DNA from: a virus
Lineage: Duplodnaviria > Caudoviricetes
Length of the DNA: 64,000 nucleotides
Virus record (IMG/VR): IMGVR_UViG_3300032226_000829
Reading direction: 5' to 3' (one strand)
In this document: positions 1 to 64,000 of the stretch, in pieces
Numbering within the stretch: the stretch's first letter is position 1
Layout of the letters: each line of letters starts with the position of its first letter
The notes under the pieces: generated by a model
Databases searched by the model: none
What the model was told of the DNA's origin: nothing
Seen by the model: the letters and a program-made list of their open reading frames with translations, nothing else
Position numbers and translations under genes: made by a program

Positions 1-57
1 ACAGCAGTTAATGTTCAAGAAATTTTGGATGCTGTGGACGAATTATTAAAACTTTAA
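1..57 (+). CDS. 3' end of a gene entering from outside the window (...TAVNVQEILDAVDELLKL*)
   Basis: Open frame from base 1 to TAA at 55-57; converges on the next ORF. Confidence 0.5.
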   Translation, partial: TAVNVQEILDAVDELLKL

Positions 58-425
58 TTTTTGGGTCTTCTTACCAATTGAACTGATTTACGTTTGGTTC
101 TTTTCACTGCTAAATTGTAAAGATTTACTGTGGGACCAATCACTATTCGTACATCTTTGGTATTCATTATCATCAGAATACTTTTAAAGAATTCAATTTC
201 TTTGCGTAAAAATATGCCTATGGGAATCATTCTATTGCTCTCCCACCACCAAGATTCGCACAGTTCGATGAATTCTTTCTTCTCTTCTTCGGTGTGTATT
301 TGAGTGTACACGTACATGCTGGTGATATTGTGGTCTTGATTGTTGATTACACCCACATATTCTTTTTCGCCGTAATTAACGACACTGATGAATGGGAAGT
401 TTTCTTCTATATTTTTACGCAACAT
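54..425 (-). CDS. Conserved phage hypothetical protein
   Basis: 123 aa ORF with WWWESNRMIPIGIFL motif; divergent from the next gene. Confidence 0.7.
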   Translation of the reverse strand: MLRKNIEENFPFISVVNYGEKEYVGVINNQDHNITSMYVYTQIHTEEEKKEFIELCESWWWESNRMIPIGIFLRKEIEFFKSILMIMNTKDVRIVIGPTVNLYNLAVKRTKRKSVQLVRRPKN

Positions 426-430
426 TTTTC

Positions 431-438
431 TATAAATA
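431..438 (+). promoter_or_regulatory. T4-type late promoter TATAAATA
   Basis: Exact T4 gp55 consensus 26 nt upstream of ATG 464. Confidence 0.75.
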
Positions 439-463
439 CACTATAAATTACAACTATACAACT

Positions 464-1261
464 ATGCAACTAATTTACCGATATTTAGTAAATAACAAAG
501 TACTTCTGACAGCGGATCTGGCAGGAGAAATAACGGAGTATAAATCAGTGTATCAAAGAAACATTAAAATTTACAGAGGAATAGACAACTTAATCACCTT
601 TCAGATCAACAATGCTGATCAGAAACCCATTTCTATTGACACAGAATACACTCCCACTTTCTACATGTATGATGAAAACAATACATTAGTGGTTACTAAG
701 CAAGGCACCATCATTGAAACTCAGGACAGTTCAGTGTACACCAACAAAGGGCAGTTCACAGTGACCATTTCTGAGAATGATCTGTTGGATTTAAAAGCTC
801 AGTATCTCAGCTACACAGTGTGGATGACCAACAACACAGATCAATCAAAATCATTAACTTATGCCAATTCTCACTTTGAAAACAAAGGCATCATATATTT
901 GGATCACACAGCATTTCCAGGACCAATGAATTCTTATTCGGTGACCACATTTGCTGAAACAGGTATTGGCACAGATATTTTTATTTCAGAAACCATCAGT
1001 GGTCAGCCATCCATCAATGGTAACTCTGCACTGCACACAGCAGCCATTTATAACACAGATGCCACTGCCACAGTGACCATTCAAGGCACTTTGGACAATC
1101 AAGTATCCAACAGCACCAGTTGGGCAGATATCACTGCTATCAGTCTCACTGATTCTGACACAATCAAATATGCCAATTTCAATGGTGTGTTCAATCATAT
1201 CAGATTCAAATACCAATTGACCAATTCTGGTTCCCTAAACAAAATATTAGTGCGTAACTAA
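464..1261 (+). CDS. Late protein, probable virion structural component
   Basis: Start reassigned to ATG 464 after the late promoter; Thr/Asn/Ser-rich, beta-type composition. Confidence 0.6.
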   Translation: MQLIYRYLVNNKVLLTADLAGEITEYKSVYQRNIKIYRGIDNLITFQINNADQKPISIDTEYTPTFYMYDENNTLVVTKQGTIIETQDSSVYTNKGQFTVTISENDLLDLKAQYLSYTVWMTNNTDQSKSLTYANSHFENKGIIYLDHTAFPGPMNSYSVTTFAETGIGTDIFISETISGQPSINGNSALHTAAIYNTDATATVTIQGTLDNQVSNSTSWADITAISLTDSDTIKYANFNGVFNHIRFKYQLTNSGSLNKILVRN

Positions 1262-1290
1262 TTGACTTTTACCAATCCATAAGTTATAAT
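1262..1290 (+). promoter_or_regulatory. Sigma70-type promoter of primase (TTGACT-17-TATAAT), leaderless
   Basis: Near-consensus hexamers; ATG 6 nt after the -10. Confidence 0.75.
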
Positions 1291-1296
1291 AGCACA

Positions 1297-2301
1297 ATGA
1301 GTATTGTGTTCGATACAGTTGTTCAATATCTTCCCAGCAAGAGGAAACAGACTCCCAGTGGATGGTTGAGTTTCAATGCGCCTTGTTGCCACCATAATGG
1401 CACCACTGCTGACTCAAGGAGCAGAGCAGGGTTGATTCAAAATGCTGATCAGGGATTGAGCTATCACTGTTTCAATTGTGGTTACAAAGCCAGTTGGGTA
1501 TCAGGAAGAAATTTAACTTTCAAATTAAAACGTCTCATGCAGTGGTTGAACGTGCCCGATGATGTGATTACAAAATTGGCATTGAACGTGCTGCAACAAA
1601 CAGATGAAAAAAGTATTCACAGAAATCTTGCTCAATTTCCTAAATTTAAAACAGTAGAACTACCGAAACAAGCCAAAACAATTTATGAATGGCACAAAGA
1701 ATTTTTGCAACAAAACAAAGAACCCAATTCAAATTACATCAAAGTCTTAGAATACATCAACGGTAGAAATCTAAACATCAATGATTATGATTTTTATTGG
1801 TCGCCAGAAATGGGTTACAGAGATCGAATGATTGTGCCTTTTTATTATCAAGATAAGATCGTGGGTTGGACTGCTAGAAAGATTGTGGATGACAAAGTAA
1901 AATATCTATCTGAACAGCAACCAGGATATGTGTTCAATCTGGATGCACAGGATGATGATAGATTATTTGTGATAGCAGTGGAAGGTCCTATTGATGCAAT
2001 ACTGTTGGATGGTGTGGCGTTCTTGGGCAGCGAAGTAAAACAACAACAGAGCATGTTGATTAAGAGTTTAAACAAAAAAATTATTGTGGTTCCAGATAGA
2101 GATTCAGCAGGTGAAAAGTTAATACATGATGCTATGGAATTTGGTTGGAGTGTGAGCATGCCTGAATGGGATCACGATGTGAAGGATATCAATGATGCTG
2201 TTATTAAATATGGTAGACTGCACACTTTGTATTCAATAGTGAAGCATGCTGAAAATCAGCAATTAAAAATAAAACTGAGGATGAAAAAATGGCTGTCATA
2301 A
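1297..2301 (+). CDS. DNA primase, T4 gp61-like
   Basis: N-terminal Zn finger (CCHH...CFNC), TOPRIM motifs EGPID and PDRD. Confidence 0.9.
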   Translation: MSIVFDTVVQYLPSKRKQTPSGWLSFNAPCCHHNGTTADSRSRAGLIQNADQGLSYHCFNCGYKASWVSGRNLTFKLKRLMQWLNVPDDVITKLALNVLQQTDEKSIHRNLAQFPKFKTVELPKQAKTIYEWHKEFLQQNKEPNSNYIKVLEYINGRNLNINDYDFYWSPEMGYRDRMIVPFYYQDKIVGWTARKIVDDKVKYLSEQQPGYVFNLDAQDDDRLFVIAVEGPIDAILLDGVAFLGSEVKQQQSMLIKSLNKKIIVVPDRDSAGEKLIHDAMEFGWSVSMPEWDHDVKDINDAVIKYGRLHTLYSIVKHAENQQLKIKLRMKKWLS

Positions 2302-2411
2302 AAACAGTGTTAAGATTTATATTTGCTCCTGTGATCAAATATTACCAATACAGACAATACAAAAAGAAAGTGAAAGAATTACAAAAAAGAGATCCTTTCA
2401 TCTACAGATAA
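2289..2411 (+). CDS. Small basic peptide (40 aa, ...ELQKRDPFIYR)
   Basis: Below track threshold; overlaps primase stop and ends 1 nt before the next ATG. Confidence 0.6.
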   Translation: MAVIKTVLRFIFAPVIKYYQYRQYKKKVKELQKRDPFIYR

Positions 2412-2412
2412 A

Positions 2413-3399
2413 ATGATAATTTGGGGAATTACTGCTAACAATCACGATGCCAGTATTGCCGTGTTTGAATACAAAATAGCAGGATTAACCAACAATAAAA
2501 AACTTAAATTGCTTTGGGCTGGTTTAACAAGAGATTTTTCCGATGTGCCCAATGATCCTGATCTTAATAGAAGAATTGTTGAACATCTAAAAGAAAAATA
2601 TGGTTCTCCAAAAGAAATAATATTTTATGAAAAACCGTTTTTAAAAAGTTTAAGACAGTTGTGGGCTGGACAAGGATTTAAATTTAGTGAAAACAATATT
2701 AAAAATTATTTAAAAAGATACGGATTAAATGTGCCTGTTAGATTTGTCAAACATCATGAAAGTCATGCTGCTTATGGATATTACACCAGCACATTAAGAA
2801 ATGCTGTGATTATTGTGTTAGACAGCATAGGAGAGTTTGAAACCATCAGTATTTGGTCTGGTTTGGGAAATAAAATTCAAAAAAGATATTCTCAATCATA
2901 TCCGCACAGTGTGGGATTATTTTATAGTGCCATGACACAACGATGTGGATTCCAAGCCAATGCTGAAGAAAACAAATTAGAACAGTTGTCCAAACAAGGT
3001 GATTGGAGAGTGTTGTACGATGTGTTTAATGAAGAACTAATCAAAGGTAAAATGCCATTTGAAACTCATATTAATCTACATCGAGGCTGTCGTTGGTGGA
3101 GACCTGAATTAAATTCTGAAAAAGATTTGGCTAACATTGCTGCCACCACTCAAAAAATATTTGAAGAAGTTATTTTGGAACATTGCAGTTGGGCAAGAAT
3201 GTTTGTTACAAGTAGAAATTTAATTTTGGTTGGTGGATGTGCTTTGAATAAAACTGCTTCTGATAAAGTCAAAAATTTATGGAATAATTTTTGGACTCCT
3301 AAAAATCCAGGTGACCCAGGATCATGTGTGGGTGCTGTTCTTGCCAAATACGAAAAACACATTGACTTTAATGAAAAATTATGGTATAATAAAGGTTAG
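2413..3399 (+). CDS. Carbamoyltransferase (NodU/CmcH family), N-terminal Kae1-like domain only
   Basis: WGITANNHDASIAV, HHESHAAYGYY, VLDSIGE, VGGCALN, PGDPGSCVGA motifs; no C-terminal YrdC-like domain. Confidence 0.85.
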   Translation: MIIWGITANNHDASIAVFEYKIAGLTNNKKLKLLWAGLTRDFSDVPNDPDLNRRIVEHLKEKYGSPKEIIFYEKPFLKSLRQLWAGQGFKFSENNIKNYLKRYGLNVPVRFVKHHESHAAYGYYTSTLRNAVIIVLDSIGEFETISIWSGLGNKIQKRYSQSYPHSVGLFYSAMTQRCGFQANAEENKLEQLSKQGDWRVLYDVFNEELIKGKMPFETHINLHRGCRWWRPELNSEKDLANIAATTQKIFEEVILEHCSWARMFVTSRNLILVGGCALNKTASDKVKNLWNNFWTPKNPGDPGSCVGAVLAKYEKHIDFNEKLWYNKG

Positions 3400-3401
3400 A
3401 C

Positions 3402-4850
3402 ATGTCCGATAATATTAAACAAAACACTGACTATGGTTATGATATACAAAAAGTATATCTAGAAATGATGTTGAGTGATGCACAAACATTTGTGCGTTGT
3501 CAAAACATATTTGATCATACTCTGTTTGATCGTAGACTTCAACCAGCGGCAGAATTCATTTACAATTATGTGAGCAAATACAATGCGTTGCCCACAGAAG
3601 AAATGATCAATTCCAGTTGTAAAACTGAATTAAAAGTTCCCAGCAATCTTAATGAACAACACTTTGATTGGTTGTTGGATGATTTTGAAACATTTATTAG
3701 ACACAAAGGATTAGAACGTGCCATATTAAAATCAGCAGATATGTTGGAAAAAGGTGAATATGGTCCTGTGGAAGACTTGGTCAAGAAGGCTGTGCAGATT
3801 GGATTGAACAAAGACTTAGGAATCAACTATTGGGAGGATCCCAAAGGTAGATTAAAATCACTCAAAGACAACAACGGTCAAGTCAGCACTGGTTGGAAAA
3901 CATTAGATAAAAAATTATTTGGTGGTTTCAACAGAGGTGAATTGAATATATTTGCTGGAGGATCAGGAGCAGGTAAATCTTTATTCTTGGCCAACTTAGG
4001 TTGTAATTGGGCATTGTCTGGATTGAATGTGCTGTATCTAACTTTTGAATTGGGAGAAGGATTGGTAGCAATGAGATTGGACAGTATGATGACCAACATT
4101 CCTTCTAGAGAAATTTTCAAAGATTTAGATGGTGTGGAGATGAAAGTCAAGTTGTTGGGTAAAAAGTCTGGCAGTTTTCAGATCAAATACATGTCCAGCG
4201 GTAAGAATGCCAACGATATTAGAAGTTATATTAAAGAATTTGAAATTAAAAACAATAAAAAATTTGATGTGATATTGGTGGATTATTTGGATCTTATGAT
4301 GCCAATCAGTAGAAAAGTTAGTCCTAGTGATTTGTTTGTTAAAGATAAATTTGTATCAGAAGAATTAAGAAATTTGTCCATGGACTTACAAACTATATTT
4401 GTAACAGCTTCTCAATTGAACAGAGGTGCTGTGGAAGAGATTGAATTTGATCATTCACACATAGCTGGTGGATTATCCAAAATACAAACAGCAGACAATG
4501 TGTTTGGTATATTCACATCCAGAGCAATGAGAGAACGTGGTAGATATCAAATACAATTGATGAAAACTAGATCATCCAGCGGTGTAGGTCAAAAGATTGA
4601 TTTAGAATTTGATCTTGATTCTTTAAGAATCAGAGACTTGCCAGAAGACGAAGAATACAAAGAGTTTGACAGCAGAAAATCCAAAATATTTGACAGTTTA
4701 AAAAAGTCCAGCACAGTGTCAGATGATGTTCAGTCTGATTCAATGCCAGTGGATCCCACTCAAGGTGTTAATATTGTTAAACCCAAAACAGAAACAGACT
4801 CTACCAAACTGCGACAATTTCTAAATAATTTAGGACAAGACAAAGAATAA
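3402..4850 (+). CDS. Replicative DnaB-like helicase, T4 gp41-like
   Basis: Walker A GGSGAGKS, Walker B ILVDYLD, TASQLNR, IAGGLSK, MKTRSS. Confidence 0.92.
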   Translation: MSDNIKQNTDYGYDIQKVYLEMMLSDAQTFVRCQNIFDHTLFDRRLQPAAEFIYNYVSKYNALPTEEMINSSCKTELKVPSNLNEQHFDWLLDDFETFIRHKGLERAILKSADMLEKGEYGPVEDLVKKAVQIGLNKDLGINYWEDPKGRLKSLKDNNGQVSTGWKTLDKKLFGGFNRGELNIFAGGSGAGKSLFLANLGCNWALSGLNVLYLTFELGEGLVAMRLDSMMTNIPSREIFKDLDGVEMKVKLLGKKSGSFQIKYMSSGKNANDIRSYIKEFEIKNNKKFDVILVDYLDLMMPISRKVSPSDLFVKDKFVSEELRNLSMDLQTIFVTASQLNRGAVEEIEFDHSHIAGGLSKIQTADNVFGIFTSRAMRERGRYQIQLMKTRSSSGVGQKIDLEFDLDSLRIRDLPEDEEYKEFDSRKSKIFDSLKKSSTVSDDVQSDSMPVDPTQGVNIVKPKTETDSTKLRQFLNNLGQDKE

Positions 4851-4853
4851 TAC

Positions 4854-4878
4854 CTGCACGGAAATCGACTCCGTGCAG
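4854..4878. terminator. 9-bp hairpin between convergent transcription units
   Basis: CTGCACGGA-aatcgac-TCCGTGCAG right after the helicase stop. Confidence 0.6.
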
Positions 4879-5141
4879 ATATTGATGGCTGACTTCAGAA
4901 AGAAGTATTCAGCTCTGTTTATTTTTAGATATTATTTGTTGATTACAACTTTTCTTACAATCACCCTAACACTTACTGTTTTACTAGAAATAAATTGTTT
5001 GATTGTGTCAATCACTCCTGTGATTGTATTGATTATAGCCTTCATAGCCTATTCTCCCTTGTTTGAGTTAAGACATCATTCTATGAATGATGACTAGATA
5101 TTTATTAATCAGAATGTAAATGTAAAATGCTGTTAGATTAA

Positions 5142-5684
5142 TTATAAAGTAGTATAATTGAATGTCAAAACTATTCTTCTCTCATTGGCTATTGGAGTTT
5201 GACTACTGTGGAATTGAGTACCATCAAAACTGTGCCATGTGTTGCACACAGGTTTCACAGATTCTTGCACTGTGTATTTTTCACTTTCTTTTCTTTCATT
5301 ATAAATTAAAGTATCACCATCAGACTCTATCACATAAAATAATCCTGTTTGGTGTGGACGTCCATCATCAATGTGTGCATCATGAGTGACCAAATACGGT
5401 GTGCGTGTGATCAATCCCAAACGTATGCGATACAAATCTTTCAGTATCACTCCTTCTTTATCCAAAGCCACGCATAGAATATTAAATGCAGCATCAAAAA
5501 GATTGCTGACAGGTCCTTGTTCATTTTTATAAATCAAGTGACTGAAACTGCCAGCATACTCGCCTTTTTCTGTGGGCAGTGCTGTGGTGGTCATATGGTA
5601 CCAAACCACTCCTGGACTGGCCAGTTGTTGCTGAGCCAAATTCAATTGATTTGGTCCTAATAAATTGGTAATATGTTTAGACAT
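5142..5684 (-). CDS. 2OG-Fe(II) oxygenase-like (DSBH) protein
   Basis: HxD (AHID), LFYVIESDGDT, FDGTQFHSSQTP pattern. Confidence 0.6.
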   Translation of the reverse strand: MSKHITNLLGPNQLNLAQQQLASPGVVWYHMTTTALPTEKGEYAGSFSHLIYKNEQGPVSNLFDAAFNILCVALDKEGVILKDLYRIRLGLITRTPYLVTHDAHIDDGRPHQTGLFYVIESDGDTLIYNERKESEKYTVQESVKPVCNTWHSFDGTQFHSSQTPIANERRIVLTFNYTTL

Positions 5685-5820
5685 TTTATAGTAGTTATTG
5701 CATTGCGTTTTGATTGATTTCAGTCATGATAATGTGGTATTTGCATATTGATTGTTCTTAGTTCATGTTTGTTATCTTGACCCGTATAAAGACGTGTATA
5801 TGGGAATTAAATGGTGTTTT

Positions 5821-6741
5821 TTAGGGGTATTGAATGGTGTGTGTCCACAGTTTGTCCACCACCGTTTTTACACACTGCTGCCATTCACTCACATCAGATT
5901 CAGCTTGTGCCTGCCACCAAATATCCTGATCCCACCATCCTGCTTGAATGGTTAGGTTTTGATTTTTTACTTGAGCCACCACTCCGGCTGCTGTGTCACA
6001 ATCACCGTTGATGCCAGCCAGCACTGCTCGTTCACACCACAATTCAATAGTTTCCTCTGGTAGTAAGAATGGTTGCCAAAGATCCCATGAACGTTGATCT
6101 TTCTCTCTGATTTGAACCACCACACAACCAGCACCAGCAGCAGGCAACATTAATTCGTTTGGTAATATTTCGTGAGCTCCACTCCATGTGGGATGATTCC
6201 AATTGTTCTGTGTGTCTAATAAATTCAAACGTTGCACAGCACACTCAGCCATAATGATGGCAGAATATTCTCCATCAATTAATTTTTTTAATCTAGTACC
6301 GATGTTGCCTCGTAGACTGACCACTTCTACATCTGGTCTCAACAATCGAAACTGAGCAGCACGTCTGGCGCTGCTGGTGCCTACGCGAGTGTAGCTGGGA
6401 ATTTCAGTGTAAGAATTATAAGCACTCAGCACACAATCTCTACGATCATCTCTTCGCCACACACAGCCCAACAGTGTGGTGCCTGGTTGCACTTGAGTGG
6501 GCACATCTTTAGCACTGTGTATTACACAATCCACTTCACCTGCCAGCAATGCTTGTTCTAACTCTCTACAAAAAGCACCTTTGCCGCCTACTTCACTCAA
6601 GGGTCTATCAGTTACTAGATCTCCAGTGCTGACAATTTGTTTGATTGTGGTGGGTATGGATAAACCTTTCAGTGCCCACTGTGTTTGCACCATGGCCAGG
6701 TCTGACTGACGACTGCCCACAGTGTACACAGAAGTTTTCAT
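5821..6741 (-). CDS. hemC: Porphobilinogen deaminase (hydroxymethylbilane synthase)
   Basis: GSRxSxLA, GGKGAF, HSAKDVP, GTSSARR, RGNIGTRL and cofactor Cys in GDC. Confidence 0.93.
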   Translation of the reverse strand: MKTSVYTVGSRQSDLAMVQTQWALKGLSIPTTIKQIVSTGDLVTDRPLSEVGGKGAFCRELEQALLAGEVDCVIHSAKDVPTQVQPGTTLLGCVWRRDDRRDCVLSAYNSYTEIPSYTRVGTSSARRAAQFRLLRPDVEVVSLRGNIGTRLKKLIDGEYSAIIMAECAVQRLNLLDTQNNWNHPTWSGAHEILPNELMLPAAGAGCVVVQIREKDQRSWDLWQPFLLPEETIELWCERAVLAGINGDCDTAAGVVAQVKNQNLTIQAGWWDQDIWWQAQAESDVSEWQQCVKTVVDKLWTHTIQYP

Positions 6742-6747
6742 GATGGT

Positions 6748-7002
6748 TTAACGTCTACCCGACAGACCTTTTTTCTTGTGTTTCTTATCCAGTCCTAATT
6801 TTCTTTTGCGACCAACGGGTAGATCCATCCAGTAGCTCATGGGTTCACCTCGCTTGGTGAGATAGGTCACTTGTGTATCTGACACTTTGACTTTGGATTG
6901 AAATTGTTTCACTGCTCTTTTCCAGCTGAGTGCATCAATAGAATCTTTTTTGATTGTGCCTTGTTCAAAATAATCAAATTGGTATGTTTTCATTTTTGGC
7001 AT
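6748..7002 (-). CDS. Basic hypothetical protein
   Basis: 84 aa ORF ending 6 nt before the hemC start. Confidence 0.6.
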   Translation of the reverse strand: MPKMKTYQFDYFEQGTIKKDSIDALSWKRAVKQFQSKVKVSDTQVTYLTKRGEPMSYWMDLPVGRKRKLGLDKKHKKKGLSGRR

Positions 7003-7078
7003 GATTGAATCCTTTGTTTTGAAATATTTATTGTGAAAAAAAAATTAACAACTTATTCTGAAATGATAATTAATGTAT

Positions 7079-7549
7079 ATGGCCATACTATACCAATTAT
7101 GCTGTGGTAACCAACACCAATTTGAAGGATGGTTTCCCAGCATAGCACAATTTGACACACAAAAAGAAAAAGGACAATTGCAGTGCCCCATGTGTGGCAC
7201 CAAACAAGTAGATCGTGACATCATGTCACCCAGAGTGGGCAAAAATAAAAAAATCAAAACCAAAAAGTCCACACGTCAAGAACGCTTGGATGCATTAAAA
7301 GATCAAGTGCAGTCTCCTACAGAAATGATGATGGGCACTAGAGTGAAAGAAATGATGCGTACCATACGTGATCATGTCAAACGTGAATATGAATTTGTGG
7401 GTGATCGCTTTGTGAAAGAAGTTAAAAAATACGAACATGGTGAACGTGATGATCGTTTTTATGGAACTCCTAGCGAGGAAGAAGCACGCAAATTGATAGA
7501 AGAAGGTGTGGATCTGTTTGTGGTGCCTGATGTTAAGGACGATGCCTAA
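7079..7549 (+). CDS. DUF1178 family protein
   Basis: CxxxHxFEGWF...CPMCG...VGDRF...FYG signature. Confidence 0.85.
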   Translation: MAILYQLCCGNQHQFEGWFPSIAQFDTQKEKGQLQCPMCGTKQVDRDIMSPRVGKNKKIKTKKSTRQERLDALKDQVQSPTEMMMGTRVKEMMRTIRDHVKREYEFVGDRFVKEVKKYEHGERDDRFYGTPSEEEARKLIEEGVDLFVVPDVKDDA

Positions 7550-7608
7550 ACACATTAAGTGCAAATATAATAAATTTTTTAAGTGATCCATTCACGATAA
7601 ATAATTGC

Positions 7609-7800
7609 ATGCACACACACGGATACAACGATAAAATTGGGCCCAACGCTGGCAATTTTCAAGAATATACCTACGAATTGGAATGGATGGAATGTGTGTG
7701 GAACAACACCTATCAGATCACAGACATGGTCACTGCATACTGGTATCCATGGATACGCAATGCTGTGCTGGAGTCAATCCCCCACACAGAAGTTAATTAA
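7609..7800 (+). CDS. Hypothetical late protein
   Basis: GATAAATA 7596-7603 upstream; first gene of a three-gene unit. Confidence 0.6.
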   Translation: MHTHGYNDKIGPNAGNFQEYTYELEWMECVWNNTYQITDMVTAYWYPWIRNAVLESIPHTEVN

Positions 7801-7803
7801 TAC

Positions 7804-7944
7804 ATGATTGAATGTGTTTGTTCTAAATGCTCTTGTGAACATCATTGTGAACAAGAATGTGCTGAATGTCAAATATGTGAAAAGTGTGACTGTGATCACT
7901 GTGAAAACAAAAAAGAGCATAAAGTAGATATCTATCTAACCTAA
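7804..7944 (+). CDS. Metallothionein-like Cys/His-rich peptide (46 aa)
   Basis: MIECVCSKCSCEHHCEQECAECQICEKCDCDHCENKKEHKVDIYLT: 11 Cys, 4 His; fills the gap between 7800 and 7946. Confidence 0.75.
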   Translation: MIECVCSKCSCEHHCEQECAECQICEKCDCDHCENKKEHKVDIYLT

Positions 7945-7945
7945 A

Positions 7946-8368
7946 ATGAAAATATCTGAATTCATATCTGAAGGTGCTGGTTTGTCTGGATTTTTCAAAG
8001 ACGAAGAACTCAAAGCATGGAATTTTCCTCAGGGATATGCTTCTGATGCAGATGTGGAAGGTCCTCATCTGAGCAACAGCACTGCTAGAGAAGTTTTGAC
8101 AGCATTGGGAATGAATCCAGATTTTGAAAATTCAGAGCCTGTTAAAATAGAGGTATTCATTAATCTTGCCACACAATGGTTACAAAAACACATTGGTAAA
8201 CCCAGCTCAGCTAGAACAACCACAGTGAATAAAAAAGATTCAGGAGCCACAGTTTATGATATAGGTAAACCTCAAGGTCGTCTTAATGATTTAATATTAC
8301 AATTGAGCCAACAAGCAAGAAAAATCAAACAAAAATATCCCACCATCACTCACGTGGCCTTTGTTTAA
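7946..8368 (+). CDS. Hypothetical late protein (MKISEFISE N-terminus)
   Basis: 140 aa ORF, 1 nt after the preceding stop. Confidence 0.65.
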   Translation: MKISEFISEGAGLSGFFKDEELKAWNFPQGYASDADVEGPHLSNSTAREVLTALGMNPDFENSEPVKIEVFINLATQWLQKHIGKPSSARTTTVNKKDSGATVYDIGKPQGRLNDLILQLSQQARKIKQKYPTITHVAFV

Positions 8369-8376
8369 TATTTTTA

Positions 8377-8547
8377 TTATCTATTTTTCAATTCTTTAAT
8401 AACTTTTAATTGTTCTTCAGCAGTCATCTTGTGCCAGTTATTGATCTCGTCTGCTGTTCGTGAGCAGCCCATGCACAAACCACTCTCCCAGTCAATGGAG
8501 CATATTTGAATGCAAGGGTTCGTCACCTGCTGGTGTTTCTTTTCCAT
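8377..8547 (-). CDS. DUF1289 family Cys-rich protein (56 aa)
   Basis: PCIQICSIDWESGLCMGCSRTADEINNW motif; below track threshold. Confidence 0.8.
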   Translation of the reverse strand: MEKKHQQVTNPCIQICSIDWESGLCMGCSRTADEINNWHKMTAEEQLKVIKELKNR

Positions 8548-8563
8548 GCTGTTATTTAATGTT

Positions 8564-9625
8564 TTACTTGTCAGCAGTTATGTGTGGCAACACAAACTGT
8601 ATGCCCAGCCAACGAAACTTCTTGGCACTGTCGGCGAAACTGCAGTTAATCCTGGCAGTTCTTACTTTATAAGGATTCAAAGGTTCTATGACCACTGTGT
8701 TTTCTCCCGTGAATCTCAGTGGCACAGTGGGCCAACTATCTCCGTCATTGGTGGTACACACTATGTGCTTGAGATTCTTCAACCCTGGCACAAACTCTAT
8801 CTCCAGCTGTGGTGGGTTATTGAACTCTGACACTTTCTTGTCTGCAGGTAGGAATCGTACATAGGGCATGGGCAGTGTGTTCAACACCATTTCAAATCTG
8901 TCAGCCTTGCCCCAATTCTCGTTGATGGGGAATCGTGGCAGTTCAAACTTGTCTTTAACACTGTCCATCACTCCTGAATGCTGTCCAAATGCCAATCTGA
9001 ATCCCATGCCTCTGACCATCTCTTTGAACTCCAGGCCATACTCTCCAAATGGATATGAGAAATACTCGGGTATGGATCCCAGCTCTCTCTGAAAGTCTTT
9101 GTTAGCCTGCCATAGATCATTCTGTATCTCATCTCGGCTTTTGTTCATTAGATAATCATGTGAGTATGAATGATGTCCTATCACTCCCAATCCTGACTCG
9201 TGTATCTCTCGCACCTGTGCCCAGGTCATGTAATTTCGGTTCTTGGAATTGATTTCTCTGGTGTTCAAGAACAGCACAAAAGGTATGCCTTCTTTTTTCA
9301 GTATGGGCCAAGCATGTTTGTAGAAACTGGCCCAGGCATCGTCGATGGTCAGCAGCACTCTTTTGTTGTGTAGTTCTCTGTGCCCATGCATGTAGTCGTC
9401 CAACTCTTCTATGGAGATAAAGTCCAGATTCATCTTGCGTATCATCCGGATCTGTTTTTCAAACTCCTTGACCTTGACATTGGTTGTGGGGTATTTGTTC
9501 TCGTCAAACTTGTGATACATCAATCCAATCACGCCAGGTTCTTGGTGAGGTTCTAAAGAAAAAGATGTAACAGTGATTGAAATTAATAATAAAGAAGAAA
9601 AAATTAATTTAATAATTTTGGCCAT
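8564..9625 (-). CDS. Secreted polysaccharide deacetylase (CE4/NodB)
   Basis: Signal peptide; LMYH, LTIDD, HHSYSH, FSYPFGEY motifs. Confidence 0.88.
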   Translation of the reverse strand: MAKIIKLIFSSLLLISITVTSFSLEPHQEPGVIGLMYHKFDENKYPTTNVKVKEFEKQIRMIRKMNLDFISIEELDDYMHGHRELHNKRVLLTIDDAWASFYKHAWPILKKEGIPFVLFLNTREINSKNRNYMTWAQVREIHESGLGVIGHHSYSHDYLMNKSRDEIQNDLWQANKDFQRELGSIPEYFSYPFGEYGLEFKEMVRGMGFRLAFGQHSGVMDSVKDKFELPRFPINENWGKADRFEMVLNTLPMPYVRFLPADKKVSEFNNPPQLEIEFVPGLKNLKHIVCTTNDGDSWPTVPLRFTGENTVVIEPLNPYKVRTARINCSFADSAKKFRWLGIQFVLPHITADK

Positions 9626-10383
9626 TTTCTTAGATCAGGTTTAGTCTTTTCTATCTTGGTTTTTTCTTTGGGCAACTTAGGCATGAAGTTTATGCCTGTG
9701 AGTTTTTCCACTGCTTCTACTGTGGTGGCATATTTGGCAAGATCTTCCACAGGTAGAGCTGTGTTGGGAAATATGAATGCTATGGCCTTGCCTTCTTTTC
9801 TATCGATAATCACTTTCCACAATTGATCAGGCACTCCCACCTTGCCTTCGCCTATGGTTTTAAATTCTTTGTTGTACACTGTGCCGCTGATCACGTAGAT
9901 ATCCATGCCATGATCTACTACCCAATCTCTCACAAATGTTTCCAACTGTTTCCATATGCCTCTGTTGTGATTGGGCACTTGTGGCACCATGTTGGATAGA
10001 AAGAAACTTTCACTCATTGCCTGTTCACTCTGTGTGTTGTTGCCTGCTGGAGCAAGATGTCCTCTGTCGTAAGGATGACCTGCATAATCTTTCAGTGTGG
10101 CATTGTGTTGTGCGGGTATGGCTGGATCTGATCTGAAGTCATCTTTGCGTTTGAATGTGCCTGTGGTACCTTCCATGGTCACATGCTCCACCACATACTC
10201 TGCCGTCTTGGTATCATATCTGTAATGAACAGCATAATTGATTTTGCAAAGATATTGAGTGTTCTGTTTGATTTTAGAAACTGGTGCACCCAAAAGCACG
10301 TGTTGTGGACACTGGTCATCTATAGGATTTGCCCAAACTCCTGTGATTGATAAAATTAAAATTAATAATATTTTATAGTACAT
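9604..10383 (-). CDS. Secreted DNA/RNA non-specific endonuclease (NucA family)
   Basis: Signal peptide; YDRGHLAPA, FFLSNMVPQ, NRGIWKQLE. Confidence 0.92.
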   Translation of the reverse strand: MYYKILLILILSITGVWANPIDDQCPQHVLLGAPVSKIKQNTQYLCKINYAVHYRYDTKTAEYVVEHVTMEGTTGTFKRKDDFRSDPAIPAQHNATLKDYAGHPYDRGHLAPAGNNTQSEQAMSESFFLSNMVPQVPNHNRGIWKQLETFVRDWVVDHGMDIYVISGTVYNKEFKTIGEGKVGVPDQLWKVIIDRKEGKAIAFIFPNTALPVEDLAKYATTVEAVEKLTGINFMPKLPKEKTKIEKTKPDLRKWPKLLN

Positions 10384-10471
10384 ATTGAATGTACTTATAT
10401 TATACTATATTATGTGTGTTTGGAAAAGGCTTCACAGTGCCAAAAAAGCACTGTGAGCCCAGGAATCAAAT

Positions 10472-10783
10472 TTATTTTTTCTTTTTTTTGGCAGGTTTTT
10501 CGTCTTCGTCTTCAAAATCTACGTCTATTTCTTCGTCAAGATCTTCTATATCTTCTTCAGACTCGTCTTCACTGTCTTCACTGTCTTCGCTGTCCTCATC
10601 AGTATCATCCTCATCTTCAAAATAAGAATCATCAGAATCAGTATCTTCTTCGTCTGAATCTATTTCGTAAATGTAGTTTTCAATGATTGATTTAATTTCA
10701 GTTTGTTTTTCTTGTATTTTTTCTATAGAGTCGTCAATTTGTTCAAACAGTTTGTCAATTTTCTTTTGATTAAGTTTAGCCAT
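10472..10783 (-). CDS. Very acidic protein with a Lys-rich tail
   Basis: Helical N-terminus, D/E/S low-complexity middle, ends PAKKKKK. Confidence 0.7.
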   Translation of the reverse strand: MAKLNQKKIDKLFEQIDDSIEKIQEKQTEIKSIIENYIYEIDSDEEDTDSDDSYFEDEDDTDEDSEDSEDSEDESEEDIEDLDEEIDVDFEDEDEKPAKKKKK

Positions 10784-10903
10784 AGTGATCCTCCCATTGT
10801 GTGGTGATGTTATTTAATTTATAATTGAAAAATTTTAAATGACCATTTAAAACAAATTATATACCTAGATAACTGCGTACATTATTGCTGTAAATATTAA
10901 GTC

Positions 10904-11374
10904 ATGACAATATCAAACATACTTAAACCTATCAGTGTGGCTCTAGCTATATTCTTAGCTGCAGACTACTCCCTTGCTGGACCATTGCCTGACTACTCGT
11001 TCAAAAGCCCTGCTTTTAATGGCAATGGTTACAGCACTCACGAGTTGACCAAGTATAACCTGGAACAAACTCGTGCCAAGGAGATTCAACAGGCCTTGGA
11101 ATCCAAAGCTGCGGCTGCCAAAGCAGAGGCTAAGAACACGCCCATCAATCAGTTCATGGTCAATTTAGAATCAAGAATTTACGCACAGATCAGTCAAAAT
11201 TTAGCCACTGCTATGTTTGCAGATGGTGCAGCCACCACTGGCAGCATGACTTTTCAAGGCAACACCATATACTGGAACAAGAACGGCACCACGAGCATCA
11301 CGTTGATGGTGACAGATACTCTGGGCAACAACACCACCATAGAAGTGCCATTGGGACAATTTACATTTAATTAA
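10904..11374 (+). CDS. csgF: Curli assembly protein CsgF-like
   Basis: Signal peptide; FKSPAFNGNG and NLESRIYAQISQNL motifs; directly upstream of csgG. Confidence 0.8.
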   Translation: MTISNILKPISVALAIFLAADYSLAGPLPDYSFKSPAFNGNGYSTHELTKYNLEQTRAKEIQQALESKAAAAKAEAKNTPINQFMVNLESRIYAQISQNLATAMFADGAATTGSMTFQGNTIYWNKNGTTSITLMVTDTLGNNTTIEVPLGQFTFN

Positions 11375-11375
11375 T

Positions 11376-12233
11376 ATGATAAAAATTGCTTTGACATTGG
11401 GATTATTATTGCTGAGTAATTGTGCAGTGATGCAGAAAGGTGGCATGGAAAGCAAACCTGAAATCACTGAGATGAAAATGCAAAAAGAATTTGACACAGT
11501 GCCTACACCAGCACAGAAGAAGATCACAGTGGCAGTGTACAGTTTTCAAGACAAAACAGGACAGCGTAGGAACACTCCCAACGTGGCCAGTTTCTCCACA
11601 GCAGTCACACAGGGTGCAGAACCATTCCTGATCAAAGCTCTGCAAGATGTGGGCAAAGGTCAATGGTTTGATGTGGTAGAACGAGTGAACGTGGACAACC
11701 TGATCAAAGAGAGAACCATCATCAAACAGATGAGAGACATGTATGAGGGCGGCAATGCCAAGAGTGTGCCACCATTGCAATTTGCAGGCATCATAGTGGA
11801 AGGTGGCATCATTGGCTACGACAGTGGCATGGAGTCAGGTGGAGCTGCTTACAAATGGTTGGGCATAGGACCACAATCACAATATTCCAAAGACGTAGTG
11901 ACCATCAGTTTAAGAGCAGTATCAGTGAGCAGCGGCAAGGTGTTGGCTACTATCACAGTGAGCAAGACAATTTACAGCACAGCAGACAGCATTGCCATAT
12001 TGAAAGCATTCAGAGGCGGCACTGCATTTTTTGAAGCTGAGACAGGACTTACTATCAACGAACCCACCACTCTGGCAGTAAAGGCCACAGTCGAGGCAGC
12101 AGTGGTGGAATTAATAAATGAAGGCGAGCGCAAAGGTATTTGGAGTTTTAAAGATCCTAAACCTGAGAACCTAGACGAGTGGTATGAAAATAATAACCAA
12201 CAATTAAACAAAAAACAAGAGGAACAAAAATGA
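11376..12233 (+). CDS. csgG: Curli secretion channel CsgG/HfaB family lipoprotein
   Basis: Lipobox LSNC; VAVYSFQDKTGQR, FSTAVTQGA, WFDVVER, EGGIIGYD. Confidence 0.92.
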   Translation: MIKIALTLGLLLLSNCAVMQKGGMESKPEITEMKMQKEFDTVPTPAQKKITVAVYSFQDKTGQRRNTPNVASFSTAVTQGAEPFLIKALQDVGKGQWFDVVERVNVDNLIKERTIIKQMRDMYEGGNAKSVPPLQFAGIIVEGGIIGYDSGMESGGAAYKWLGIGPQSQYSKDVVTISLRAVSVSSGKVLATITVSKTIYSTADSIAILKAFRGGTAFFEAETGLTINEPTTLAVKATVEAAVVELINEGERKGIWSFKDPKPENLDEWYENNNQQLNKKQEEQK

Positions 12234-13177
12234 AAAATATGAAAATAATAATTCCTTGCTTGGTTACCATACTATATTCAACATCAGCTTTGTCTGATGA
12301 TAATTTGATTTATATTGACCAAGTGGGTTCGTCATCTGACGTCACAGTAACACAAACAGGCAGTGGCAACACAGTGGGTGGTACCAGTGGTGCGGCTGCA
12401 ACAGGTAATAGAGCGTCTTTGTCAGGATCAGATCAAACCATCAGTGTGACACAAACTGGCGATGGCAACACATTAAAATTAAAAACACAAGATGGATCCA
12501 CAGGAACCAGCATAACGAACTATTCAGCGACCGGTGACAACAACACGTCTATCGTGGACACTGTGAGCTCGGGTGCAGGTAACACCATCAATCAAACCAT
12601 ATATGGTGACACCAACACTACCAATGTCAATGTTAGAGGCAACAGTGGCGCCAACTCTGTGACCACAAATATTGGAACATCAGGTGCCAACAGCAACAGC
12701 AACACTGTGAATCAAAGTACCAGCGGTACTCTGAACAGTCAAACTGTGAGCATCACAGGTGGCAACAGCAACACCGTAACTGTGCTGCAAGGCAAAGGAT
12801 CTTCTCTGACCAATGATATCACAGTGCCCACCACTTCAGGCACGTTGTTGGGATTAGATTCCGCCACATTTGGATCTGGCTCAACCAGTGACAAGGCCAC
12901 TGCTTCAGTGACCATACAGGGTGGCAGCAACAATGTGAGAATTGGACAGGTGGGTGGAGATGCCACAGGCAACTCGGCCACTGTGGACATCTTAGGATCT
13001 TCCAACGGCATCAGCATTGCACAACAGGGACTGGGACACAGCTCATCTAGTTTGACTGTGACTGGTGGCAGCAACACTTTGAACGTGGGACAGAATGCTA
13101 CGTCAGGCAACACCAATACTACCACTATGAGTGTGACTGGCAGCAACAACTTGGTCAACATACAACAAAATCACTAG
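12230..13177 (+). CDS. Curlin-repeat protein 1 (CsgA/CsgB-like beta-solenoid)
   Basis: Signal peptide, NLIYIDQVG, many Q/T-x-G-x-x-N repeats. Confidence 0.8.
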   Translation: MKNMKIIIPCLVTILYSTSALSDDNLIYIDQVGSSSDVTVTQTGSGNTVGGTSGAAATGNRASLSGSDQTISVTQTGDGNTLKLKTQDGSTGTSITNYSATGDNNTSIVDTVSSGAGNTINQTIYGDTNTTNVNVRGNSGANSVTTNIGTSGANSNSNTVNQSTSGTLNSQTVSITGGNSNTVTVLQGKGSSLTNDITVPTTSGTLLGLDSATFGSGSTSDKATASVTIQGGSNNVRIGQVGGDATGNSATVDILGSSNGISIAQQGLGHSSSSLTVTGGSNTLNVGQNATSGNTNTTTMSVTGSNNLVNIQQNH

Positions 13178-13186
13178 GAATGTCCA

Positions 13187-14008
13187 ATGAGACTTCTAAA
13201 TTGGCTCACAGCAGGATTGATCGTTTCCTCGGCAACCTGCTGGGCAGCTGACAACGAGGCCTACATTGATCAACTGGGAGAATATGCCACCATATATGTG
13301 GAACAGGATGGTTCAGCCAACAGCCTAGGCGGAGTGGATGGACCCATATGGTACAGCAATCCTGCCATGATGTATGGTGATGGTCAAAATGTGGACATCA
13401 GACAGGTGGGATCTGGCAACTACTTAAAATTTTCTATTTTCACTAAATTGGAAGACTACGCATATACCAGAACCGGAGTCACATGCACAGGAGTGTGTGG
13501 TGAAGCGGATGCCAACGAGTTCGTGGTGTATACCACTGGCTACGGCAACCTGGGCACTGTGAACGTCAATGCCGATGGTGAGGTGGAAACATCTGGCATA
13601 GCACTGTACCTATCGGAGACTGGAGATTTCAATGAGAGCAACATATCCATCACTGGGTTGAAGCACACAGTGGTGCTGCTGACCATGGGCGACGTCAACA
13701 CATTCAACAGCGTGACTACAGGCGAAGAGAACTTCTCCTACACCAGCGTCACAGGATATCTCAACACTATTTCTATCACTCAAAGTGGCACTAAAGGTTT
13801 AGTCATATTGGACATAGCAGGCAATCAGAACACTGCCACTGTCACACAATCAGGTGGAGGAGCTCTAGGGCATTGGACCAATCTTTCTGTCAGTGGCAAT
13901 CTTAACACTCACACCATAGCACAGTCAGGCACAGCGGCGGACAGCGTGGTGGATATCAAGACCACGGGCGGCAGCAACAACTTTAACATCAACGTGAATT
14001 CAAGATAA
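13187..14008 (+). CDS. Curlin-repeat protein 2
   Basis: Signal peptide, NEAYIDQLG, QxGxxN repeats. Confidence 0.75.
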   Translation: MRLLNWLTAGLIVSSATCWAADNEAYIDQLGEYATIYVEQDGSANSLGGVDGPIWYSNPAMMYGDGQNVDIRQVGSGNYLKFSIFTKLEDYAYTRTGVTCTGVCGEADANEFVVYTTGYGNLGTVNVNADGEVETSGIALYLSETGDFNESNISITGLKHTVVLLTMGDVNTFNSVTTGEENFSYTSVTGYLNTISITQSGTKGLVILDIAGNQNTATVTQSGGGALGHWTNLSVSGNLNTHTIAQSGTAADSVVDIKTTGGSNNFNINVNSR

Positions 14009-15129
14009 TGAAAAAGATCCTATTATTGATGCTGTTATACACCACTGCTGTGTATCCAGCAGCCATAGGAACCATCACAGAACAAACAGCAGCACCAGGT
14101 TCTATTGTGAGAAATAAGAATACCATCACAGGCACCAAAGGCACAGGCATAGAGATGCAGGATGCTGTGAACACTGCCAAGGGCAAAGTGGGCATAACAT
14201 TTGAAGATGCTACCCGAGTGGAAGTGAATGAAAATTCCAAACTCGTGATAGATGATTTCGTTTATGACGCTAAAAAAGGTTCAGGCAAATTGGCCATGAA
14301 GTTTGCTGAAGGCACAGTGAGATATGCCTCAGGTGCCATTGCCAGCAAGAATCCCAATGCAGTTAATATCAACACACCATCTGCCACCATTGCAGTGCGA
14401 GGCACAGACTTCACTGCCACTGTGGATGAAGTGGGTGCCAGCACCATTATTCTATTGCCCAGTTGTCCCAAAGGTTGGGCAGACATAGACAGAGATTGCA
14501 AGACCGGAGTGATTGATGTGATGAATAATGCAGGCACAGTCACTTTAAACAAACCCTTTCAAGGCACCAGAGTGGAGAATAGAAACACAGCACCATTAAA
14601 ACCTACCATACTGAGTTTGAATTTAGACACCATTAATAACCTGTTGATTGTGAGCCCACCCAAAGAGATCAAACAGGCACAGGAACAATATGACAACGAA
14701 GCAAAAAACACAGCCAGCATGCTGAATGAAAATCTATTGGACAGCAAGGATTTTTTAAAAGATGAATTGAAAAGCAGGAATGAGTTTGGAGATAATCCTC
14801 TGCTGGAAGATCTACTGGGACAAAATTTCTTGGCCAACATCTTTGACATATTGGAGCAACAGTTAAAGAATGAAAGAAAAGCAGTGTTAAAAAGTGCATT
14901 GGTCCCAGAAGGTGACAGCCTGCTGCCGGACTACAATCCTGACACAGGAGTAAAGGCCACAGTGGGTGCATCGGAAGTGACGCTGTGCCGTAATGATGGC
15001 AGCAACAATCAGTGCATCACCACACCGCGCGGTCAGAGCAGCACCATCATACAGGGTCAAGGACCAGTGAGCATTCAGAACAGGGTCAACTCAGGTGGTG
15101 GCACAACCATAACAGTGATACAACGATGA
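14008..15129 (+). CDS. FecR-domain secreted protein
   Basis: ITFEDATRVEVNENSKLVIDDFVYD, TPSATIAVRGTDF typical of FecR. Confidence 0.85.
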   Translation: MKKILLLMLLYTTAVYPAAIGTITEQTAAPGSIVRNKNTITGTKGTGIEMQDAVNTAKGKVGITFEDATRVEVNENSKLVIDDFVYDAKKGSGKLAMKFAEGTVRYASGAIASKNPNAVNINTPSATIAVRGTDFTATVDEVGASTIILLPSCPKGWADIDRDCKTGVIDVMNNAGTVTLNKPFQGTRVENRNTAPLKPTILSLNLDTINNLLIVSPPKEIKQAQEQYDNEAKNTASMLNENLLDSKDFLKDELKSRNEFGDNPLLEDLLGQNFLANIFDILEQQLKNERKAVLKSALVPEGDSLLPDYNPDTGVKATVGASEVTLCRNDGSNNQCITTPRGQSSTIIQGQGPVSIQNRVNSGGGTTITVIQR

Positions 15130-16436
15130 GAAAAATATTATTATTAATGTTATTATTATGCTCAGATGCTTGGGCAACACTGTCATATAAAACATATAGA
15201 GGCACAGGTGCTTATCCTAGTATGCCATATTACGGCACAGGTCAACTATATTACCCAACTGTATTAAGCACTGGAACAGTGGCTAATATTAATTACAATT
15301 GGGGCGGTGGTTATGTTTTAGATTCAGGTAGACATGAACAAGTCATTGTAAATTTTTATGGTTATATCACCATACCAGGATCAGGATCTCAAACAATATA
15401 TTTTTATAGTGCTAGTGATGATGGGTTTTATCTGAGGGTAAACAATTCCACAGTTATTAATAGTTGGGTTGAACAAGGAGTATCATATTACAATGGTTCA
15501 GGAAGTATTGTACTACAAGGTGGACAATCATATTATATCGATGCTTGGATGTATGAGAATGGTGGAGGTGCGGCTGCTATGTTATATTGGAATACAGGTT
15601 CAGGTATAACCGTAGTTCCAAGTTCAGCATTAACTACAACTATGCCAGCAGGTTCAGGAGGTGGAGGCAGTTACATCAGCAATATCACAAACACACAACA
15701 GAACAACATCACTGCCAATCTGGGCAGAACCACAGCACTGGCCAACGGCAATGAGATCTACATAGATCAAGTGGGAAACAATAACACAACAACAATCACT
15801 CAAAAAGGTAATAATAATAAAATCACAGGTACCACACAGCAAACTGCCACCATATCAGGCAACAGCAACTCTACCACTATCAGACAGAACAGTGGCACAG
15901 GTAAAAATTTAATAGATCTAAATGTGACCGGCACGGGCAGCAACACCCTCAACCTCAACCAGGGCTATCTCACAGATGGCACACTGAGCGGCAATCAACT
16001 GGGCAACAACTATCAGAAAGTGGATGTGCAGGGCAACAACAACTCATTGACCACTCAGCAGAATAGAGATGTGGGCACAGTGGGCAATTACATGGAACAC
16101 ACTGTGATTGGCAATTACAACAGCATCACCAGCACACAGAGCGGAGACAACAAATTATTATTCAATTCTATCACGGGCAACTACAACACTGTGAGCACCA
16201 CACAGTCAGGCACAGGCGCTCAACACTATATTGATTTGACACTGAATGGTGCAGGCAACACTGCCACTGTGAATCAGAGTGGCAACACACAGAACAAGGC
16301 CACCATAGTGATCAACAATTTGGGTGGATCAGCGGGTGTGAATCTCACACAGACCGGCGGGCAAACCTACAACATCACTACCAACTGCGTGACACTGGGC
16401 GGTTGCGGCACTACCACGGTGAACCAAGCACAATAA
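15126..16436 (+). CDS. PA14 domain + curlin-repeat fusion protein
   Basis: Start reassigned to ATG 15126 (signal peptide); PA14 with SDDG and YENGGGA; C-terminal NEIYIDQVG and curlin repeats. Confidence 0.8.
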   Translation: MRKILLLMLLLCSDAWATLSYKTYRGTGAYPSMPYYGTGQLYYPTVLSTGTVANINYNWGGGYVLDSGRHEQVIVNFYGYITIPGSGSQTIYFYSASDDGFYLRVNNSTVINSWVEQGVSYYNGSGSIVLQGGQSYYIDAWMYENGGGAAAMLYWNTGSGITVVPSSALTTTMPAGSGGGGSYISNITNTQQNNITANLGRTTALANGNEIYIDQVGNNNTTTITQKGNNNKITGTTQQTATISGNSNSTTIRQNSGTGKNLIDLNVTGTGSNTLNLNQGYLTDGTLSGNQLGNNYQKVDVQGNNNSLTTQQNRDVGTVGNYMEHTVIGNYNSITSTQSGDNKLLFNSITGNYNTVSTTQSGTGAQHYIDLTLNGAGNTATVNQSGNTQNKATIVINNLGGSAGVNLTQTGGQTYNITTNCVTLGGCGTTTVNQAQ

Positions 16437-16447
16437 ATACTCATATT

Positions 16448-18484
16448 ATGAAATGGGTCAGTCCTTGGACAGCAATCATCACTTTGATATTAATCCTCAC
16501 TGTTAGGATGGCAGACCCCGCATTTGTGGAGAGTGTGCGACTGAGATACTTTGACACTCTGATCACTGGCAAAACTGCCACACAAAACAACATATACACT
16601 GTTAACATTGACGAGAAGAGTTTGGAGCAGTATGGGCAATGGCCATTCCCCCGAGATGTGTATGGCCGGATTATCCAAGATTTGTATGACAGAGGAGCAG
16701 GGTTAGTGGTGTTCAACGTGCTGATGCCAGAACCAGATCGCAGTGGCAAAGATGCGACATTGGCAGAAACCATGCGAAAATATCCTGTGGTGTTGAGCAA
16801 TGTGCCAGCACAACAGACCAAGAATGAACCCCGAGTGCCAGGCTCAGCAGTGCTGGGACCAGAACATCTTAACACCATTGTGAAATATTCAGGCATGATT
16901 GCCAATATACCGTCATTGGAAAATGCTGCTGTGGGAGTGGGAACCACCAACACACTGCCAGAGATAGATGGCGTGAACCGACGACTGCCTCTGATAGTCA
17001 CTGTGGATGGAAAATTATATCCCAACCTTGCAGTGGAAACTCTGAGAGTGGCCACAAACAATTCTACATTTCAAGTCAAGTTAAATGTGAATGGTGTGGA
17101 GAAGATGAGACTGCCTGGAGACATAGGCATCATTGACACAGACTCCTTGGGCAGAGTATGGATAGATTGGAGTCAACGGAATCACTCAGTGTCTTTAAAT
17201 GATCTACCCGCAGACTTCAAAGGATCCATAGTGATAGTGGGCACATCAGCAGCAGGCATAGCCAATCCAGTGGCCACAGCCATAGGACCAGTTTGGCCTC
17301 AGGATCTACAAGCAGCCGTGATAGGCACCATGATCAACAAAGTGAATATCAAGAGACCTGATTGGGCAGAGGGTGCAGAAACAATCAGTTTAATACTATT
17401 GTCCTTGACTTTATTATTTTTAAGCAGATGGGTTTATGTGGGCATGGCAATGGGAGTCATTATGATTGTTGCCGTGGTTCCTTTGAGCAATCTTTTTTAC
17501 ACACACAATCTTTGGCTGTTGGATGGCACTCTACTGGTGGCAGGATTGACATTGGTGATGCTGCATGCCTATGGTATCAAATTTGTCAGTGAGTATCTAC
17601 AGAAACAGAGAATCAAGAAACAATTTGGTGGATATGCATCTCCCATGGTGGTTGAAATGTTGCAGAAGAATCCAGACATAATCAAACAAGGTATTAAGAA
17701 AGAAGTATCCATCTGTTTTTCAGATCTGCGTGGATTCACTCCACTGGGAGAATCATTTGGCAATGATGTGAAAGGATTGACTGAAGTGATGAATGGTTAT
17801 ATGGATGCCATCACACAACCTGTGTTGGATGCCAACGGCATGATCATCAAGTACATTGGTGATGCCAGCATGCACATTCACAATGCACCCATGGATGATC
17901 CAGAACATCCTAAAACAGCAGTGCAGACTGCACTTCGCATGTTGAAGGCAGTGGAACGTTTCAATGAGACATTAACAGCCAAAGGTAGACCCATTGTGGG
18001 CATGGGTGCTGGTATCAACACTGGTCTGGGTTATATCGGTGAAATGGGCAGCACACAGCGACATTCATATGATGTGTTGGGTGATGCTGTGAGCACCACA
18101 GCAAGATTGGAAAGTCAATGCAAGAACTATGGAGTGCTATTGATAGTGGGTCCTGAAACCCATCGCAGAACTCAGAATGATTTCTTCTATCTCAAACTGG
18201 ATGATTTGGCAGTGAAAGGCAAAACTGTGGGATTGGAGATCCACACAGTGTTGGATTTGAATGCTGCGGAACATGCAGATGACAAACAAACACATGATGC
18301 CATGCATGCGGATTATAGGAATCAAAAATTTGATGCAGCCATTCAAAAATGCAAACAGTTGCAAGACCGATTTGATGGTCAGATGAAAAAATACTATGAC
18401 ATGTGGCAAGAGCGTTGTGAATACATGAAAACACAAACGTTGCCCAAGGATTGGACGGGTGTGTTCACAGCCACCAGCAAGTGA
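16448..18484 (+). CDS. CHASE2-domain class III adenylate cyclase
   Basis: CHASE2 (GQWPFPR, VFNVLMPEPD), 3 TM helices, FSDLRGFT, KYIGDA, INTG, YDVLGDAVSTTARLE. Confidence 0.92.
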   Translation: MKWVSPWTAIITLILILTVRMADPAFVESVRLRYFDTLITGKTATQNNIYTVNIDEKSLEQYGQWPFPRDVYGRIIQDLYDRGAGLVVFNVLMPEPDRSGKDATLAETMRKYPVVLSNVPAQQTKNEPRVPGSAVLGPEHLNTIVKYSGMIANIPSLENAAVGVGTTNTLPEIDGVNRRLPLIVTVDGKLYPNLAVETLRVATNNSTFQVKLNVNGVEKMRLPGDIGIIDTDSLGRVWIDWSQRNHSVSLNDLPADFKGSIVIVGTSAAGIANPVATAIGPVWPQDLQAAVIGTMINKVNIKRPDWAEGAETISLILLSLTLLFLSRWVYVGMAMGVIMIVAVVPLSNLFYTHNLWLLDGTLLVAGLTLVMLHAYGIKFVSEYLQKQRIKKQFGGYASPMVVEMLQKNPDIIKQGIKKEVSICFSDLRGFTPLGESFGNDVKGLTEVMNGYMDAITQPVLDANGMIIKYIGDASMHIHNAPMDDPEHPKTAVQTALRMLKAVERFNETLTAKGRPIVGMGAGINTGLGYIGEMGSTQRHSYDVLGDAVSTTARLESQCKNYGVLLIVGPETHRRTQNDFFYLKLDDLAVKGKTVGLEIHTVLDLNAAEHADDKQTHDAMHADYRNQKFDAAIQKCKQLQDRFDGQMKKYYDMWQERCEYMKTQTLPKDWTGVFTATSK

Positions 18485-18888
18485 TGTTGATATCTCCCAA
18501 ATATAAATTATTTCCACAACGATTGAGAGTTTATCCATTTAATCAAATACAAGATCAGCATCCTGTGGATTCACTGTTTGAGCCACAATTGAAAGAAGCT
18601 GTGTTGCAGGAAGGATTGCTGTGTCCCATGGTATTGAATCACAAAAAACATCTGATCAGTGGCAGTCACAGATACAAGATATTGCGAGAATTGAATTACA
18701 GCAGCAGTGAATTCTATCTGGCTCTGAGCCGTGATGAGGAACGATTTTTCACACAGTTGAACGTGACTGTGTGGCAGCTGCACCAGCAGCGCCAAGTGCC
18801 CACAGATGCACAATTTTTATTTGAAGGTGCAATGAAAGCATTCACTGTGAAATGTCAACACCTATTCACAGTGCCCAAGCACAGATAA
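18484..18888 (+). CDS. ParB/Srx-like N-terminal domain protein
   Basis: EGLLCPMVL...LISGSHRYKIL; TGATG-coupled to the cyclase. Confidence 0.55.
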   Translation: MLISPKYKLFPQRLRVYPFNQIQDQHPVDSLFEPQLKEAVLQEGLLCPMVLNHKKHLISGSHRYKILRELNYSSSEFYLALSRDEERFFTQLNVTVWQLHQQRQVPTDAQFLFEGAMKAFTVKCQHLFTVPKHR

Positions 18889-18901
18889 ATACTCATATAT
18901 T

Positions 18902-19180
18902 ATGGACTTCTTAAAATTAACCATGGACGTGGGTTTTCCCATTGCAGCAGCACTGGCAGGTGGTTTCTTTGTGTTCCTCACACTGAAATTCATACTGGCG
19001 TCTGTGACCTCAGATGTGAAGAAGCTGAGCGGCATCATTGAAGCCTTGGACAATCGTGTTAAAACCATGAATGCAGATGTGATACGCATTGACACACTGA
19101 TCAGTGCCACACTTAAAATACGCCCAGATGTGGAACGCATTGGTAGAGCCAACGGCAAAGAAGATTGTAGGAAAGATTAA
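18902..19180 (+). CDS. Single-TM coiled-coil membrane protein
   Basis: GFPIAAA TM then coiled coil; GATAAATA upstream; paralog of the next gene. Confidence 0.7.
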   Translation: MDFLKLTMDVGFPIAAALAGGFFVFLTLKFILASVTSDVKKLSGIIEALDNRVKTMNADVIRIDTLISATLKIRPDVERIGRANGKEDCRKD

Positions 19181-19450
19181 ATGACCAAAGAACTCATACA
19201 GATGATCAATCAATATGGATTTCCCATCATTGCTGCATTTGGCATGGGCTACTTTATCTACTACACATGGTCATGGGTGACTAGAGAAGTCAAACCCGTG
19301 CTGAGTGACACCAGCAAAACCCTCATAGCATTGGTGGATCGCATACGCATGCTGGACAATGATCTGATCCGTTTGAACACCAAATTGAATGTGATCCTGG
19401 AGCATCAGGAAGAACTGCAGAAAAACCCCCCAAAACCACCACAGCAGTAA
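19181..19450 (+). CDS. Single-TM coiled-coil membrane protein (paralog)
   Basis: GFPIIAA TM, DRIRMLDNDLIR matches NRVKTMNADVIR of the neighbour. Confidence 0.7.
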   Translation: MTKELIQMINQYGFPIIAAFGMGYFIYYTWSWVTREVKPVLSDTSKTLIALVDRIRMLDNDLIRLNTKLNVILEHQEELQKNPPKPPQQ

Positions 19451-19507
19451 GCCCCACACTGCTAATAGTAGCATAGAACTTCACAGTCACACAGTTCTAA
19501 ATACTTG

Positions 19508-19744
19508 ATGAAAATCCTATTGGTGATCCTGATCTGTTTTCAAGGCGAATGCAAATACATAGTGACTCAAGAACCCACATTCTCACAGAGAGCAGAATGC
19601 GAACAGTTCAGTCGTCAGGTGCTGAGAACAGTGGATCTCAAAATACAGCACAGCAATAATCAGGTGATGTGTTTGAATGAGTTACAGTTGGCACAGCAGC
19701 AATTGCTGTGGTACTATGAAGGCATACCCCAAGCGGATCAATAA
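19508..19744 (+). CDS. Small secreted Cys-containing protein
   Basis: Signal-like N-terminus; CTAAATA upstream. Confidence 0.55.
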   Translation: MKILLVILICFQGECKYIVTQEPTFSQRAECEQFSRQVLRTVDLKIQHSNNQVMCLNELQLAQQQLLWYYEGIPQADQ

Positions 19745-19836
19745 TTCCAAAAAATACAATCAAAAAAAATTTAGTAGGGTAACTCTAAGATTCTGTGGGG
19801 AAGTTTTTGGCTCCCAATGGGTGTGAATGTGTGTGC

Positions 19837-20034
19837 TTAGATCACTGCAGGCTTGCGCTGAATGTGTCCCACCACTGTGCCCTGATGTTCACCCTGCTTG
19901 ATGGTATAACCTGAGGTACCGTTACCGTTGATCTCCACTTCTTTACGAGCTCTCACTATGGCGCGATCTGATTCGGCCTGTTTGAGTTCCTCTGTGTGCT
20001 TCTCCAGCATTCTCTTATTGATGTCTATGGTCAT
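19837..20034 (-). CDS. Hypothetical protein
   Basis: Start at MTIDINKRM; late-type CTAAATA upstream. Confidence 0.55.
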   Translation of the reverse strand: MTIDINKRMLEKHTEELKQAESDRAIVRARKEVEINGNGTSGYTIKQGEHQGTVVGHIQRKPAVI

Positions 20035-20239
20035 ATGAGTGTCCTTGTGCGTCATGCATTTATTACATGACTGCTATGTTTATTTAGCAGTTATTTGGTC
20101 AAATACAACAGCACTGGTATGCACACCATCAGTGTGCTGATGCTCCACACCACTGCCACTTGCAGTAGGGCAATCCAAGTGTTGGAGTGCAATGCCACAT
20201 GTAAAAAATAGGGTCTATGGGATGGTTTCTTCTTCTTGA

Positions 20240-20383
20240 TCATCGGCGGCCCTGTCCTTTGTATGCTTTGAATTGACGTTTTTTGTGCTTGTTCATGCTG
20301 CTGCGCTTGATGTTGCGACGATCACTCTGCGAAGTCTTTTTGGGCTTGGGAGTGGGTCTGCTGTCTTTGCTGTATATTGCCAT
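20240..20383 (-). CDS. Small basic peptide ending YKGQGRR
   Basis: 47 aa; K/R-rich with the (R/K)GQG end I recall from T4-like aquatic phages. Confidence 0.65.
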   Translation of the reverse strand: MAIYSKDSRPTPKPKKTSQSDRRNIKRSSMNKHKKRQFKAYKGQGRR

Positions 20384-20602
20384 AATAGCATACAATATAC
20401 TGTGCTTTGCCATCCTTGTCAATGGAGTATTTGAGGATGTTTTGCCAAAAATGGTTGTGCTCCAAAAAATCAAATTACAAAAAATTTAATAGAAGTACTT
20501 AACTTCTTGGGGTGGTGATTCCGCCACCTATAAGCACTGTAAAAAGCAGCTTTAGTTTTAAAGTTGTATAGCCGAAGCCCCTGATGAAATTTTTTTATTA
20601 TT

Positions 20603-21193
20603 CTACTTGGCCTGACGCTTCATGAATGTGTGAGCACCAATCACTTGAGTCTGCTGTTTGACATCTGCCCACTGAGGGTACACCAGATTGTGTGCATAGT
20701 AGTAGGTGGCACCACCTGTGTTGTCCTTCAGCTCTCCCTGCATCACCTGCCAAGCAATCCTCACTGAATCTCTCCATGCTGTACGGTTGGCTTCAATGTG
20801 TGTGCCGTCTCGCAACTGCACCCATATGATGTCCTTGAGGCCATCACAGTACCATGAGAACTGGCACTGGTTACGACGGGGTATGTACACACGATCTTGA
20901 GGAGCCACGCCCTCTACTCCTCGGGTCTTCCAGCTTTCGAAATGTCTGCCATCCTGTATCACTGCACAAGGTGTCTTGGGGAACCTGGGGTCTCGGATCC
21001 TGTTCTGCACCACATGAGCCACTGCCTGTTTGCCTGATTCACCCTCGGCTCTGCTTTCAAAATATATGTTCTGAGCCATGCAGAACAACTGAGCTGGATC
21101 CACAGGCTTGCGGCCCGTGTCTTGAGCCATGCTGATGTTGAGTGCAATCATTAGGGTGTAAGCTATTTGAGTCACAGAGTCCAACATGTTCAT
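20603..21193 (-). CDS. Cell wall hydrolase, SleB/Hydrolase_2 family
   Basis: CMAQNIYFESRAE, AVAHVVQNR, QFSWYCDG, GATYYYA. Confidence 0.9.
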   Translation of the reverse strand: MNMLDSVTQIAYTLMIALNISMAQDTGRKPVDPAQLFCMAQNIYFESRAEGESGKQAVAHVVQNRIRDPRFPKTPCAVIQDGRHFESWKTRGVEGVAPQDRVYIPRRNQCQFSWYCDGLKDIIWVQLRDGTHIEANRTAWRDSVRIAWQVMQGELKDNTGGATYYYAHNLVYPQWADVKQQTQVIGAHTFMKRQAK

Positions 21194-21216
21194 ATCCAGC
21201 TCCTTGTTTGGTTATA

Positions 21217-21606
21217 TTATCTAATAGAAGTTATATGAGACAAAGCACAATTTGAATTGGCTGCATAAGCTGTGAACATACCTGAAGTATATCCACCAAA
21301 TCCATTCTTTGCTCTGTAAGTCACAAATAATTGATGTTCTCCAGAATTGTTGATAGGACTTATTTTTGTTTGTATGTGTTCAAATGATTTAGGATCTCTC
21401 AATCGAGATTTGATTTCTCTATTCATATCGGCATTGGCGCCATCAACGTGGGACAAGCAATGAAATCCTGCCATTTGTTCTGCTTTTTTTTTAGCTTCAT
21501 ATTTGGCACTGCAGTCTTTGCAAATTAAGTTGGTATATATTACAATTCCAATAAAAAGAATGGTTACACTTACAAGTGAAAATACTAGTGATTTTTTAAA
21601 ACTCAT
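21217..21606 (-). CDS. Membrane-anchored hypothetical protein
   Basis: AAGGAG RBS; N-terminal TM; LRDPKSFEHI...YRAKNGFGGY motif. Confidence 0.65.
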   Translation of the reverse strand: MSFKKSLVFSLVSVTILFIGIVIYTNLICKDCSAKYEAKKKAEQMAGFHCLSHVDGANADMNREIKSRLRDPKSFEHIQTKISPINNSGEHQLFVTYRAKNGFGGYTSGMFTAYAANSNCALSHITSIR

Positions 21607-21637
21607 TGTGTGCTCCTTTGTTGTTTGTTTATAGTAT

Positions 21638-21675
21638 ATTATAGCATATTTTGGTACCAAAAGTCAATACCAAAA
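21638..21675 (-). promoter_or_regulatory. Early promoter cassette (TTGACT-18-TGcTATAAT) with TTTTGGTA boxes
   Basis: Palindrome TTTTGGTACCAAAA in the spacer, extra box upstream of -35. Confidence 0.75.
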
Positions 21676-21687
21676 TTGTTCACGTAT

Positions 21688-21906
21688 CTATTGGGTTTCC
21701 CCGCCAGCTTCTATGCTGCGGGTGATCTGCCGGATCCGATTCTCCAGCTCTTCGCGTGCAGCTGGCTCTGAATACTTGGCAAGGTTGTTCACAGTGTTGA
21801 TGGAGGAGATCACGTCCCGGGCTTGTATGGGCGTGCCCGATACCAATTGCACCGCAGCACAATTGCTCAGCATCACACTCAACATGATCAACACTGCGAT
21901 TCTCAT
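21688..21906 (-). CDS. Small lipoprotein
   Basis: Lipobox LSNC. Confidence 0.6.
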   Translation of the reverse strand: MRIAVLIMLSVMLSNCAAVQLVSGTPIQARDVISSINTVNNLAKYSEPAAREELENRIRQITRSIEAGGETQ

Positions 21907-22042
21907 TATCTGATCCTACGGTTTGCGATCTGATCCATGCATCTTCTCATGGCTCTCAGATCATGTTTCACATCTATCAATAGGAATCCCAGATAGAATG
22001 CCATTGCCCAGATCATCACTATCAAAACTATAACGGCTGCGG

Positions 22043-22354
22043 TCATTTGCCCCTCGCGATCTCTGCTTCCAGTTCAATCATCTGCTCCACCTCTGCGGGT
22101 ATCTCTGTTTGTGTTTTTGGTACAAAGTCATACACATACTCCACTCTGTTCCTGTTCACACCCTTGCCCAGTGCATACATCTTCACTTCTGTGTTTGAGT
22201 TCACCTTCTGTTGTAAATCCTTTCTAAACCATTCTGCCTGATCTGCATCGATCAGTTCGCAGTAGAGGCTGCCCCCCACTATGTCCTGCTGAGTGATGCC
22301 CGTTTGTTCCTTGGCATACTGCAGGATTTGTTCTGTTGTATTTAATTGTGCCAT
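22043..22354 (-). CDS. Hypothetical early protein
   Basis: AAGGAG RBS, cassette promoter upstream. Confidence 0.65.
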   Translation of the reverse strand: MAQLNTTEQILQYAKEQTGITQQDIVGGSLYCELIDADQAEWFRKDLQQKVNSNTEVKMYALGKGVNRNRVEYVYDFVPKTQTEIPAEVEQMIELEAEIARGK

Positions 22355-22379
22355 CTTGTGCTCCTTGTTAATTGTTTAT

Positions 22380-22419
22380 AGTATAACATATTTTGGTAGT
22401 CATTGTCAATACCAAAATA
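22380..22419 (-). promoter_or_regulatory. Early promoter cassette (TTGACA-18-TATACT)
   Basis: 10-bp inverted repeat TATTTTGGTA/TACCAAAATA flanks the -35. Confidence 0.75.
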
Positions 22420-22442
22420 CTCCGCCATCTGTGCGGGTCTTG

Positions 22443-22468
22443 GGGGCACCGTGATGAAGCAGTGCCCC
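22443..22468 (-). terminator. GC-rich hairpin upstream of a cassette promoter
   Basis: GGGGCAC...GTGCCCC stem after the stop at 22483. Confidence 0.5.
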
Positions 22469-22482
22469 GAGGTATCGCAACT

Positions 22483-22686
22483 TTAGGTTGTAGCAACCGG
22501 TTGCTTGCGATTCTTTAATCTTTCAATGTCCTGCATGCTGAGTCCTCTCAGCTGCATTTGATGGGCCAGCTGCTGTGCCAATGCTAAGTCCGCATGCTGC
22601 AGTGTGCCCAGAATCAAATCTGGTGTGGTTTTTGTGATGTGCTGCACCCACTGTTCCACTGGATGCAATGCTCTTGAGTTTGCCAT
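22483..22686 (-). CDS. Hypothetical early protein
   Basis: 67 aa ORF with RBS. Confidence 0.55.
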   Translation of the reverse strand: MANSRALHPVEQWVQHITKTTPDLILGTLQHADLALAQQLAHQMQLRGLSMQDIERLKNRKQPVATT

Positions 22687-22737
22687 GTGTGTTCCTTCTG
22701 TTAGTTGTTACAACTGTAGCATCTGATTGGGCGAGTG

Positions 22738-23043
22738 TCAACTCACCAGGTCTGTCAGTTTCACGCTCAGCTGATATTCGTCATACTGTCTGTGATATTC
22801 CTGTTCATCCAATTCTTCCAGATGTGAGTACTGCTCATGATTGTTCTGATCATCACCCCATCTCAATTGTATGGTACACTCTTTCTTGTCTGGATTCCAA
22901 TCCCACAGTGTGCCCTCACTCCAGCCTTCTCGTTTGAAGTAATAGTTGGCTCTGTGGCACTCTGCTCGGTATTCAGCCCAGGCAGTGAGATTCTCTTCGG
23001 TGAATTCTCTCTTCAATCTGCTCTCGTCCATCATTATGTACAT
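22738..23043 (-). CDS. Hypothetical early protein
   Basis: GGAGG RBS before ATG 23043. Confidence 0.6.
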   Translation of the reverse strand: MYIMMDESRLKREFTEENLTAWAEYRAECHRANYYFKREGWSEGTLWDWNPDKKECTIQLRWGDDQNNHEQYSHLEELDEQEYHRQYDEYQLSVKLTDLVS

Positions 23044-23047
23044 CTGT

Positions 23048-23239
23048 CTATGCCTCCAAGGTTCGGGACACAGTGGCATAACCCACTTCTATACCCGCTG
23101 ATGGTTTGCGTTTGTTCGGATACTCCACTGCCAGCTGTAGTGTGAAGCCGTCATCTTCACCCCGCCATGTGAACTGCCAATCTTCTCCGTACAGTTTCTT
23201 CAATAGTTGCACCAACAGTCTTTCTTCTCGCTTGGTCAT
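23048..23239 (-). CDS. Hypothetical early protein
   Basis: ATGA-coupled to the upstream gene. Confidence 0.55.
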   Translation of the reverse strand: MTKREERLLVQLLKKLYGEDWQFTWRGEDDGFTLQLAVEYPNKRKPSAGIEVGYATVSRTLEA

Positions 23240-23514
23240 GCAGTCTCCTTGGTTGATTGTATATCATAAGGTTGTTCACCATCTGCTATCATGCTGAGGT
23301 AGCCTGGTTCACTCTCCTGCCATTCTGCTGTCAACTCCTCTGCAGAATAATTGTCATAGCCCACAAACCCGTGCTGTCTCATGTCACTCAACCAGTTGTA
23401 GTCCTCTAGATGGATGTTTCTCATGATCAGATACACATCATACTGACACAGTCTTTCGATTACCTCAGCACGAGACAAAGCCACACCTTCACTGTCTGTT
23501 ATGAATGCGGTCAT
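23236..23514 (-). CDS. Hypothetical early protein (GFVGYDNY family)
   Basis: Shares GF(V/K)GY(D/G)NY..EL with 25534-25752. Confidence 0.65.
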   Translation of the reverse strand: MTAFITDSEGVALSRAEVIERLCQYDVYLIMRNIHLEDYNWLSDMRQHGFVGYDNYSAEELTAEWQESEPGYLSMIADGEQPYDIQSTKETA

Positions 23515-23515
23515 A

Positions 23516-23701
23516 CTAGAATGCATACCTTTCATATCGCTCCAGCAGTGCGTCTGCCAGCGGTTTACGATCCAATGCATAGCACAGTGCCATCATGTAG
23601 CCCAAGTCATAGGCCACATCTGTTTCTGTCAACTGATGGTGAGCATACCTCATGTCTCTGATCACCTGTGCCAAAGTTGTTCTCAATTTAGATTGATCCA
23701 T
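23516..23701 (-). CDS. Hypothetical early protein
   Basis: Abuts both neighbours. Confidence 0.55.
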   Translation of the reverse strand: MDQSKLRTTLAQVIRDMRYAHHQLTETDVAYDLGYMMALCYALDRKPLADALLERYERYAF

Positions 23702-23702
23702 A

Positions 23703-24041
23703 TTAGTCTGCTCTCGATTCTGCATGGGCGTTGATGCCATATGCGTTCAATACCTTTGCGAATGCTTCACAAGCCTCTTCCTTGATGCTCATGCTCTGAG
23801 TGCCACACAAGTCATGACCTCTCATCACATCATATGAACTGATGCTGTAGCCGGTTCTCCAGTGCTTGGATCCCAACTGATTGTCTTTTAAAAATTTAAC
23901 AAATGGGCCTCTGGCTGGTCTAATCACCACTGTGCCAAATCCACAGTACAAGGGTTCACCATGTGCGGCATGGAATGCATCCACTGCTTCACAAGCTGTG
24001 TCACAGGCTTCCTTGAATATAGTTTGCATTGTTTTCATCAT
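23703..24041 (-). CDS. Hypothetical early protein, paralog of 46205-46594
   Basis: HGEPLYCG...MRGH...TQS...SRAD shared with the paralog. Confidence 0.7.
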   Translation of the reverse strand: MMKTMQTIFKEACDTACEAVDAFHAAHGEPLYCGFGTVVIRPARGPFVKFLKDNQLGSKHWRTGYSISSYDVMRGHDLCGTQSMSIKEEACEAFAKVLNAYGINAHAESRAD

Positions 24042-24068
24042 CTACCTCTGTTTGTTATTGTTATATTA

Positions 24069-24137
24069 ATAATAACATCTGACTACCAAAAAATCAACAT
24101 CTAAATACCAAAATAGATGTTCTATTTCAACGAGTTA
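24069..24137 (-). promoter_or_regulatory. Early promoter cassette (TTGATT-17-TATTAT) plus upstream TAACTCGTTGAA motif
   Basis: TTTTGGTAG in the spacer; ACATCTA/TAGATGT inverted repeat. Confidence 0.7.
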
Positions 24138-24367
24138 ATGTGGGCCAAATATTCCTTCAGTTCCTGATCTCTCTGCTGCTGCTGCAGAATGTATTGTTCT
24201 GCTTCAATCACATCATCCTGATGAAACTCCAATCTGTTGTCGGGATATTCATATTCTGAATGCTCATCCTCAATGATCACATGACGGCCCACTATTTCAT
24301 CCACCACTCCCCAAATGTCCTGATCTCTCAGTCTCACTCTTGTGCCCACTGTTATATTGCTGCTCAT
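24122..24367 (-). CDS. Small SH3-like hypothetical protein
   Basis: VGTRVRL...WGVVDEI pattern. Confidence 0.55.
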   Translation of the reverse strand: MSSNITVGTRVRLRDQDIWGVVDEIVGRHVIIEDEHSEYEYPDNRLEFHQDDVIEAEQYILQQQQRDQELKEYLAHINSLK

Positions 24368-24906
24368 GCTGCTCTCCTTTGTTTGATTGATTGTAAATGT
24401 CTCTTTAGACTGTCAATGTGCTCCTGTATAGCCACTGCCTCCAATGGTTGAAATGCCACTGCTGCATCATAGTCCTTCTTGGCATCACTCCAAACTCTTG
24501 TGGCATAGAACCATTCACCCTGAGGCTTGCCCCATGCATCCTTCACACCTGTGTCCTTCAATAGGTAGATGTACTCCTCACCTGAACGGAATCCATTCTC
24601 TAGGTATTCCTGCTCTGATTTATATGTGTGGGCTTCTTGATCCTTCTCACCACGGTCTCTGCTGTAGTAGACATTTTGCACATCGTGCAGCTCATTGTTC
24701 CTGTCATCAAAATCAGTCTTGTCACCTATGATCTGATTCCATACCGAAGCATTTCCCAACTCAATGGCTGATTTAACTTTGACCATGTCAGTCCAATGGT
24801 CGCACAGTTTGTAACCCAATCCACCTGGATAACCATCCCAATGCTGATAGGCAGCTGTGATCTCACCAGTGCTGGATTTTATTCCTATTCTTGCTCTTGT
24901 TGCCAT
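24364..24906 (-). CDS. Conserved phage protein (MATRARIG...YQHWDGYP family)
   Basis: Recognisable N-terminal motif and EEYIYL. Confidence 0.75.
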   Translation of the reverse strand: MATRARIGIKSSTGEITAAYQHWDGYPGGLGYKLCDHWTDMVKVKSAIELGNASVWNQIIGDKTDFDDRNNELHDVQNVYYSRDRGEKDQEAHTYKSEQEYLENGFRSGEEYIYLLKDTGVKDAWGKPQGEWFYATRVWSDAKKDYDAAVAFQPLEAVAIQEHIDSLKRHLQSIKQRRAA

Positions 24907-24929
24907 GTGTGTCTCCTTTTGTTGCTATT

Positions 24930-24990
24930 ATTATACTGCCTTACTACCAAAAAGTCAATACCAAAATAAGTGTTCTGTTTCAATCACTTA
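24930..24990 (-). promoter_or_regulatory. Early promoter cassette (TTGACT-17-TATAAT) plus TAAGTGATTGAA
   Basis: Same TTTTGGTA boxes on both sides of the -35. Confidence 0.8.
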
Positions 24991-25221
24991 TTAGGCGTGT
25001 TCTTGCTCTTCACTTTTCACCAGTGTGATGATCTCTTCTTCCACACTCATGTCATCTTCCGCCAATTCGAAATCACAGTCCAAATCATCCTGGGACAGCT
25101 TCTCTTCTGCTTCTTCTTCATCTCGGGCAGTGACATAGGCCACTTCCGTGATTGAGCCTGTGCTGACTCTGACCACTCGGTATCTGTTGATTGCTCCTTC
25201 TGGTGCTGTATGCTCAGTCAT
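24991..25221 (-). CDS. Acidic hypothetical early protein
   Basis: AGGAG RBS before MTEHT. Confidence 0.6.
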   Translation of the reverse strand: MTEHTAPEGAINRYRVVRVSTGSITEVAYVTARDEEEAEEKLSQDDLDCDFELAEDDMSVEEEIITLVKSEEQEHA

Positions 25222-25240
25222 TGTGTTCTCCTGGTTATTG

Positions 25241-25537
25241 TTATTCAAAGTATTCATCAAACACTATCTCCACCTTGGCGATCCTGCCATCCCGATTATA
25301 ATGTGCTGTGACTGGATACACTCCATCCCCCCAACCTGTCTGCACAGTCATCGCTATGGGTATCTTGATTGTGTTCTTGGTCTTCTTGGTGCTGATCTGT
25401 CTATGTCTATCCTTGTCTGGATAGATGTCATAGATGTCATCACCCTCAATGCTGAAGTGATCGTTGATATAGCAGGGATCCGATATCAACAAGGATCCTG
25501 AATCCACACCCACTTGTCCTATGATTTTCTTTTTCAT
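25241..25537 (-). CDS. DUF4241-like protein
   Basis: VDSGSLLISDPCY and TGWGDGVYPV motifs. Confidence 0.65.
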   Translation of the reverse strand: MKKKIIGQVGVDSGSLLISDPCYINDHFSIEGDDIYDIYPDKDRHRQISTKKTKNTIKIPIAMTVQTGWGDGVYPVTAHYNRDGRIAKVEIVFDEYFE

Positions 25538-25752
25538 CCTAACATCCTTTCCATTTCTTTTCTTTCTGCTATGGCCTCATTCAACTCTCTGTCGGTGTAA
25601 TTGCCATAACCTTTGAAACCATCCTCTAATATGCTGTCTAATAACTCCAGCCCAGCACCGTCACCCTCATTGATGAACTCAAAGTCCTTCTGGCACAACC
25701 ATTGTATGGCCGCTTCTCTGTCTGCTTTTCTCTTAATTTTTTTAAGGTTCAT
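25534..25752 (-). CDS. Hypothetical early protein (GFKGYGNY family)
   Basis: Paralogous motif with 23236-23514. Confidence 0.65.
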   Translation of the reverse strand: MNLKKIKRKADREAAIQWLCQKDFEFINEGDGAGLELLDSILEDGFKGYGNYTDRELNEAIAERKEMERMLG

Positions 25753-26138
25753 ACATTCTCCTTGATTGATTTTAAACTGTAATGTACTTCTGCGGGACCA
25801 GTTTCATCTGACCATGGATCCAACACCACATCACCATCTTCGAAAGCGAAGCTGTTGTCGGGATTCCATACCACCTTGCCTAGGTATTCTGTGTTGCCTG
25901 TGTCTGAGGTATAGTTCGCATCCACTACCACAGTCTCCACACCTTTGTCTTCCAATGCAAGATCTGCTGTGATCCTGTCATAATTGATACCACCACCATC
26001 TCTGAATAGGTCGTCGGCCTCATCCTTATTGCGAGCCAACACATCCTGCTCCACCAACAAGGTGTAGTAGGTTCTTTTTCTGTAGGCGTTGAGCCCTAGG
26101 TTTTCTGCCCTAGGGTATAATTTTGTTTTTGTAGTCAT
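25749..26138 (-). CDS. Acidic hypothetical early protein
   Basis: Start reassigned to a TAATG-coupled ATG at 26138. Confidence 0.6.
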   Translation of the reverse strand: MTTKTKLYPRAENLGLNAYRKRTYYTLLVEQDVLARNKDEADDLFRDGGGINYDRITADLALEDKGVETVVVDANYTSDTGNTEYLGKVVWNPDNSFAFEDGDVVLDPWSDETGPAEVHYSLKSIKENV

Positions 26139-26437
26139 TAGGCTGTCACAGTCTGTGGAATCAGTCTCAACATTCCACCCGGTATGTTCCATCTTTGGTT
26201 ATTGTCACTGTGGACTAAAATGTATTTGATCTTGGCTTTGATCACAGAGCCAGTAATAACTCGACCACTTCTGCTGGAAGTGAATTCCACTCTGTCACCA
26301 GCTTTGAAGTTCTGAGTGCTCTTGAAATGCAATTGATCTCTTCTCATCTTCACAGCTTCAACGATTTTATTAATGTCTGAACTGTCCATAGTTAGGATTT
26401 GATTCAGTATGTCTACCAACGGAGTTTTCATCATCAC
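26138..26437 (-). CDS. Conserved phage SH3-like protein
   Basis: FKAGDRVEF...GSVIKAKIKYILV...WNIP. Confidence 0.65.
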   Translation of the reverse strand: MMMKTPLVDILNQILTMDSSDINKIVEAVKMRRDQLHFKSTQNFKAGDRVEFTSSRSGRVITGSVIKAKIKYILVHSDNNQRWNIPGGMLRLIPQTVTA

Positions 26438-26459
26438 CTCTTTGTTTGTTTATAATACT

Positions 26460-26530
26460 AGTATAACACCACCACTACCAAAAAGTCTACCAAAAAAGAA
26501 CCAAAATAGGTCTTCAAATTCAATCACTTA
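26460..26530 (-). promoter_or_regulatory. Early promoter cassette (TAGACT-18-TATACT) plus TAAGTGATTGAA
   Basis: Three TTTTGG boxes. Confidence 0.75.
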
Positions 26531-26531
26531 G

Positions 26532-26915
26532 TTAGGCCACAGCCTTGGGTTGTGTGCTCATCAGCTGTTGCAACCTGTCCCATTGATCTCGGGCTTCCTG
26601 CACAGTTTCAGCAATCAAGCCATGATCATCCTGAGTCATGCTGAGTTCCAGCTCTTCCCAAGAGTCAAACAACATGCCACCTAGGTTGTTGTCAGCCAAC
26701 TGTACTCCATCCAGAAACACCTTGGCTCTCACCACCACATAGGGCATGTCACTTCGCTCCACCTTGCGAGCTGTTTCTTTATACCACTCTGCGGATTCTT
26801 CTGGGAATAGACTCTCCAGAGGCTCTTCCTCATAGGTGTAGTCCACCTTCACTTCAAATGGTGCATGTTCAGTCTTGAATTCTATCAGATCGTGCCAGTA
26901 TGTGGATAGGCTCAT
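26532..26915 (-). CDS. Hypothetical early protein
   Basis: 127 aa, TAATG-coupled. Confidence 0.65.
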   Translation of the reverse strand: MSLSTYWHDLIEFKTEHAPFEVKVDYTYEEEPLESLFPEESAEWYKETARKVERSDMPYVVVRAKVFLDGVQLADNNLGGMLFDSWEELELSMTQDDHGLIAETVQEARDQWDRLQQLMSTQPKAVA

Positions 26916-27145
26916 TATTCCATGCCTTTCATCTGTGCCATCATGTGTCTCATCATTGACATGGCCTTATCAATCTCCTTTTGTATTTCTTTATCAGTGT
27001 GTTGAGTCTTGGGCACACACACAGCCTTCACTGCCTGCTCCTTGAGCAATAGGGCCTGTTTCATGCACAGGTCTCTGTCTTGGAACTGTGCCAGATCAGT
27101 CATGCCTGTCTGAGTCACCAGCGCCAATGTATAAATCAAGTTCAT
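26915..27145 (-). CDS. Hypothetical early protein
   Basis: AAGGAG RBS, cassette promoter upstream. Confidence 0.6.
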   Translation of the reverse strand: MNLIYTLALVTQTGMTDLAQFQDRDLCMKQALLLKEQAVKAVCVPKTQHTDKEIQKEIDKAMSMMRHMMAQMKGME

Positions 27146-27167
27146 ATCATCTCCTTTGTTATTATTA

Positions 27168-27237
27168 ATACTAACACCTCACTACCAAAAAGTCTACCAT
27201 TTTTGGACCAAAATAGGTCAATGATTTCAGTGACTTA
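27168..27237 (-). promoter_or_regulatory. Early promoter cassette (TAGACT-17-TAGTAT) plus TAAGTCACTGAA
   Basis: CCAAAAA/TTTTTGG inverted repeat encloses the -35. Confidence 0.7.
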
Positions 27238-27501
27238 TCGGTGGTACACACTCACCCTCTGAGCATTTGCCCTGTGACACTCTCTGCAAAAACCCCTGCT
27301 TCGGGGTCCACGATATCTGCGTCTGATGGGTATGATCTCACTCAACTCCCGGATCCTCTGTAGGTTCTCCTCTGTGATGGGCACCTGTTTCACTATGGCC
27401 TTCTCACCCATGTGAGCCTTGTACTGTTGAATCCACTGTTGCAACTGGGTGGGCAAACAAAATTTTACCAACGGATCCCAGCCTGTTTGAATGGTGTTCA
27501 T
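27235..27501 (-). CDS. Hypothetical early protein
   Basis: RRRYRGPR...A.RVSVY C-terminus. Confidence 0.6.
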   Translation of the reverse strand: MNTIQTGWDPLVKFCLPTQLQQWIQQYKAHMGEKAIVKQVPITEENLQRIRELSEIIPIRRRYRGPRSRGFCRECHRANAQRVSVYHR

Positions 27502-27686
27502 GCCACTCCTTGGTTATAGTTGTTCCACATCTCCTGGGCCAGTTCGCTGGCTTTTTCTGCAAATTCATCCTCATGACTCAGCACAAACTCCTCCCAGATC
27601 TCGTCCTGGATCTTGGGGTCTATGTGACTCTTGTCGATGTACTGCCACAAGCTGTTTTTGGGTACCTGTATCTTCTTCATCATCAC
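27498..27686 (-). CDS. Acidic hypothetical early protein
   Basis: GGAGG RBS. Confidence 0.6.
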   Translation of the reverse strand: MMMKKIQVPKNSLWQYIDKSHIDPKIQDEIWEEFVLSHEDEFAEKASELAQEMWNNYNQGVA

Positions 27687-27696
27687 CTCCTATGGT

Positions 27697-27876
27697 TTAT
27701 ATTTCCACCTGTTCCATCAACACCACCTCGGCGCTGATGGCCGTCACACCCAGGGCCTTATGATCCTGGTCGAACTCATACTTGGCTGCCTCCAATGCTC
27801 TCCCTTGATGGGAGTCCTGGATGTAATAACTGTTCTCCAGGGCCGCTGATCGGAGTCTAAAGTGCCATTGTGTCAT
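27697..27876 (-). CDS. Hypothetical protein (59 aa), leaderless
   Basis: MTQWHFRLRS...; ATG 5 nt after TATAAT; below track threshold. Confidence 0.55.
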   Translation of the reverse strand: MTQWHFRLRSAALENSYYIQDSHQGRALEAAKYEFDQDHKALGVTAISAEVVLMEQVEI

Positions 27877-27881
27877 AATTC

Positions 27882-27952
27882 ATTATAGCACACCCACTAC
27901 CAAAAAGTCAACCAAAATTGAACCAAAATCAGTGAGCATTTTCAATGGGTTA
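27882..27952 (-). promoter_or_regulatory. Early promoter cassette (TTGACT-18-TGcTATAAT) plus TAACCCATTGAA
   Basis: Three TTTTGG boxes. Confidence 0.75.
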
Positions 27953-27953
27953 A

Positions 27954-28610
27954 TCAGCCTATGATGTTCTGGGCCTTTCTATCCACAATCAATTCTCGCA
28001 CCTTCTGTTCTGCCTCAGTCTCCTGTGTGGCTTCGTACTCCTGCATGGATTCCACCATGCCGAATGTCTCATCCAGCAATCTGCCATCCGCATGCTGAGT
28101 CCAGAATGGGTCGTTAGATTTTGGAAATTGTTCGGTCTCATAGCATCTGTCAGACCCATCAGTCCACACACCAAAGAACCCCACGCCGGGCTCATGATAT
28201 CTGCACTCAATGCTCAACTCAGGATGGGTTTCCATCAGCTTCTCCATCACGCCCAAAGGGGGTGCCCAGGCTGTGTCAAACTGAAACAGAGCAATGCCCT
28301 GATTGCCCACATCCTCATCGTAGTCCACCTGCATGTCATCATTGTCACCACCTGCGTTCCATTTGGTACCCCAGTTGTTCACACACCAGTCATACCAGTT
28401 TCGGTAGCCATATCGTTTTAAATTAGATTTTTCTGCCTTCACCAAAGCCTTCTGTTCAGGTGAATCATCAGCACCTTCACGGCCTGCTGTGATGTCCAAC
28501 TCTGGGGGGTATGGATGTATTTTCATAAAATCTAATCTGTGCTCCACTAGGGTCTTGAGGATGTGCTGGGGACCTTGTATCTCCACCACATTGTTGCAAT
28601 AATTTGGCAT
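27954..28610 (-). CDS. YubB/DUF1281 ferredoxin-like domain protein
   Basis: MPNYCNN, WYDWCVNNWGTKWNA, FDTAWAPP, YHEPG. Confidence 0.85.
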   Translation of the reverse strand: MPNYCNNVVEIQGPQHILKTLVEHRLDFMKIHPYPPELDITAGREGADDSPEQKALVKAEKSNLKRYGYRNWYDWCVNNWGTKWNAGGDNDDMQVDYDEDVGNQGIALFQFDTAWAPPLGVMEKLMETHPELSIECRYHEPGVGFFGVWTDGSDRCYETEQFPKSNDPFWTQHADGRLLDETFGMVESMQEYEATQETEAEQKVRELIVDRKAQNIIG

Positions 28611-28633
28611 ATTTGCTCCTTGTTGTTTCTTTC

Positions 28634-28704
28634 AGTATAGCATCACTCACTACCAAAAAGCAACCAAAAAATTACCAAAATAGATACCAATTATCAAGGG
28701 GTTA
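28634..28704 (-). promoter_or_regulatory. Early promoter cassette (TTGCTT-18-TGcTATACT) plus TAACCCCTTGAT
   Basis: Three TTTTGG boxes. Confidence 0.7.
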
Positions 28705-28804
28705 TTCGGGAGGCCCAGTAAACTTAGTTTAACTACCCACAATTGCGCCCCACACAGGTGTGCCGTAACTGTACCATAACGTTGCCAATTTCTATCCAGA
28801 ACTG

Positions 28805-28946
28805 AGGGGGGTGTTAACTCACCTTATAGTGATATCAATTATATTATTATATTATATACGAATACCCCCTGGGGTTCACAGCGCTGTCGGGGGGTCAAAA
28901 CCGGCCCTTATAGTAATATATTATATTATATTATATTACACAGAAT
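28805..28946. repeat. Two degenerate units of G-tract + CCTTATAGT + (TATAT)n AT tract
   Basis: ccttatagtgatatcaattatattattatattatatacgaat vs ccttatagtaatatattatattatattatattacacagaat. Confidence 0.6.
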
Positions 28947-29008
28947 TCGGGAGGGGGTGGAAAACCGGTACTTGGGAGCCTTGAGAGCCCCCATGTACAG
29001 ATCGGTGA

Positions 29009-29302
29009 TTATGCTACCTGAGATTGTGCAGACACAGTTTTTGCCGCTGATCCACAATTTCTGGCGATGAAGCCATCTGCCAGCAATTTCACTTCGGGCT
29101 TGTTGAAATCTGCCTGAGTGATCATCCACTGTATGGCCTGCTCTTTGCTCATAGGCTGTGGTGTTTCTCTCAGCAATATATTGGTGTGTTTTCTCATCAC
29201 CAAGGTTTTGATTCGGCTCACTAGATCCTGAGCAAATCTGATTTTTGTCTCACCCTGTGGTGATGTGCTGATGCCCACCACTTTGTATGTTTTTGTGTCC
29301 AT
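29009..29302 (-). CDS. Conserved phage hypothetical protein
   Basis: YKVVGIST...TKIRFAQDLVSRIK...L.ETPQPMSKEQA pattern. Confidence 0.65.
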   Translation of the reverse strand: MDTKTYKVVGISTSPQGETKIRFAQDLVSRIKTLVMRKHTNILLRETPQPMSKEQAIQWMITQADFNKPEVKLLADGFIARNCGSAAKTVSAQSQVA

Positions 29303-29754
29303 TTTACTATTGGCTCTTCTTTCTTTTGTTGCGGTCACTATGACCAGTTGTTATTGGTGCATGCTGTTGCACACACTGTTGCTTACCATTATAACATCTA
29401 CAGCCAAATTGTCAAGCTGTATGGTATTGGCAGTGTGCAAATAAAAGTCAGTGAATTCAATGGGTTAGCAGGGGTGGTGTGCCAAAATACAAAGGCTCGA
29501 ACCCAATGGATGTGACGGATGGGCACTGTGGGGTCGGAATAGGGCAGAATGCCCCCACGGTTGAGCGGATTTGGGTGGTCTGAGCATCTTTTGAACCGTG
29601 AGAAGTGGTATTCCTGAGGAATACTGTGCAAAAAAATTTGGAAACGGTAGGTGCCGACAGGCATAGTTAAAATACTCTCAGCCCAAGCACACACTGTAAA
29701 TGCATATACCGTAGCACACCATCGGAATTGCCAAATCCAAATGTACTCAGTTAA

Positions 29755-29815
29755 TTCCCCAATACTTCGCAGCGAGGCCTACACCCGTTCCCCAATACTT
29801 CGCAGCGAGGCCTAC
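29755..29815 (+). repeat. Perfect 28-bp direct repeat x2 (TTCCCCAATACTTCGCAGCGAGGCCTAC), third partial copy at about 29836-29852
   Basis: Copies at 29755-29782 and 29788-29815; internal TCGC-A-GCGA palindrome. Confidence 0.85.
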
Positions 29816-29863
29816 CCTTGTATTAGGGTTTCTCACCATACTCGCAGCGAGCTCTCCCATCCA

Positions 29864-29979
29864 GCCCCACCCTTGGAGTAGTAGCACTACCATAAGAGAT
29901 CATGCGCCACCATCTGACACTGTTGGAATACTGTTTAATATCATGCCCCACCCTTGAAGCCATAGAGCTACCATAAGAC
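29864..29979 (+). repeat. Degenerate 35-bp repeat x2 (GCCCCACCCTTG.AG...CTACCATAAGA)
   Basis: Two copies about 82 nt apart. Confidence 0.6.
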
Positions 29980-30220
29980 TAACGTACACTACCATTGCAC
30001 ACAGCTCAGCACAACCATCACACACTGTGAGTTAAACTTGAGAAGTCAAATCCGGCACCGCAGGCAACACCGTTGCTACTGCCTAATGAGGAAGTAAAAA
30101 TTTGCGTCGCCGCACTTCGTGCGTGTAGGGCCATTCTCTGTGCCAAAATCTGGCGTCCGCCCTATGGGCTTGAGGGGCCTATGCCTTCTGAGTTTTTGGT
30201 AGCACCCCATAAATAATTGT

Positions 30221-30454
30221 ATGTCACACACTTCCACACCACCCACAGAACACAGACACACCTACATGTTCACTGCAGTGATAGATGGCGTGCTGCCAGG
30301 TGATAAGAGGGAGTATTGGGCTCACAGCATAGAGGAAGCCCAAGCCATGGCAGAGGCTGAGTATGTGGCATACGGGGATCGCGTGAGGGTGCAGTTTCAT
30401 GGCATAGTGCCCCCAGGCCGAGATCCCTACAACATTCCTGGCGATTTGGCCTGA
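30221..30454 (+). CDS. Hypothetical protein
   Basis: 77 aa, globular composition. Confidence 0.55.
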   Translation: MSHTSTPPTEHRHTYMFTAVIDGVLPGDKREYWAHSIEEAQAMAEAEYVAYGDRVRVQFHGIVPPGRDPYNIPGDLA

Positions 30455-30499
30455 TCACATATGGACTGGTTAACCATTGACAACAGGCGGCCAGTCTGT

Positions 30500-30507
30500 T
30501 ATAAATA
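30500..30507 (+). promoter_or_regulatory. T4-type late promoter TATAAATA
   Basis: Exact consensus, 5 nt before ATG 30513. Confidence 0.75.
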
Positions 30508-30512
30508 GTCAC

Positions 30513-30728
30513 ATGACTGTGATTATCGTTATACTGTGTGGGGTGGCCCTATGTATTCTCTGGGCTGTGATTGTGAACAGTGTGGGCAAAAGTTCACTGC
30601 AGTTTCCCACTTCATACACCCTGTTAAAAAGCTCACCTTCTATTGCACACAGAGAGATGTGGGCACTGAGAGTGATTGTGGTGTTGATGGTGGTGTTCCT
30701 ACTGTTGCTATTAACTTCCCAATTCTAA
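30513..30728 (+). CDS. Two-TM small membrane protein
   Basis: Two hydrophobic segments; late promoter. Confidence 0.6.
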   Translation: MTVIIVILCGVALCILWAVIVNSVGKSSLQFPTSYTLLKSSPSIAHREMWALRVIVVLMVVFLLLLLTSQF

Positions 30729-30793
30729 TGGATCCTGTCACTTTATTACTCTTATTCAATGTCACGGTGTGGCTGTACTGGACTGTGAAATAA
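30728..30793 (+). CDS. 21-aa hydrophobic peptide MDPVTLLLLFNVTVWLYWTVK
   Basis: TAATG coupling on both sides. Confidence 0.5.
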   Translation: MDPVTLLLLFNVTVWLYWTVK

Positions 30794-30861
30794 TGGATCC
30801 CATCATTGTGATTGTGGCCTTGATTATTATCACTGTGGAAATTTATATTCGCTTACTCTAA
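30793..30861 (+). CDS. 22-aa hydrophobic peptide MDPIIVIVALIIITVEIYIRLL
   Basis: TAATG coupling; same MDP start as the neighbour. Confidence 0.5.
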   Translation: MDPIIVIVALIIITVEIYIRLL

Positions 30862-30865
30862 TTAA

Positions 30866-31549
30866 CTACCCTTTTAATTCTTCGTTGGATTCAGTGGGAC
30901 TCTGCTCCACGGCCTGAATGATCTGCTGAGCAATTCTTTGATTCACTGTGTGCCCCTCCAAGTGATTGGCACGAGCATCCTCTGTGGGCAGTTCTGTGGT
31001 GGGGTTTGTGATCAGCGAGTGCAGTGCCGGCATCACAGTGACACCCTGCTGCCACTGATGTGCATACCAGCGATGTGGGAGGTGGTCACTCCACTCACCA
31101 AAACTCCACAGATGCACAAATGTCTGATGGGGGTAGGCAGTGAGTATCACACGATCAAAATAGTACAGCAGAGCCTGATACTCCAGCAGATGTTTGTGGT
31201 GATCATACAGATGGTGATAGTATTCACGAGCAGCCTGGTGCTGTGGGGTAAGACCCTGTTCACTGGTGCTGCAATTGATGTTGCGTTGCTGATGATGATA
31301 CAGTCGATGTGAGTCAGTCCACACCATCACACACACATCAGGCAAGCCCTGGCTCAGCTGACGAGGCCACTGTTGCAGCACCAAGTCCCATGCACTGCTG
31401 CCACTCACACCCACACAACGGATATCAGCCTGCCAGTGATCAGCCACCTGTTGCAGATAGGTGTCATAATGATTCTGCACACTGTGAGCATTCTTCACGT
31501 CCTGACAGAAGCTGTCTCCAAAAAATCCTATGCTGCGAATCTCACGCAT
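30866..31549 (-). CDS. SGNH/GDSL-like hydrolase-fold protein
   Basis: FFGDSF, GVSGSS, C-terminal NHL...N. Confidence 0.6.
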   Translation of the reverse strand: MREIRSIGFFGDSFCQDVKNAHSVQNHYDTYLQQVADHWQADIRCVGVSGSSAWDLVLQQWPRQLSQGLPDVCVMVWTDSHRLYHHQQRNINCSTSEQGLTPQHQAAREYYHHLYDHHKHLLEYQALLYYFDRVILTAYPHQTFVHLWSFGEWSDHLPHRWYAHQWQQGVTVMPALHSLITNPTTELPTEDARANHLEGHTVNQRIAQQIIQAVEQSPTESNEELKG

Positions 31550-32069
31550 CTGGGGTAAGGTCGGGGGCCACTGCCTGTTGATCTCTTTCATGGGCCTGTC
31601 TCATCTGCTGTTCTTCCCACTGTTGCTGTTGTGCATCTGTGAGTGTGGGTTCAACCGCCTCTGAGGGAGGGTGGTGAGGTTGGTAGTGGGGCACGGGTTC
31701 AGACACAGTGATACCCATGCGTGCAAGACTGTGAGCATAGCTGGGCAACAGTACCTCAGGTATGTTGGCACCGCTCAGTTCAGATTCAGTGGCCACGTGA
31801 TCACGTTTCATGCCATAGCCTGTGCCACCCTGACTGCGATGATGCAACTCTCTGTCAAAGGTGCTGTGATTTTGGCGAGCCTGATTCAACTGGCTGCCTT
31901 CGGTCTGAGTGTGTTCAGTGGGTGTGGTATTGTGCCTGCCTCGGGATCGGCCACGACGATTGCGTGATCTACGCTTGTGGCGCTGTGGGCGAGCTCTGTG
32001 GGGTTTCCCCTCTGTGTGAGTGGCTTCTACACTGATGTTCAGTGGAGCCTGCTCCTCTGTGGAATTCAT
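31542..32069 (-). CDS. Low-complexity basic/Gln-rich protein
   Basis: Arg-rich N-terminus; TAAGTA late-type motif upstream. Confidence 0.5.
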   Translation of the reverse strand: MNSTEEQAPLNISVEATHTEGKPHRARPQRHKRRSRNRRGRSRGRHNTTPTEHTQTEGSQLNQARQNHSTFDRELHHRSQGGTGYGMKRDHVATESELSGANIPEVLLPSYAHSLARMGITVSEPVPHYQPHHPPSEAVEPTLTDAQQQQWEEQQMRQAHERDQQAVAPDLTPDA

Positions 32070-32113
32070 ATTATGTGTGTACTTATGTGAGGTTCACATT
32101 AAATACTCTGATT

Positions 32114-32992
32114 ATGACAGGTAGATTGATAGTGGTGGGTGACAGTTTCTGCATACTGCCCGGAGCAAAAGATTCATTCCGAAATTGGTGTCAGCAGGCA
32201 GCAGAGGCCATGGGCATGACTCTGGTGGTGGCAGCAGGTGCTGGGGTGAGTCAAGATTGGCAATGGGATCAGTTGCAACAGTTGTTTGAACACATCACCC
32301 CCGAAGATCGTGTGCTGGTGGTGCCCACACACTGTGAGCGTCAATGGTTTGTGGCAGACAAGCCTGCCTACACTCATGTAAATTGTGCCAACCTACCTGA
32401 AGAGTTGGGAGTGGAAGTGAGCGAAGCCATACGTCATTATTGTGTGCATCTGCAAAGACCCGATTTAGATCTGCAACATCAAGCACATCGCTTGGGATGG
32501 CTGCATGCCCAAGTGGATCGCGTGGGAGCTCACCCCATCTGGGTGCTGCCTGCGTTCCGACTGCATTGGATCATCAAAGGTGTTCAAACCAGTACCCCTG
32601 AATATTGGGATCATTTCCGCATCAGAGGATTGAACAATCTGCTGTTGAGTGATCAAAATCTCTATGAAGCTGTGCAAGAGCGTGAGATGCAGCCGGGCGA
32701 GAGCACCAACACAGTGTTTCAAGGAGTGGATGTGAGATACAATCATCTGCTGAGACACAATCATGAGATACTGGCTCATTGTGTGGTGAGAGCCATCCAA
32801 AGCAAACAGCCAGTGGATCTTCAAGATCCTCGTTGGATGTGTGAACGCCTAAGCCCCAAGATCTGGCAAGACACAAGATTCATTCAGGATCAGATGGATG
32901 TGAATCAGCTCCAACGTCGTGAAGATATACTGAACAGATTTGAAGGCTCACTGATAGACAAAGTCTGGTACAAAGATTGGTTCAAAAAGTGA
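32114..32992 (+). CDS. SGNH/GDSL-like hydrolase-fold protein
   Basis: IVVGDSF, AGVSQ, RYNHL; TTAAATA upstream. Confidence 0.6.
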   Translation: MTGRLIVVGDSFCILPGAKDSFRNWCQQAAEAMGMTLVVAAGAGVSQDWQWDQLQQLFEHITPEDRVLVVPTHCERQWFVADKPAYTHVNCANLPEELGVEVSEAIRHYCVHLQRPDLDLQHQAHRLGWLHAQVDRVGAHPIWVLPAFRLHWIIKGVQTSTPEYWDHFRIRGLNNLLLSDQNLYEAVQEREMQPGESTNTVFQGVDVRYNHLLRHNHEILAHCVVRAIQSKQPVDLQDPRWMCERLSPKIWQDTRFIQDQMDVNQLQRREDILNRFEGSLIDKVWYKDWFKK

Positions 32993-33471
32993 AACCCATA
33001 CAAAAAATACCCACTTATTATCACAGCCGTTGGAATGATGACAAAGAAGATGTTTTCTCATGGAAAGAAGTAGTGTTGTTGGCTCTCATACTGGCCATCA
33101 TATGGGGAGTGTATTGGTTGATCATACACTGGGTGGATCACTTACTAGGTGATTGGCTGGCATGGTATGTGGAATTGATCAGCCCTTTGATGGCACTGCC
33201 AGTGATGTGGGTGTGCAATTCATATGGCAGAAATCCCCTGCATTGGTGGCCCATGGTGTGGGGTCATCGTGTGCAGTTGGATGCACAAAATGCCGAATTG
33301 GTGCTGATGGATGCAGATGCTGTGACTCAGTTTATGGGTGGTCGCAGTCGTGTGTGGTGTGACACTCGTGATGTCAATCAAGTATACCTAAAGTTCCGAC
33401 GCCGTCGTGATGCTGTGTGGTTTGGACTGTTCCCTCATTTTTTTCGAAACAAAAAGAAGAAAATCAAATAA
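32989..33471 (+). CDS. Membrane protein
   Basis: GTGA overlap with the upstream stop; two TM segments. Confidence 0.55.
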   Translation: MKPIQKIPTYYHSRWNDDKEDVFSWKEVVLLALILAIIWGVYWLIIHWVDHLLGDWLAWYVELISPLMALPVMWVCNSYGRNPLHWWPMVWGHRVQLDAQNAELVLMDADAVTQFMGGRSRVWCDTRDVNQVYLKFRRRRDAVWFGLFPHFFRNKKKKIK

Positions 33472-34195
33472 CTTTTATCATCTGAGGCTGAGTAGGCTTG
33501 TCATCTCTGTTCCAATGAGGTTCCCCTGGTGGAGTATTGGCCACACAAAATCCCAAACGTTCACCCTGATCATTCAGTACAGGCACAGAAAAACCACCAC
33601 GCTCTGCTGCCAAATCATCTGCGGCATATCCCATGCCCATGGCTACCACAGCACAATAACTGGGCATGCCCAAGTGTTCAGCCACCATCTTGTTGTGATG
33701 ACACACACCATACCCTGTGCGTAAACCTTGTTCTTCTGCAGCCAACATGGCAGCAGTGGCACTGATGTAGATATCACTGCGTTGTTGATAAGCATCAGGA
33801 GTGCTCACATTGTATTGTTGAATTTGGCCATCCACTTCTTTCTGCACAACAATACGACGAGCATTCTTCAGCTCACTCAACCAAATCAAAACCACTGGTG
33901 CACGATATTGTCCGTTGTAGTCGCGATCTTCATCACTCTGATGCCCCACAGGTATGTCATAGGCTGGATGACCATCCCATGCCCAAGTGTGTTCATAGAA
34001 CAACCAATCCTTGATTTTTTTGCCTTCCACACTGTCAGTGATGGCCACTATCTTATGACTGTGATGCGCCATCTTGCTGGGTGTTAAGTAAGCACAATCC
34101 AAAACATAATTCAAAATGGATTCATTAACAGGTGTGTTTTGCCACAGTTTGGTGGTGTATCTTTCACTCAGCAACTGTTTAATGGATTTTGTCAT
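33464..34195 (-). CDS. Nitroreductase-family protein
   Basis: LSERYTTK, LTPSK, APVVLI, AMLAAEEQGLRTGY. Confidence 0.75.
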   Translation of the reverse strand: MTKSIKQLLSERYTTKLWQNTPVNESILNYVLDCAYLTPSKMAHHSHKIVAITDSVEGKKIKDWLFYEHTWAWDGHPAYDIPVGHQSDEDRDYNGQYRAPVVLIWLSELKNARRIVVQKEVDGQIQQYNVSTPDAYQQRSDIYISATAAMLAAEEQGLRTGYGVCHHNKMVAEHLGMPSYCAVVAMGMGYAADDLAAERGGFSVPVLNDQGERLGFCVANTPPGEPHWNRDDKPTQPQMIKVI

Positions 34196-34222
34196 ACTGT
34201 GTATTTAATACTAAATACAGTC

Positions 34223-35611
34223 ATGCGTTACAAAGAGTTTAAAATTATTGTAGAAGCAACACTTCAACCTAGTGAACTGTTTCAAATTAAACATATTGAT
34301 TGGAGACCGGCTGCCTTTTTAAAAAAACTTCAAGACAGAACTCCTTTTATAAAAGTTCAAGGAAAAGAAGAAGTTATACCAGTCAAAGGCGAGTTTGAAA
34401 GACTCAAAAATCAAATAAACTCAGTAGTTCAAGCCAAAAAAAAAAATCCTAATGCCCCTTCAGGAAATTTTACAGTAAAAACTGACAAAGGAGAATTTAA
34501 AATTAGCGATTTTGAAAAAGCAGATTTACAAACGCCTAAAGGACAAGTCACATCTAAAGTAAATGTTCAACCCATTGGTATAGGTATAGCAGCAGATAAA
34601 ACAGATAAACAAAAAACGTCATCACAACAGATAAAACTAGCTATAGAAAATAAACAAGCTATTATGGGAAAAGATTTATATAAAACAATCACCGATAACG
34701 AAGTATTAGCACAAGCAGGATTATTAGGAGTAGCAATTAAAAAATGTGCTAAAGAAATAGTAGAAAAAACGATTCCTAATATACAAGCATATGATCCAAA
34801 AGTACAAAAAACACTAGCTATAGATGCCGGAGAATATTTAGGAATTCTTCAAATGATAGAAGAAATTGCAACATTTCCTAAACAAAAACAATTTTTAGAT
34901 TTTTTAAACACAACAGATTTAAAAAAAATGTCAATTATTTTTCCAGGATCTCAAAACAGTCCATTAGAAGATAGTTATGGAGTGCAAAATTTAAAAACAG
35001 GACACACTATAATGATCAGCAGCAAAGGAGGATTAGGCAAAACAGCATCAGGCGCAGCTCCATCATTGCAAGGTTTAAAAATTCCAGATAGTATGAAATT
35101 AAAAATTAAGTCCGGTAGCGGTCTTGATTTTTTAAATTTAATGCAAAAAAAATCTACAGTAGAACAACCTTTTGAAGGATTAAATTTTCTTCACAAATAT
35201 TATCCTGAAGCTATACCTCAAATTTACAACAGAATTTTGCCATTTTCAGCAGAAGATATTGAAAAAATTAAAAATAATATTAAAGGTATTGAAAAATTAC
35301 CAGCTAAATTTAATAAAGTAATTTTATCTAAAAATGTCAGTGCAAGAGCAACGGAAGGAGGAAAATTAATGTATGCTGCGGTTAAAGATTTAGTAAAAGT
35401 ATTCAACGAAACGCAACCAATAAAAGATTTCCGTCAAGCGGTATTAGAAATACTAGACATGAATTTTGTTCAAATTTTTTCAAGAGTAGTTGGAGGTAAG
35501 TTAACTGCAGATGTATTATGGCCTGGCAAAGTAGATGGAACAGTATTGCTTTGGTCAAAAGCTGAAGCAGCCGAACCCACCAAAGCAGGATTAAGTTTTA
35601 AAATTATATAA
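34223..35611 (+). CDS. Large AT-rich late protein of unknown function
   Basis: MRYKEF start after CTAAATA; Lys-rich; composition visibly more AT-rich than flanks. Confidence 0.7.
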   Translation: MRYKEFKIIVEATLQPSELFQIKHIDWRPAAFLKKLQDRTPFIKVQGKEEVIPVKGEFERLKNQINSVVQAKKKNPNAPSGNFTVKTDKGEFKISDFEKADLQTPKGQVTSKVNVQPIGIGIAADKTDKQKTSSQQIKLAIENKQAIMGKDLYKTITDNEVLAQAGLLGVAIKKCAKEIVEKTIPNIQAYDPKVQKTLAIDAGEYLGILQMIEEIATFPKQKQFLDFLNTTDLKKMSIIFPGSQNSPLEDSYGVQNLKTGHTIMISSKGGLGKTASGAAPSLQGLKIPDSMKLKIKSGSGLDFLNLMQKKSTVEQPFEGLNFLHKYYPEAIPQIYNRILPFSAEDIEKIKNNIKGIEKLPAKFNKVILSKNVSARATEGGKLMYAAVKDLVKVFNETQPIKDFRQAVLEILDMNFVQIFSRVVGGKLTADVLWPGKVDGTVLLWSKAEAAEPTKAGLSFKII

Positions 35612-35620
35612 AAATTAAAA

Positions 35621-35851
35621 TTATTGTAATTGAACTTCCACAGCTTCAGCACCACGTGCATACCAACTCCAAGTGTTTGAATCAATCTGTTTGGGAGTGC
35701 CCTGCCATTCTGTGATCCATTCTGTTTCAGCAAGGGTGATCCTCGCCCAATATCTATCGCCCATCTTACGCTGAGGCACAGTGAAGTCCACACGTCCACA
35801 CACCATGTCTTCAGGCCCAATGGGCCATGTTTGAATAAGTTTCTTCTTCAT
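35621..35851 (-). CDS. Hypothetical protein
   Basis: 76 aa ORF downstream of tRNA-Ala. Confidence 0.5.
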   Translation of the reverse strand: MKKKLIQTWPIGPEDMVCGRVDFTVPQRKMGDRYWARITLAETEWITEWQGTPKQIDSNTWSWYARGAEAVEVQLQ

Positions 35852-35856
35852 TGTAT

Positions 35857-35930
35857 TGGTGGACCTGGACGGTAACGCTCCGACGACCTTTGACTGCCAG
35901 CCAAATGTGATACTATTTCACCACAGGCCC
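35857..35930 (-). tRNA. tRNA-Ala(GGC) with atypical elbow
   Basis: GGGCCTG/CAGGTCC acceptor with G3:U70, loop CTGGCAG, encoded CCA; T-loop AGCGTTA; promoter TTGACT-17-TATAAT upstream. Confidence 0.85.
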
Positions 35931-36080
35931 TTGATTGATATTATATGACAATTTAATCACAAAGTCAACACCCAAAACCACATCAAGAATCAAAAATGTT
36001 CTTATAACACCAGCAAATATTACAATAATTATTATTGCGTCTCACAATCAAGTGGATGCAAATTTGGAAAGGAGATCCTT

Positions 36081-36314
36081 ATGGAAATCTTGAACAAAGT
36101 AAAAGCATGGGCGTCTGCACTGGCAGATCTAGGTGTGACCCTACTAGCCCTTGGGATAGTGCTGGAAGTGTTGTTTAAAGGACAGAGCATACCGTTCTTG
36201 TCGTCAACCAACATCATCGGCAACATCACCCAAATCGTGAAGACCTTCTCCACTGAAGGATTGGTTGGCCTAGTGGCCATATTCATCCTCTACAGTATCT
36301 ACAAAAAGAAGTAG
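36081..36314 (+). CDS. Small two-TM membrane protein
   Basis: AAGGAG RBS, hairpin leader, own terminator. Confidence 0.75.
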   Translation: MEILNKVKAWASALADLGVTLLALGIVLEVLFKGQSIPFLSSTNIIGNITQIVKTFSTEGLVGLVAIFILYSIYKKK

Positions 36315-36331
36315 TCACGAGGAAGAACTGG

Positions 36332-36358
36332 GGGCGATGTAACGTGCATCGCCCTTTT
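36332..36358 (+). terminator. Rho-independent terminator
   Basis: GGGCGATG-7nt-CATCGCCC followed by TTTT. Confidence 0.75.
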
Positions 36359-36369
36359 ATCTAAATCCT

Positions 36370-36579
36370 TTAAAATTTACAACTGTATTGACCACCCGGA
36401 GTCAATCGTTCTTTCAGATCTTGAATGTTGGGCAAAGTCTTTTGAGCAGTGTCTGTGGTTTTGTTATCTGTGGTGCCTTTGGCAGTTTTGATAGGTTCTG
36501 ACAGATGTGCATTAGGATTGAAACGACAGTCTTGCACAGCACAAGCAGTGAGAACCAAGAATAAAAATAAGAATCTCAT
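36370..36579 (-). CDS. Small lipoprotein
   Basis: MRFLFLFLVLTAC lipobox. Confidence 0.6.
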   Translation of the reverse strand: MRFLFLFLVLTACAVQDCRFNPNAHLSEPIKTAKGTTDNKTTDTAQKTLPNIQDLKERLTPGGQYSCKF

Positions 36580-36956
36580 TGTGAATGCATCACCCACAAC
36601 ACCATGCCAAAGTACACCACAAAGTGCAGAATCTGATCCACAGTTTGCAGCAGCCAATAGCCCTGGCGTGATTTGGTTTCAGTCCAGCCCAATGCTCTTG
36701 CTGTGGAAGTCTTGGCCCAATCAATGTGCCAGTGAGTCACATAGTCCACCACAAAGCACAACACTGCCCAAGGCCAGCCCACACATATCAAAAAAATCAC
36801 AGCAGTCAATCCAGCATGGTGCAGATAGTGCCAGTGAGATTTGTGATCAAAATACACATACTTCAGTGAAGGTTTGATATAAACAGCCTGCAGATAAAGA
36901 TCCGCAACAAAATGTTTGGCAGCCAATAAAAATAATGCGAGAGTGAACATGATCAA
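36576..36956 (-). CDS. DUF3307 family membrane protein
   Basis: HFVADLYLQ, HAGLT, H.HID..K, DQILH. Confidence 0.8.
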   Translation of the reverse strand: MIMFTLALFLLAAKHFVADLYLQAVYIKPSLKYVYFDHKSHWHYLHHAGLTAVIFLICVGWPWAVLCFVVDYVTHWHIDWAKTSTARALGWTETKSRQGYWLLQTVDQILHFVVYFGMVLWVMHSQ

Positions 36957-44595: not shown

Positions 44596-44822
44596 TCCAA
44601 AAGAACCATGTATTCTTTGGGATAATGTTCACGAAACCAATCCAAACCTTGCTCCATGATGTCCGATTCTCCCAATTGTTCTGCACCTTTGATGCAGTCA
44701 TACACTGCCACTGCTTGTGGTGTCAGCATCACACTCTCTCCTGAGAATGGATTCTTAACTTCCACATCCTGCTTATCCAATATTTGGATTGGAAATGGAT
44801 CTTTTATTTTATTCATTCTCAC
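44592..44822 (-). CDS. Conserved phage hypothetical protein
   Basis: NPFSGESVML...AVYDCIKGAE...GLDWF...YMVLLD. Confidence 0.7.
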   Translation of the reverse strand: MRMNKIKDPFPIQILDKQDVEVKNPFSGESVMLTPQAVAVYDCIKGAEQLGESDIMEQGLDWFREHYPKEYMVLLD

Positions 44823-45018
44823 CTCTAGTCCATTGTTCTTTGTAGTCGTGCATGGTCTTCAATCCCTCTTCATTGTTGTGTAGATACTCCAACAATTCTT
44901 CCGCCAGCTCTTTACGAACTTGACTCTGCATGGGATCAGGATGACGTTCAATCATGATCTCGTGCAGACGCTCACGTATGCCTGCATACAAATGATATAG
45001 ATCCTGTTGTCTCAACAT
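44809..45018 (-). CDS. Hypothetical protein
   Basis: TAATG-coupled. Confidence 0.55.
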   Translation of the reverse strand: MLRQQDLYHLYAGIRERLHEIMIERHPDPMQSQVRKELAEELLEYLHNNEEGLKTMHDYKEQWTRGENE

Positions 45019-45356
45019 TATTTTTTAACCTCTTCTGTCGCAGGTGTAAACCAACCTTTGATTGTTTCCCAATTTTGTTTTTCCTGTTCAAACTTTAAGG
45101 TTTCGTTCCAGCTGTCTTTTTGGAACTGCTTGGTCTCTTCCCAAAAACTGCTCACTCCTAGAGCGATATTGTTGGGCAGATTCACCACAGTCACTCCCAG
45201 TGCTGTGACATCCTTAGACACAGATGTGCTCACTTCATCATACCACTTGTTGATGGCGTCTTGAGTTTCTTTTATGGTCTCATTGGCAGGCAATGGAGCA
45301 GTCATACCATATATCACGGCTGCCGTTGCCAGTATTAGTTTTTGTGTTGCGTTCAT
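45018..45356 (-). CDS. Secreted/helical hypothetical protein
   Basis: Signal-like N-terminus; WEETKQFQKDSW. Confidence 0.55.
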   Translation of the reverse strand: MNATQKLILATAAVIYGMTAPLPANETIKETQDAINKWYDEVSTSVSKDVTALGVTVVNLPNNIALGVSSFWEETKQFQKDSWNETLKFEQEKQNWETIKGWFTPATEEVKK

Positions 45357-45551
45357 TGTTTTCCTTTGGTTGTTGTGCATTACCATCCTCCATCCACATG
45401 ATGGATTTTACGATTGATTGAAGTCACTGTGCGTTCTTGTTCTGTGTGTTTGATGTCCACAATCAATACAGTCAGATCTGCTTTGGCACTTGACACATCT
45501 TTCTGTGTCAATTGAGTCAAGATTTTATTCAGTCTATTCAATAGTTCTGTT

Positions 45552-45806
45552 TTATTCATGTGTGTCTTCTTTCTTGTGTTGTTTAAAAAATTCTTCCCAA
45601 AACTGTTCTGTTTCCTGTTCTCTCAAAAGATTAGATCCCAATTGAACATTCTCATCAATCAATTCTAATGTTTTAAAATCTGCCAGCATGTCATCAAAAG
45701 GTATTTGATTGTTGCTTTGCCATCTCAAAATTCCCAGATTATCCATATAGGTTTCAAGGAAATTTGTTCTGATGTATTCTTCTGTGTGACCTGTTTGAAA
45801 TATCAT
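45552..45806 (-). CDS. Hypothetical early protein
   Basis: LRWQSNNQIPFDDML motif. Confidence 0.6.
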   Translation of the reverse strand: MIFQTGHTEEYIRTNFLETYMDNLGILRWQSNNQIPFDDMLADFKTLELIDENVQLGSNLLREQETEQFWEEFFKQHKKEDTHE

Positions 45807-46066
45807 TATGCCACCGTCACTAGGTATTCACAGGCAAGCAAAGTTTCCTTAACCGAATTTACACAAATTCTAGAATCTGATGAACCCCAACCTTCTGTTT
45901 CTGGCCAGTCACCGGTATAAAACATAACTGATTCATAAATGATATCCAACGCCTCTGGATTCACTATTCCTAGATCGCTGATTGCTCTCTTCATCATAGA
46001 GATAGTCAAATCAGATTCATTTCTAAATCTTGTTGCTAGTACTGTGTATATGTCTTTGTGTGCCAT
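45806..46066 (-). CDS. Hypothetical early protein
   Basis: AAGGAG RBS; DWPETEGWGSSD motif. Confidence 0.6.
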   Translation of the reverse strand: MAHKDIYTVLATRFRNESDLTISMMKRAISDLGIVNPEALDIIYESVMFYTGDWPETEGWGSSDSRICVNSVKETLLACEYLVTVA

Positions 46067-46089
46067 TGTTCTCCTTTTGTTATAATACT

Positions 46090-46181
46090 AGTATAGCATC
46101 ATGGATACCAAAAAGTCTACCAAATAAGATTAGCATTTTACTGGATATTCAAAAATAAAAGTGTTCAATTTCAATGGTTTA
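46090..46181 (-). promoter_or_regulatory. Early promoter cassette (TAGACT-18-TGcTATACT) plus TAAACCATTGAA
   Basis: TTTTGGTA in the spacer. Confidence 0.7.
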
Positions 46182-46204
46182 GAATCCGCCAATTGCTTGA
46201 CTTT

Positions 46205-46594
46205 TTAATCTGCCCAACTGCGAATAGAGCTTTTAATACCGTGCAATTCCAACACTGATTGCACAGCTTCCATGGCATGTTCTTGAATATCCAAAGATTG
46301 TGTGCCCAACAGTCTATGACCTCGCATTATGGAATAATAACTGAGTTTGTAGGTTCGGCCTCGTTTGTCCTGACTGTCACCCAGACCCTGCTGTGTCAAC
46401 CATGTGACAAATTTACCTTGAGAGTCCTCTAGGACAATAATATGTGATGATCCACAATACATGGGTTCACCGTGTTTTTTAACAAATTCATCCACTGCTG
46501 AGTGAGCCGCTTCACACACACAGTGCCATAGGTCTCGGGCAGAGACCCGATGACTCAAGAAACTGTTGATCTTTAATTGAGCTTCTGAGATCAT
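46205..46594 (-). CDS. Hypothetical early protein, paralog of 23703-24041
   Basis: HGEPMYCG...MRGH...TQS...SWAD. Confidence 0.7.
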   Translation of the reverse strand: MISEAQLKINSFLSHRVSARDLWHCVCEAAHSAVDEFVKKHGEPMYCGSSHIIVLEDSQGKFVTWLTQQGLGDSQDKRGRTYKLSYYSIMRGHRLLGTQSLDIQEHAMEAVQSVLELHGIKSSIRSWAD

Positions 46595-46968
46595 TAGTTG
46601 CACAATCTACCGTGCGAATCCATATACAACGCACCAGTCCATCTCACGATGTAATTGCCAAATATGTTGCCTCTGGCAGCATTTTGAGCAGGCATATTAT
46701 AACCGGCTGCTTTAAGGATATCACCTTTGCGAAATTGCACACCTTTTGAACTCACGAAGTCTTCTTTCACTATGAAAGAATGCACACCGTAATTCTTTTT
46801 AGTTATCTTGATAAATTTCTTGCCTTCTTTGACTTCAAGAGATTGTTCAAATTCTCTTTTCATGTTGTCTCTTATTTGATCTCTCACAGAATCACCTGTG
46901 TTGGTGCCTTGAAAGCATCCATAATCCGCTCTTATCTTATCTAGGTATATTGCCAGTTCTTTTTTCAT
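46594..46968 (-). CDS. Conserved T4-like aquatic phage protein
   Basis: KKFIKI...VHSFIVK...KGDILKAAGYNMPA.NAARGNI. Confidence 0.75.
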   Translation of the reverse strand: MKKELAIYLDKIRADYGCFQGTNTGDSVRDQIRDNMKREFEQSLEVKEGKKFIKITKKNYGVHSFIVKEDFVSSKGVQFRKGDILKAAGYNMPAQNAARGNIFGNYIVRWTGALYMDSHGRLCN

Positions 46969-46996
46969 CAGTGCCTCTTGGTTGGTTTATACTATT

Positions 46997-47067
46997 ATTA
47001 TACACTCACCTATACCAAAAAGTCAATGTTTTGGTATCAGAAAAAGGTGTTCAATTACAGTGACTTA
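46997..47067 (-). promoter_or_regulatory. Early promoter cassette (TTGACT-18-TATAAT) plus TAAGTCACTGTA
   Basis: ATACCAAAA/TTTTGGTAT inverted repeat encloses the -35. Confidence 0.75.
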
Positions 47068-47291
47068 AACAGAGGATTGGATTTGATCTCTTTTTTCTTC
47101 TCATTGGCTGTGTGAATCTCCAGCAATGGATTGTCTATTTGTTTGATCTTCAGCAGTTTGGCTTCGAAAAACCCTGTGATTCGCTCCCTCGCCTTCTGTT
47201 CTGTGTCAGCATAAAACCAGCTCTTCACCCGGACTCCAGTGGACAACACACATTCAAAACTCCAAGCGGCGTTGTAAAGTTTATCGGTCAT
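47055..47291 (-). CDS. Hypothetical protein
   Basis: ATGA-coupled to the HNH gene. Confidence 0.55.
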   Translation of the reverse strand: MTDKLYNAAWSFECVLSTGVRVKSWFYADTEQKARERITGFFEAKLLKIKQIDNPLLEIHTANEKKKEIKSNPLFKSL

Positions 47292-47716
47292 TTTATCTCC
47301 TTTTTTGTTTTGTTAGCAAAATCACCATTGATAAAACTTTTTATATCATGACATGGTCTACATACCTTTTTGATGTTATCTTTATGATCTGTGCCACCCA
47401 ATGCTCTTGGTACAATGTGATCTCCATGCATCTGATATCTCATGGCAGTCCATTTTAATTCAGGATCCGTAATTTTATCGAATCTTGGATCTTTTCTAGG
47501 ATCATACCCACATTCTTCACATTCCCAGCCTTTATGAAATGTATGAGGTTCTGAAGGATTTCCAAATCCCCCGTATTCTCTACACTCACATTGATGATCC
47601 CTACACAAGGAATCTGACCCAGGCCCTTCATATATGCTTAAAGGTTCATCACAACCTGGAACAACACATTTAAGATTTAGGTTCTGTTGTTCTTTCAGCA
47701 CATCAAAACTCTTCAT
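47288..47716 (-). CDS. HNH endonuclease with Zn-binding Cys clusters
   Basis: CEECG, GDHIVPRALGGTDHKDNIKKVCRPCHDIK. Confidence 0.85.
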   Translation of the reverse strand: MKSFDVLKEQQNLNLKCVVPGCDEPLSIYEGPGSDSLCRDHQCECREYGGFGNPSEPHTFHKGWECEECGYDPRKDPRFDKITDPELKWTAMRYQMHGDHIVPRALGGTDHKDNIKKVCRPCHDIKSFINGDFANKTKKEIK

Positions 47717-47745
47717 TTTATCCTGACTGGGGTTTCGAAAAACGA

Positions 47746-48897
47746 CTACCATAGTAATGACTTTCCTACTGTAAACCCATTGTTTACACTGTAATCTGGA
47801 GTTTGAAGTTTTGTACTTTTTTGTAATTGAGCTATGTAAAAAGGCATTCCACATTTAGGTTCAGTAACAAAACCTTTTATTTTTTTTGTTTCTGCATAAC
47901 TTTCTGCATTAGCTTTTTTATACCAAGTTTCATATACCTGTTTGACTTTGCTCCAAAATGAACCTGTTTCAGACCAATTGGCTTCAAAATATTTTTTATT
48001 GAAGTCAACTAATTCAAGTAAGTATGCATCATCCACCACTATGTTTTGTTTGTGGCAAGCATCAAAAAACTCATACAGCATTCTTACTTCTTTAGCCTGT
48101 GTGGGTCTTTTAGGATTAAGAAATGCAAAATATTGTGAAAACATTCTAGTGACCTCTGGATGTTTTCTAGTTTTTAAAGACTTGCTCATTAGAGTATCTG
48201 CTAATAATGTGATTGCACCCTCTTCCTCTTCGTCACCAAATTTTTTATCAGTGGCAAATAATCCTGCCGCAGATAGATAATCATTTTTCTTGGCTGTATC
48301 TAACCATTCTGGATCAGTGCTTCCATCTATTTTGACTCCATAAACCATTTGTCTATATTTGTCAATAAAATCAATTTTTTGTTTGGCATCGCCATTCAAT
48401 AAAATAAAATTCCTACGTATTTCTAATTTGTGTTTGACAGGATAAATTACCACTGGAAACATCTGATTAGCTAAACGCTCACCAAATACCTTAGTGATTA
48501 AAATATACAGCATCACAGCAGTGTGTTGACCCTCCCAAGCAATGTAATATCCAGGTTTTTCGTCGTCTTCATACACTTGAATAGCCATTACCATAGTGGC
48601 TGCAAAACAATTAATAATGTTCATAATAAATTCTAAATTCAAAGGTCTTTGCATGGTAGCGTCAATAAGAATTTTATCAGCTGGAACCATTATACCTTTG
48701 CAAATTTTAATTTGTTCGAAAGACGTGTATTGGTTTGCGTGGCGTCTTTTGAATTCATCTACCACTTGTTCTAACCTTGCTTTAAAGTATGACGCAAGAC
48801 TTAAGGCAAAATCCAAGCGACTTTCCAAAGTTACGAAATTACTTCCTTTGTTGAGATATTGTTTATTGATGAGGTCGGCGTGTGAGTGTACTAACAT
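47746..48897 (-). CDS. ParB/Srx-fold (DGQH-like) domain protein
   Basis: IDATMQRPL...IAWEGQHT resembles the DGQH(R) motif; AT-rich. Confidence 0.55.
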   Translation of the reverse strand: MLVHSHADLINKQYLNKGSNFVTLESRLDFALSLASYFKARLEQVVDEFKRRHANQYTSFEQIKICKGIMVPADKILIDATMQRPLNLEFIMNIINCFAATMVMAIQVYEDDEKPGYYIAWEGQHTAVMLYILITKVFGERLANQMFPVVIYPVKHKLEIRRNFILLNGDAKQKIDFIDKYRQMVYGVKIDGSTDPEWLDTAKKNDYLSAAGLFATDKKFGDEEEEGAITLLADTLMSKSLKTRKHPEVTRMFSQYFAFLNPKRPTQAKEVRMLYEFFDACHKQNIVVDDAYLLELVDFNKKYFEANWSETGSFWSKVKQVYETWYKKANAESYAETKKIKGFVTEPKCGMPFYIAQLQKSTKLQTPDYSVNNGFTVGKSLLW

Positions 48898-49040
48898 TTT
48901 TTTCTCCTTTTAGTTGCGGACATAATGTCCTATTAGCGGGCCATATTGCCCTAAAGTTAAATGTTAATTAGATAATATAATAAGTTATATAAAAAGTCAA
49001 TCAGAAAAGACTGCCAAAATAACTGTTGATATAGAAGGAT

Positions 49041-49700
49041 TTATAGTACCAGTGTGCTGGTGCTGTCGCCCACTTGGCCCGAAACCCAAGTGTTGAATGC
49101 CAGACTGTAGCGTTCTTTTTTGGGATTGCTCTTGTTGGTAGTGACTGAATGTGTGAGCCAGCTGGGGAAGAATACCACGTCCCACTTCTTAGGGCGCAGA
49201 CTCCAACCCTGTGCGTTGAACACATTGAACTTGTCAGGATTGAAATTGTAATCAATTTTCACCACATCAGGAAACACGTTGGTCCAATGCTTGTCTTTGT
49301 GGAACACAATGTCACCTGTGTCCTGCACATCTGATAGATACAACACTCCCGATATGAGACTGTTGCTGTGATAGTGTTCGCCCGAATAATCCTGATCCAT
49401 GTATTGATTCATCCATGAAGTGTTGATTCTAAATTTGTGTTTGCGATCCACATCCAAAAATCCATGCAAAAAGTCTTCCAATCTTGCTGTGAGTGCATCC
49501 TTGAGTGGTCGGCAGATGGGTTCATCCAACACGAACAGCCCTGACGAGTTCTTGGCATTGCTGTAGATCAATCTCTTGTAGTCCAATTTATTAATGAGGT
49601 AATCCTCAATCACTGAGCTCTGTGGTTCTATTTCTGTATTGCACACGGGTACGGCAAACAAAGGCAGCACATTTTCGTTGGTGATGGGTTTCAAAGACAT
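49041..49700 (-). CDS. Putative 2OG-Fe(II) oxygenase (TIGR02466-like)
   Basis: HYHSNSLISGVLYL, FFPSWLTHSV, RYSLAFN. Confidence 0.85.
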   Translation of the reverse strand: MSLKPITNENVLPLFAVPVCNTEIEPQSSVIEDYLINKLDYKRLIYSNAKNSSGLFVLDEPICRPLKDALTARLEDFLHGFLDVDRKHKFRINTSWMNQYMDQDYSGEHYHSNSLISGVLYLSDVQDTGDIVFHKDKHWTNVFPDVVKIDYNFNPDKFNVFNAQGWSLRPKKWDVVFFPSWLTHSVTTNKSNPKKERYSLAFNTWVSGQVGDSTSTLVL

Positions 49701-49715
49701 TGTACTATTATATAA

Positions 49716-50696
49716 CTAATTTTTTACCAAGTCAATCAGTTTCTGAATCTGTGTGGGTTTGGTTTGTTTGAGTATGCCATGTCCTAGATTGAACACATAA
49801 GGATGATCCTTAAATTTATCCAAATACATTTTGGCAGTGTGCAGCATGTTTTGGGTATCACCCAATAATTTTTTTGGATCCAGTCCTCCTTGTATGGGCC
49901 AACGATTCAACATCTGCAGAGCCCAATCGATATCCATGGTGTAATCAATGCTGATGCAACTGGGATTCACTGTTTTACAAAAATTTAAAACTTGATTGGG
50001 TTTCAATCCTTTGGGGAAACAGATGATGGGCACAGTGGGGTGTCTCATTCTCAATGCAGTGACTATCTGCTGATTGGGCAAGATACAATGTCGCATCACA
50101 TCTGCATCAGTTTTGAGTGTGCCTGCATGACTGTCAAATATCTGTACCACATCACATCCTGCCAGTATTTGATTGCTCAAATGTTCCACAGTTTGTACTA
50201 TCAATCTTTGATGAACATCTTCCTGTTCTCGTTCGGTCAGTGTGACAGTGGGGTCAATCATATAGTGCATCAGTGTGTGAGGAGCAGCAGCAAATCCTAT
50301 GAGACTTTGGTCCCAAGCCAATCTTTCACGTGTGATTTTTATGCTACGATACACAGGTGTAAGTTTTTTTAAAAATTCTTTTGGGTCATGGTCAAAAAAA
50401 GTATTCAAATCAAACACACTCAGTTCAGGACCCTGCTGAGCCACGAATTCTAAATCTTGTCCCATGGCCCAAGGAATCAACAGTATGTCGGAAAATATAA
50501 TGGCAGCATCTAATGCATAACGACGCACAGGTTGCAGAGTGATCTCCACCACAGTGGGCACATCCAAGGCTTTCTCCATGAAAGTCATATGATTCATCAC
50601 ACGATATTCAGGCAGGTATCTGCCAGCCTGACGCATGAACCACACTGGTTTGGGTTCAGTAACACTGCCCTGTAATGTTTGTTTTAATCTATTCAT
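49716..50696 (-). CDS. hemE: Uroporphyrinogen decarboxylase
   Basis: VWFMRQAGRYLPEYR, DAAIIFSDIL, QIFDS, FNLGHGI. Confidence 0.95.
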   Translation of the reverse strand: MNRLKQTLQGSVTEPKPVWFMRQAGRYLPEYRVMNHMTFMEKALDVPTVVEITLQPVRRYALDAAIIFSDILLIPWAMGQDLEFVAQQGPELSVFDLNTFFDHDPKEFLKKLTPVYRSIKITRERLAWDQSLIGFAAAPHTLMHYMIDPTVTLTEREQEDVHQRLIVQTVEHLSNQILAGCDVVQIFDSHAGTLKTDADVMRHCILPNQQIVTALRMRHPTVPIICFPKGLKPNQVLNFCKTVNPSCISIDYTMDIDWALQMLNRWPIQGGLDPKKLLGDTQNMLHTAKMYLDKFKDHPYVFNLGHGILKQTKPTQIQKLIDLVKN

Positions 50697-51520
50697 CACC
50701 ATTCAGCGTGGGGAGGCATGCTCATCAAGATGGCATCCACACAGCCACCAGTATTTAAACCAAACTGTGTGCCACGGTCGTACATCAGGTTGAACTCCAC
50801 ATAGCGTCCACGTTTGCGATTTTGAATCTGTTTGTCTTTCTGAGTGTATTTTTTACTTTGATTCTGATCTATCATTTGGAGGCTAAGACGATGAAATGCT
50901 TCACCCACCTGCTGTATGAACACAAAGTCTCCTATGTAGGCATTGGGGTGACTCAACAGCATGTGATCAAAAAATATACCGCCCGCACCTCTCACTTCTT
51001 TACGATGCTTGATATAAAAGTATTCATCACACTGTCGACGAAACTGTGCTGAATCCTTGTGATGGTTCTCACAGGTTTCTTTCAACACTGTGTGCCACAG
51101 TTCTATGGATTTTTTATTGGGATGACTGGGAGTTTGATCCATGCCACCTCCCCACCAACACTGTGTGGTCTCCAAGTATCTTGTGTTAAAATGCATGGCT
51201 GGTACATAAGGGTTTCTGGGATGAGCCACCACACTGATGCCTGTGGCAAAGAATGCACCATCCTTGTCGGCACCCATGACCTGACTGCGATATCTCTCAT
51301 CAATCACTCCTCTCACAGTGCTCACATTCACTCCCACTTTTTCAAACACCACACCACCCTGCAATAACATCATCACACCACCACCATTCACAGTCTTGGG
51401 TCCACGCTGCCATTCTGTGCGTTTGAATCGTGCTCGAGGTTCTAATTTTTGATAGCTCGCACACAACTGATCTCTCAGTGTTTCAAACCATGTTTGATTG
51501 ATTCGGCGTAGATCAGTCAT
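50696..51520 (-). CDS. hemF: Oxygen-dependent coproporphyrinogen III oxidase
   Basis: FEKVGVNVS, HPRNPYVPAMHFNTRY, GGGMDQTP, RGRYVEFNLMYDRGTQFGL. Confidence 0.95.
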   Translation of the reverse strand: MTDLRRINQTWFETLRDQLCASYQKLEPRARFKRTEWQRGPKTVNGGGVMMLLQGGVVFEKVGVNVSTVRGVIDERYRSQVMGADKDGAFFATGISVVAHPRNPYVPAMHFNTRYLETTQCWWGGGMDQTPSHPNKKSIELWHTVLKETCENHHKDSAQFRRQCDEYFYIKHRKEVRGAGGIFFDHMLLSHPNAYIGDFVFIQQVGEAFHRLSLQMIDQNQSKKYTQKDKQIQNRKRGRYVEFNLMYDRGTQFGLNTGGCVDAILMSMPPHAEW

Positions 51521-52208
51521 TGCTCATGCTCTTGGACAGATGCTGCCTCAGTCTATTCTTGGGCACTGTGATGTCTCTGTGATCACACACCTCAGTCAAC
51601 ACACAACTGGCACAGTCTGGTGTTCTGGATCTGCATACCAATTTAGCATGAGTGATCAGCCACATGTGGGCTGCATATTTGTACTCCATGGGTGTGTCTT
51701 CATTGACCTTAATAGAAGCTTTGCCTTCGTCTAGATTATCCACCCAGCCCAATCGCCACAATAATCTAAACACATGGGTGTCCACAGCTATGTGTGGTTG
51801 ACCCCAAACAAAACGCATAATGATGTCGGAACTCTTGCGACCCACTCCAGGCAGCGTCATCAATTCCTCTTGTGTCTGTGGCACCTTACCATCGAACTGT
51901 TCCAACAGCATCCTGCTGGTGGCCAGTATGTTCTTTGATTTGGCTGTGAATAATCCTGCGGGTCTGATGGCCTCAATAATCTGATCCTGTGACAATTTCA
52001 ACATGTCTGTGGGAGTATCTGCCAATGCGAACAATTGTCTGCAGGCCACTGCGGTTCTGGCATCCTGTGATTGTGCGCTCAGCATCACTCCTATGAGGCT
52101 GGTGTAGGCTCGGGAATACAATTTGGCCTTGGGCTTATGATTGCTGTATTGTGAATATTTTTGACTCAGCTGTTGGTAGATGGTGTGTATCTGTGCCGTG
52201 GATTTCAT
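51513..52208 (-). CDS. nth: Endonuclease III (HhH-GPD glycosylase, 4Fe-4S)
   Basis: LSAQ, LPGVGRKS, VDTHV, CRSRTPDCASCVLTEVC. Confidence 0.92.
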   Translation of the reverse strand: MKSTAQIHTIYQQLSQKYSQYSNHKPKAKLYSRAYTSLIGVMLSAQSQDARTAVACRQLFALADTPTDMLKLSQDQIIEAIRPAGLFTAKSKNILATSRMLLEQFDGKVPQTQEELMTLPGVGRKSSDIIMRFVWGQPHIAVDTHVFRLLWRLGWVDNLDEGKASIKVNEDTPMEYKYAAHMWLITHAKLVCRSRTPDCASCVLTEVCDHRDITVPKNRLRQHLSKSMSND

Positions 52209-52296
52209 TGCTACAGTATAGCATAATTTTTGACAGAGTCAATGTGGCTGAAATGTTTTGGTGTTGTGGAGCAGAACTCCACAACTCTTGTGTGTA

Positions 52297-52494
52297 TTAT
52301 TGCACTGATAGATTGACTGCAGATGGACCTTTTGGGCCATTCTCCATGTCAAACATCACAGCGTCACCTTCATTCAGTGATTCTAAGCCTGCGGCTTGCA
52401 CTGCTGAAATGTGAACAAACACATCTTTGTCTTCGGTAGTGATAAATCCAAAGCCTTTTGAGCTGTTGAACCATTTTACTGTTCCTTGTGTCAT
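52297..52494 (-). CDS. cspA: Cold-shock protein
   Basis: [23 protein letters not shown]. Confidence 0.95.
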
Positions 52495-52652
52495 AGTTGT
52501 TCTTTCTTTTGGTTATTATTATTTTTGAGGAAGTTGTATGTTGTATTGGGCGGGAGTTTGTTATGCTTCTGCTTGGTTACGCAATTACTCTTTTACTCAT
52601 GTTTATTTATCCATTGTAGCAGATTAGGCATGGAGTGTCAACCTTTTTAGAA

Positions 52653-52726
52653 TGGTGCCCCCACCCTGTACTGACCAGGAAACTAATCCTTACCAAGGAC
52701 TTGTTATGCCATTTAACTATAAGGGC
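52653..52726 (-). tRNA. tRNA-Thr(GGT) with atypical T-loop
   Basis: GCCCTTA/TGGGGGC acceptor, loop TTGGTAA, CCA; T-loop GTCAGTA. Confidence 0.8.
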
Positions 52727-52735
52727 TTATAAAAT

Positions 52736-52894
52736 TTAATTGTGCTGAGTGTTTTTAATAAAAAGTTTTTTAAAAAAATCAATCACCTTCACAATCAAAT
52801 CCACTATCACGCACAGGAGGGTCACTGACACCAACATCGCCATGCAAATCACAAACCAAATCATATTCCACAAAGTATTCCACATGAGTTTCAT
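52736..52894 (-). CDS. Small membrane protein
   Basis: Long hydrophobic segment; ATGA-coupled to a 29-aa hydrophobic ORF at 52891-52980. Confidence 0.45.
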   Translation of the reverse strand: MKLMWNTLWNMIWFVICMAMLVSVTLLCVIVDLIVKVIDFFKKLFIKNTQHN

Positions 52895-52980
52895 CCTAGC
52901 AATATCACAAACACCACTATGAGGAACAGCACTATCAGCACCATGGCACAATCTTTGTATTTGTCTCTTTGGAAATTCAT

Positions 52981-53220
52981 TTATTTTGATACTTTAAACA
53001 AACTGATGGCTTTTTTGATGTCAGCCACACAACCTTCTTGATCCATCGCTTGTAATTTTTCTTCAGCTGCTGTTCTCAATGCCAGTTGTTCTGCAGTGGG
53101 TGTGAATGTTTTGGCTTTAAGATCAAATTGATTGATAAAGTTTTTGCAATCCACTATGGATGATTGAGCAGTGCTCCACAGCAATGCCAACACCACTGTA
53201 ATAGATAATATTGTTTTCAT
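52981..53220 (-). CDS. Small secreted helical protein
   Basis: Signal peptide, two Cys. Confidence 0.6.
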   Translation of the reverse strand: MKTILSITVVLALLWSTAQSSIVDCKNFINQFDLKAKTFTPTAEQLALRTAAEEKLQAMDQEGCVADIKKAISLFKVSK

Positions 53221-53234
53221 TTGATTGTCCTTGG

Positions 53235-53387
53235 TTAAAATTTAGGTATTTGGATATTCTTCAATGCATCAACAATGTTTTGCATGGGCACAGAACTTTT
53301 TTCCTGAGTGGATTTGGGTTCTGAAGTGGCACAATTGGTGAGCGATATCAGCAACCACAGTGCTAAAAAACATTTGATTGATCTCAT
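53235..53387 (-). CDS. Small late lipoprotein (50 aa)
   Basis: Lipobox LTNC; TATAAATA 4 nt upstream. Confidence 0.6.
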   Translation of the reverse strand: MRSIKCFLALWLLISLTNCATSEPKSTQEKSSVPMQNIVDALKNIQIPKF

Positions 53388-53391
53388 GCAG

Positions 53392-53399
53392 TATTTATA
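53392..53399 (-). promoter_or_regulatory. T4-type late promoter TATAAATA
   Basis: Exact consensus on the minus strand. Confidence 0.75.
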
Positions 53400-53425
53400 G
53401 CACTGTTTGCGCTGGTTGTCAACAG

Positions 53426-55333
53426 TTATTTGTTGTCTTTGACCTCTGTGAACTCTGCATCCACTGTTTGAGATTTGGGTTCATCTGTGGCAGTGTTTTG
53501 ATTGGCTTGTTGAGCCTTGTACACAGCTTCACCCAGTTTCATGCTGGCTTCTGACAGTTCTTTGGTTTTGGCTTTGATAGTTTCTATATCATTGCTTTTC
53601 ACAGACTCTTTCAACTGATCCATGCTCTGTGTGATCTTCACACGATCTTCTTCGGTGAGTTTGTCACCATGTTCTTTCATGCTGTGTTCCACAGAAGCAA
53701 GCACACTATCAGCATGATTTTTGGCATCCACTTCTGCACGTTTCTTTTCATCTGCTTCTCGGTTGGCTTCAGCGTCTTTGATCATTTTTTCAATGTCTGC
53801 ATCACTCAACCCTGAGTTGGCTTGTATTTGGATTTTTTGTTCCTTACCCGTGCCTTTGTCTTTGGCACTCACATGCACAATGCCGTTGGCGTCGATATCA
53901 AATGTGACTTCAATCTGAGGCATACCTCTGGGTGCTGGTGCTATGCCAGTCAATTCAAAATTGCCTAAGAACTTATTGTCTGTGGCCATCTGTCTTTCAC
54001 CCTGAAACACTCGGATGCTCACAGCTGGTTGATTGTTTTCAGCTGTGCTGAACACTTGACTCTTTTTGGTTGGAATGGTGGTGTTCTTTTCAATCAGTCT
54101 AGTGAACACTCCACCCACTGTTTCAATGCCCAAACTCAATGGAGTCACATCCAACAACAGCACGTCTTTCACATCGCCTTGTAATACTCCACCTTGAATG
54201 GCAGCACCCAATGCCACCACTTCGTCTGGATTAACTCCTTGATTGGGTTCTTTGCCAAAAAATGATCGTACTGCTTCAACCACTTTGGGCATACGAGTCA
54301 TACCACCCACCAACACCACTTCTTTAATGTCATTGACACTGACACCAGCATCTTTCAATGCCTGACGACAAGGTTCAATGGTTTTTTGTATGAGAGTATC
54401 CACCAAACCTTCCAGTTTGGCACGAGTTATCTTCATATTCACGTGTTTGGGACCAGATTTGTCTGCTGTGATAAATGGCAAATTGATTTCTGTTTGAGTG
54501 CTGGATGACAGTTCTATTTTGGCTTTCTCCGCTGCCTCACGCACTCTCTGTATGGCCAATCTATCCTGTGCGAGATCAATGCCAGAGTCTCTTTTGAATT
54601 CTGCTAGGATATGATCTTGAATCACACTGTCAAAATCTTCACCACCCAGTGAAGTATTTCCGTTGGTGCTTTTGACTTCGAATACTCCATCACCCAACTC
54701 CAATATGCTGACATCAAATGTACCTCCACCCAAATCATACACTGCTATGGTCTTGGCACCTTTTTTGTCCATGCCATATGCCAATGCTGCGGCAGTGGGT
54801 TCATTGATAATCCTCAGCACTTCCAATCCAGCAATCTTGCCAGCATCTTTGGTGGCTTGTCGCTGTGCATCATTGAAGTAGGCTGGCACTGTGATCACTG
54901 CGTGATTCACTGCTCTACCCAAATATTTTTCGGCAGTTTCTTTCATCTTGATCAGTATGGATGAACTGATCTCTGGTGGTGAATATTTCTTGTCTCGGCT
55001 TTTGACCCAAGCATCACCGTTATCGGCTGCGATCACTTTGTAAGGTAATCTTTGAATATCTTTTTGTAATGCAGGATCATTGAAGGTTCTACCTATCAAT
55101 CGTTTCACTGCAAAGAATGTGTTTTCACCATTGGTCACTGCTTGACGACGGGCACTGTGTCCCACTAGTTTTTCTGATTCAGTGAATGCCACTATGCTGG
55201 GCGTGGTTCTGTACCCTTCTTGATTCTCTAATACTTTGGGTTTGCCTGCTTCCATGATGGCCACACAAGAGTTTGTCGTGCCCAAATCTATTCCTATCAC
55301 AGGACCATTTATTAATTTTTCTGCGTTTTTCAT
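53426..55333 (-). CDS. dnaK: Hsp70 chaperone DnaK
   Basis: [50 protein letters not shown]; full length. Confidence 0.98.
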
Positions 55334-55492
55334 ATATGTTTCTCCTTTTATAGCAAGTTATACAGCAAAACCAACATCTATGCGAATTGCTGTGCTGTGT
55401 TATATAAGCATTAATTCAGTAATGTCAAGAGCCTTTTGGCAATCTTTTTGAAGTTTCAGTGTGGCTTTGATACCACACTGAAAATAACTGGA

Positions 55493-55693
55493 CTACTTTT
55501 TCTTTTCGTCTTTTTTTGGACAAACAACTGGTTTATTAGTTGTTTTGTCGATTATCGCTTTGCCATCTTTGTCTTTTTCAACACAAGCCACAGGAGCAAC
55601 TGGTTTTGCTTCTTCCTTTTTAGGAGCTGGAGTTTGAGCTGACACAGAAAAAGATATCAACATAGCTGATAAAAACACTATAATGTTTTTCAT
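55493..55693 (-). CDS. Small secreted Lys/Pro-rich protein
   Basis: Signal peptide MKNIIVFLSAMLISFSVSA, two Cys. Confidence 0.6.
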   Translation of the reverse strand: MKNIIVFLSAMLISFSVSAQTPAPKKEEAKPVAPVACVEKDKDGKAIIDKTTNKPVVCPKKDEKKK

Positions 55694-55771
55694 TTTGTTT
55701 ACCTTTTTTGTTGTTAACAGTGATAGTATAGCGGAAACACAACCTTGTGTCAATGAATGGTTTGCCAAAAA

Positions 55772-56161
55772 TTAAGGTATGAATCGACCTGCGAATTTGG
55801 TTTTTCTTATCAATTTCTTCACATATAGATCCAGTTGATCTTTTTCTTTTTTGAGTTTTTTGAGTTTTTTCTCCCAGTCTTCATGCCACAGCAGGTGATT
55901 AGCAGTCACACTCATTTCAATCAGTATCTTGTGACGTTTGGTAGGATACTTCCATATTTCGCCAATGCCTTCATAGCCTGCATCAAACCAACCCACATAG
56001 GTGCAGCCTATCTGTCGGAGATTGTGATCTGGCAGTGGATCTGCAGTGTATTGCCAGCGAATATATCTGTAATGATACACAAAAATTTTTTTGTATTTTA
56101 ATAGAACAGCATGAGGGTTATTCACACGATACCTCAGATGTATTCTATTACGATTCAACAT
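55772..56161 (-). CDS. Hypothetical protein
   Basis: TGATG-coupled start. Confidence 0.5.
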   Translation of the reverse strand: MLNRNRIHLRYRVNNPHAVLLKYKKIFVYHYRYIRWQYTADPLPDHNLRQIGCTYVGWFDAGYEGIGEIWKYPTKRHKILIEMSVTANHLLWHEDWEKKLKKLKKEKDQLDLYVKKLIRKTKFAGRFIP

Positions 56162-56358
56162 CAGTGCAGTGTGTCCTGCATGGTGGCACAATGATGTTCT
56201 TCAATGTGGGTGATGTCCTGTGCGTCCAGATTGGGCATTTGTTCTTTGAGTGTGGCCCAAAGGTCAGCATGATCCATGGCATACACATCAATGGGAGATT
56301 CGTCTGTGCCAAAGTGCACCACAAACAGCTTGGTCTCATATTGGAATGAAGGTTTCAT
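56161..56358 (-). CDS. Hypothetical protein
   Basis: 65 aa ORF. Confidence 0.5.
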   Translation of the reverse strand: MKPSFQYETKLFVVHFGTDESPIDVYAMDHADLWATLKEQMPNLDAQDITHIEEHHCATMQDTLH

Positions 56359-56380
56359 GCCAATATTTATCTGGATTTAA

Positions 56381-56617
56381 TTATTTTTTATTGCGTTTTT
56401 CTTTGTTGATTCGGCGTTTGTAAGCCAATGGTGAAGTGGTGCTGGGTGGTATGTAGAATGCATAAGGATTGGCTTGACCCATGGGTTGATTGGTCACACC
56501 ATAAGGAATCTTTTCAACTTCGCCGCCCTTGGCCAAGTATTCTTTCATTAGACGTTCGATCTCGGCTGCCTTGGCTGCCTTGTCTATGCTGTCGTCGTTG
56601 TTATCGTATGATCTCAT
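56381..56617 (-). CDS. Conserved small phage protein
   Basis: EYLAKGGEVEKIPYG motif. Confidence 0.6.
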   Translation of the reverse strand: MRSYDNNDDSIDKAAKAAEIERLMKEYLAKGGEVEKIPYGVTNQPMGQANPYAFYIPPSTTSPLAYKRRINKEKRNKK

Positions 56618-56660
56618 TTGTTCCTTAGTAATTATCTAGGAACTGATTGGATCTAACGAA

Positions 56661-56804
56661 TTATGATTTCTTTATAGTCGTAGATAACCAGTCCAGAACA
56701 TATACTGTAGATTGTTTCGTCCACACAAGAATATCTTGAATCTTGTCAGGATGAACCAAATATACATACATGCCTAATGCGCCTATTATTATACCTTTTA
56801 TCAT
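56661..56804 (-). CDS. Small membrane peptide (47 aa)
   Basis: MIKGIIIGALGMYVYLVHP...; below track threshold. Confidence 0.55.
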   Translation of the reverse strand: MIKGIIIGALGMYVYLVHPDKIQDILVWTKQSTVYVLDWLSTTIKKS

Positions 56805-56837
56805 GTTTTGCCTATTTGTTGTTGCCTAAGTATTATA

Positions 56838-56882
56838 CTAGCGGAATTTGATTGATAAGTCAACCTAAAAAATTCCGCTAGT
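56838..56882. repeat. 13-bp perfect inverted repeat ACTAGCGGAATTT/AAATTCCGCTAGT
   Basis: Lies between the BI-1 stop and promoter-like hexamers. Confidence 0.7.
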
Positions 56883-56893
56883 TTATTGGATTT

Positions 56894-57580
56894 TTAGTCT
56901 CTTTTTGAACCCATCAGTTGCAAAATAGAAACAAATATATTGATAAAGTCCAGATACAATGTAAGAGCTCCCAGTGTTCTAGTTTTAGAACTGTCTGCTC
57001 CTTCCAGATATATCTGTTTTAATTTCTGCATGTCATAAGCAGTCAAGCCTGTGAAGATGATCACGGCCAACACATTGATAATAAAGTTCAATGCTGTCAT
57101 GTGCAACCAAATGTTCACAATGCTGGCCACAATGATTCCTATCAAACCCACAAATAAAAATGTACCCAAACCGGATAGATCTCTACGAGTGGTATAACCT
57201 ATGATGGCAAAAGAACCAAACACTATGGCAGAAATTAAGAAGGCCGATATGACACTGTGTGCTGTGTAGATATACAGCAGAGCACCCATGCTCAAACCTT
57301 GAGCAGCGGCGAATCCCATCAACATCCATAGCAGTCCACGATTGCTGAAACGTTCAGCACCAAAACTCATGGCCAACACAAATGCCAACGGCGACAGTAT
57401 GATGATCCAAGACAGTGCACCACCTGCATACAAGAACGGCAGTCTCACTCCGATGTAGGCAAAAAATGCCGACACCAGCATGGCTGTGGTCATTCTTGTG
57501 AACACATCATTGAAATAGGATCTTAAACCCAGATCAACTGTGGTATTGCCTTGACTTTTAACACCTATCGATGTTTTCAT
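56894..57580 (-). CDS. Bax inhibitor-1/YccA family membrane protein
   Basis: 7 TM; GYTTRRDLSGLG, TAYDMQKLK, LTLYLDFINIF. Confidence 0.92.
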   Translation of the reverse strand: MKTSIGVKSQGNTTVDLGLRSYFNDVFTRMTTAMLVSAFFAYIGVRLPFLYAGGALSWIIILSPLAFVLAMSFGAERFSNRGLLWMLMGFAAAQGLSMGALLYIYTAHSVISAFLISAIVFGSFAIIGYTTRRDLSGLGTFLFVGLIGIIVASIVNIWLHMTALNFIINVLAVIIFTGLTAYDMQKLKQIYLEGADSSKTRTLGALTLYLDFINIFVSILQLMGSKRD

Positions 57581-57593
57581 ATTTTTCTCCTTG

Positions 57594-57899
57594 TTATATT
57601 GATAAGGCTCCGTGCCCAATCAAATCTCTAAAAAACAAATACACTGAAGCACCCATGATGATCAGTGCTGCTATATTTATCAGTATCACAATGTAGCTCA
57701 CTACCAAACTAATAATGGTCATGCTGTGATACATGCCTCCTGTGCGTACAGTGCGTGATTGAGTTTGAAATCTCAAATGCAAGTGCCCCAACACTATGGC
57801 AATGATCTGTAAAAAGAATGGTATGATGAAAGCAGTGATCAATCCCAATAGGGAGAACACAACTGATGTCACTGCCAATAGATTGAAATTTTCTTTCAT
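57594..57899 (-). CDS. DUF4190-like membrane protein
   Basis: LAVTSVVFSLLG...IIAIVLGH...IISLVVSY. Confidence 0.65.
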   Translation of the reverse strand: MKENFNLLAVTSVVFSLLGLITAFIIPFFLQIIAIVLGHLHLRFQTQSRTVRTGGMYHSMTIISLVVSYIVILINIAALIIMGASVYLFFRDLIGHGALSI

Positions 57900-58054
57900 A
57901 TTAATTTTTGTTTTTGGATTGTTCCAATTGTTTTTTTAAAGATTCTATCTCATCCAGAAGATATTCCACTTCGTTGGCCAAATGACGAGCTAGATTTTTG
58001 TACTTGTACAATTCAATGTCTTTTTTAATTTTTGGTTCTTTGATTGATAACATT

Positions 58055-58285
58055 TTATTTTCTTTTCTTTCCGATGGGTTCAATACCCCATTCAATTCTC
58101 TGCCACAACCTATCATAGTTGTAGTAAGAAATAGACCAAAGTACATTTAATATTATCGTGGGCAGTAATGCTTGGGTCCAGGTTTGGCCCGTTAAAACTA
58201 TCACCAGATAAGATGTGAGTATCACCCACACTCTGTAGATCAGTGTTTTTATTAAAGTTCTTCGAGGAGTTGTTCTGTATTTCAT
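58055..58285 (-). CDS. DUF2061 family membrane protein
   Basis: RTLIKTLIYR...YYNYDRLWQRIEWG. Confidence 0.75.
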   Translation of the reverse strand: MKYRTTPRRTLIKTLIYRVWVILTSYLVIVLTGQTWTQALLPTIILNVLWSISYYNYDRLWQRIEWGIEPIGKKRK

Positions 58286-58286
58286 T

Positions 58287-58547
58287 CTATCTGTATCCAG
58301 TTCTCCAAATGGAACTGATTATGATGCTCCAATACCACACCCATACCACCCATGCTGTCAAAAAAATTAGATTGATACTTTTCAAATAAGATATGGTGAA
58401 CCACAGTGAGATGCCCAACACAGCATGAGTCCATGGCTGCACATCCACAACATCCATCATGCGTTGAGTGGCACGTTCAAACTTACCCCAAGAGTAGTCC
58501 AACATTGTGTCCACAGTTTTTTCTGCAATGGATTTTTTGTTGCTCAT
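58287..58547 (-). CDS. Membrane protein
   Basis: C-terminal TM segments. Confidence 0.55.
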   Translation of the reverse strand: MSNKKSIAEKTVDTMLDYSWGKFERATQRMMDVVDVQPWTHAVLGISLWFTISYLKSINLIFLTAWVVWVWYWSIIISSIWRTGYR

Positions 58548-58708
58548 GATGCGGTTTTGTTTAGATATTGTTTTTTATACCAACGGTAAAATTCTGGGTT
58601 TTCTTCCCATACGGAATAGATTCTGTCAGCTGGCACTTGATCTGATCTGATACAGTCAGCCCAAGATTGATAATCTTCTTTTTTAATTTTTTTAATTTGA
58701 GTTTTCAT
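58544..58708 (-). CDS. Small conserved phage protein (54 aa)
   Basis: ADCIRSDQVPA...FYRWYKKQY; ATGA-coupled. Confidence 0.6.
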   Translation of the reverse strand: MKTQIKKIKKEDYQSWADCIRSDQVPADRIYSVWEENPEFYRWYKKQYLNKTAS

Positions 58709-58752
58709 AATATTACACTTTACATTACATCATGCAACTAGTCAAGTGTATA

Positions 58753-58908
58753 TTACTTTCGATTCACAATATCTGGAGTTAATAGGTCCACAGTGTTCAC
58801 TACCGTTTTGCCCGCATACACCACTGTGCTGCCAGCCACGTCCAACACTGCCACTGTGGTGGAGCATTGTGTCATGAATAACAATAATAGGATACCAAAT
58901 GTCTTCAT
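58753..58908 (-). CDS. Small lipoprotein
   Basis: Lipobox-like MTQC followed by an amphipathic helix. Confidence 0.6.
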   Translation of the reverse strand: MKTFGILLLLFMTQCSTTVAVLDVAGSTVVYAGKTVVNTVDLLTPDIVNRK

Positions 58909-59004
58909 TTGTCTTTTAGATTGATTATGATGCGGATCAACAACACAATTGATATTGCCAGTATGATCCACACAGTCCAGGATTCTCGTAACATTATAAT
59001 TTCG

Positions 59005-59220
59005 TCAGTCATTTTTGGTTTTGATTGCCTCATCCACGTGAGTCATGTATCTTTGCACACGTTCAATATAGATCCTGTGCTGTTCATCACAATAGTTCTG
59101 CACATGATCTCTTAAAATGATCACTTCTGCTCTAGCCATTTCCATGTCCTGATCCTGATCTATGCGATTCAGTATGGATTTCAAATCGTTCAGCAGTGTA
59201 AAATGGTCTAATTCAGTCAT
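59005..59220 (-). CDS. Hypothetical protein
   Basis: TGATG-coupled. Confidence 0.5.
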   Translation of the reverse strand: MTELDHFTLLNDLKSILNRIDQDQDMEMARAEVIILRDHVQNYCDEQHRIYIERVQRYMTHVDEAIKTKND

Positions 59221-59325
59221 CAGTCTGTGAGTTTGATTAATATTGCAATTTGAATAACCAAAACAATCAAAGGCACAATGGTTCTAATCAATTCCATAGT
59301 GTGATTGAATCTATCCAAACGTCTT

Positions 59326-59670
59326 TCAAACTTTCTGATATTTGTTTTTAATTTTTTCATTTGTCCATTTTATTAGTTTTACACTGAAATTGAATAATAC
59401 TGTACATATTTTTTTCAACACAGTGACATAGTTATAATTTAACACACGCACCACCAGTTTGTCAAACAAAATATACAACTTACGGAACATATTCTTGTAT
59501 CTGATGTGAACTCTGTGCTTGTGCAGCAAGTGATTGAAGAAGTTTTCTGCTTCAGCCACAATCTTGCCCATTCTGGTAGTTTTGTCCATCTGATGCCAAT
59601 CCAAAAACCAATAGCCCACCCACAGCATGAATAGAACAAACAGTATGGTGACTATGAAACTGATGATCAT
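59326..59670 (-). CDS. Membrane protein
   Basis: N-terminal TM. Confidence 0.5.
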   Translation of the reverse strand: MIISFIVTILFVLFMLWVGYWFLDWHQMDKTTRMGKIVAEAENFFNHLLHKHRVHIRYKNMFRKLYILFDKLVVRVLNYNYVTVLKKICTVLFNFSVKLIKWTNEKIKNKYQKV

Positions 59671-59930
59671 CAGTGTAAATTTTTAGTATTGGGTTTTATA
59701 CTGTCCATGTTAAATGGTTCAATGTGTTCTGCTGTGCGGTGCACAGTGTCTATCATTTTAGTGAAGTCTTCAGGAGTCAGTGTGGTTTTGTACAGTCTTA
59801 GAGCAATGGCCATCATGGTGCCAGTGACCATTTGTGGTTCATGTGTCACACACAGTTTGGCCATCAATTGAAAAAATTCATCATAGATATTCTGTAATTC
59901 CACATCGCTCATGTTGGGTTTTTGAATCAT
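59670..59930 (-). CDS. Hypothetical protein
   Basis: Coupled ORF, helical. Confidence 0.6.
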   Translation of the reverse strand: MIQKPNMSDVELQNIYDEFFQLMAKLCVTHEPQMVTGTMMAIALRLYKTTLTPEDFTKMIDTVHRTAEHIEPFNMDSIKPNTKNLH

Positions 59931-60136
59931 ATGCCGTGCTCCTGTTTGGCCTGCTGTTCACTGTCCTGTATGGCTTTGTGTAGAGCCTGCAAATCATTCA
60001 CATTGATACCTCGTTCTTTAATCAATTGCTCCTGTATTTGCACTTGACGTTTTTTGTATTTGGCCAACTTGGTGAAGTACTCAAAAGTTTCCTCATTGTG
60101 TCCTATCACTGCTGGTTCTTTATCTCTAGCTGGCAT
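59927..60136 (-). CDS. Hypothetical protein
   Basis: Coupled ORF. Confidence 0.5.
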   Translation of the reverse strand: MPARDKEPAVIGHNEETFEYFTKLAKYKKRQVQIQEQLIKERGINVNDLQALHKAIQDSEQQAKQEHGI

Positions 60137-60363
60137 TATATTTCACTCAACCTTTCTAATTTTTGATTCAGTTCTTGTGAAAGTTTTTTATAGTCCGTTA
60201 ATTCCTCTGTCTGACGTTGCAACCTTTGGTTCATATCTGCAATGATCTCCTGATATTCTCTGTTTTGAAAATCTAAATTTTCTTTTTCAGCTGTAAGTCT
60301 AGCAATCTGTTGCATCAGTATGCGTTCATAGGGTGCCATTTTGCTTTTTGTTTTTGTTGCCAT
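60136..60363 (-). CDS. Coiled-coil protein
   Basis: Heptad-rich. Confidence 0.6.
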   Translation of the reverse strand: MATKTKSKMAPYERILMQQIARLTAEKENLDFQNREYQEIIADMNQRLQRQTEELTDYKKLSQELNQKLERLSEI

Positions 60364-60664
60364 GCTAGTTCAATCTGCCATATTGTTTCAACAGATGCTG
60401 ATACACACCCAACCAATACTGTTTGAATGCTGGATTTTGTGCTCGCTGATGGGCTCCCCAAGCATTGGCAATCAGCCTATCTCTTTGAGAATACATCATG
60501 CGAGCCAAACTATTCATACTACTTGCTCTTTTTTACAAATTTTATTAAATCGTTGCATTTTTTAATAATGCGATCACAGGTGTCAGTCATGCTGGAAAAC
60601 ACATAATATCCAGAACCTATAGCCACCAGTATTGCGATTAATAAAAATAAAACTAAATCATTAC

Positions 60665-61612
60665 TCATTTTTTCTCCTTTTTCTTTTTGGTTTGCTTTTT
60701 GCCTTTCACTGTTTTTTTGGCCTTAATTTTTTTCTTCTTGGCTGCCTGTGCTGCCTCCATGCGTGCCTTCTCCCAGTCATCCCATTCTTTCTGTTCTTCT
60801 GGTGATTTTTCTGGCAGCTCATTGGCATCCTCTTCCTCTACTGTATCCGTGTCTGGCTGTGGTGCTTCTGCTTCTGCCCTTGCTATTTCTTTCTTCTGCT
60901 TCTTGCTCATGGTAGTTTCATCCATGCAGCCTTCCAACACCCTGCACTCTTGGCCGCTGCCGGTGCTGTCCTCTTCTAGGTGTCTAGATTCTCCATCACC
61001 ATAGCTGATGGCATGGCAGATGTCCGATCCCTCGATCTGCCTGTAGTGTAACTTCAATTTTTTTAGATCCAGCTCTCCATCGATCTCCATCTCTCCTTCT
61101 GTGGTCCATCCACCCTTGTTTGAGGTGTATGCATACAAATAATATTCATTCACCAATTCTGGGTGATCCACGTCCACACAATCTTCGGACTCCACACACT
61201 CAATGCCCAACTTGTGTATGTTGTCACTTGACAGCTCAATGGGTTCGCGGAACACATAGTGCCCCTTGGCATCTCGGATGGCTTGGCCGTGCTGGTCAAA
61301 TTCTTCTATGTGCAGGAAGTTGCTGGAACTTATGGGAGCGCCACAGGTATGTGCCACATTGTCTATGTCATGCCAGTCTCTCTGAAATCTGGCCTCTTGG
61401 GGCAAGTTGTGTTCCTGCTCGTAATTTTCTCTGTCGTAACCCATGAGATAGTCTGTGAGTTCTTGCTCTCGGTTCTTCCAGTAGTGATACTGATAGGGAG
61501 TGATGGTGCCCACCACGGTCTCGCCACCGTATCTCTGTATGCTAAATTTGTATTTCTTGATGCCGTGCTTGATCCTGTCGACCAATTGAGCTTTTTGTTT
61601 TTTGGTAGCCAT
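60665..61612 (-). CDS. Acidic hypothetical protein with a Lys-rich tail
   Basis: 315 aa; RBS; YGGETVVG...KGG..EGE pattern. Confidence 0.7.
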   Translation of the reverse strand: MATKKQKAQLVDRIKHGIKKYKFSIQRYGGETVVGTITPYQYHYWKNREQELTDYLMGYDRENYEQEHNLPQEARFQRDWHDIDNVAHTCGAPISSSNFLHIEEFDQHGQAIRDAKGHYVFREPIELSSDNIHKLGIECVESEDCVDVDHPELVNEYYLYAYTSNKGGWTTEGEMEIDGELDLKKLKLHYRQIEGSDICHAISYGDGESRHLEEDSTGSGQECRVLEGCMDETTMSKKQKKEIARAEAEAPQPDTDTVEEEDANELPEKSPEEQKEWDDWEKARMEAAQAAKKKKIKAKKTVKGKKQTKKKKEKK

Positions 61613-61769
61613 TTAATCTTTTCTCTTCTTTGGTTTGGATTTCTTTTCCAGCATCTTCTGAATCATGATCTGATCCAGACTGTCAATGATGCCCAACAGT
61701 AATCCATGACGACGACCCATGTAGTAGCTCACAGCTATCAGTGCTGTGACATACAGTATGAATTTGATT

Positions 61770-61973
61770 TCAAACATTGGATCTATCCAAGTATGGATGA
61801 GTCAGCAGTGTGATGCTGTGTATCACATCATAGAGCTGTTGTTCTATGTGTGCCCTGCGGGTGAATCCGTTGGTGTATTCCAGTTGATCTTCCAGCATGA
61901 TTTTCTGTCTGGTCAATTCTGCGATGCGTAGTTTCACATGCTCTGGCATGATGTCAATTATAGTTTGTGTCAT
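61770..61973 (-). CDS. Hypothetical protein
   Basis: 67 aa, promoter upstream. Confidence 0.55.
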   Translation of the reverse strand: MTQTIIDIMPEHVKLRIAELTRQKIMLEDQLEYTNGFTRRAHIEQQLYDVIHSITLLTHPYLDRSNV

Positions 61974-62078
61974 ATGTGCCTGTTTGGTTTATAGTACAAA
62001 TATATGGTATTTGGCAGTGAAAGTCAAGACTGTTTTGGAAAAATATTGTTAAATGTTTGATTTTGAAGTATTTTTTGT

Positions 62079-62336
62079 TTAGTAACGTGGAACCACACTG
62101 TTGCTCCAAGTGAAACCCTGTTCTCTATGGGCTTGACGCTGGGCCGCAAAAGGTTCATTGGGCACCATGATCCAATCTTCACCACAGATTGTACACACAT
62201 CACCCGGTCTATCACCTTTTCTCACATCGGTTTGAAGCCACTCATGCTGATTGATGGTGCCTTTGATGGTGCCTGAGCAGGCGTTCAAGGCAAACACAAT
62301 CACAAGTAGTAAAAAAATCTGCTTCGTACGGTTCAT
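62079..62336 (-). CDS. Small lipoprotein with a CxxC motif
   Basis: Lipobox LNAC; CTICG. Confidence 0.55.
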   Translation of the reverse strand: MNRTKQIFLLLVIVFALNACSGTIKGTINQHEWLQTDVRKGDRPGDVCTICGEDWIMVPNEPFAAQRQAHREQGFTWSNSVVPRY

Positions 62337-62512
62337 ATGACATATATTACATGGAATTATCCACACAGTCAAGTGCAAAGATGTGTTGACACAGAACAGT
62401 TTTTGCTTTATGCTGAAGAAAAAAATGTTTTTAAGAAAAATTTTTCAGTTTTTAACTCATAAAAATAATTCACATTCATACTCACTGGAAGGACCACTTT
62501 TTATAAGTATTT

Positions 62513-62520
62513 TATAAATA
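62513..62520 (+). promoter_or_regulatory. T4-type late promoter TATAAATA
   Basis: Exact consensus 5 nt before ATG 62526; TATAAGTA also at 62502. Confidence 0.75.
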
Positions 62521-62525
62521 AATTC

Positions 62526-62903
62526 ATGAACGAATTGTTGCAACACAAACATATTCTTATCAGAGCAGAAGTAAAAAATCCTTTGAAGGATGAAACTCAG
62601 GCCACTGAGTGGTTGAAAGATCTAGTAAAAAAAATAAACATGAAAATCCTAATAGGCCCCATTGCCAAGTACTTGGATGTGCCCGGCAACAGAGGACTTA
62701 CTGTGGCTGCCATCATTGAAACTTCACACATTGTGATGCACTGTTGGGATGAATGTTCTCCAGGCTTGATGCAGTTGGATGTGTACACCTGTGGTGCTTT
62801 TGACCCCAAAACTGTGTTGGATGCCATTGAGCAGTTTGACGTGATTAAAATTGATTACAAATACCTAGACAGAGAGTCTGGTTTCCAAGAATTGTCACTT
62901 TAA
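62526..62903 (+). CDS. AdoMetDC (SpeD/SpeH)-family pyruvoyl-dependent decarboxylase proenzyme
   Basis: HKHIL, GLT...IIETSHI.MHCW, LDVYTCG. Confidence 0.85.
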   Translation: MNELLQHKHILIRAEVKNPLKDETQATEWLKDLVKKINMKILIGPIAKYLDVPGNRGLTVAAIIETSHIVMHCWDECSPGLMQLDVYTCGAFDPKTVLDAIEQFDVIKIDYKYLDRESGFQELSL

Positions 62904-62911
62904 TATTTTCA

Positions 62912-64000
62912 TTAGTATATTTCTCTCCATTGAAAGTCTACCCACAGTTTAGCAGTTCCACCAATAGCCTTACCGCAGACTACATATATTTCGCTGTCTG
63001 TACTGTCTTGGTTTTGTGCAATAAAATTCTTTTTGGCATTACTAGGTTGGTTTACAGGTGCAGTTCCTGTACCTTTGGCTGAGCCCCCTGGACTGGTTGT
63101 ACCGACAATACCACCATCGATTCTATCACCACCTGTAAATGCAGTTGCATTCAAACTATATTCTACTGCTGAGTCTGCATCGGCAGAAGTCCAAGTGGGA
63201 CTTGATAATGTAATAGCACTTAAATCGCTCAATTTGTACAATGCCCAGTATGCTGGATAATCTTCGGCATAGACATTGATGTTGCCTGAACGCACCACAA
63301 CTCTGTTGGGATATCCTCTAAATGTGTTCTTTAATCTAATAGCCACAATAGGATACATACCATTAGCAACTGTAATAGACTGTGATGTTTGTCCAGAATC
63401 TATGCTAAAGTCTATACCACTTTCAACATATCCACCTTCCGATACCACTGTAGAACAGATTTGATCAAAGTATGCTCCTGCGGTAGCACCTGTATTTAAA
63501 ATTTCACAACGAACAGGTAAGTTCGGATTGCTCATATAAACTACAGGTAGATTGTTACTATTGTAGAACTCGTGTGCGACGATCATCTGTCCATCATGAA
63601 CAAATCCACAACGAACACGACCTACACCTAACCACTGAAAGTCTATCCAGAAAATTTGAGTTTTGGTAATGTCTAAATTGAACCCACTGGCTCCTGTGCC
63701 ATCACACTTATCTTTGTTCCAATCAGACTGAATCACTCTACGAGCATCACTGGCTGTACCGCTAGTGTCAGTTCTAATAACAAATGATAATACACCTGTT
63801 CCAATTTGTTCAAAGTAAATTCCATTTAAGTCATCATAGTAACCAGTGCGTTTAGTCACATTGGCAGTAGCACCATAAAAGTTAATAGTGCTTTTAATCA
63901 GTTGGCTTTTACCAGGCATGTAGTTGTGATACATTTTAGTCTGGTGAACTGCACGACTGCTGGAATTATTACTGGTAGCTAATCTTGCTGCAGCTTGATT
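62912..64000 (-). CDS. Probable virion structural (beta-sandwich) protein, 5' end outside the window
   Basis: Frame stays open to base 64000; YMPGKSQL, WIDFQWLGVGRVRCGF, NPNLPVRCEI motifs. Confidence 0.65.
   Translation of the reverse strand, partial: NQAAARLATSNNSSSRAVHQTKMYHNYMPGKSQLIKSTINFYGATANVTKRTGYYDDLNGIYFEQIGTGVLSFVIRTDTSGTASDARRVIQSDWNKDKCDGTGASGFNLDITKTQIFWIDFQWLGVGRVRCGFVHDGQMIVAHEFYNSNNLPVVYMSNPNLPVRCEILNTGATAGAYFDQICSTVVSEGGYVESGIDFSIDSGQTSQSITVANGMYPIVAIRLKNTFRGYPNRVVVRSGNINVYAEDYPAYWALYKLSDLSAITLSSPTWTSADADSAVEYSLNATAFTGGDRIDGGIVGTTSPGGSAKGTGTAPVNQPSNAKKNFIAQNQDSTDSEIYVVCGKAIGGTAKLWVDFQWREIY

What the first reader, a model, noticed from the sequence alone, without database searches (positions are those of the whole stretch)
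5821..51520. Three tetrapyrrole biosynthesis enzymes (hemC, hemE, hemF) in one phage
Seen: full-length HemC (5821-6741) and a translationally coupled nth-hemF-hemE operon (49716-52208), all with catalytic motifs. Established: these are steps 3, 5 and 6 after ALA; the familiar phage tetrapyrrole genes (ho1, pcyA, pebS in cyanophages) act downstream of heme. HemD, between HemC and HemE, is not in this window. Inference: the phage boosts heme flux for respiration or oxidative-stress enzymes, an unusually deep capture of a core pathway.
Basis: partly seen in the sequence, partly recalled or inferred. Interest (0 to 1): 0.68.

Follow-up and report, generated by a model that had tools for sequence, protein, structure and literature searches.

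The report
Phage-borne haem enzymes HemC, HemE, HemF
A giant water-column phage related to the viruses of SAR11 and OM43 bacteria carries intact genes for three middle steps of haem synthesis; phage haem genes were already noted in passing in 2020, but related phages collect every step of the pathway except one (HemD).

Summary
hemC (5821-6741), hemE (49716-50702) and hemF (50696-51520) are full-length and keep their catalytic residues. They lie in the hypervariable region of a T4-like myophage related to Melnitz and HTVC008M, between the replication genes and a structural gene.

A chimeric assembly is excluded: about 24 independent metagenome and IMG/VR contigs show the same junctions. All three genes are under purifying selection (dN/dS 0.13-0.20).

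HemE and HemF are nearest to Pelagibacterales proteins (44-50% identity). The origin of HemC is unresolved.

The capture is not unusual for this phage group. Among 33 IMG/VR records chosen for carrying hemF or a window-type hemC:
- HemC occurs in 24 and HemE in 24.
- ALA synthase occurs in 12 and HemB in 12.
- HemJ occurs in 2 and HemH in 1.
- HemD occurs in 0.

The genes sit in several gene orders and have separate origins.

Zaragoza-Solas et al. 2020 already listed HemF and HemC in one pelagimyophage. Wegner et al. 2024 described viral ALA synthase. This scan found similar gene sets on other genomes.

I found no paper describing phage hemE, the recurring set without HemD, or the constant 2OG-Fe(II) oxygenase neighbours.

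The most likely role is to sustain tetrapyrrole flux in the infected cell. Activity and end product are untested.

The parts
5821..6741 (-). hemC, hydroxymethylbilane synthase (306 aa), three domains, cofactor Cys248
   Evidence: TIGR00212 243 bits, above the 164 cut-off; PF01379 and PF03900 both present. Aligned to PDB 4mlq and 1pda. A clade of 15 relatives has catalytic columns invariant. dN/dS 0.13 against L002.
6748..7002 (-). 84-aa ORF 6 nt upstream of hemC, no family; conserved neighbour
   Evidence: ORF listed. No Pfam or PHROG match. 83% identical copy before hemC in L002/L034. Weak homologues (37-39%) lie near hemC in marine contigs L168 and L177.
5142..5684 (-). 180-aa 2OG-Fe(II) oxygenase-like protein just downstream of hemC
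   Evidence: phrog_274. Nearest Atlas clusters are viral prolyl-4-hydroxylase / PF13640 2OG oxygenases. A homologue sits next to hemE in L006 and L155-L157.
49716..50702 (-). hemE, uroporphyrinogen decarboxylase (328 aa; probable true start at 50696)
   Evidence: PF01208 257 bits. TIGR01464 279 bits, below the 303 cut-off. Aligned to human UROD with all active-site residues kept. Relatives begin at the third codon. dN/dS 0.15.
50696..51520 (-). hemF, oxygen-dependent coproporphyrinogen III oxidase (274 aa)
   Evidence: NF003727 321 bits, above the 297 cut-off. Aligned to PDB 2aex, 8t7w and 1tkl. The short C-terminus is shared with the 274-aa Pelagibacteraceae proteins. dN/dS 0.16-0.20.
51513..52208 (-). 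nth, endonuclease III-like glycosylase; overlaps the hemF start; variable accessory, not a haem gene
   Evidence: HhH-GPD domain; TIGR01083 168 bits, below its 212 cut-off. The C-X6-C-X2-C-X5-C cluster motif is visible in the translation. Absent in L001 and L130-L132, present in L004 and L136-L145.
49041..49700 (-). 2OG-Fe(II) oxygenase (PF13759, phrog_81), 15 nt after hemE; constant partner of the cassette
   Evidence: Family matches. Follows hemE in every window-clade contig that covers the site, at 82-100% identity. Paralogues follow alaS in G004 and lie between alaS and hemC in G005.
1297..4850 (+). phage replication genes (Toprim primase-like, carbamoyltransferase, DnaB helicase) flanking the hemC locus
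   Evidence: phrog_19 DnaB at 244 bits. Pfam matches.
10904..18484 (+). curli-type operon (CsgF, CsgG, curlin-repeat proteins, FecR, PA14) and CHASE2-cyclase; hallmark of pelagimyophage-type phages
   Evidence: Pfam matches. The cyclase is 48% identical to Melnitz and 36% to HTVC008M. The curli operon is described for pelagimyophages in PMC7029224.
38532..39534 (-). cluster of eight tRNA genes
   Evidence: ARAGORN and Rfam.
53426..55333 (-). phage dnaK, upstream marker of the hemF-hemE cassette in all relatives
   Evidence: PF00012 903 bits. phrog_22485. Synteny.
62912..64000 (-). virion structural protein gene (runs off the window)
   Evidence: phrog_1645, head and packaging, 309 bits.

Best explanation
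These are three working auxiliary metabolic genes of a large T4-like aquatic myophage. During infection the phage makes its own porphobilinogen deaminase, uroporphyrinogen decarboxylase and oxygen-dependent coproporphyrinogen oxidase. These add capacity at steps 3, 5 and 6 of the protoporphyrin route.

The host supplies HemB, HemD, the protoporphyrinogen oxidase and ferrochelatase. ALA probably comes from a phage ALA synthase: one is present in all four close relatives whose records could be searched, and an earlier unchecked note reports one elsewhere in this genome.

The net effect is to keep or raise flux from ALA to protoporphyrin and haem, and possibly on to a bilin, while host gene expression is shut down.

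Shown: gene identity, intact active sites, phage context, purifying selection, and recurrence in related phages. Inferred: enzymatic activity, expression, the direction of the effect and the end product.
For: - Family scores and catalytic residues.
- Active-site columns are invariant across 24 HemF, 15 HemC and 12 HemE clade members.
- dN/dS is 0.13-0.20 although dS is 0.8-1.2.
- The phage context is secure. Replication genes, curli operon, cyclase shared with Melnitz and HTVC008M, tRNA cluster and a structural gene are all present.
- The same junctions occur in L001-L005, L034, L035 and L130-L147.
- Over 33 IMG/VR records the tallies are HemC 24, HemE 24, ALAS 12, HemB 12, HemJ 2, HemH 1.
- Gene orders differ between lineages: hemE-hemF-hemC, hemF-hemC-hemE-hemB, and alaS-2OG-hemC.
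- The genes have separate origins. HemF forms at least 3 viral lineages. HemC forms two. The two HemE types are only 25-28% identical to each other. Repeated independent capture of the same steps argues for selection on function.
- SAR11 genomes carry hemD next to hemC in 5 of 5 cases, so a SAR11-type host could supply the missing step.
- HemE was found limiting in ALA-fed E. coli (PMC11943725).
Against:
- HemE scores below the NCBIfam equivalog cut-off.
- The host is unknown. The window's GC of 42% is far above the 25-30% of the SAR11-like contigs.
- If the phage raises ALA and HemC, HemD should become limiting. In ALA-fed E. coli the HemD step limits and uroporphyrinogen I piles up. Yet HemD is absent from all 33 records. 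The simple bottleneck-relief account does not explain this.
- alaS is not in this window.
Confidence: 0.6

Rival explanations
1. The pathway is driven not for haem in respiration but to make a phage-specified tetrapyrrole end product. The product would be a bilin made through phage haem oxygenase and PcyX, and HemC, HemE and HemF feed that route.
For: - Wegner et al. 2024 describe alaS with hemO and pcyA/X in pelagimyophage-like contigs.
- An earlier scan note (e1-5390664) reports alaS, hemO and pcyX about 225 kb upstream in this same genome (not checked here).
- alaS travels with the window-type cassette in G004, G011, G012 and G035.
Against: - hemO and pcyX are not in this window and were not searched for in the relatives.
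- No receptor or use for a bilin is known in heterotrophic hosts (PMC11480375, section heading).
- Many records with hemC, hemE and hemF were not shown to carry bilin genes.
Confidence: 0.2
2. The three enzymes act mainly as a drain. An unregulated phage ALA synthase floods the pathway, and HemC, HemE and HemF stop photoreactive uro- and coproporphyrin(ogen)s from accumulating and killing the cell before lysis.
For: - Viral AlaS often lacks the haem feedback site (PMC11480375).
- ALA overload in E. coli gives uroporphyrin accumulation with HemE limiting.
- alaS co-occurs with hemE and hemF in all four window-type records.
Against: - Without added HemD, extra HemC should increase the dead-end type I isomers, not reduce them.
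- 21 of 33 records show no alaS, though they are fragments.
- No phototoxicity data exist for these hosts.
Confidence: 0.1
3. The genes are passengers: recently captured host genes, or enzymes that have lost activity, with no role in infection.
For: - They sit in a hypervariable region with much gene turnover.
- HemE is below the equivalog cut-off.
- nth beside them comes and goes.
Against: - The genes are only 32-50% identical to any cellular homologue found, so they are old in phages.
- dN/dS is 0.13-0.20 and catalytic columns are invariant.
- The same steps were captured repeatedly and independently.
Confidence: 0.05
4. The contig is a host-phage chimera, or binned host DNA, at the hem loci.
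For: None was found.
Against: - hemC lies between DnaB and the curli operon. hemF-hemE lies between dnaK and SufE/porin/tRNAs.
- The same order is seen in about 24 separately assembled contigs.
- No cellular homologue exceeds 50% identity.
Confidence: 0.01

Closest known systems
Haem-biosynthesis genes of pelagimyophage PMP-MAVG-4 (Zaragoza-Solas, Rodriguez-Valera, Lopez-Perez 2020, PMC7029224)
   Same: It is a T4-like myophage of the HTVC008M group with a curli operon in the hypervariable region between the replication and structural modules. Coproporphyrinogen oxidase and porphobilinogen deaminase are listed as phage genes.
   Different: - The paper gives one sentence and no analysis. hemE is not mentioned.
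- PMP genomes are 132-164 kb and marine. Earlier scan notes say this window lies at least 248 kb into a larger genome.
- The names of its closest contigs look like lake samples. That is my reading of the names and is not verified.
- Whether the window is related to MAVG-4 itself could not be tested.
Viral 5-aminolevulinate synthase with hemO and pcyA/X (Wegner et al. 2024, PMC11480375)
   Same: It covers the same broad phage group and the same pathway, with the same idea of sustaining tetrapyrrole supply in the virocell. alaS lies 10-15 kb from the window-type hemF-hemE cassette in G004, G011, G012 and G035.
   Different: - That work covers step 1 and the catabolic steps, with biochemical proof for alaS, hemO and pcyA.
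- The middle steps (hemC, hemE, hemF) do not appear in its text: 'coproporphyrinogen' and 'hemC' each have 0 occurrences, and the single mention of uroporphyrinogen III is as a pathway intermediate.
- alaS is not in this window.
Cellular HemC, HemE and HemF of Pelagibacterales
   Same: HemE and HemF are nearest to Pelagibacter proteins (44-50% identity). HemF shares the short 274-aa form.
   Different: - The phage clades sit on long stems, and their place among Pelagibacterales and Rickettsiales is unresolved.
- The window-type HemC is only 32-39% identical to SAR11 HemC and does not group with it. The other viral HemC clade does group with SAR11.
- Cellular hemC is followed by hemD. The phage copies never are.
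Ferrochelatase with an adjacent 2OG-Fe(II) oxygenase in HTVC023P-type pelagipodophages (PMC9599517)
   Same: A haem-pathway gene in a SAR11-type phage always has a 2OG-Fe(II) oxygenase beside it. Here hemE, hemC and, in relatives, alaS have such neighbours.
   Different: The phage family is different (podophages) and so is the haem step. No function is known for the oxygenase in either case.

Membership tests
Hydroxymethylbilane synthase (HemC, TIGR00212) | Whole-protein score above the curated equivalog cut-off, with both Pfam domains | tested here: met
   243 bits against a cut-off of 164. PF01379 210 bits and PF03900 29.4 bits (cut-off 26).
Hydroxymethylbilane synthase (HemC, TIGR00212) | Dipyrromethane cofactor cysteine, catalytic Asp and substrate-binding arginines | tested here: met
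   C248 aligns with the cofactor Cys of PDB 4mlq. K78/D79, R11, R126/R127, R144 and R150 are present and invariant in the clade.
Hydroxymethylbilane synthase (HemC, TIGR00212) | Converts porphobilinogen to hydroxymethylbilane | not testable with these tools
   Needs an enzyme assay or complementation of an E. coli hemC mutant.
Uroporphyrinogen decarboxylase (HemE, PF01208 / TIGR01464) | Score above the curated cut-off | tested here: inconclusive
   The Pfam score of 257 bits is far above its 23.9 cut-off. The NCBIfam equivalog score of 279 bits is below its 303 cut-off.
Uroporphyrinogen decarboxylase (HemE, PF01208 / TIGR01464) | Active-site residues equivalent to human R37, R41, D86, Y164, S219, H339 | tested here: met
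   R24, R28, D72, Y147, S191 and H308 are aligned to human UROD and invariant in 12 clade members.
Oxygen-dependent coproporphyrinogen III oxidase (HemF, NF003727 / PF01218) | Score above the curated equivalog cut-off | tested here: met
   321.5 bits against a cut-off of 297. PF01218 293 bits.
Oxygen-dependent coproporphyrinogen III oxidase (HemF, NF003727 / PF01218) | Conserved His, Arg, Asp and terminal Trp positions; full-length fold | tested here: met
   H100, H110, R114, D128, H143, H172, R177, R237/R239 and W274 are invariant. The roughly 25 C-terminal residues of E. coli and human enzymes are missing, but Pelagibacteraceae HemF has the same 274-aa length.
Phage auxiliary metabolic gene | Lies inside a phage genome with phage genes on both sides, reproducibly | tested here: met
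   Phage context. The same junctions appear in about 24 independent contigs.
Phage auxiliary metabolic gene | Homologue of a host metabolic gene, kept under purifying selection in the phage lineage | tested here: met
   44-50% identity to Pelagibacterales HemE and HemF. dN/dS 0.13-0.20.
Phage auxiliary metabolic gene | Expressed during infection and alters host metabolism | not testable with these tools
No cultured host exists.
Pelagimyophage / Melnitz-type T4-like myophages | Curli-type CsgF-CsgG operon in the hypervariable region between replication and structural modules; shared signature proteins | tested here: met
   CsgF, CsgG and curlin-repeat proteins are present. The CHASE2-cyclase is 48% identical to Melnitz and 36% to HTVC008M. 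The layout matches that described in PMC7029224.
Pelagimyophage / Melnitz-type T4-like myophages | Genome of 132-164 kb and a SAR11 or OM43 host | not testable with these tools
   No whole genome is held for this window. Earlier notes place the window at least 248 kb into the genome. CheckV rates the 43.6-kb relative G004 as 11% complete. The host is unknown.

The most novel reading that the evidence does not exclude
Phages of this group assemble a haem pathway that systematically leaves out HemD, and their haem genes are systematically tied to 2OG-Fe(II) oxygenases:
- hemE is followed by a PF13759 oxygenase.
- hemC is followed by a PF13640-like oxygenase.
- alaS, an oxygenase and hemC are contiguous in G005.
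- Ferrochelatase is followed by an oxygenase in podophages.

The most novel reading is that one of these oxygenases is an undescribed component or regulator of tetrapyrrole metabolism in the infected cell. It could, for example, couple flux to iron, oxygen or 2-oxoglutarate, or make the pathway tolerant of missing HemD capacity. On that reading it would not be a chance neighbour.
Probability: 0.12. Interest if true: 0.75.

Novelty: new member of a known kind. Interest (0 to 1): 0.45.

Why it matters
Haem is needed for respiration in the most abundant heterotrophs of oceans and lakes. A virus that carries its own enzymes for the committed middle steps shows which steps limit tetrapyrrole supply in an infected cell.

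The comparison with related phages adds more than the window does. Seven of the eight haem steps occur in this phage group, they were captured several times independently, and HemD was not seen in 33 records. This gives a testable statement about pathway control in streamlined bacteria.

It also points to the 2OG-Fe(II) oxygenase neighbours as candidates for an unknown link. The enzymes themselves are ordinary and the general idea is already published.

Tried and rejected
- **Host-phage chimera.** Rejected: the same junctions occur in many assemblies.
- **Isolate phages with these genes.** tblastn against 50,697 GenBank phage records found only mislabelled bacterial records, such as Salmonella contigs and 'Acinetobacter phage MD-2021a'. 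PHROGs v4 has no family for HemC, HemE or HemF.
- **HemF C-terminal truncation as a phage peculiarity.** Rejected: Pelagibacteraceae HemF is also 274 aa.
- **nth as part of a haem operon.** Rejected: it is an accessory gene that comes and goes.
- **Hidden HemD.** No HEM4 match was found in any plausible window ORF of 140 aa or more or in 33 viral records at E <= 0.01. The same model hits 12 of 14 control genomes and 5 of 5 SAR11 genomes.
- **'HemD is never limiting' as the explanation.** Weakened by E. coli data.
- **Host assignment from the phage porin.** There was no match in the five genomes tried. The MAG labelled Janthinobacterium is 1.1 Mb and groups with Rickettsiaceae in the HemF tree, so it could not serve as a Burkholderiales centre.
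- **T4 capsid family search in the five long records.** Uninformative: nothing matched anywhere, the control genomes included.
- **Promoter and terminator scan.** Fewer promoter-like sites than in shuffles, so no claim is made.
  - The genome search does not hold metagenome records.
  - No whole genome is held for the window.

Full report
**1. What is there**

The minus strand carries hemC at 5821-6741 and a tight run of nth (51513-52208), hemF (50696-51520) and hemE (49716-50702).
- HemC passes the NCBIfam equivalog cut-off (243 against 164 bits) and has both Pfam domains.
- HemF passes its cut-off (321 against 297 bits).
- HemE is a clear URO-D (257 bits in Pfam) but falls under the stricter equivalog cut-off (279 against 303 bits).

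Alignments to solved structures keep every active-site position I could name.
- HemC keeps the cofactor cysteine and the Lys-Asp and Arg positions.
- HemE keeps the equivalents of human R37, R41, D86, Y164, S219 and H339.
- HemF keeps its His, Arg and Asp set and the terminal Trp.

HemF ends about 25 residues earlier than the E. coli or human enzymes. Pelagibacteraceae HemF has the same 274-residue length, so this is a lineage feature and not damage.

The stop-start overlaps are real. hemE probably begins at its third codon, as in its relatives.

**2. It is a phage, and not a chimera**

The window holds the following:
- a primase-like gene and a DnaB helicase;
- a curli-type CsgF-CsgG operon and a CHASE2-cyclase;
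- a cell-wall hydrolase;
- a cluster of eight tRNA genes, plus two further tRNA genes elsewhere in the window;
- dnaK;
- a virion structural gene.

The cyclase is 48% identical to that of Methylophilales phage Melnitz and 36% to that of Pelagibacter phage HTVC008M. The layout matches the pelagimyophage description: replication module, hypervariable region with the curli operon, then structural genes.

IMG/VR record G004 is syntenic with window positions 30.8-62.9 kb.

The hemF-hemE-oxygenase cassette sits between dnaK/csp and the 383-aa gene, SufE and the porin. It does so in L001/L003, L004, L005 and in 18 further metagenome contigs, L130-L147. hemC sits between DnaB and the polysaccharide deacetylase and curli genes in L002/L034 and L035.

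No whole genome is held for this window. Earlier notes of this scan place the window at least 248 kb into one piece, so this would be a jumbo phage. CheckV rates 43.6-kb G004 as 11% complete.

**3. Selection and origin**

Window against relatives:

| Gene | dN/dS |
|---|---|
| HemF | 0.16-0.20 |
| HemE | 0.15 |
| HemC | 0.13 |

dS for the hem genes is 0.8-1.2. The flanking 383-aa gene has dS 0.04 and dnaK has dS 0.20. The cassette is therefore conserved in function but much more diverged than its flanks, which suggests allele exchange at this site.

In L005 the neighbouring oxygenase is 90% identical while HemF is 48% and HemE 57% identical.

In the 5.8-billion-protein search:
- HemF and HemE each form a tight phage clade (74-97% and 75-96% identity). 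Identity then drops sharply to proteins named Pelagibacter or Pelagibacteraceae at 44-50%.
- HemC has a phage clade at 82-99% identity. Beyond it, only about 40% matches to mixed bacteria appear.

The trees give the same picture:
- In a 105-row HemF tree the window clade sits on a long stem among Pelagibacterales and Rickettsiales. A second, larger viral clade and a third small one lie elsewhere.
- In the HemC tree the other viral HemCs nest within SAR11 HemC. The window clade does not.
- The two viral HemE types are only 25-28% identical to each other.

**4. The wider pattern**

Scanning IMG/VR with alignments of the HemF clade and of the HemC clade gave 33 records, about 1.07 Mb in total. 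The tallies with family models are below.

| Step | Records of 33 |
|---|---|
| HemF | 31 (by selection) |
| HemC | 24 |
| HemE | 24 |
| ALA synthase | 12 |
| HemB | 12 |
| HemJ | 2 |
| Ferrochelatase (HemH) | 1 |
| HemD | 0 |

All four window-type cassette records are among the 12 with ALA synthase.

Gene orders differ between lineages:
- hemE-hemF-hemC;
- hemF-hemC-hemE-hemB;
- the dispersed window type;
- in G005, alaS-oxygenase-hemC, with hemE, hemF and hemH elsewhere in the record.

Every step but HemD is thus seen in this phage group. The records are fragments, so absence in any one proves little. Zero of 33 against 24 of 33 for its usual operon partner hemC is nevertheless striking. SAR11 genomes carry hemD directly beside hemC.

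**5. What is known already**

- Zaragoza-Solas et al. 2020 list coproporphyrinogen oxidase and porphobilinogen deaminase among the genes unique to pelagimyophage PMP-MAVG-4.
- Wegner et al. 2024 characterise viral alaS with hemO and pcyA/X.
- No paper in the searchable library pairs uroporphyrinogen decarboxylase with auxiliary metabolic genes. None uses the gene names hemC, hemE and hemF together with AMGs.
- GenBank isolate phages and PHROGs lack these families.
- This scan has reported similar sets on other genomes (e1-5856348, e1-5829208, e1-5337611). It has also noted alaS, hemO and pcyX elsewhere in this genome (e1-5390664). I could not check the latter.

**6. How it most likely works**

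The phage adds capacity at steps 3, 5 and 6 and relies on the host for HemB, HemD, the protoporphyrinogen oxidase and ferrochelatase. ALA probably comes from the phage's own synthase.

In ALA-fed E. coli the HemE step is limiting, which fits. The HemD step is limiting there too, with uroporphyrinogen I as a by-product, which does not fit the consistent lack of phage hemD. I leave that point unexplained.

Whether the end product is haem for respiration or a bilin is open.

**7. Side observations**

- 2OG-Fe(II) oxygenases are the constant neighbours of phage haem genes, both here and in the literature.
- Five SAR11 genomes show no glutamyl-tRNA reductase above its cut-off, and only one has ALA synthase.

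**8. Verdict**

It is a solid new example of a phage haem-gene set already flagged in the literature. Its added value is phage hemE, the recurrence of the set with independent origins, and the HemD gap.

Noticed in passing
window 49041-49700 and 5142-5684; L122:5208-5861; L120:2687-3343: 2OG-Fe(II) oxygenases are the most constant neighbours of phage haem genes. One follows hemE and one follows hemC in the window. One follows alaS in G004, and one sits between alaS and hemC in G005. A 2022 paper reports the same for ferrochelatase in pelagipodophages (PMC9599517).
   Followed up: partly
genomes G006-G010 (Pelagibacterales, reached through L055, L078, L090, L071, L038): None of five SAR11 genomes has a glutamyl-tRNA reductase match above its cut-off, and only one has ALA synthase. 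All five have hemC and hemD. How most of them make ALA is unclear.
   Followed up: partly
window 51513-52208 compared with L001, L130-L132: The endonuclease III gene overlapping hemF is an indel polymorphism. It is missing in the closest relatives (HemF 96%, HemE 99% identical) and present, at only 78-81% identity, in more distant ones.
   Followed up: yes
window 47746-51520 compared with L001 and L005: The hem cassette is far more diverged than its flanks (dS 0.8-1.2 against 0.04 for the 383-aa gene). In L005 the oxygenase is 90% identical while HemF is 48% and HemE 57% identical. This suggests cassette exchange at a fixed site.
   Followed up: partly
L013:10768-11514 and relatives (L007, L011, L012, L014, L017-L019): A viral HemC form of about 248 aa has lost nearly all of domain 3 but keeps the cofactor cysteine (GDC motif) and all catalytic motifs.
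   Followed up: partly
window 33464-34195, 39729-44417, 56894-57619: A run of host-like iron, redox and envelope genes: nitroreductase-family protein, 1-Cys peroxiredoxin, Gram-negative porin, further 2OG oxygenases, SufE, a QueF-like protein, and a Bax1-inhibitor family membrane protein.
   Followed up: no
L058, L095, L104 (genome contigs): ORFs of 502-505 aa with an N-terminal HemC region lie beside hemF and hemE in a Neomarinimicrobiota MAG and two single-cell genomes labelled Alphaproteobacteria. They may be HemC-HemD fusions. The viral type B/C HemE is nearest to the HemE of these genomes (44-52% identity).
   Followed up: no
window 47746-48897: A 383-aa protein with no Pfam or PHROG family is 99-100% conserved in G004 and L132. 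In L130 a variant only 30% identical occupies the same site.
   Followed up: no
window 30000-34000: This stretch has higher G+C (0.47-0.51) than the rest of the window (0.34-0.47) and no recognisable families except a nitroreductase-family protein. The corresponding genes in G004 are only 40-60% identical.
   Followed up: no
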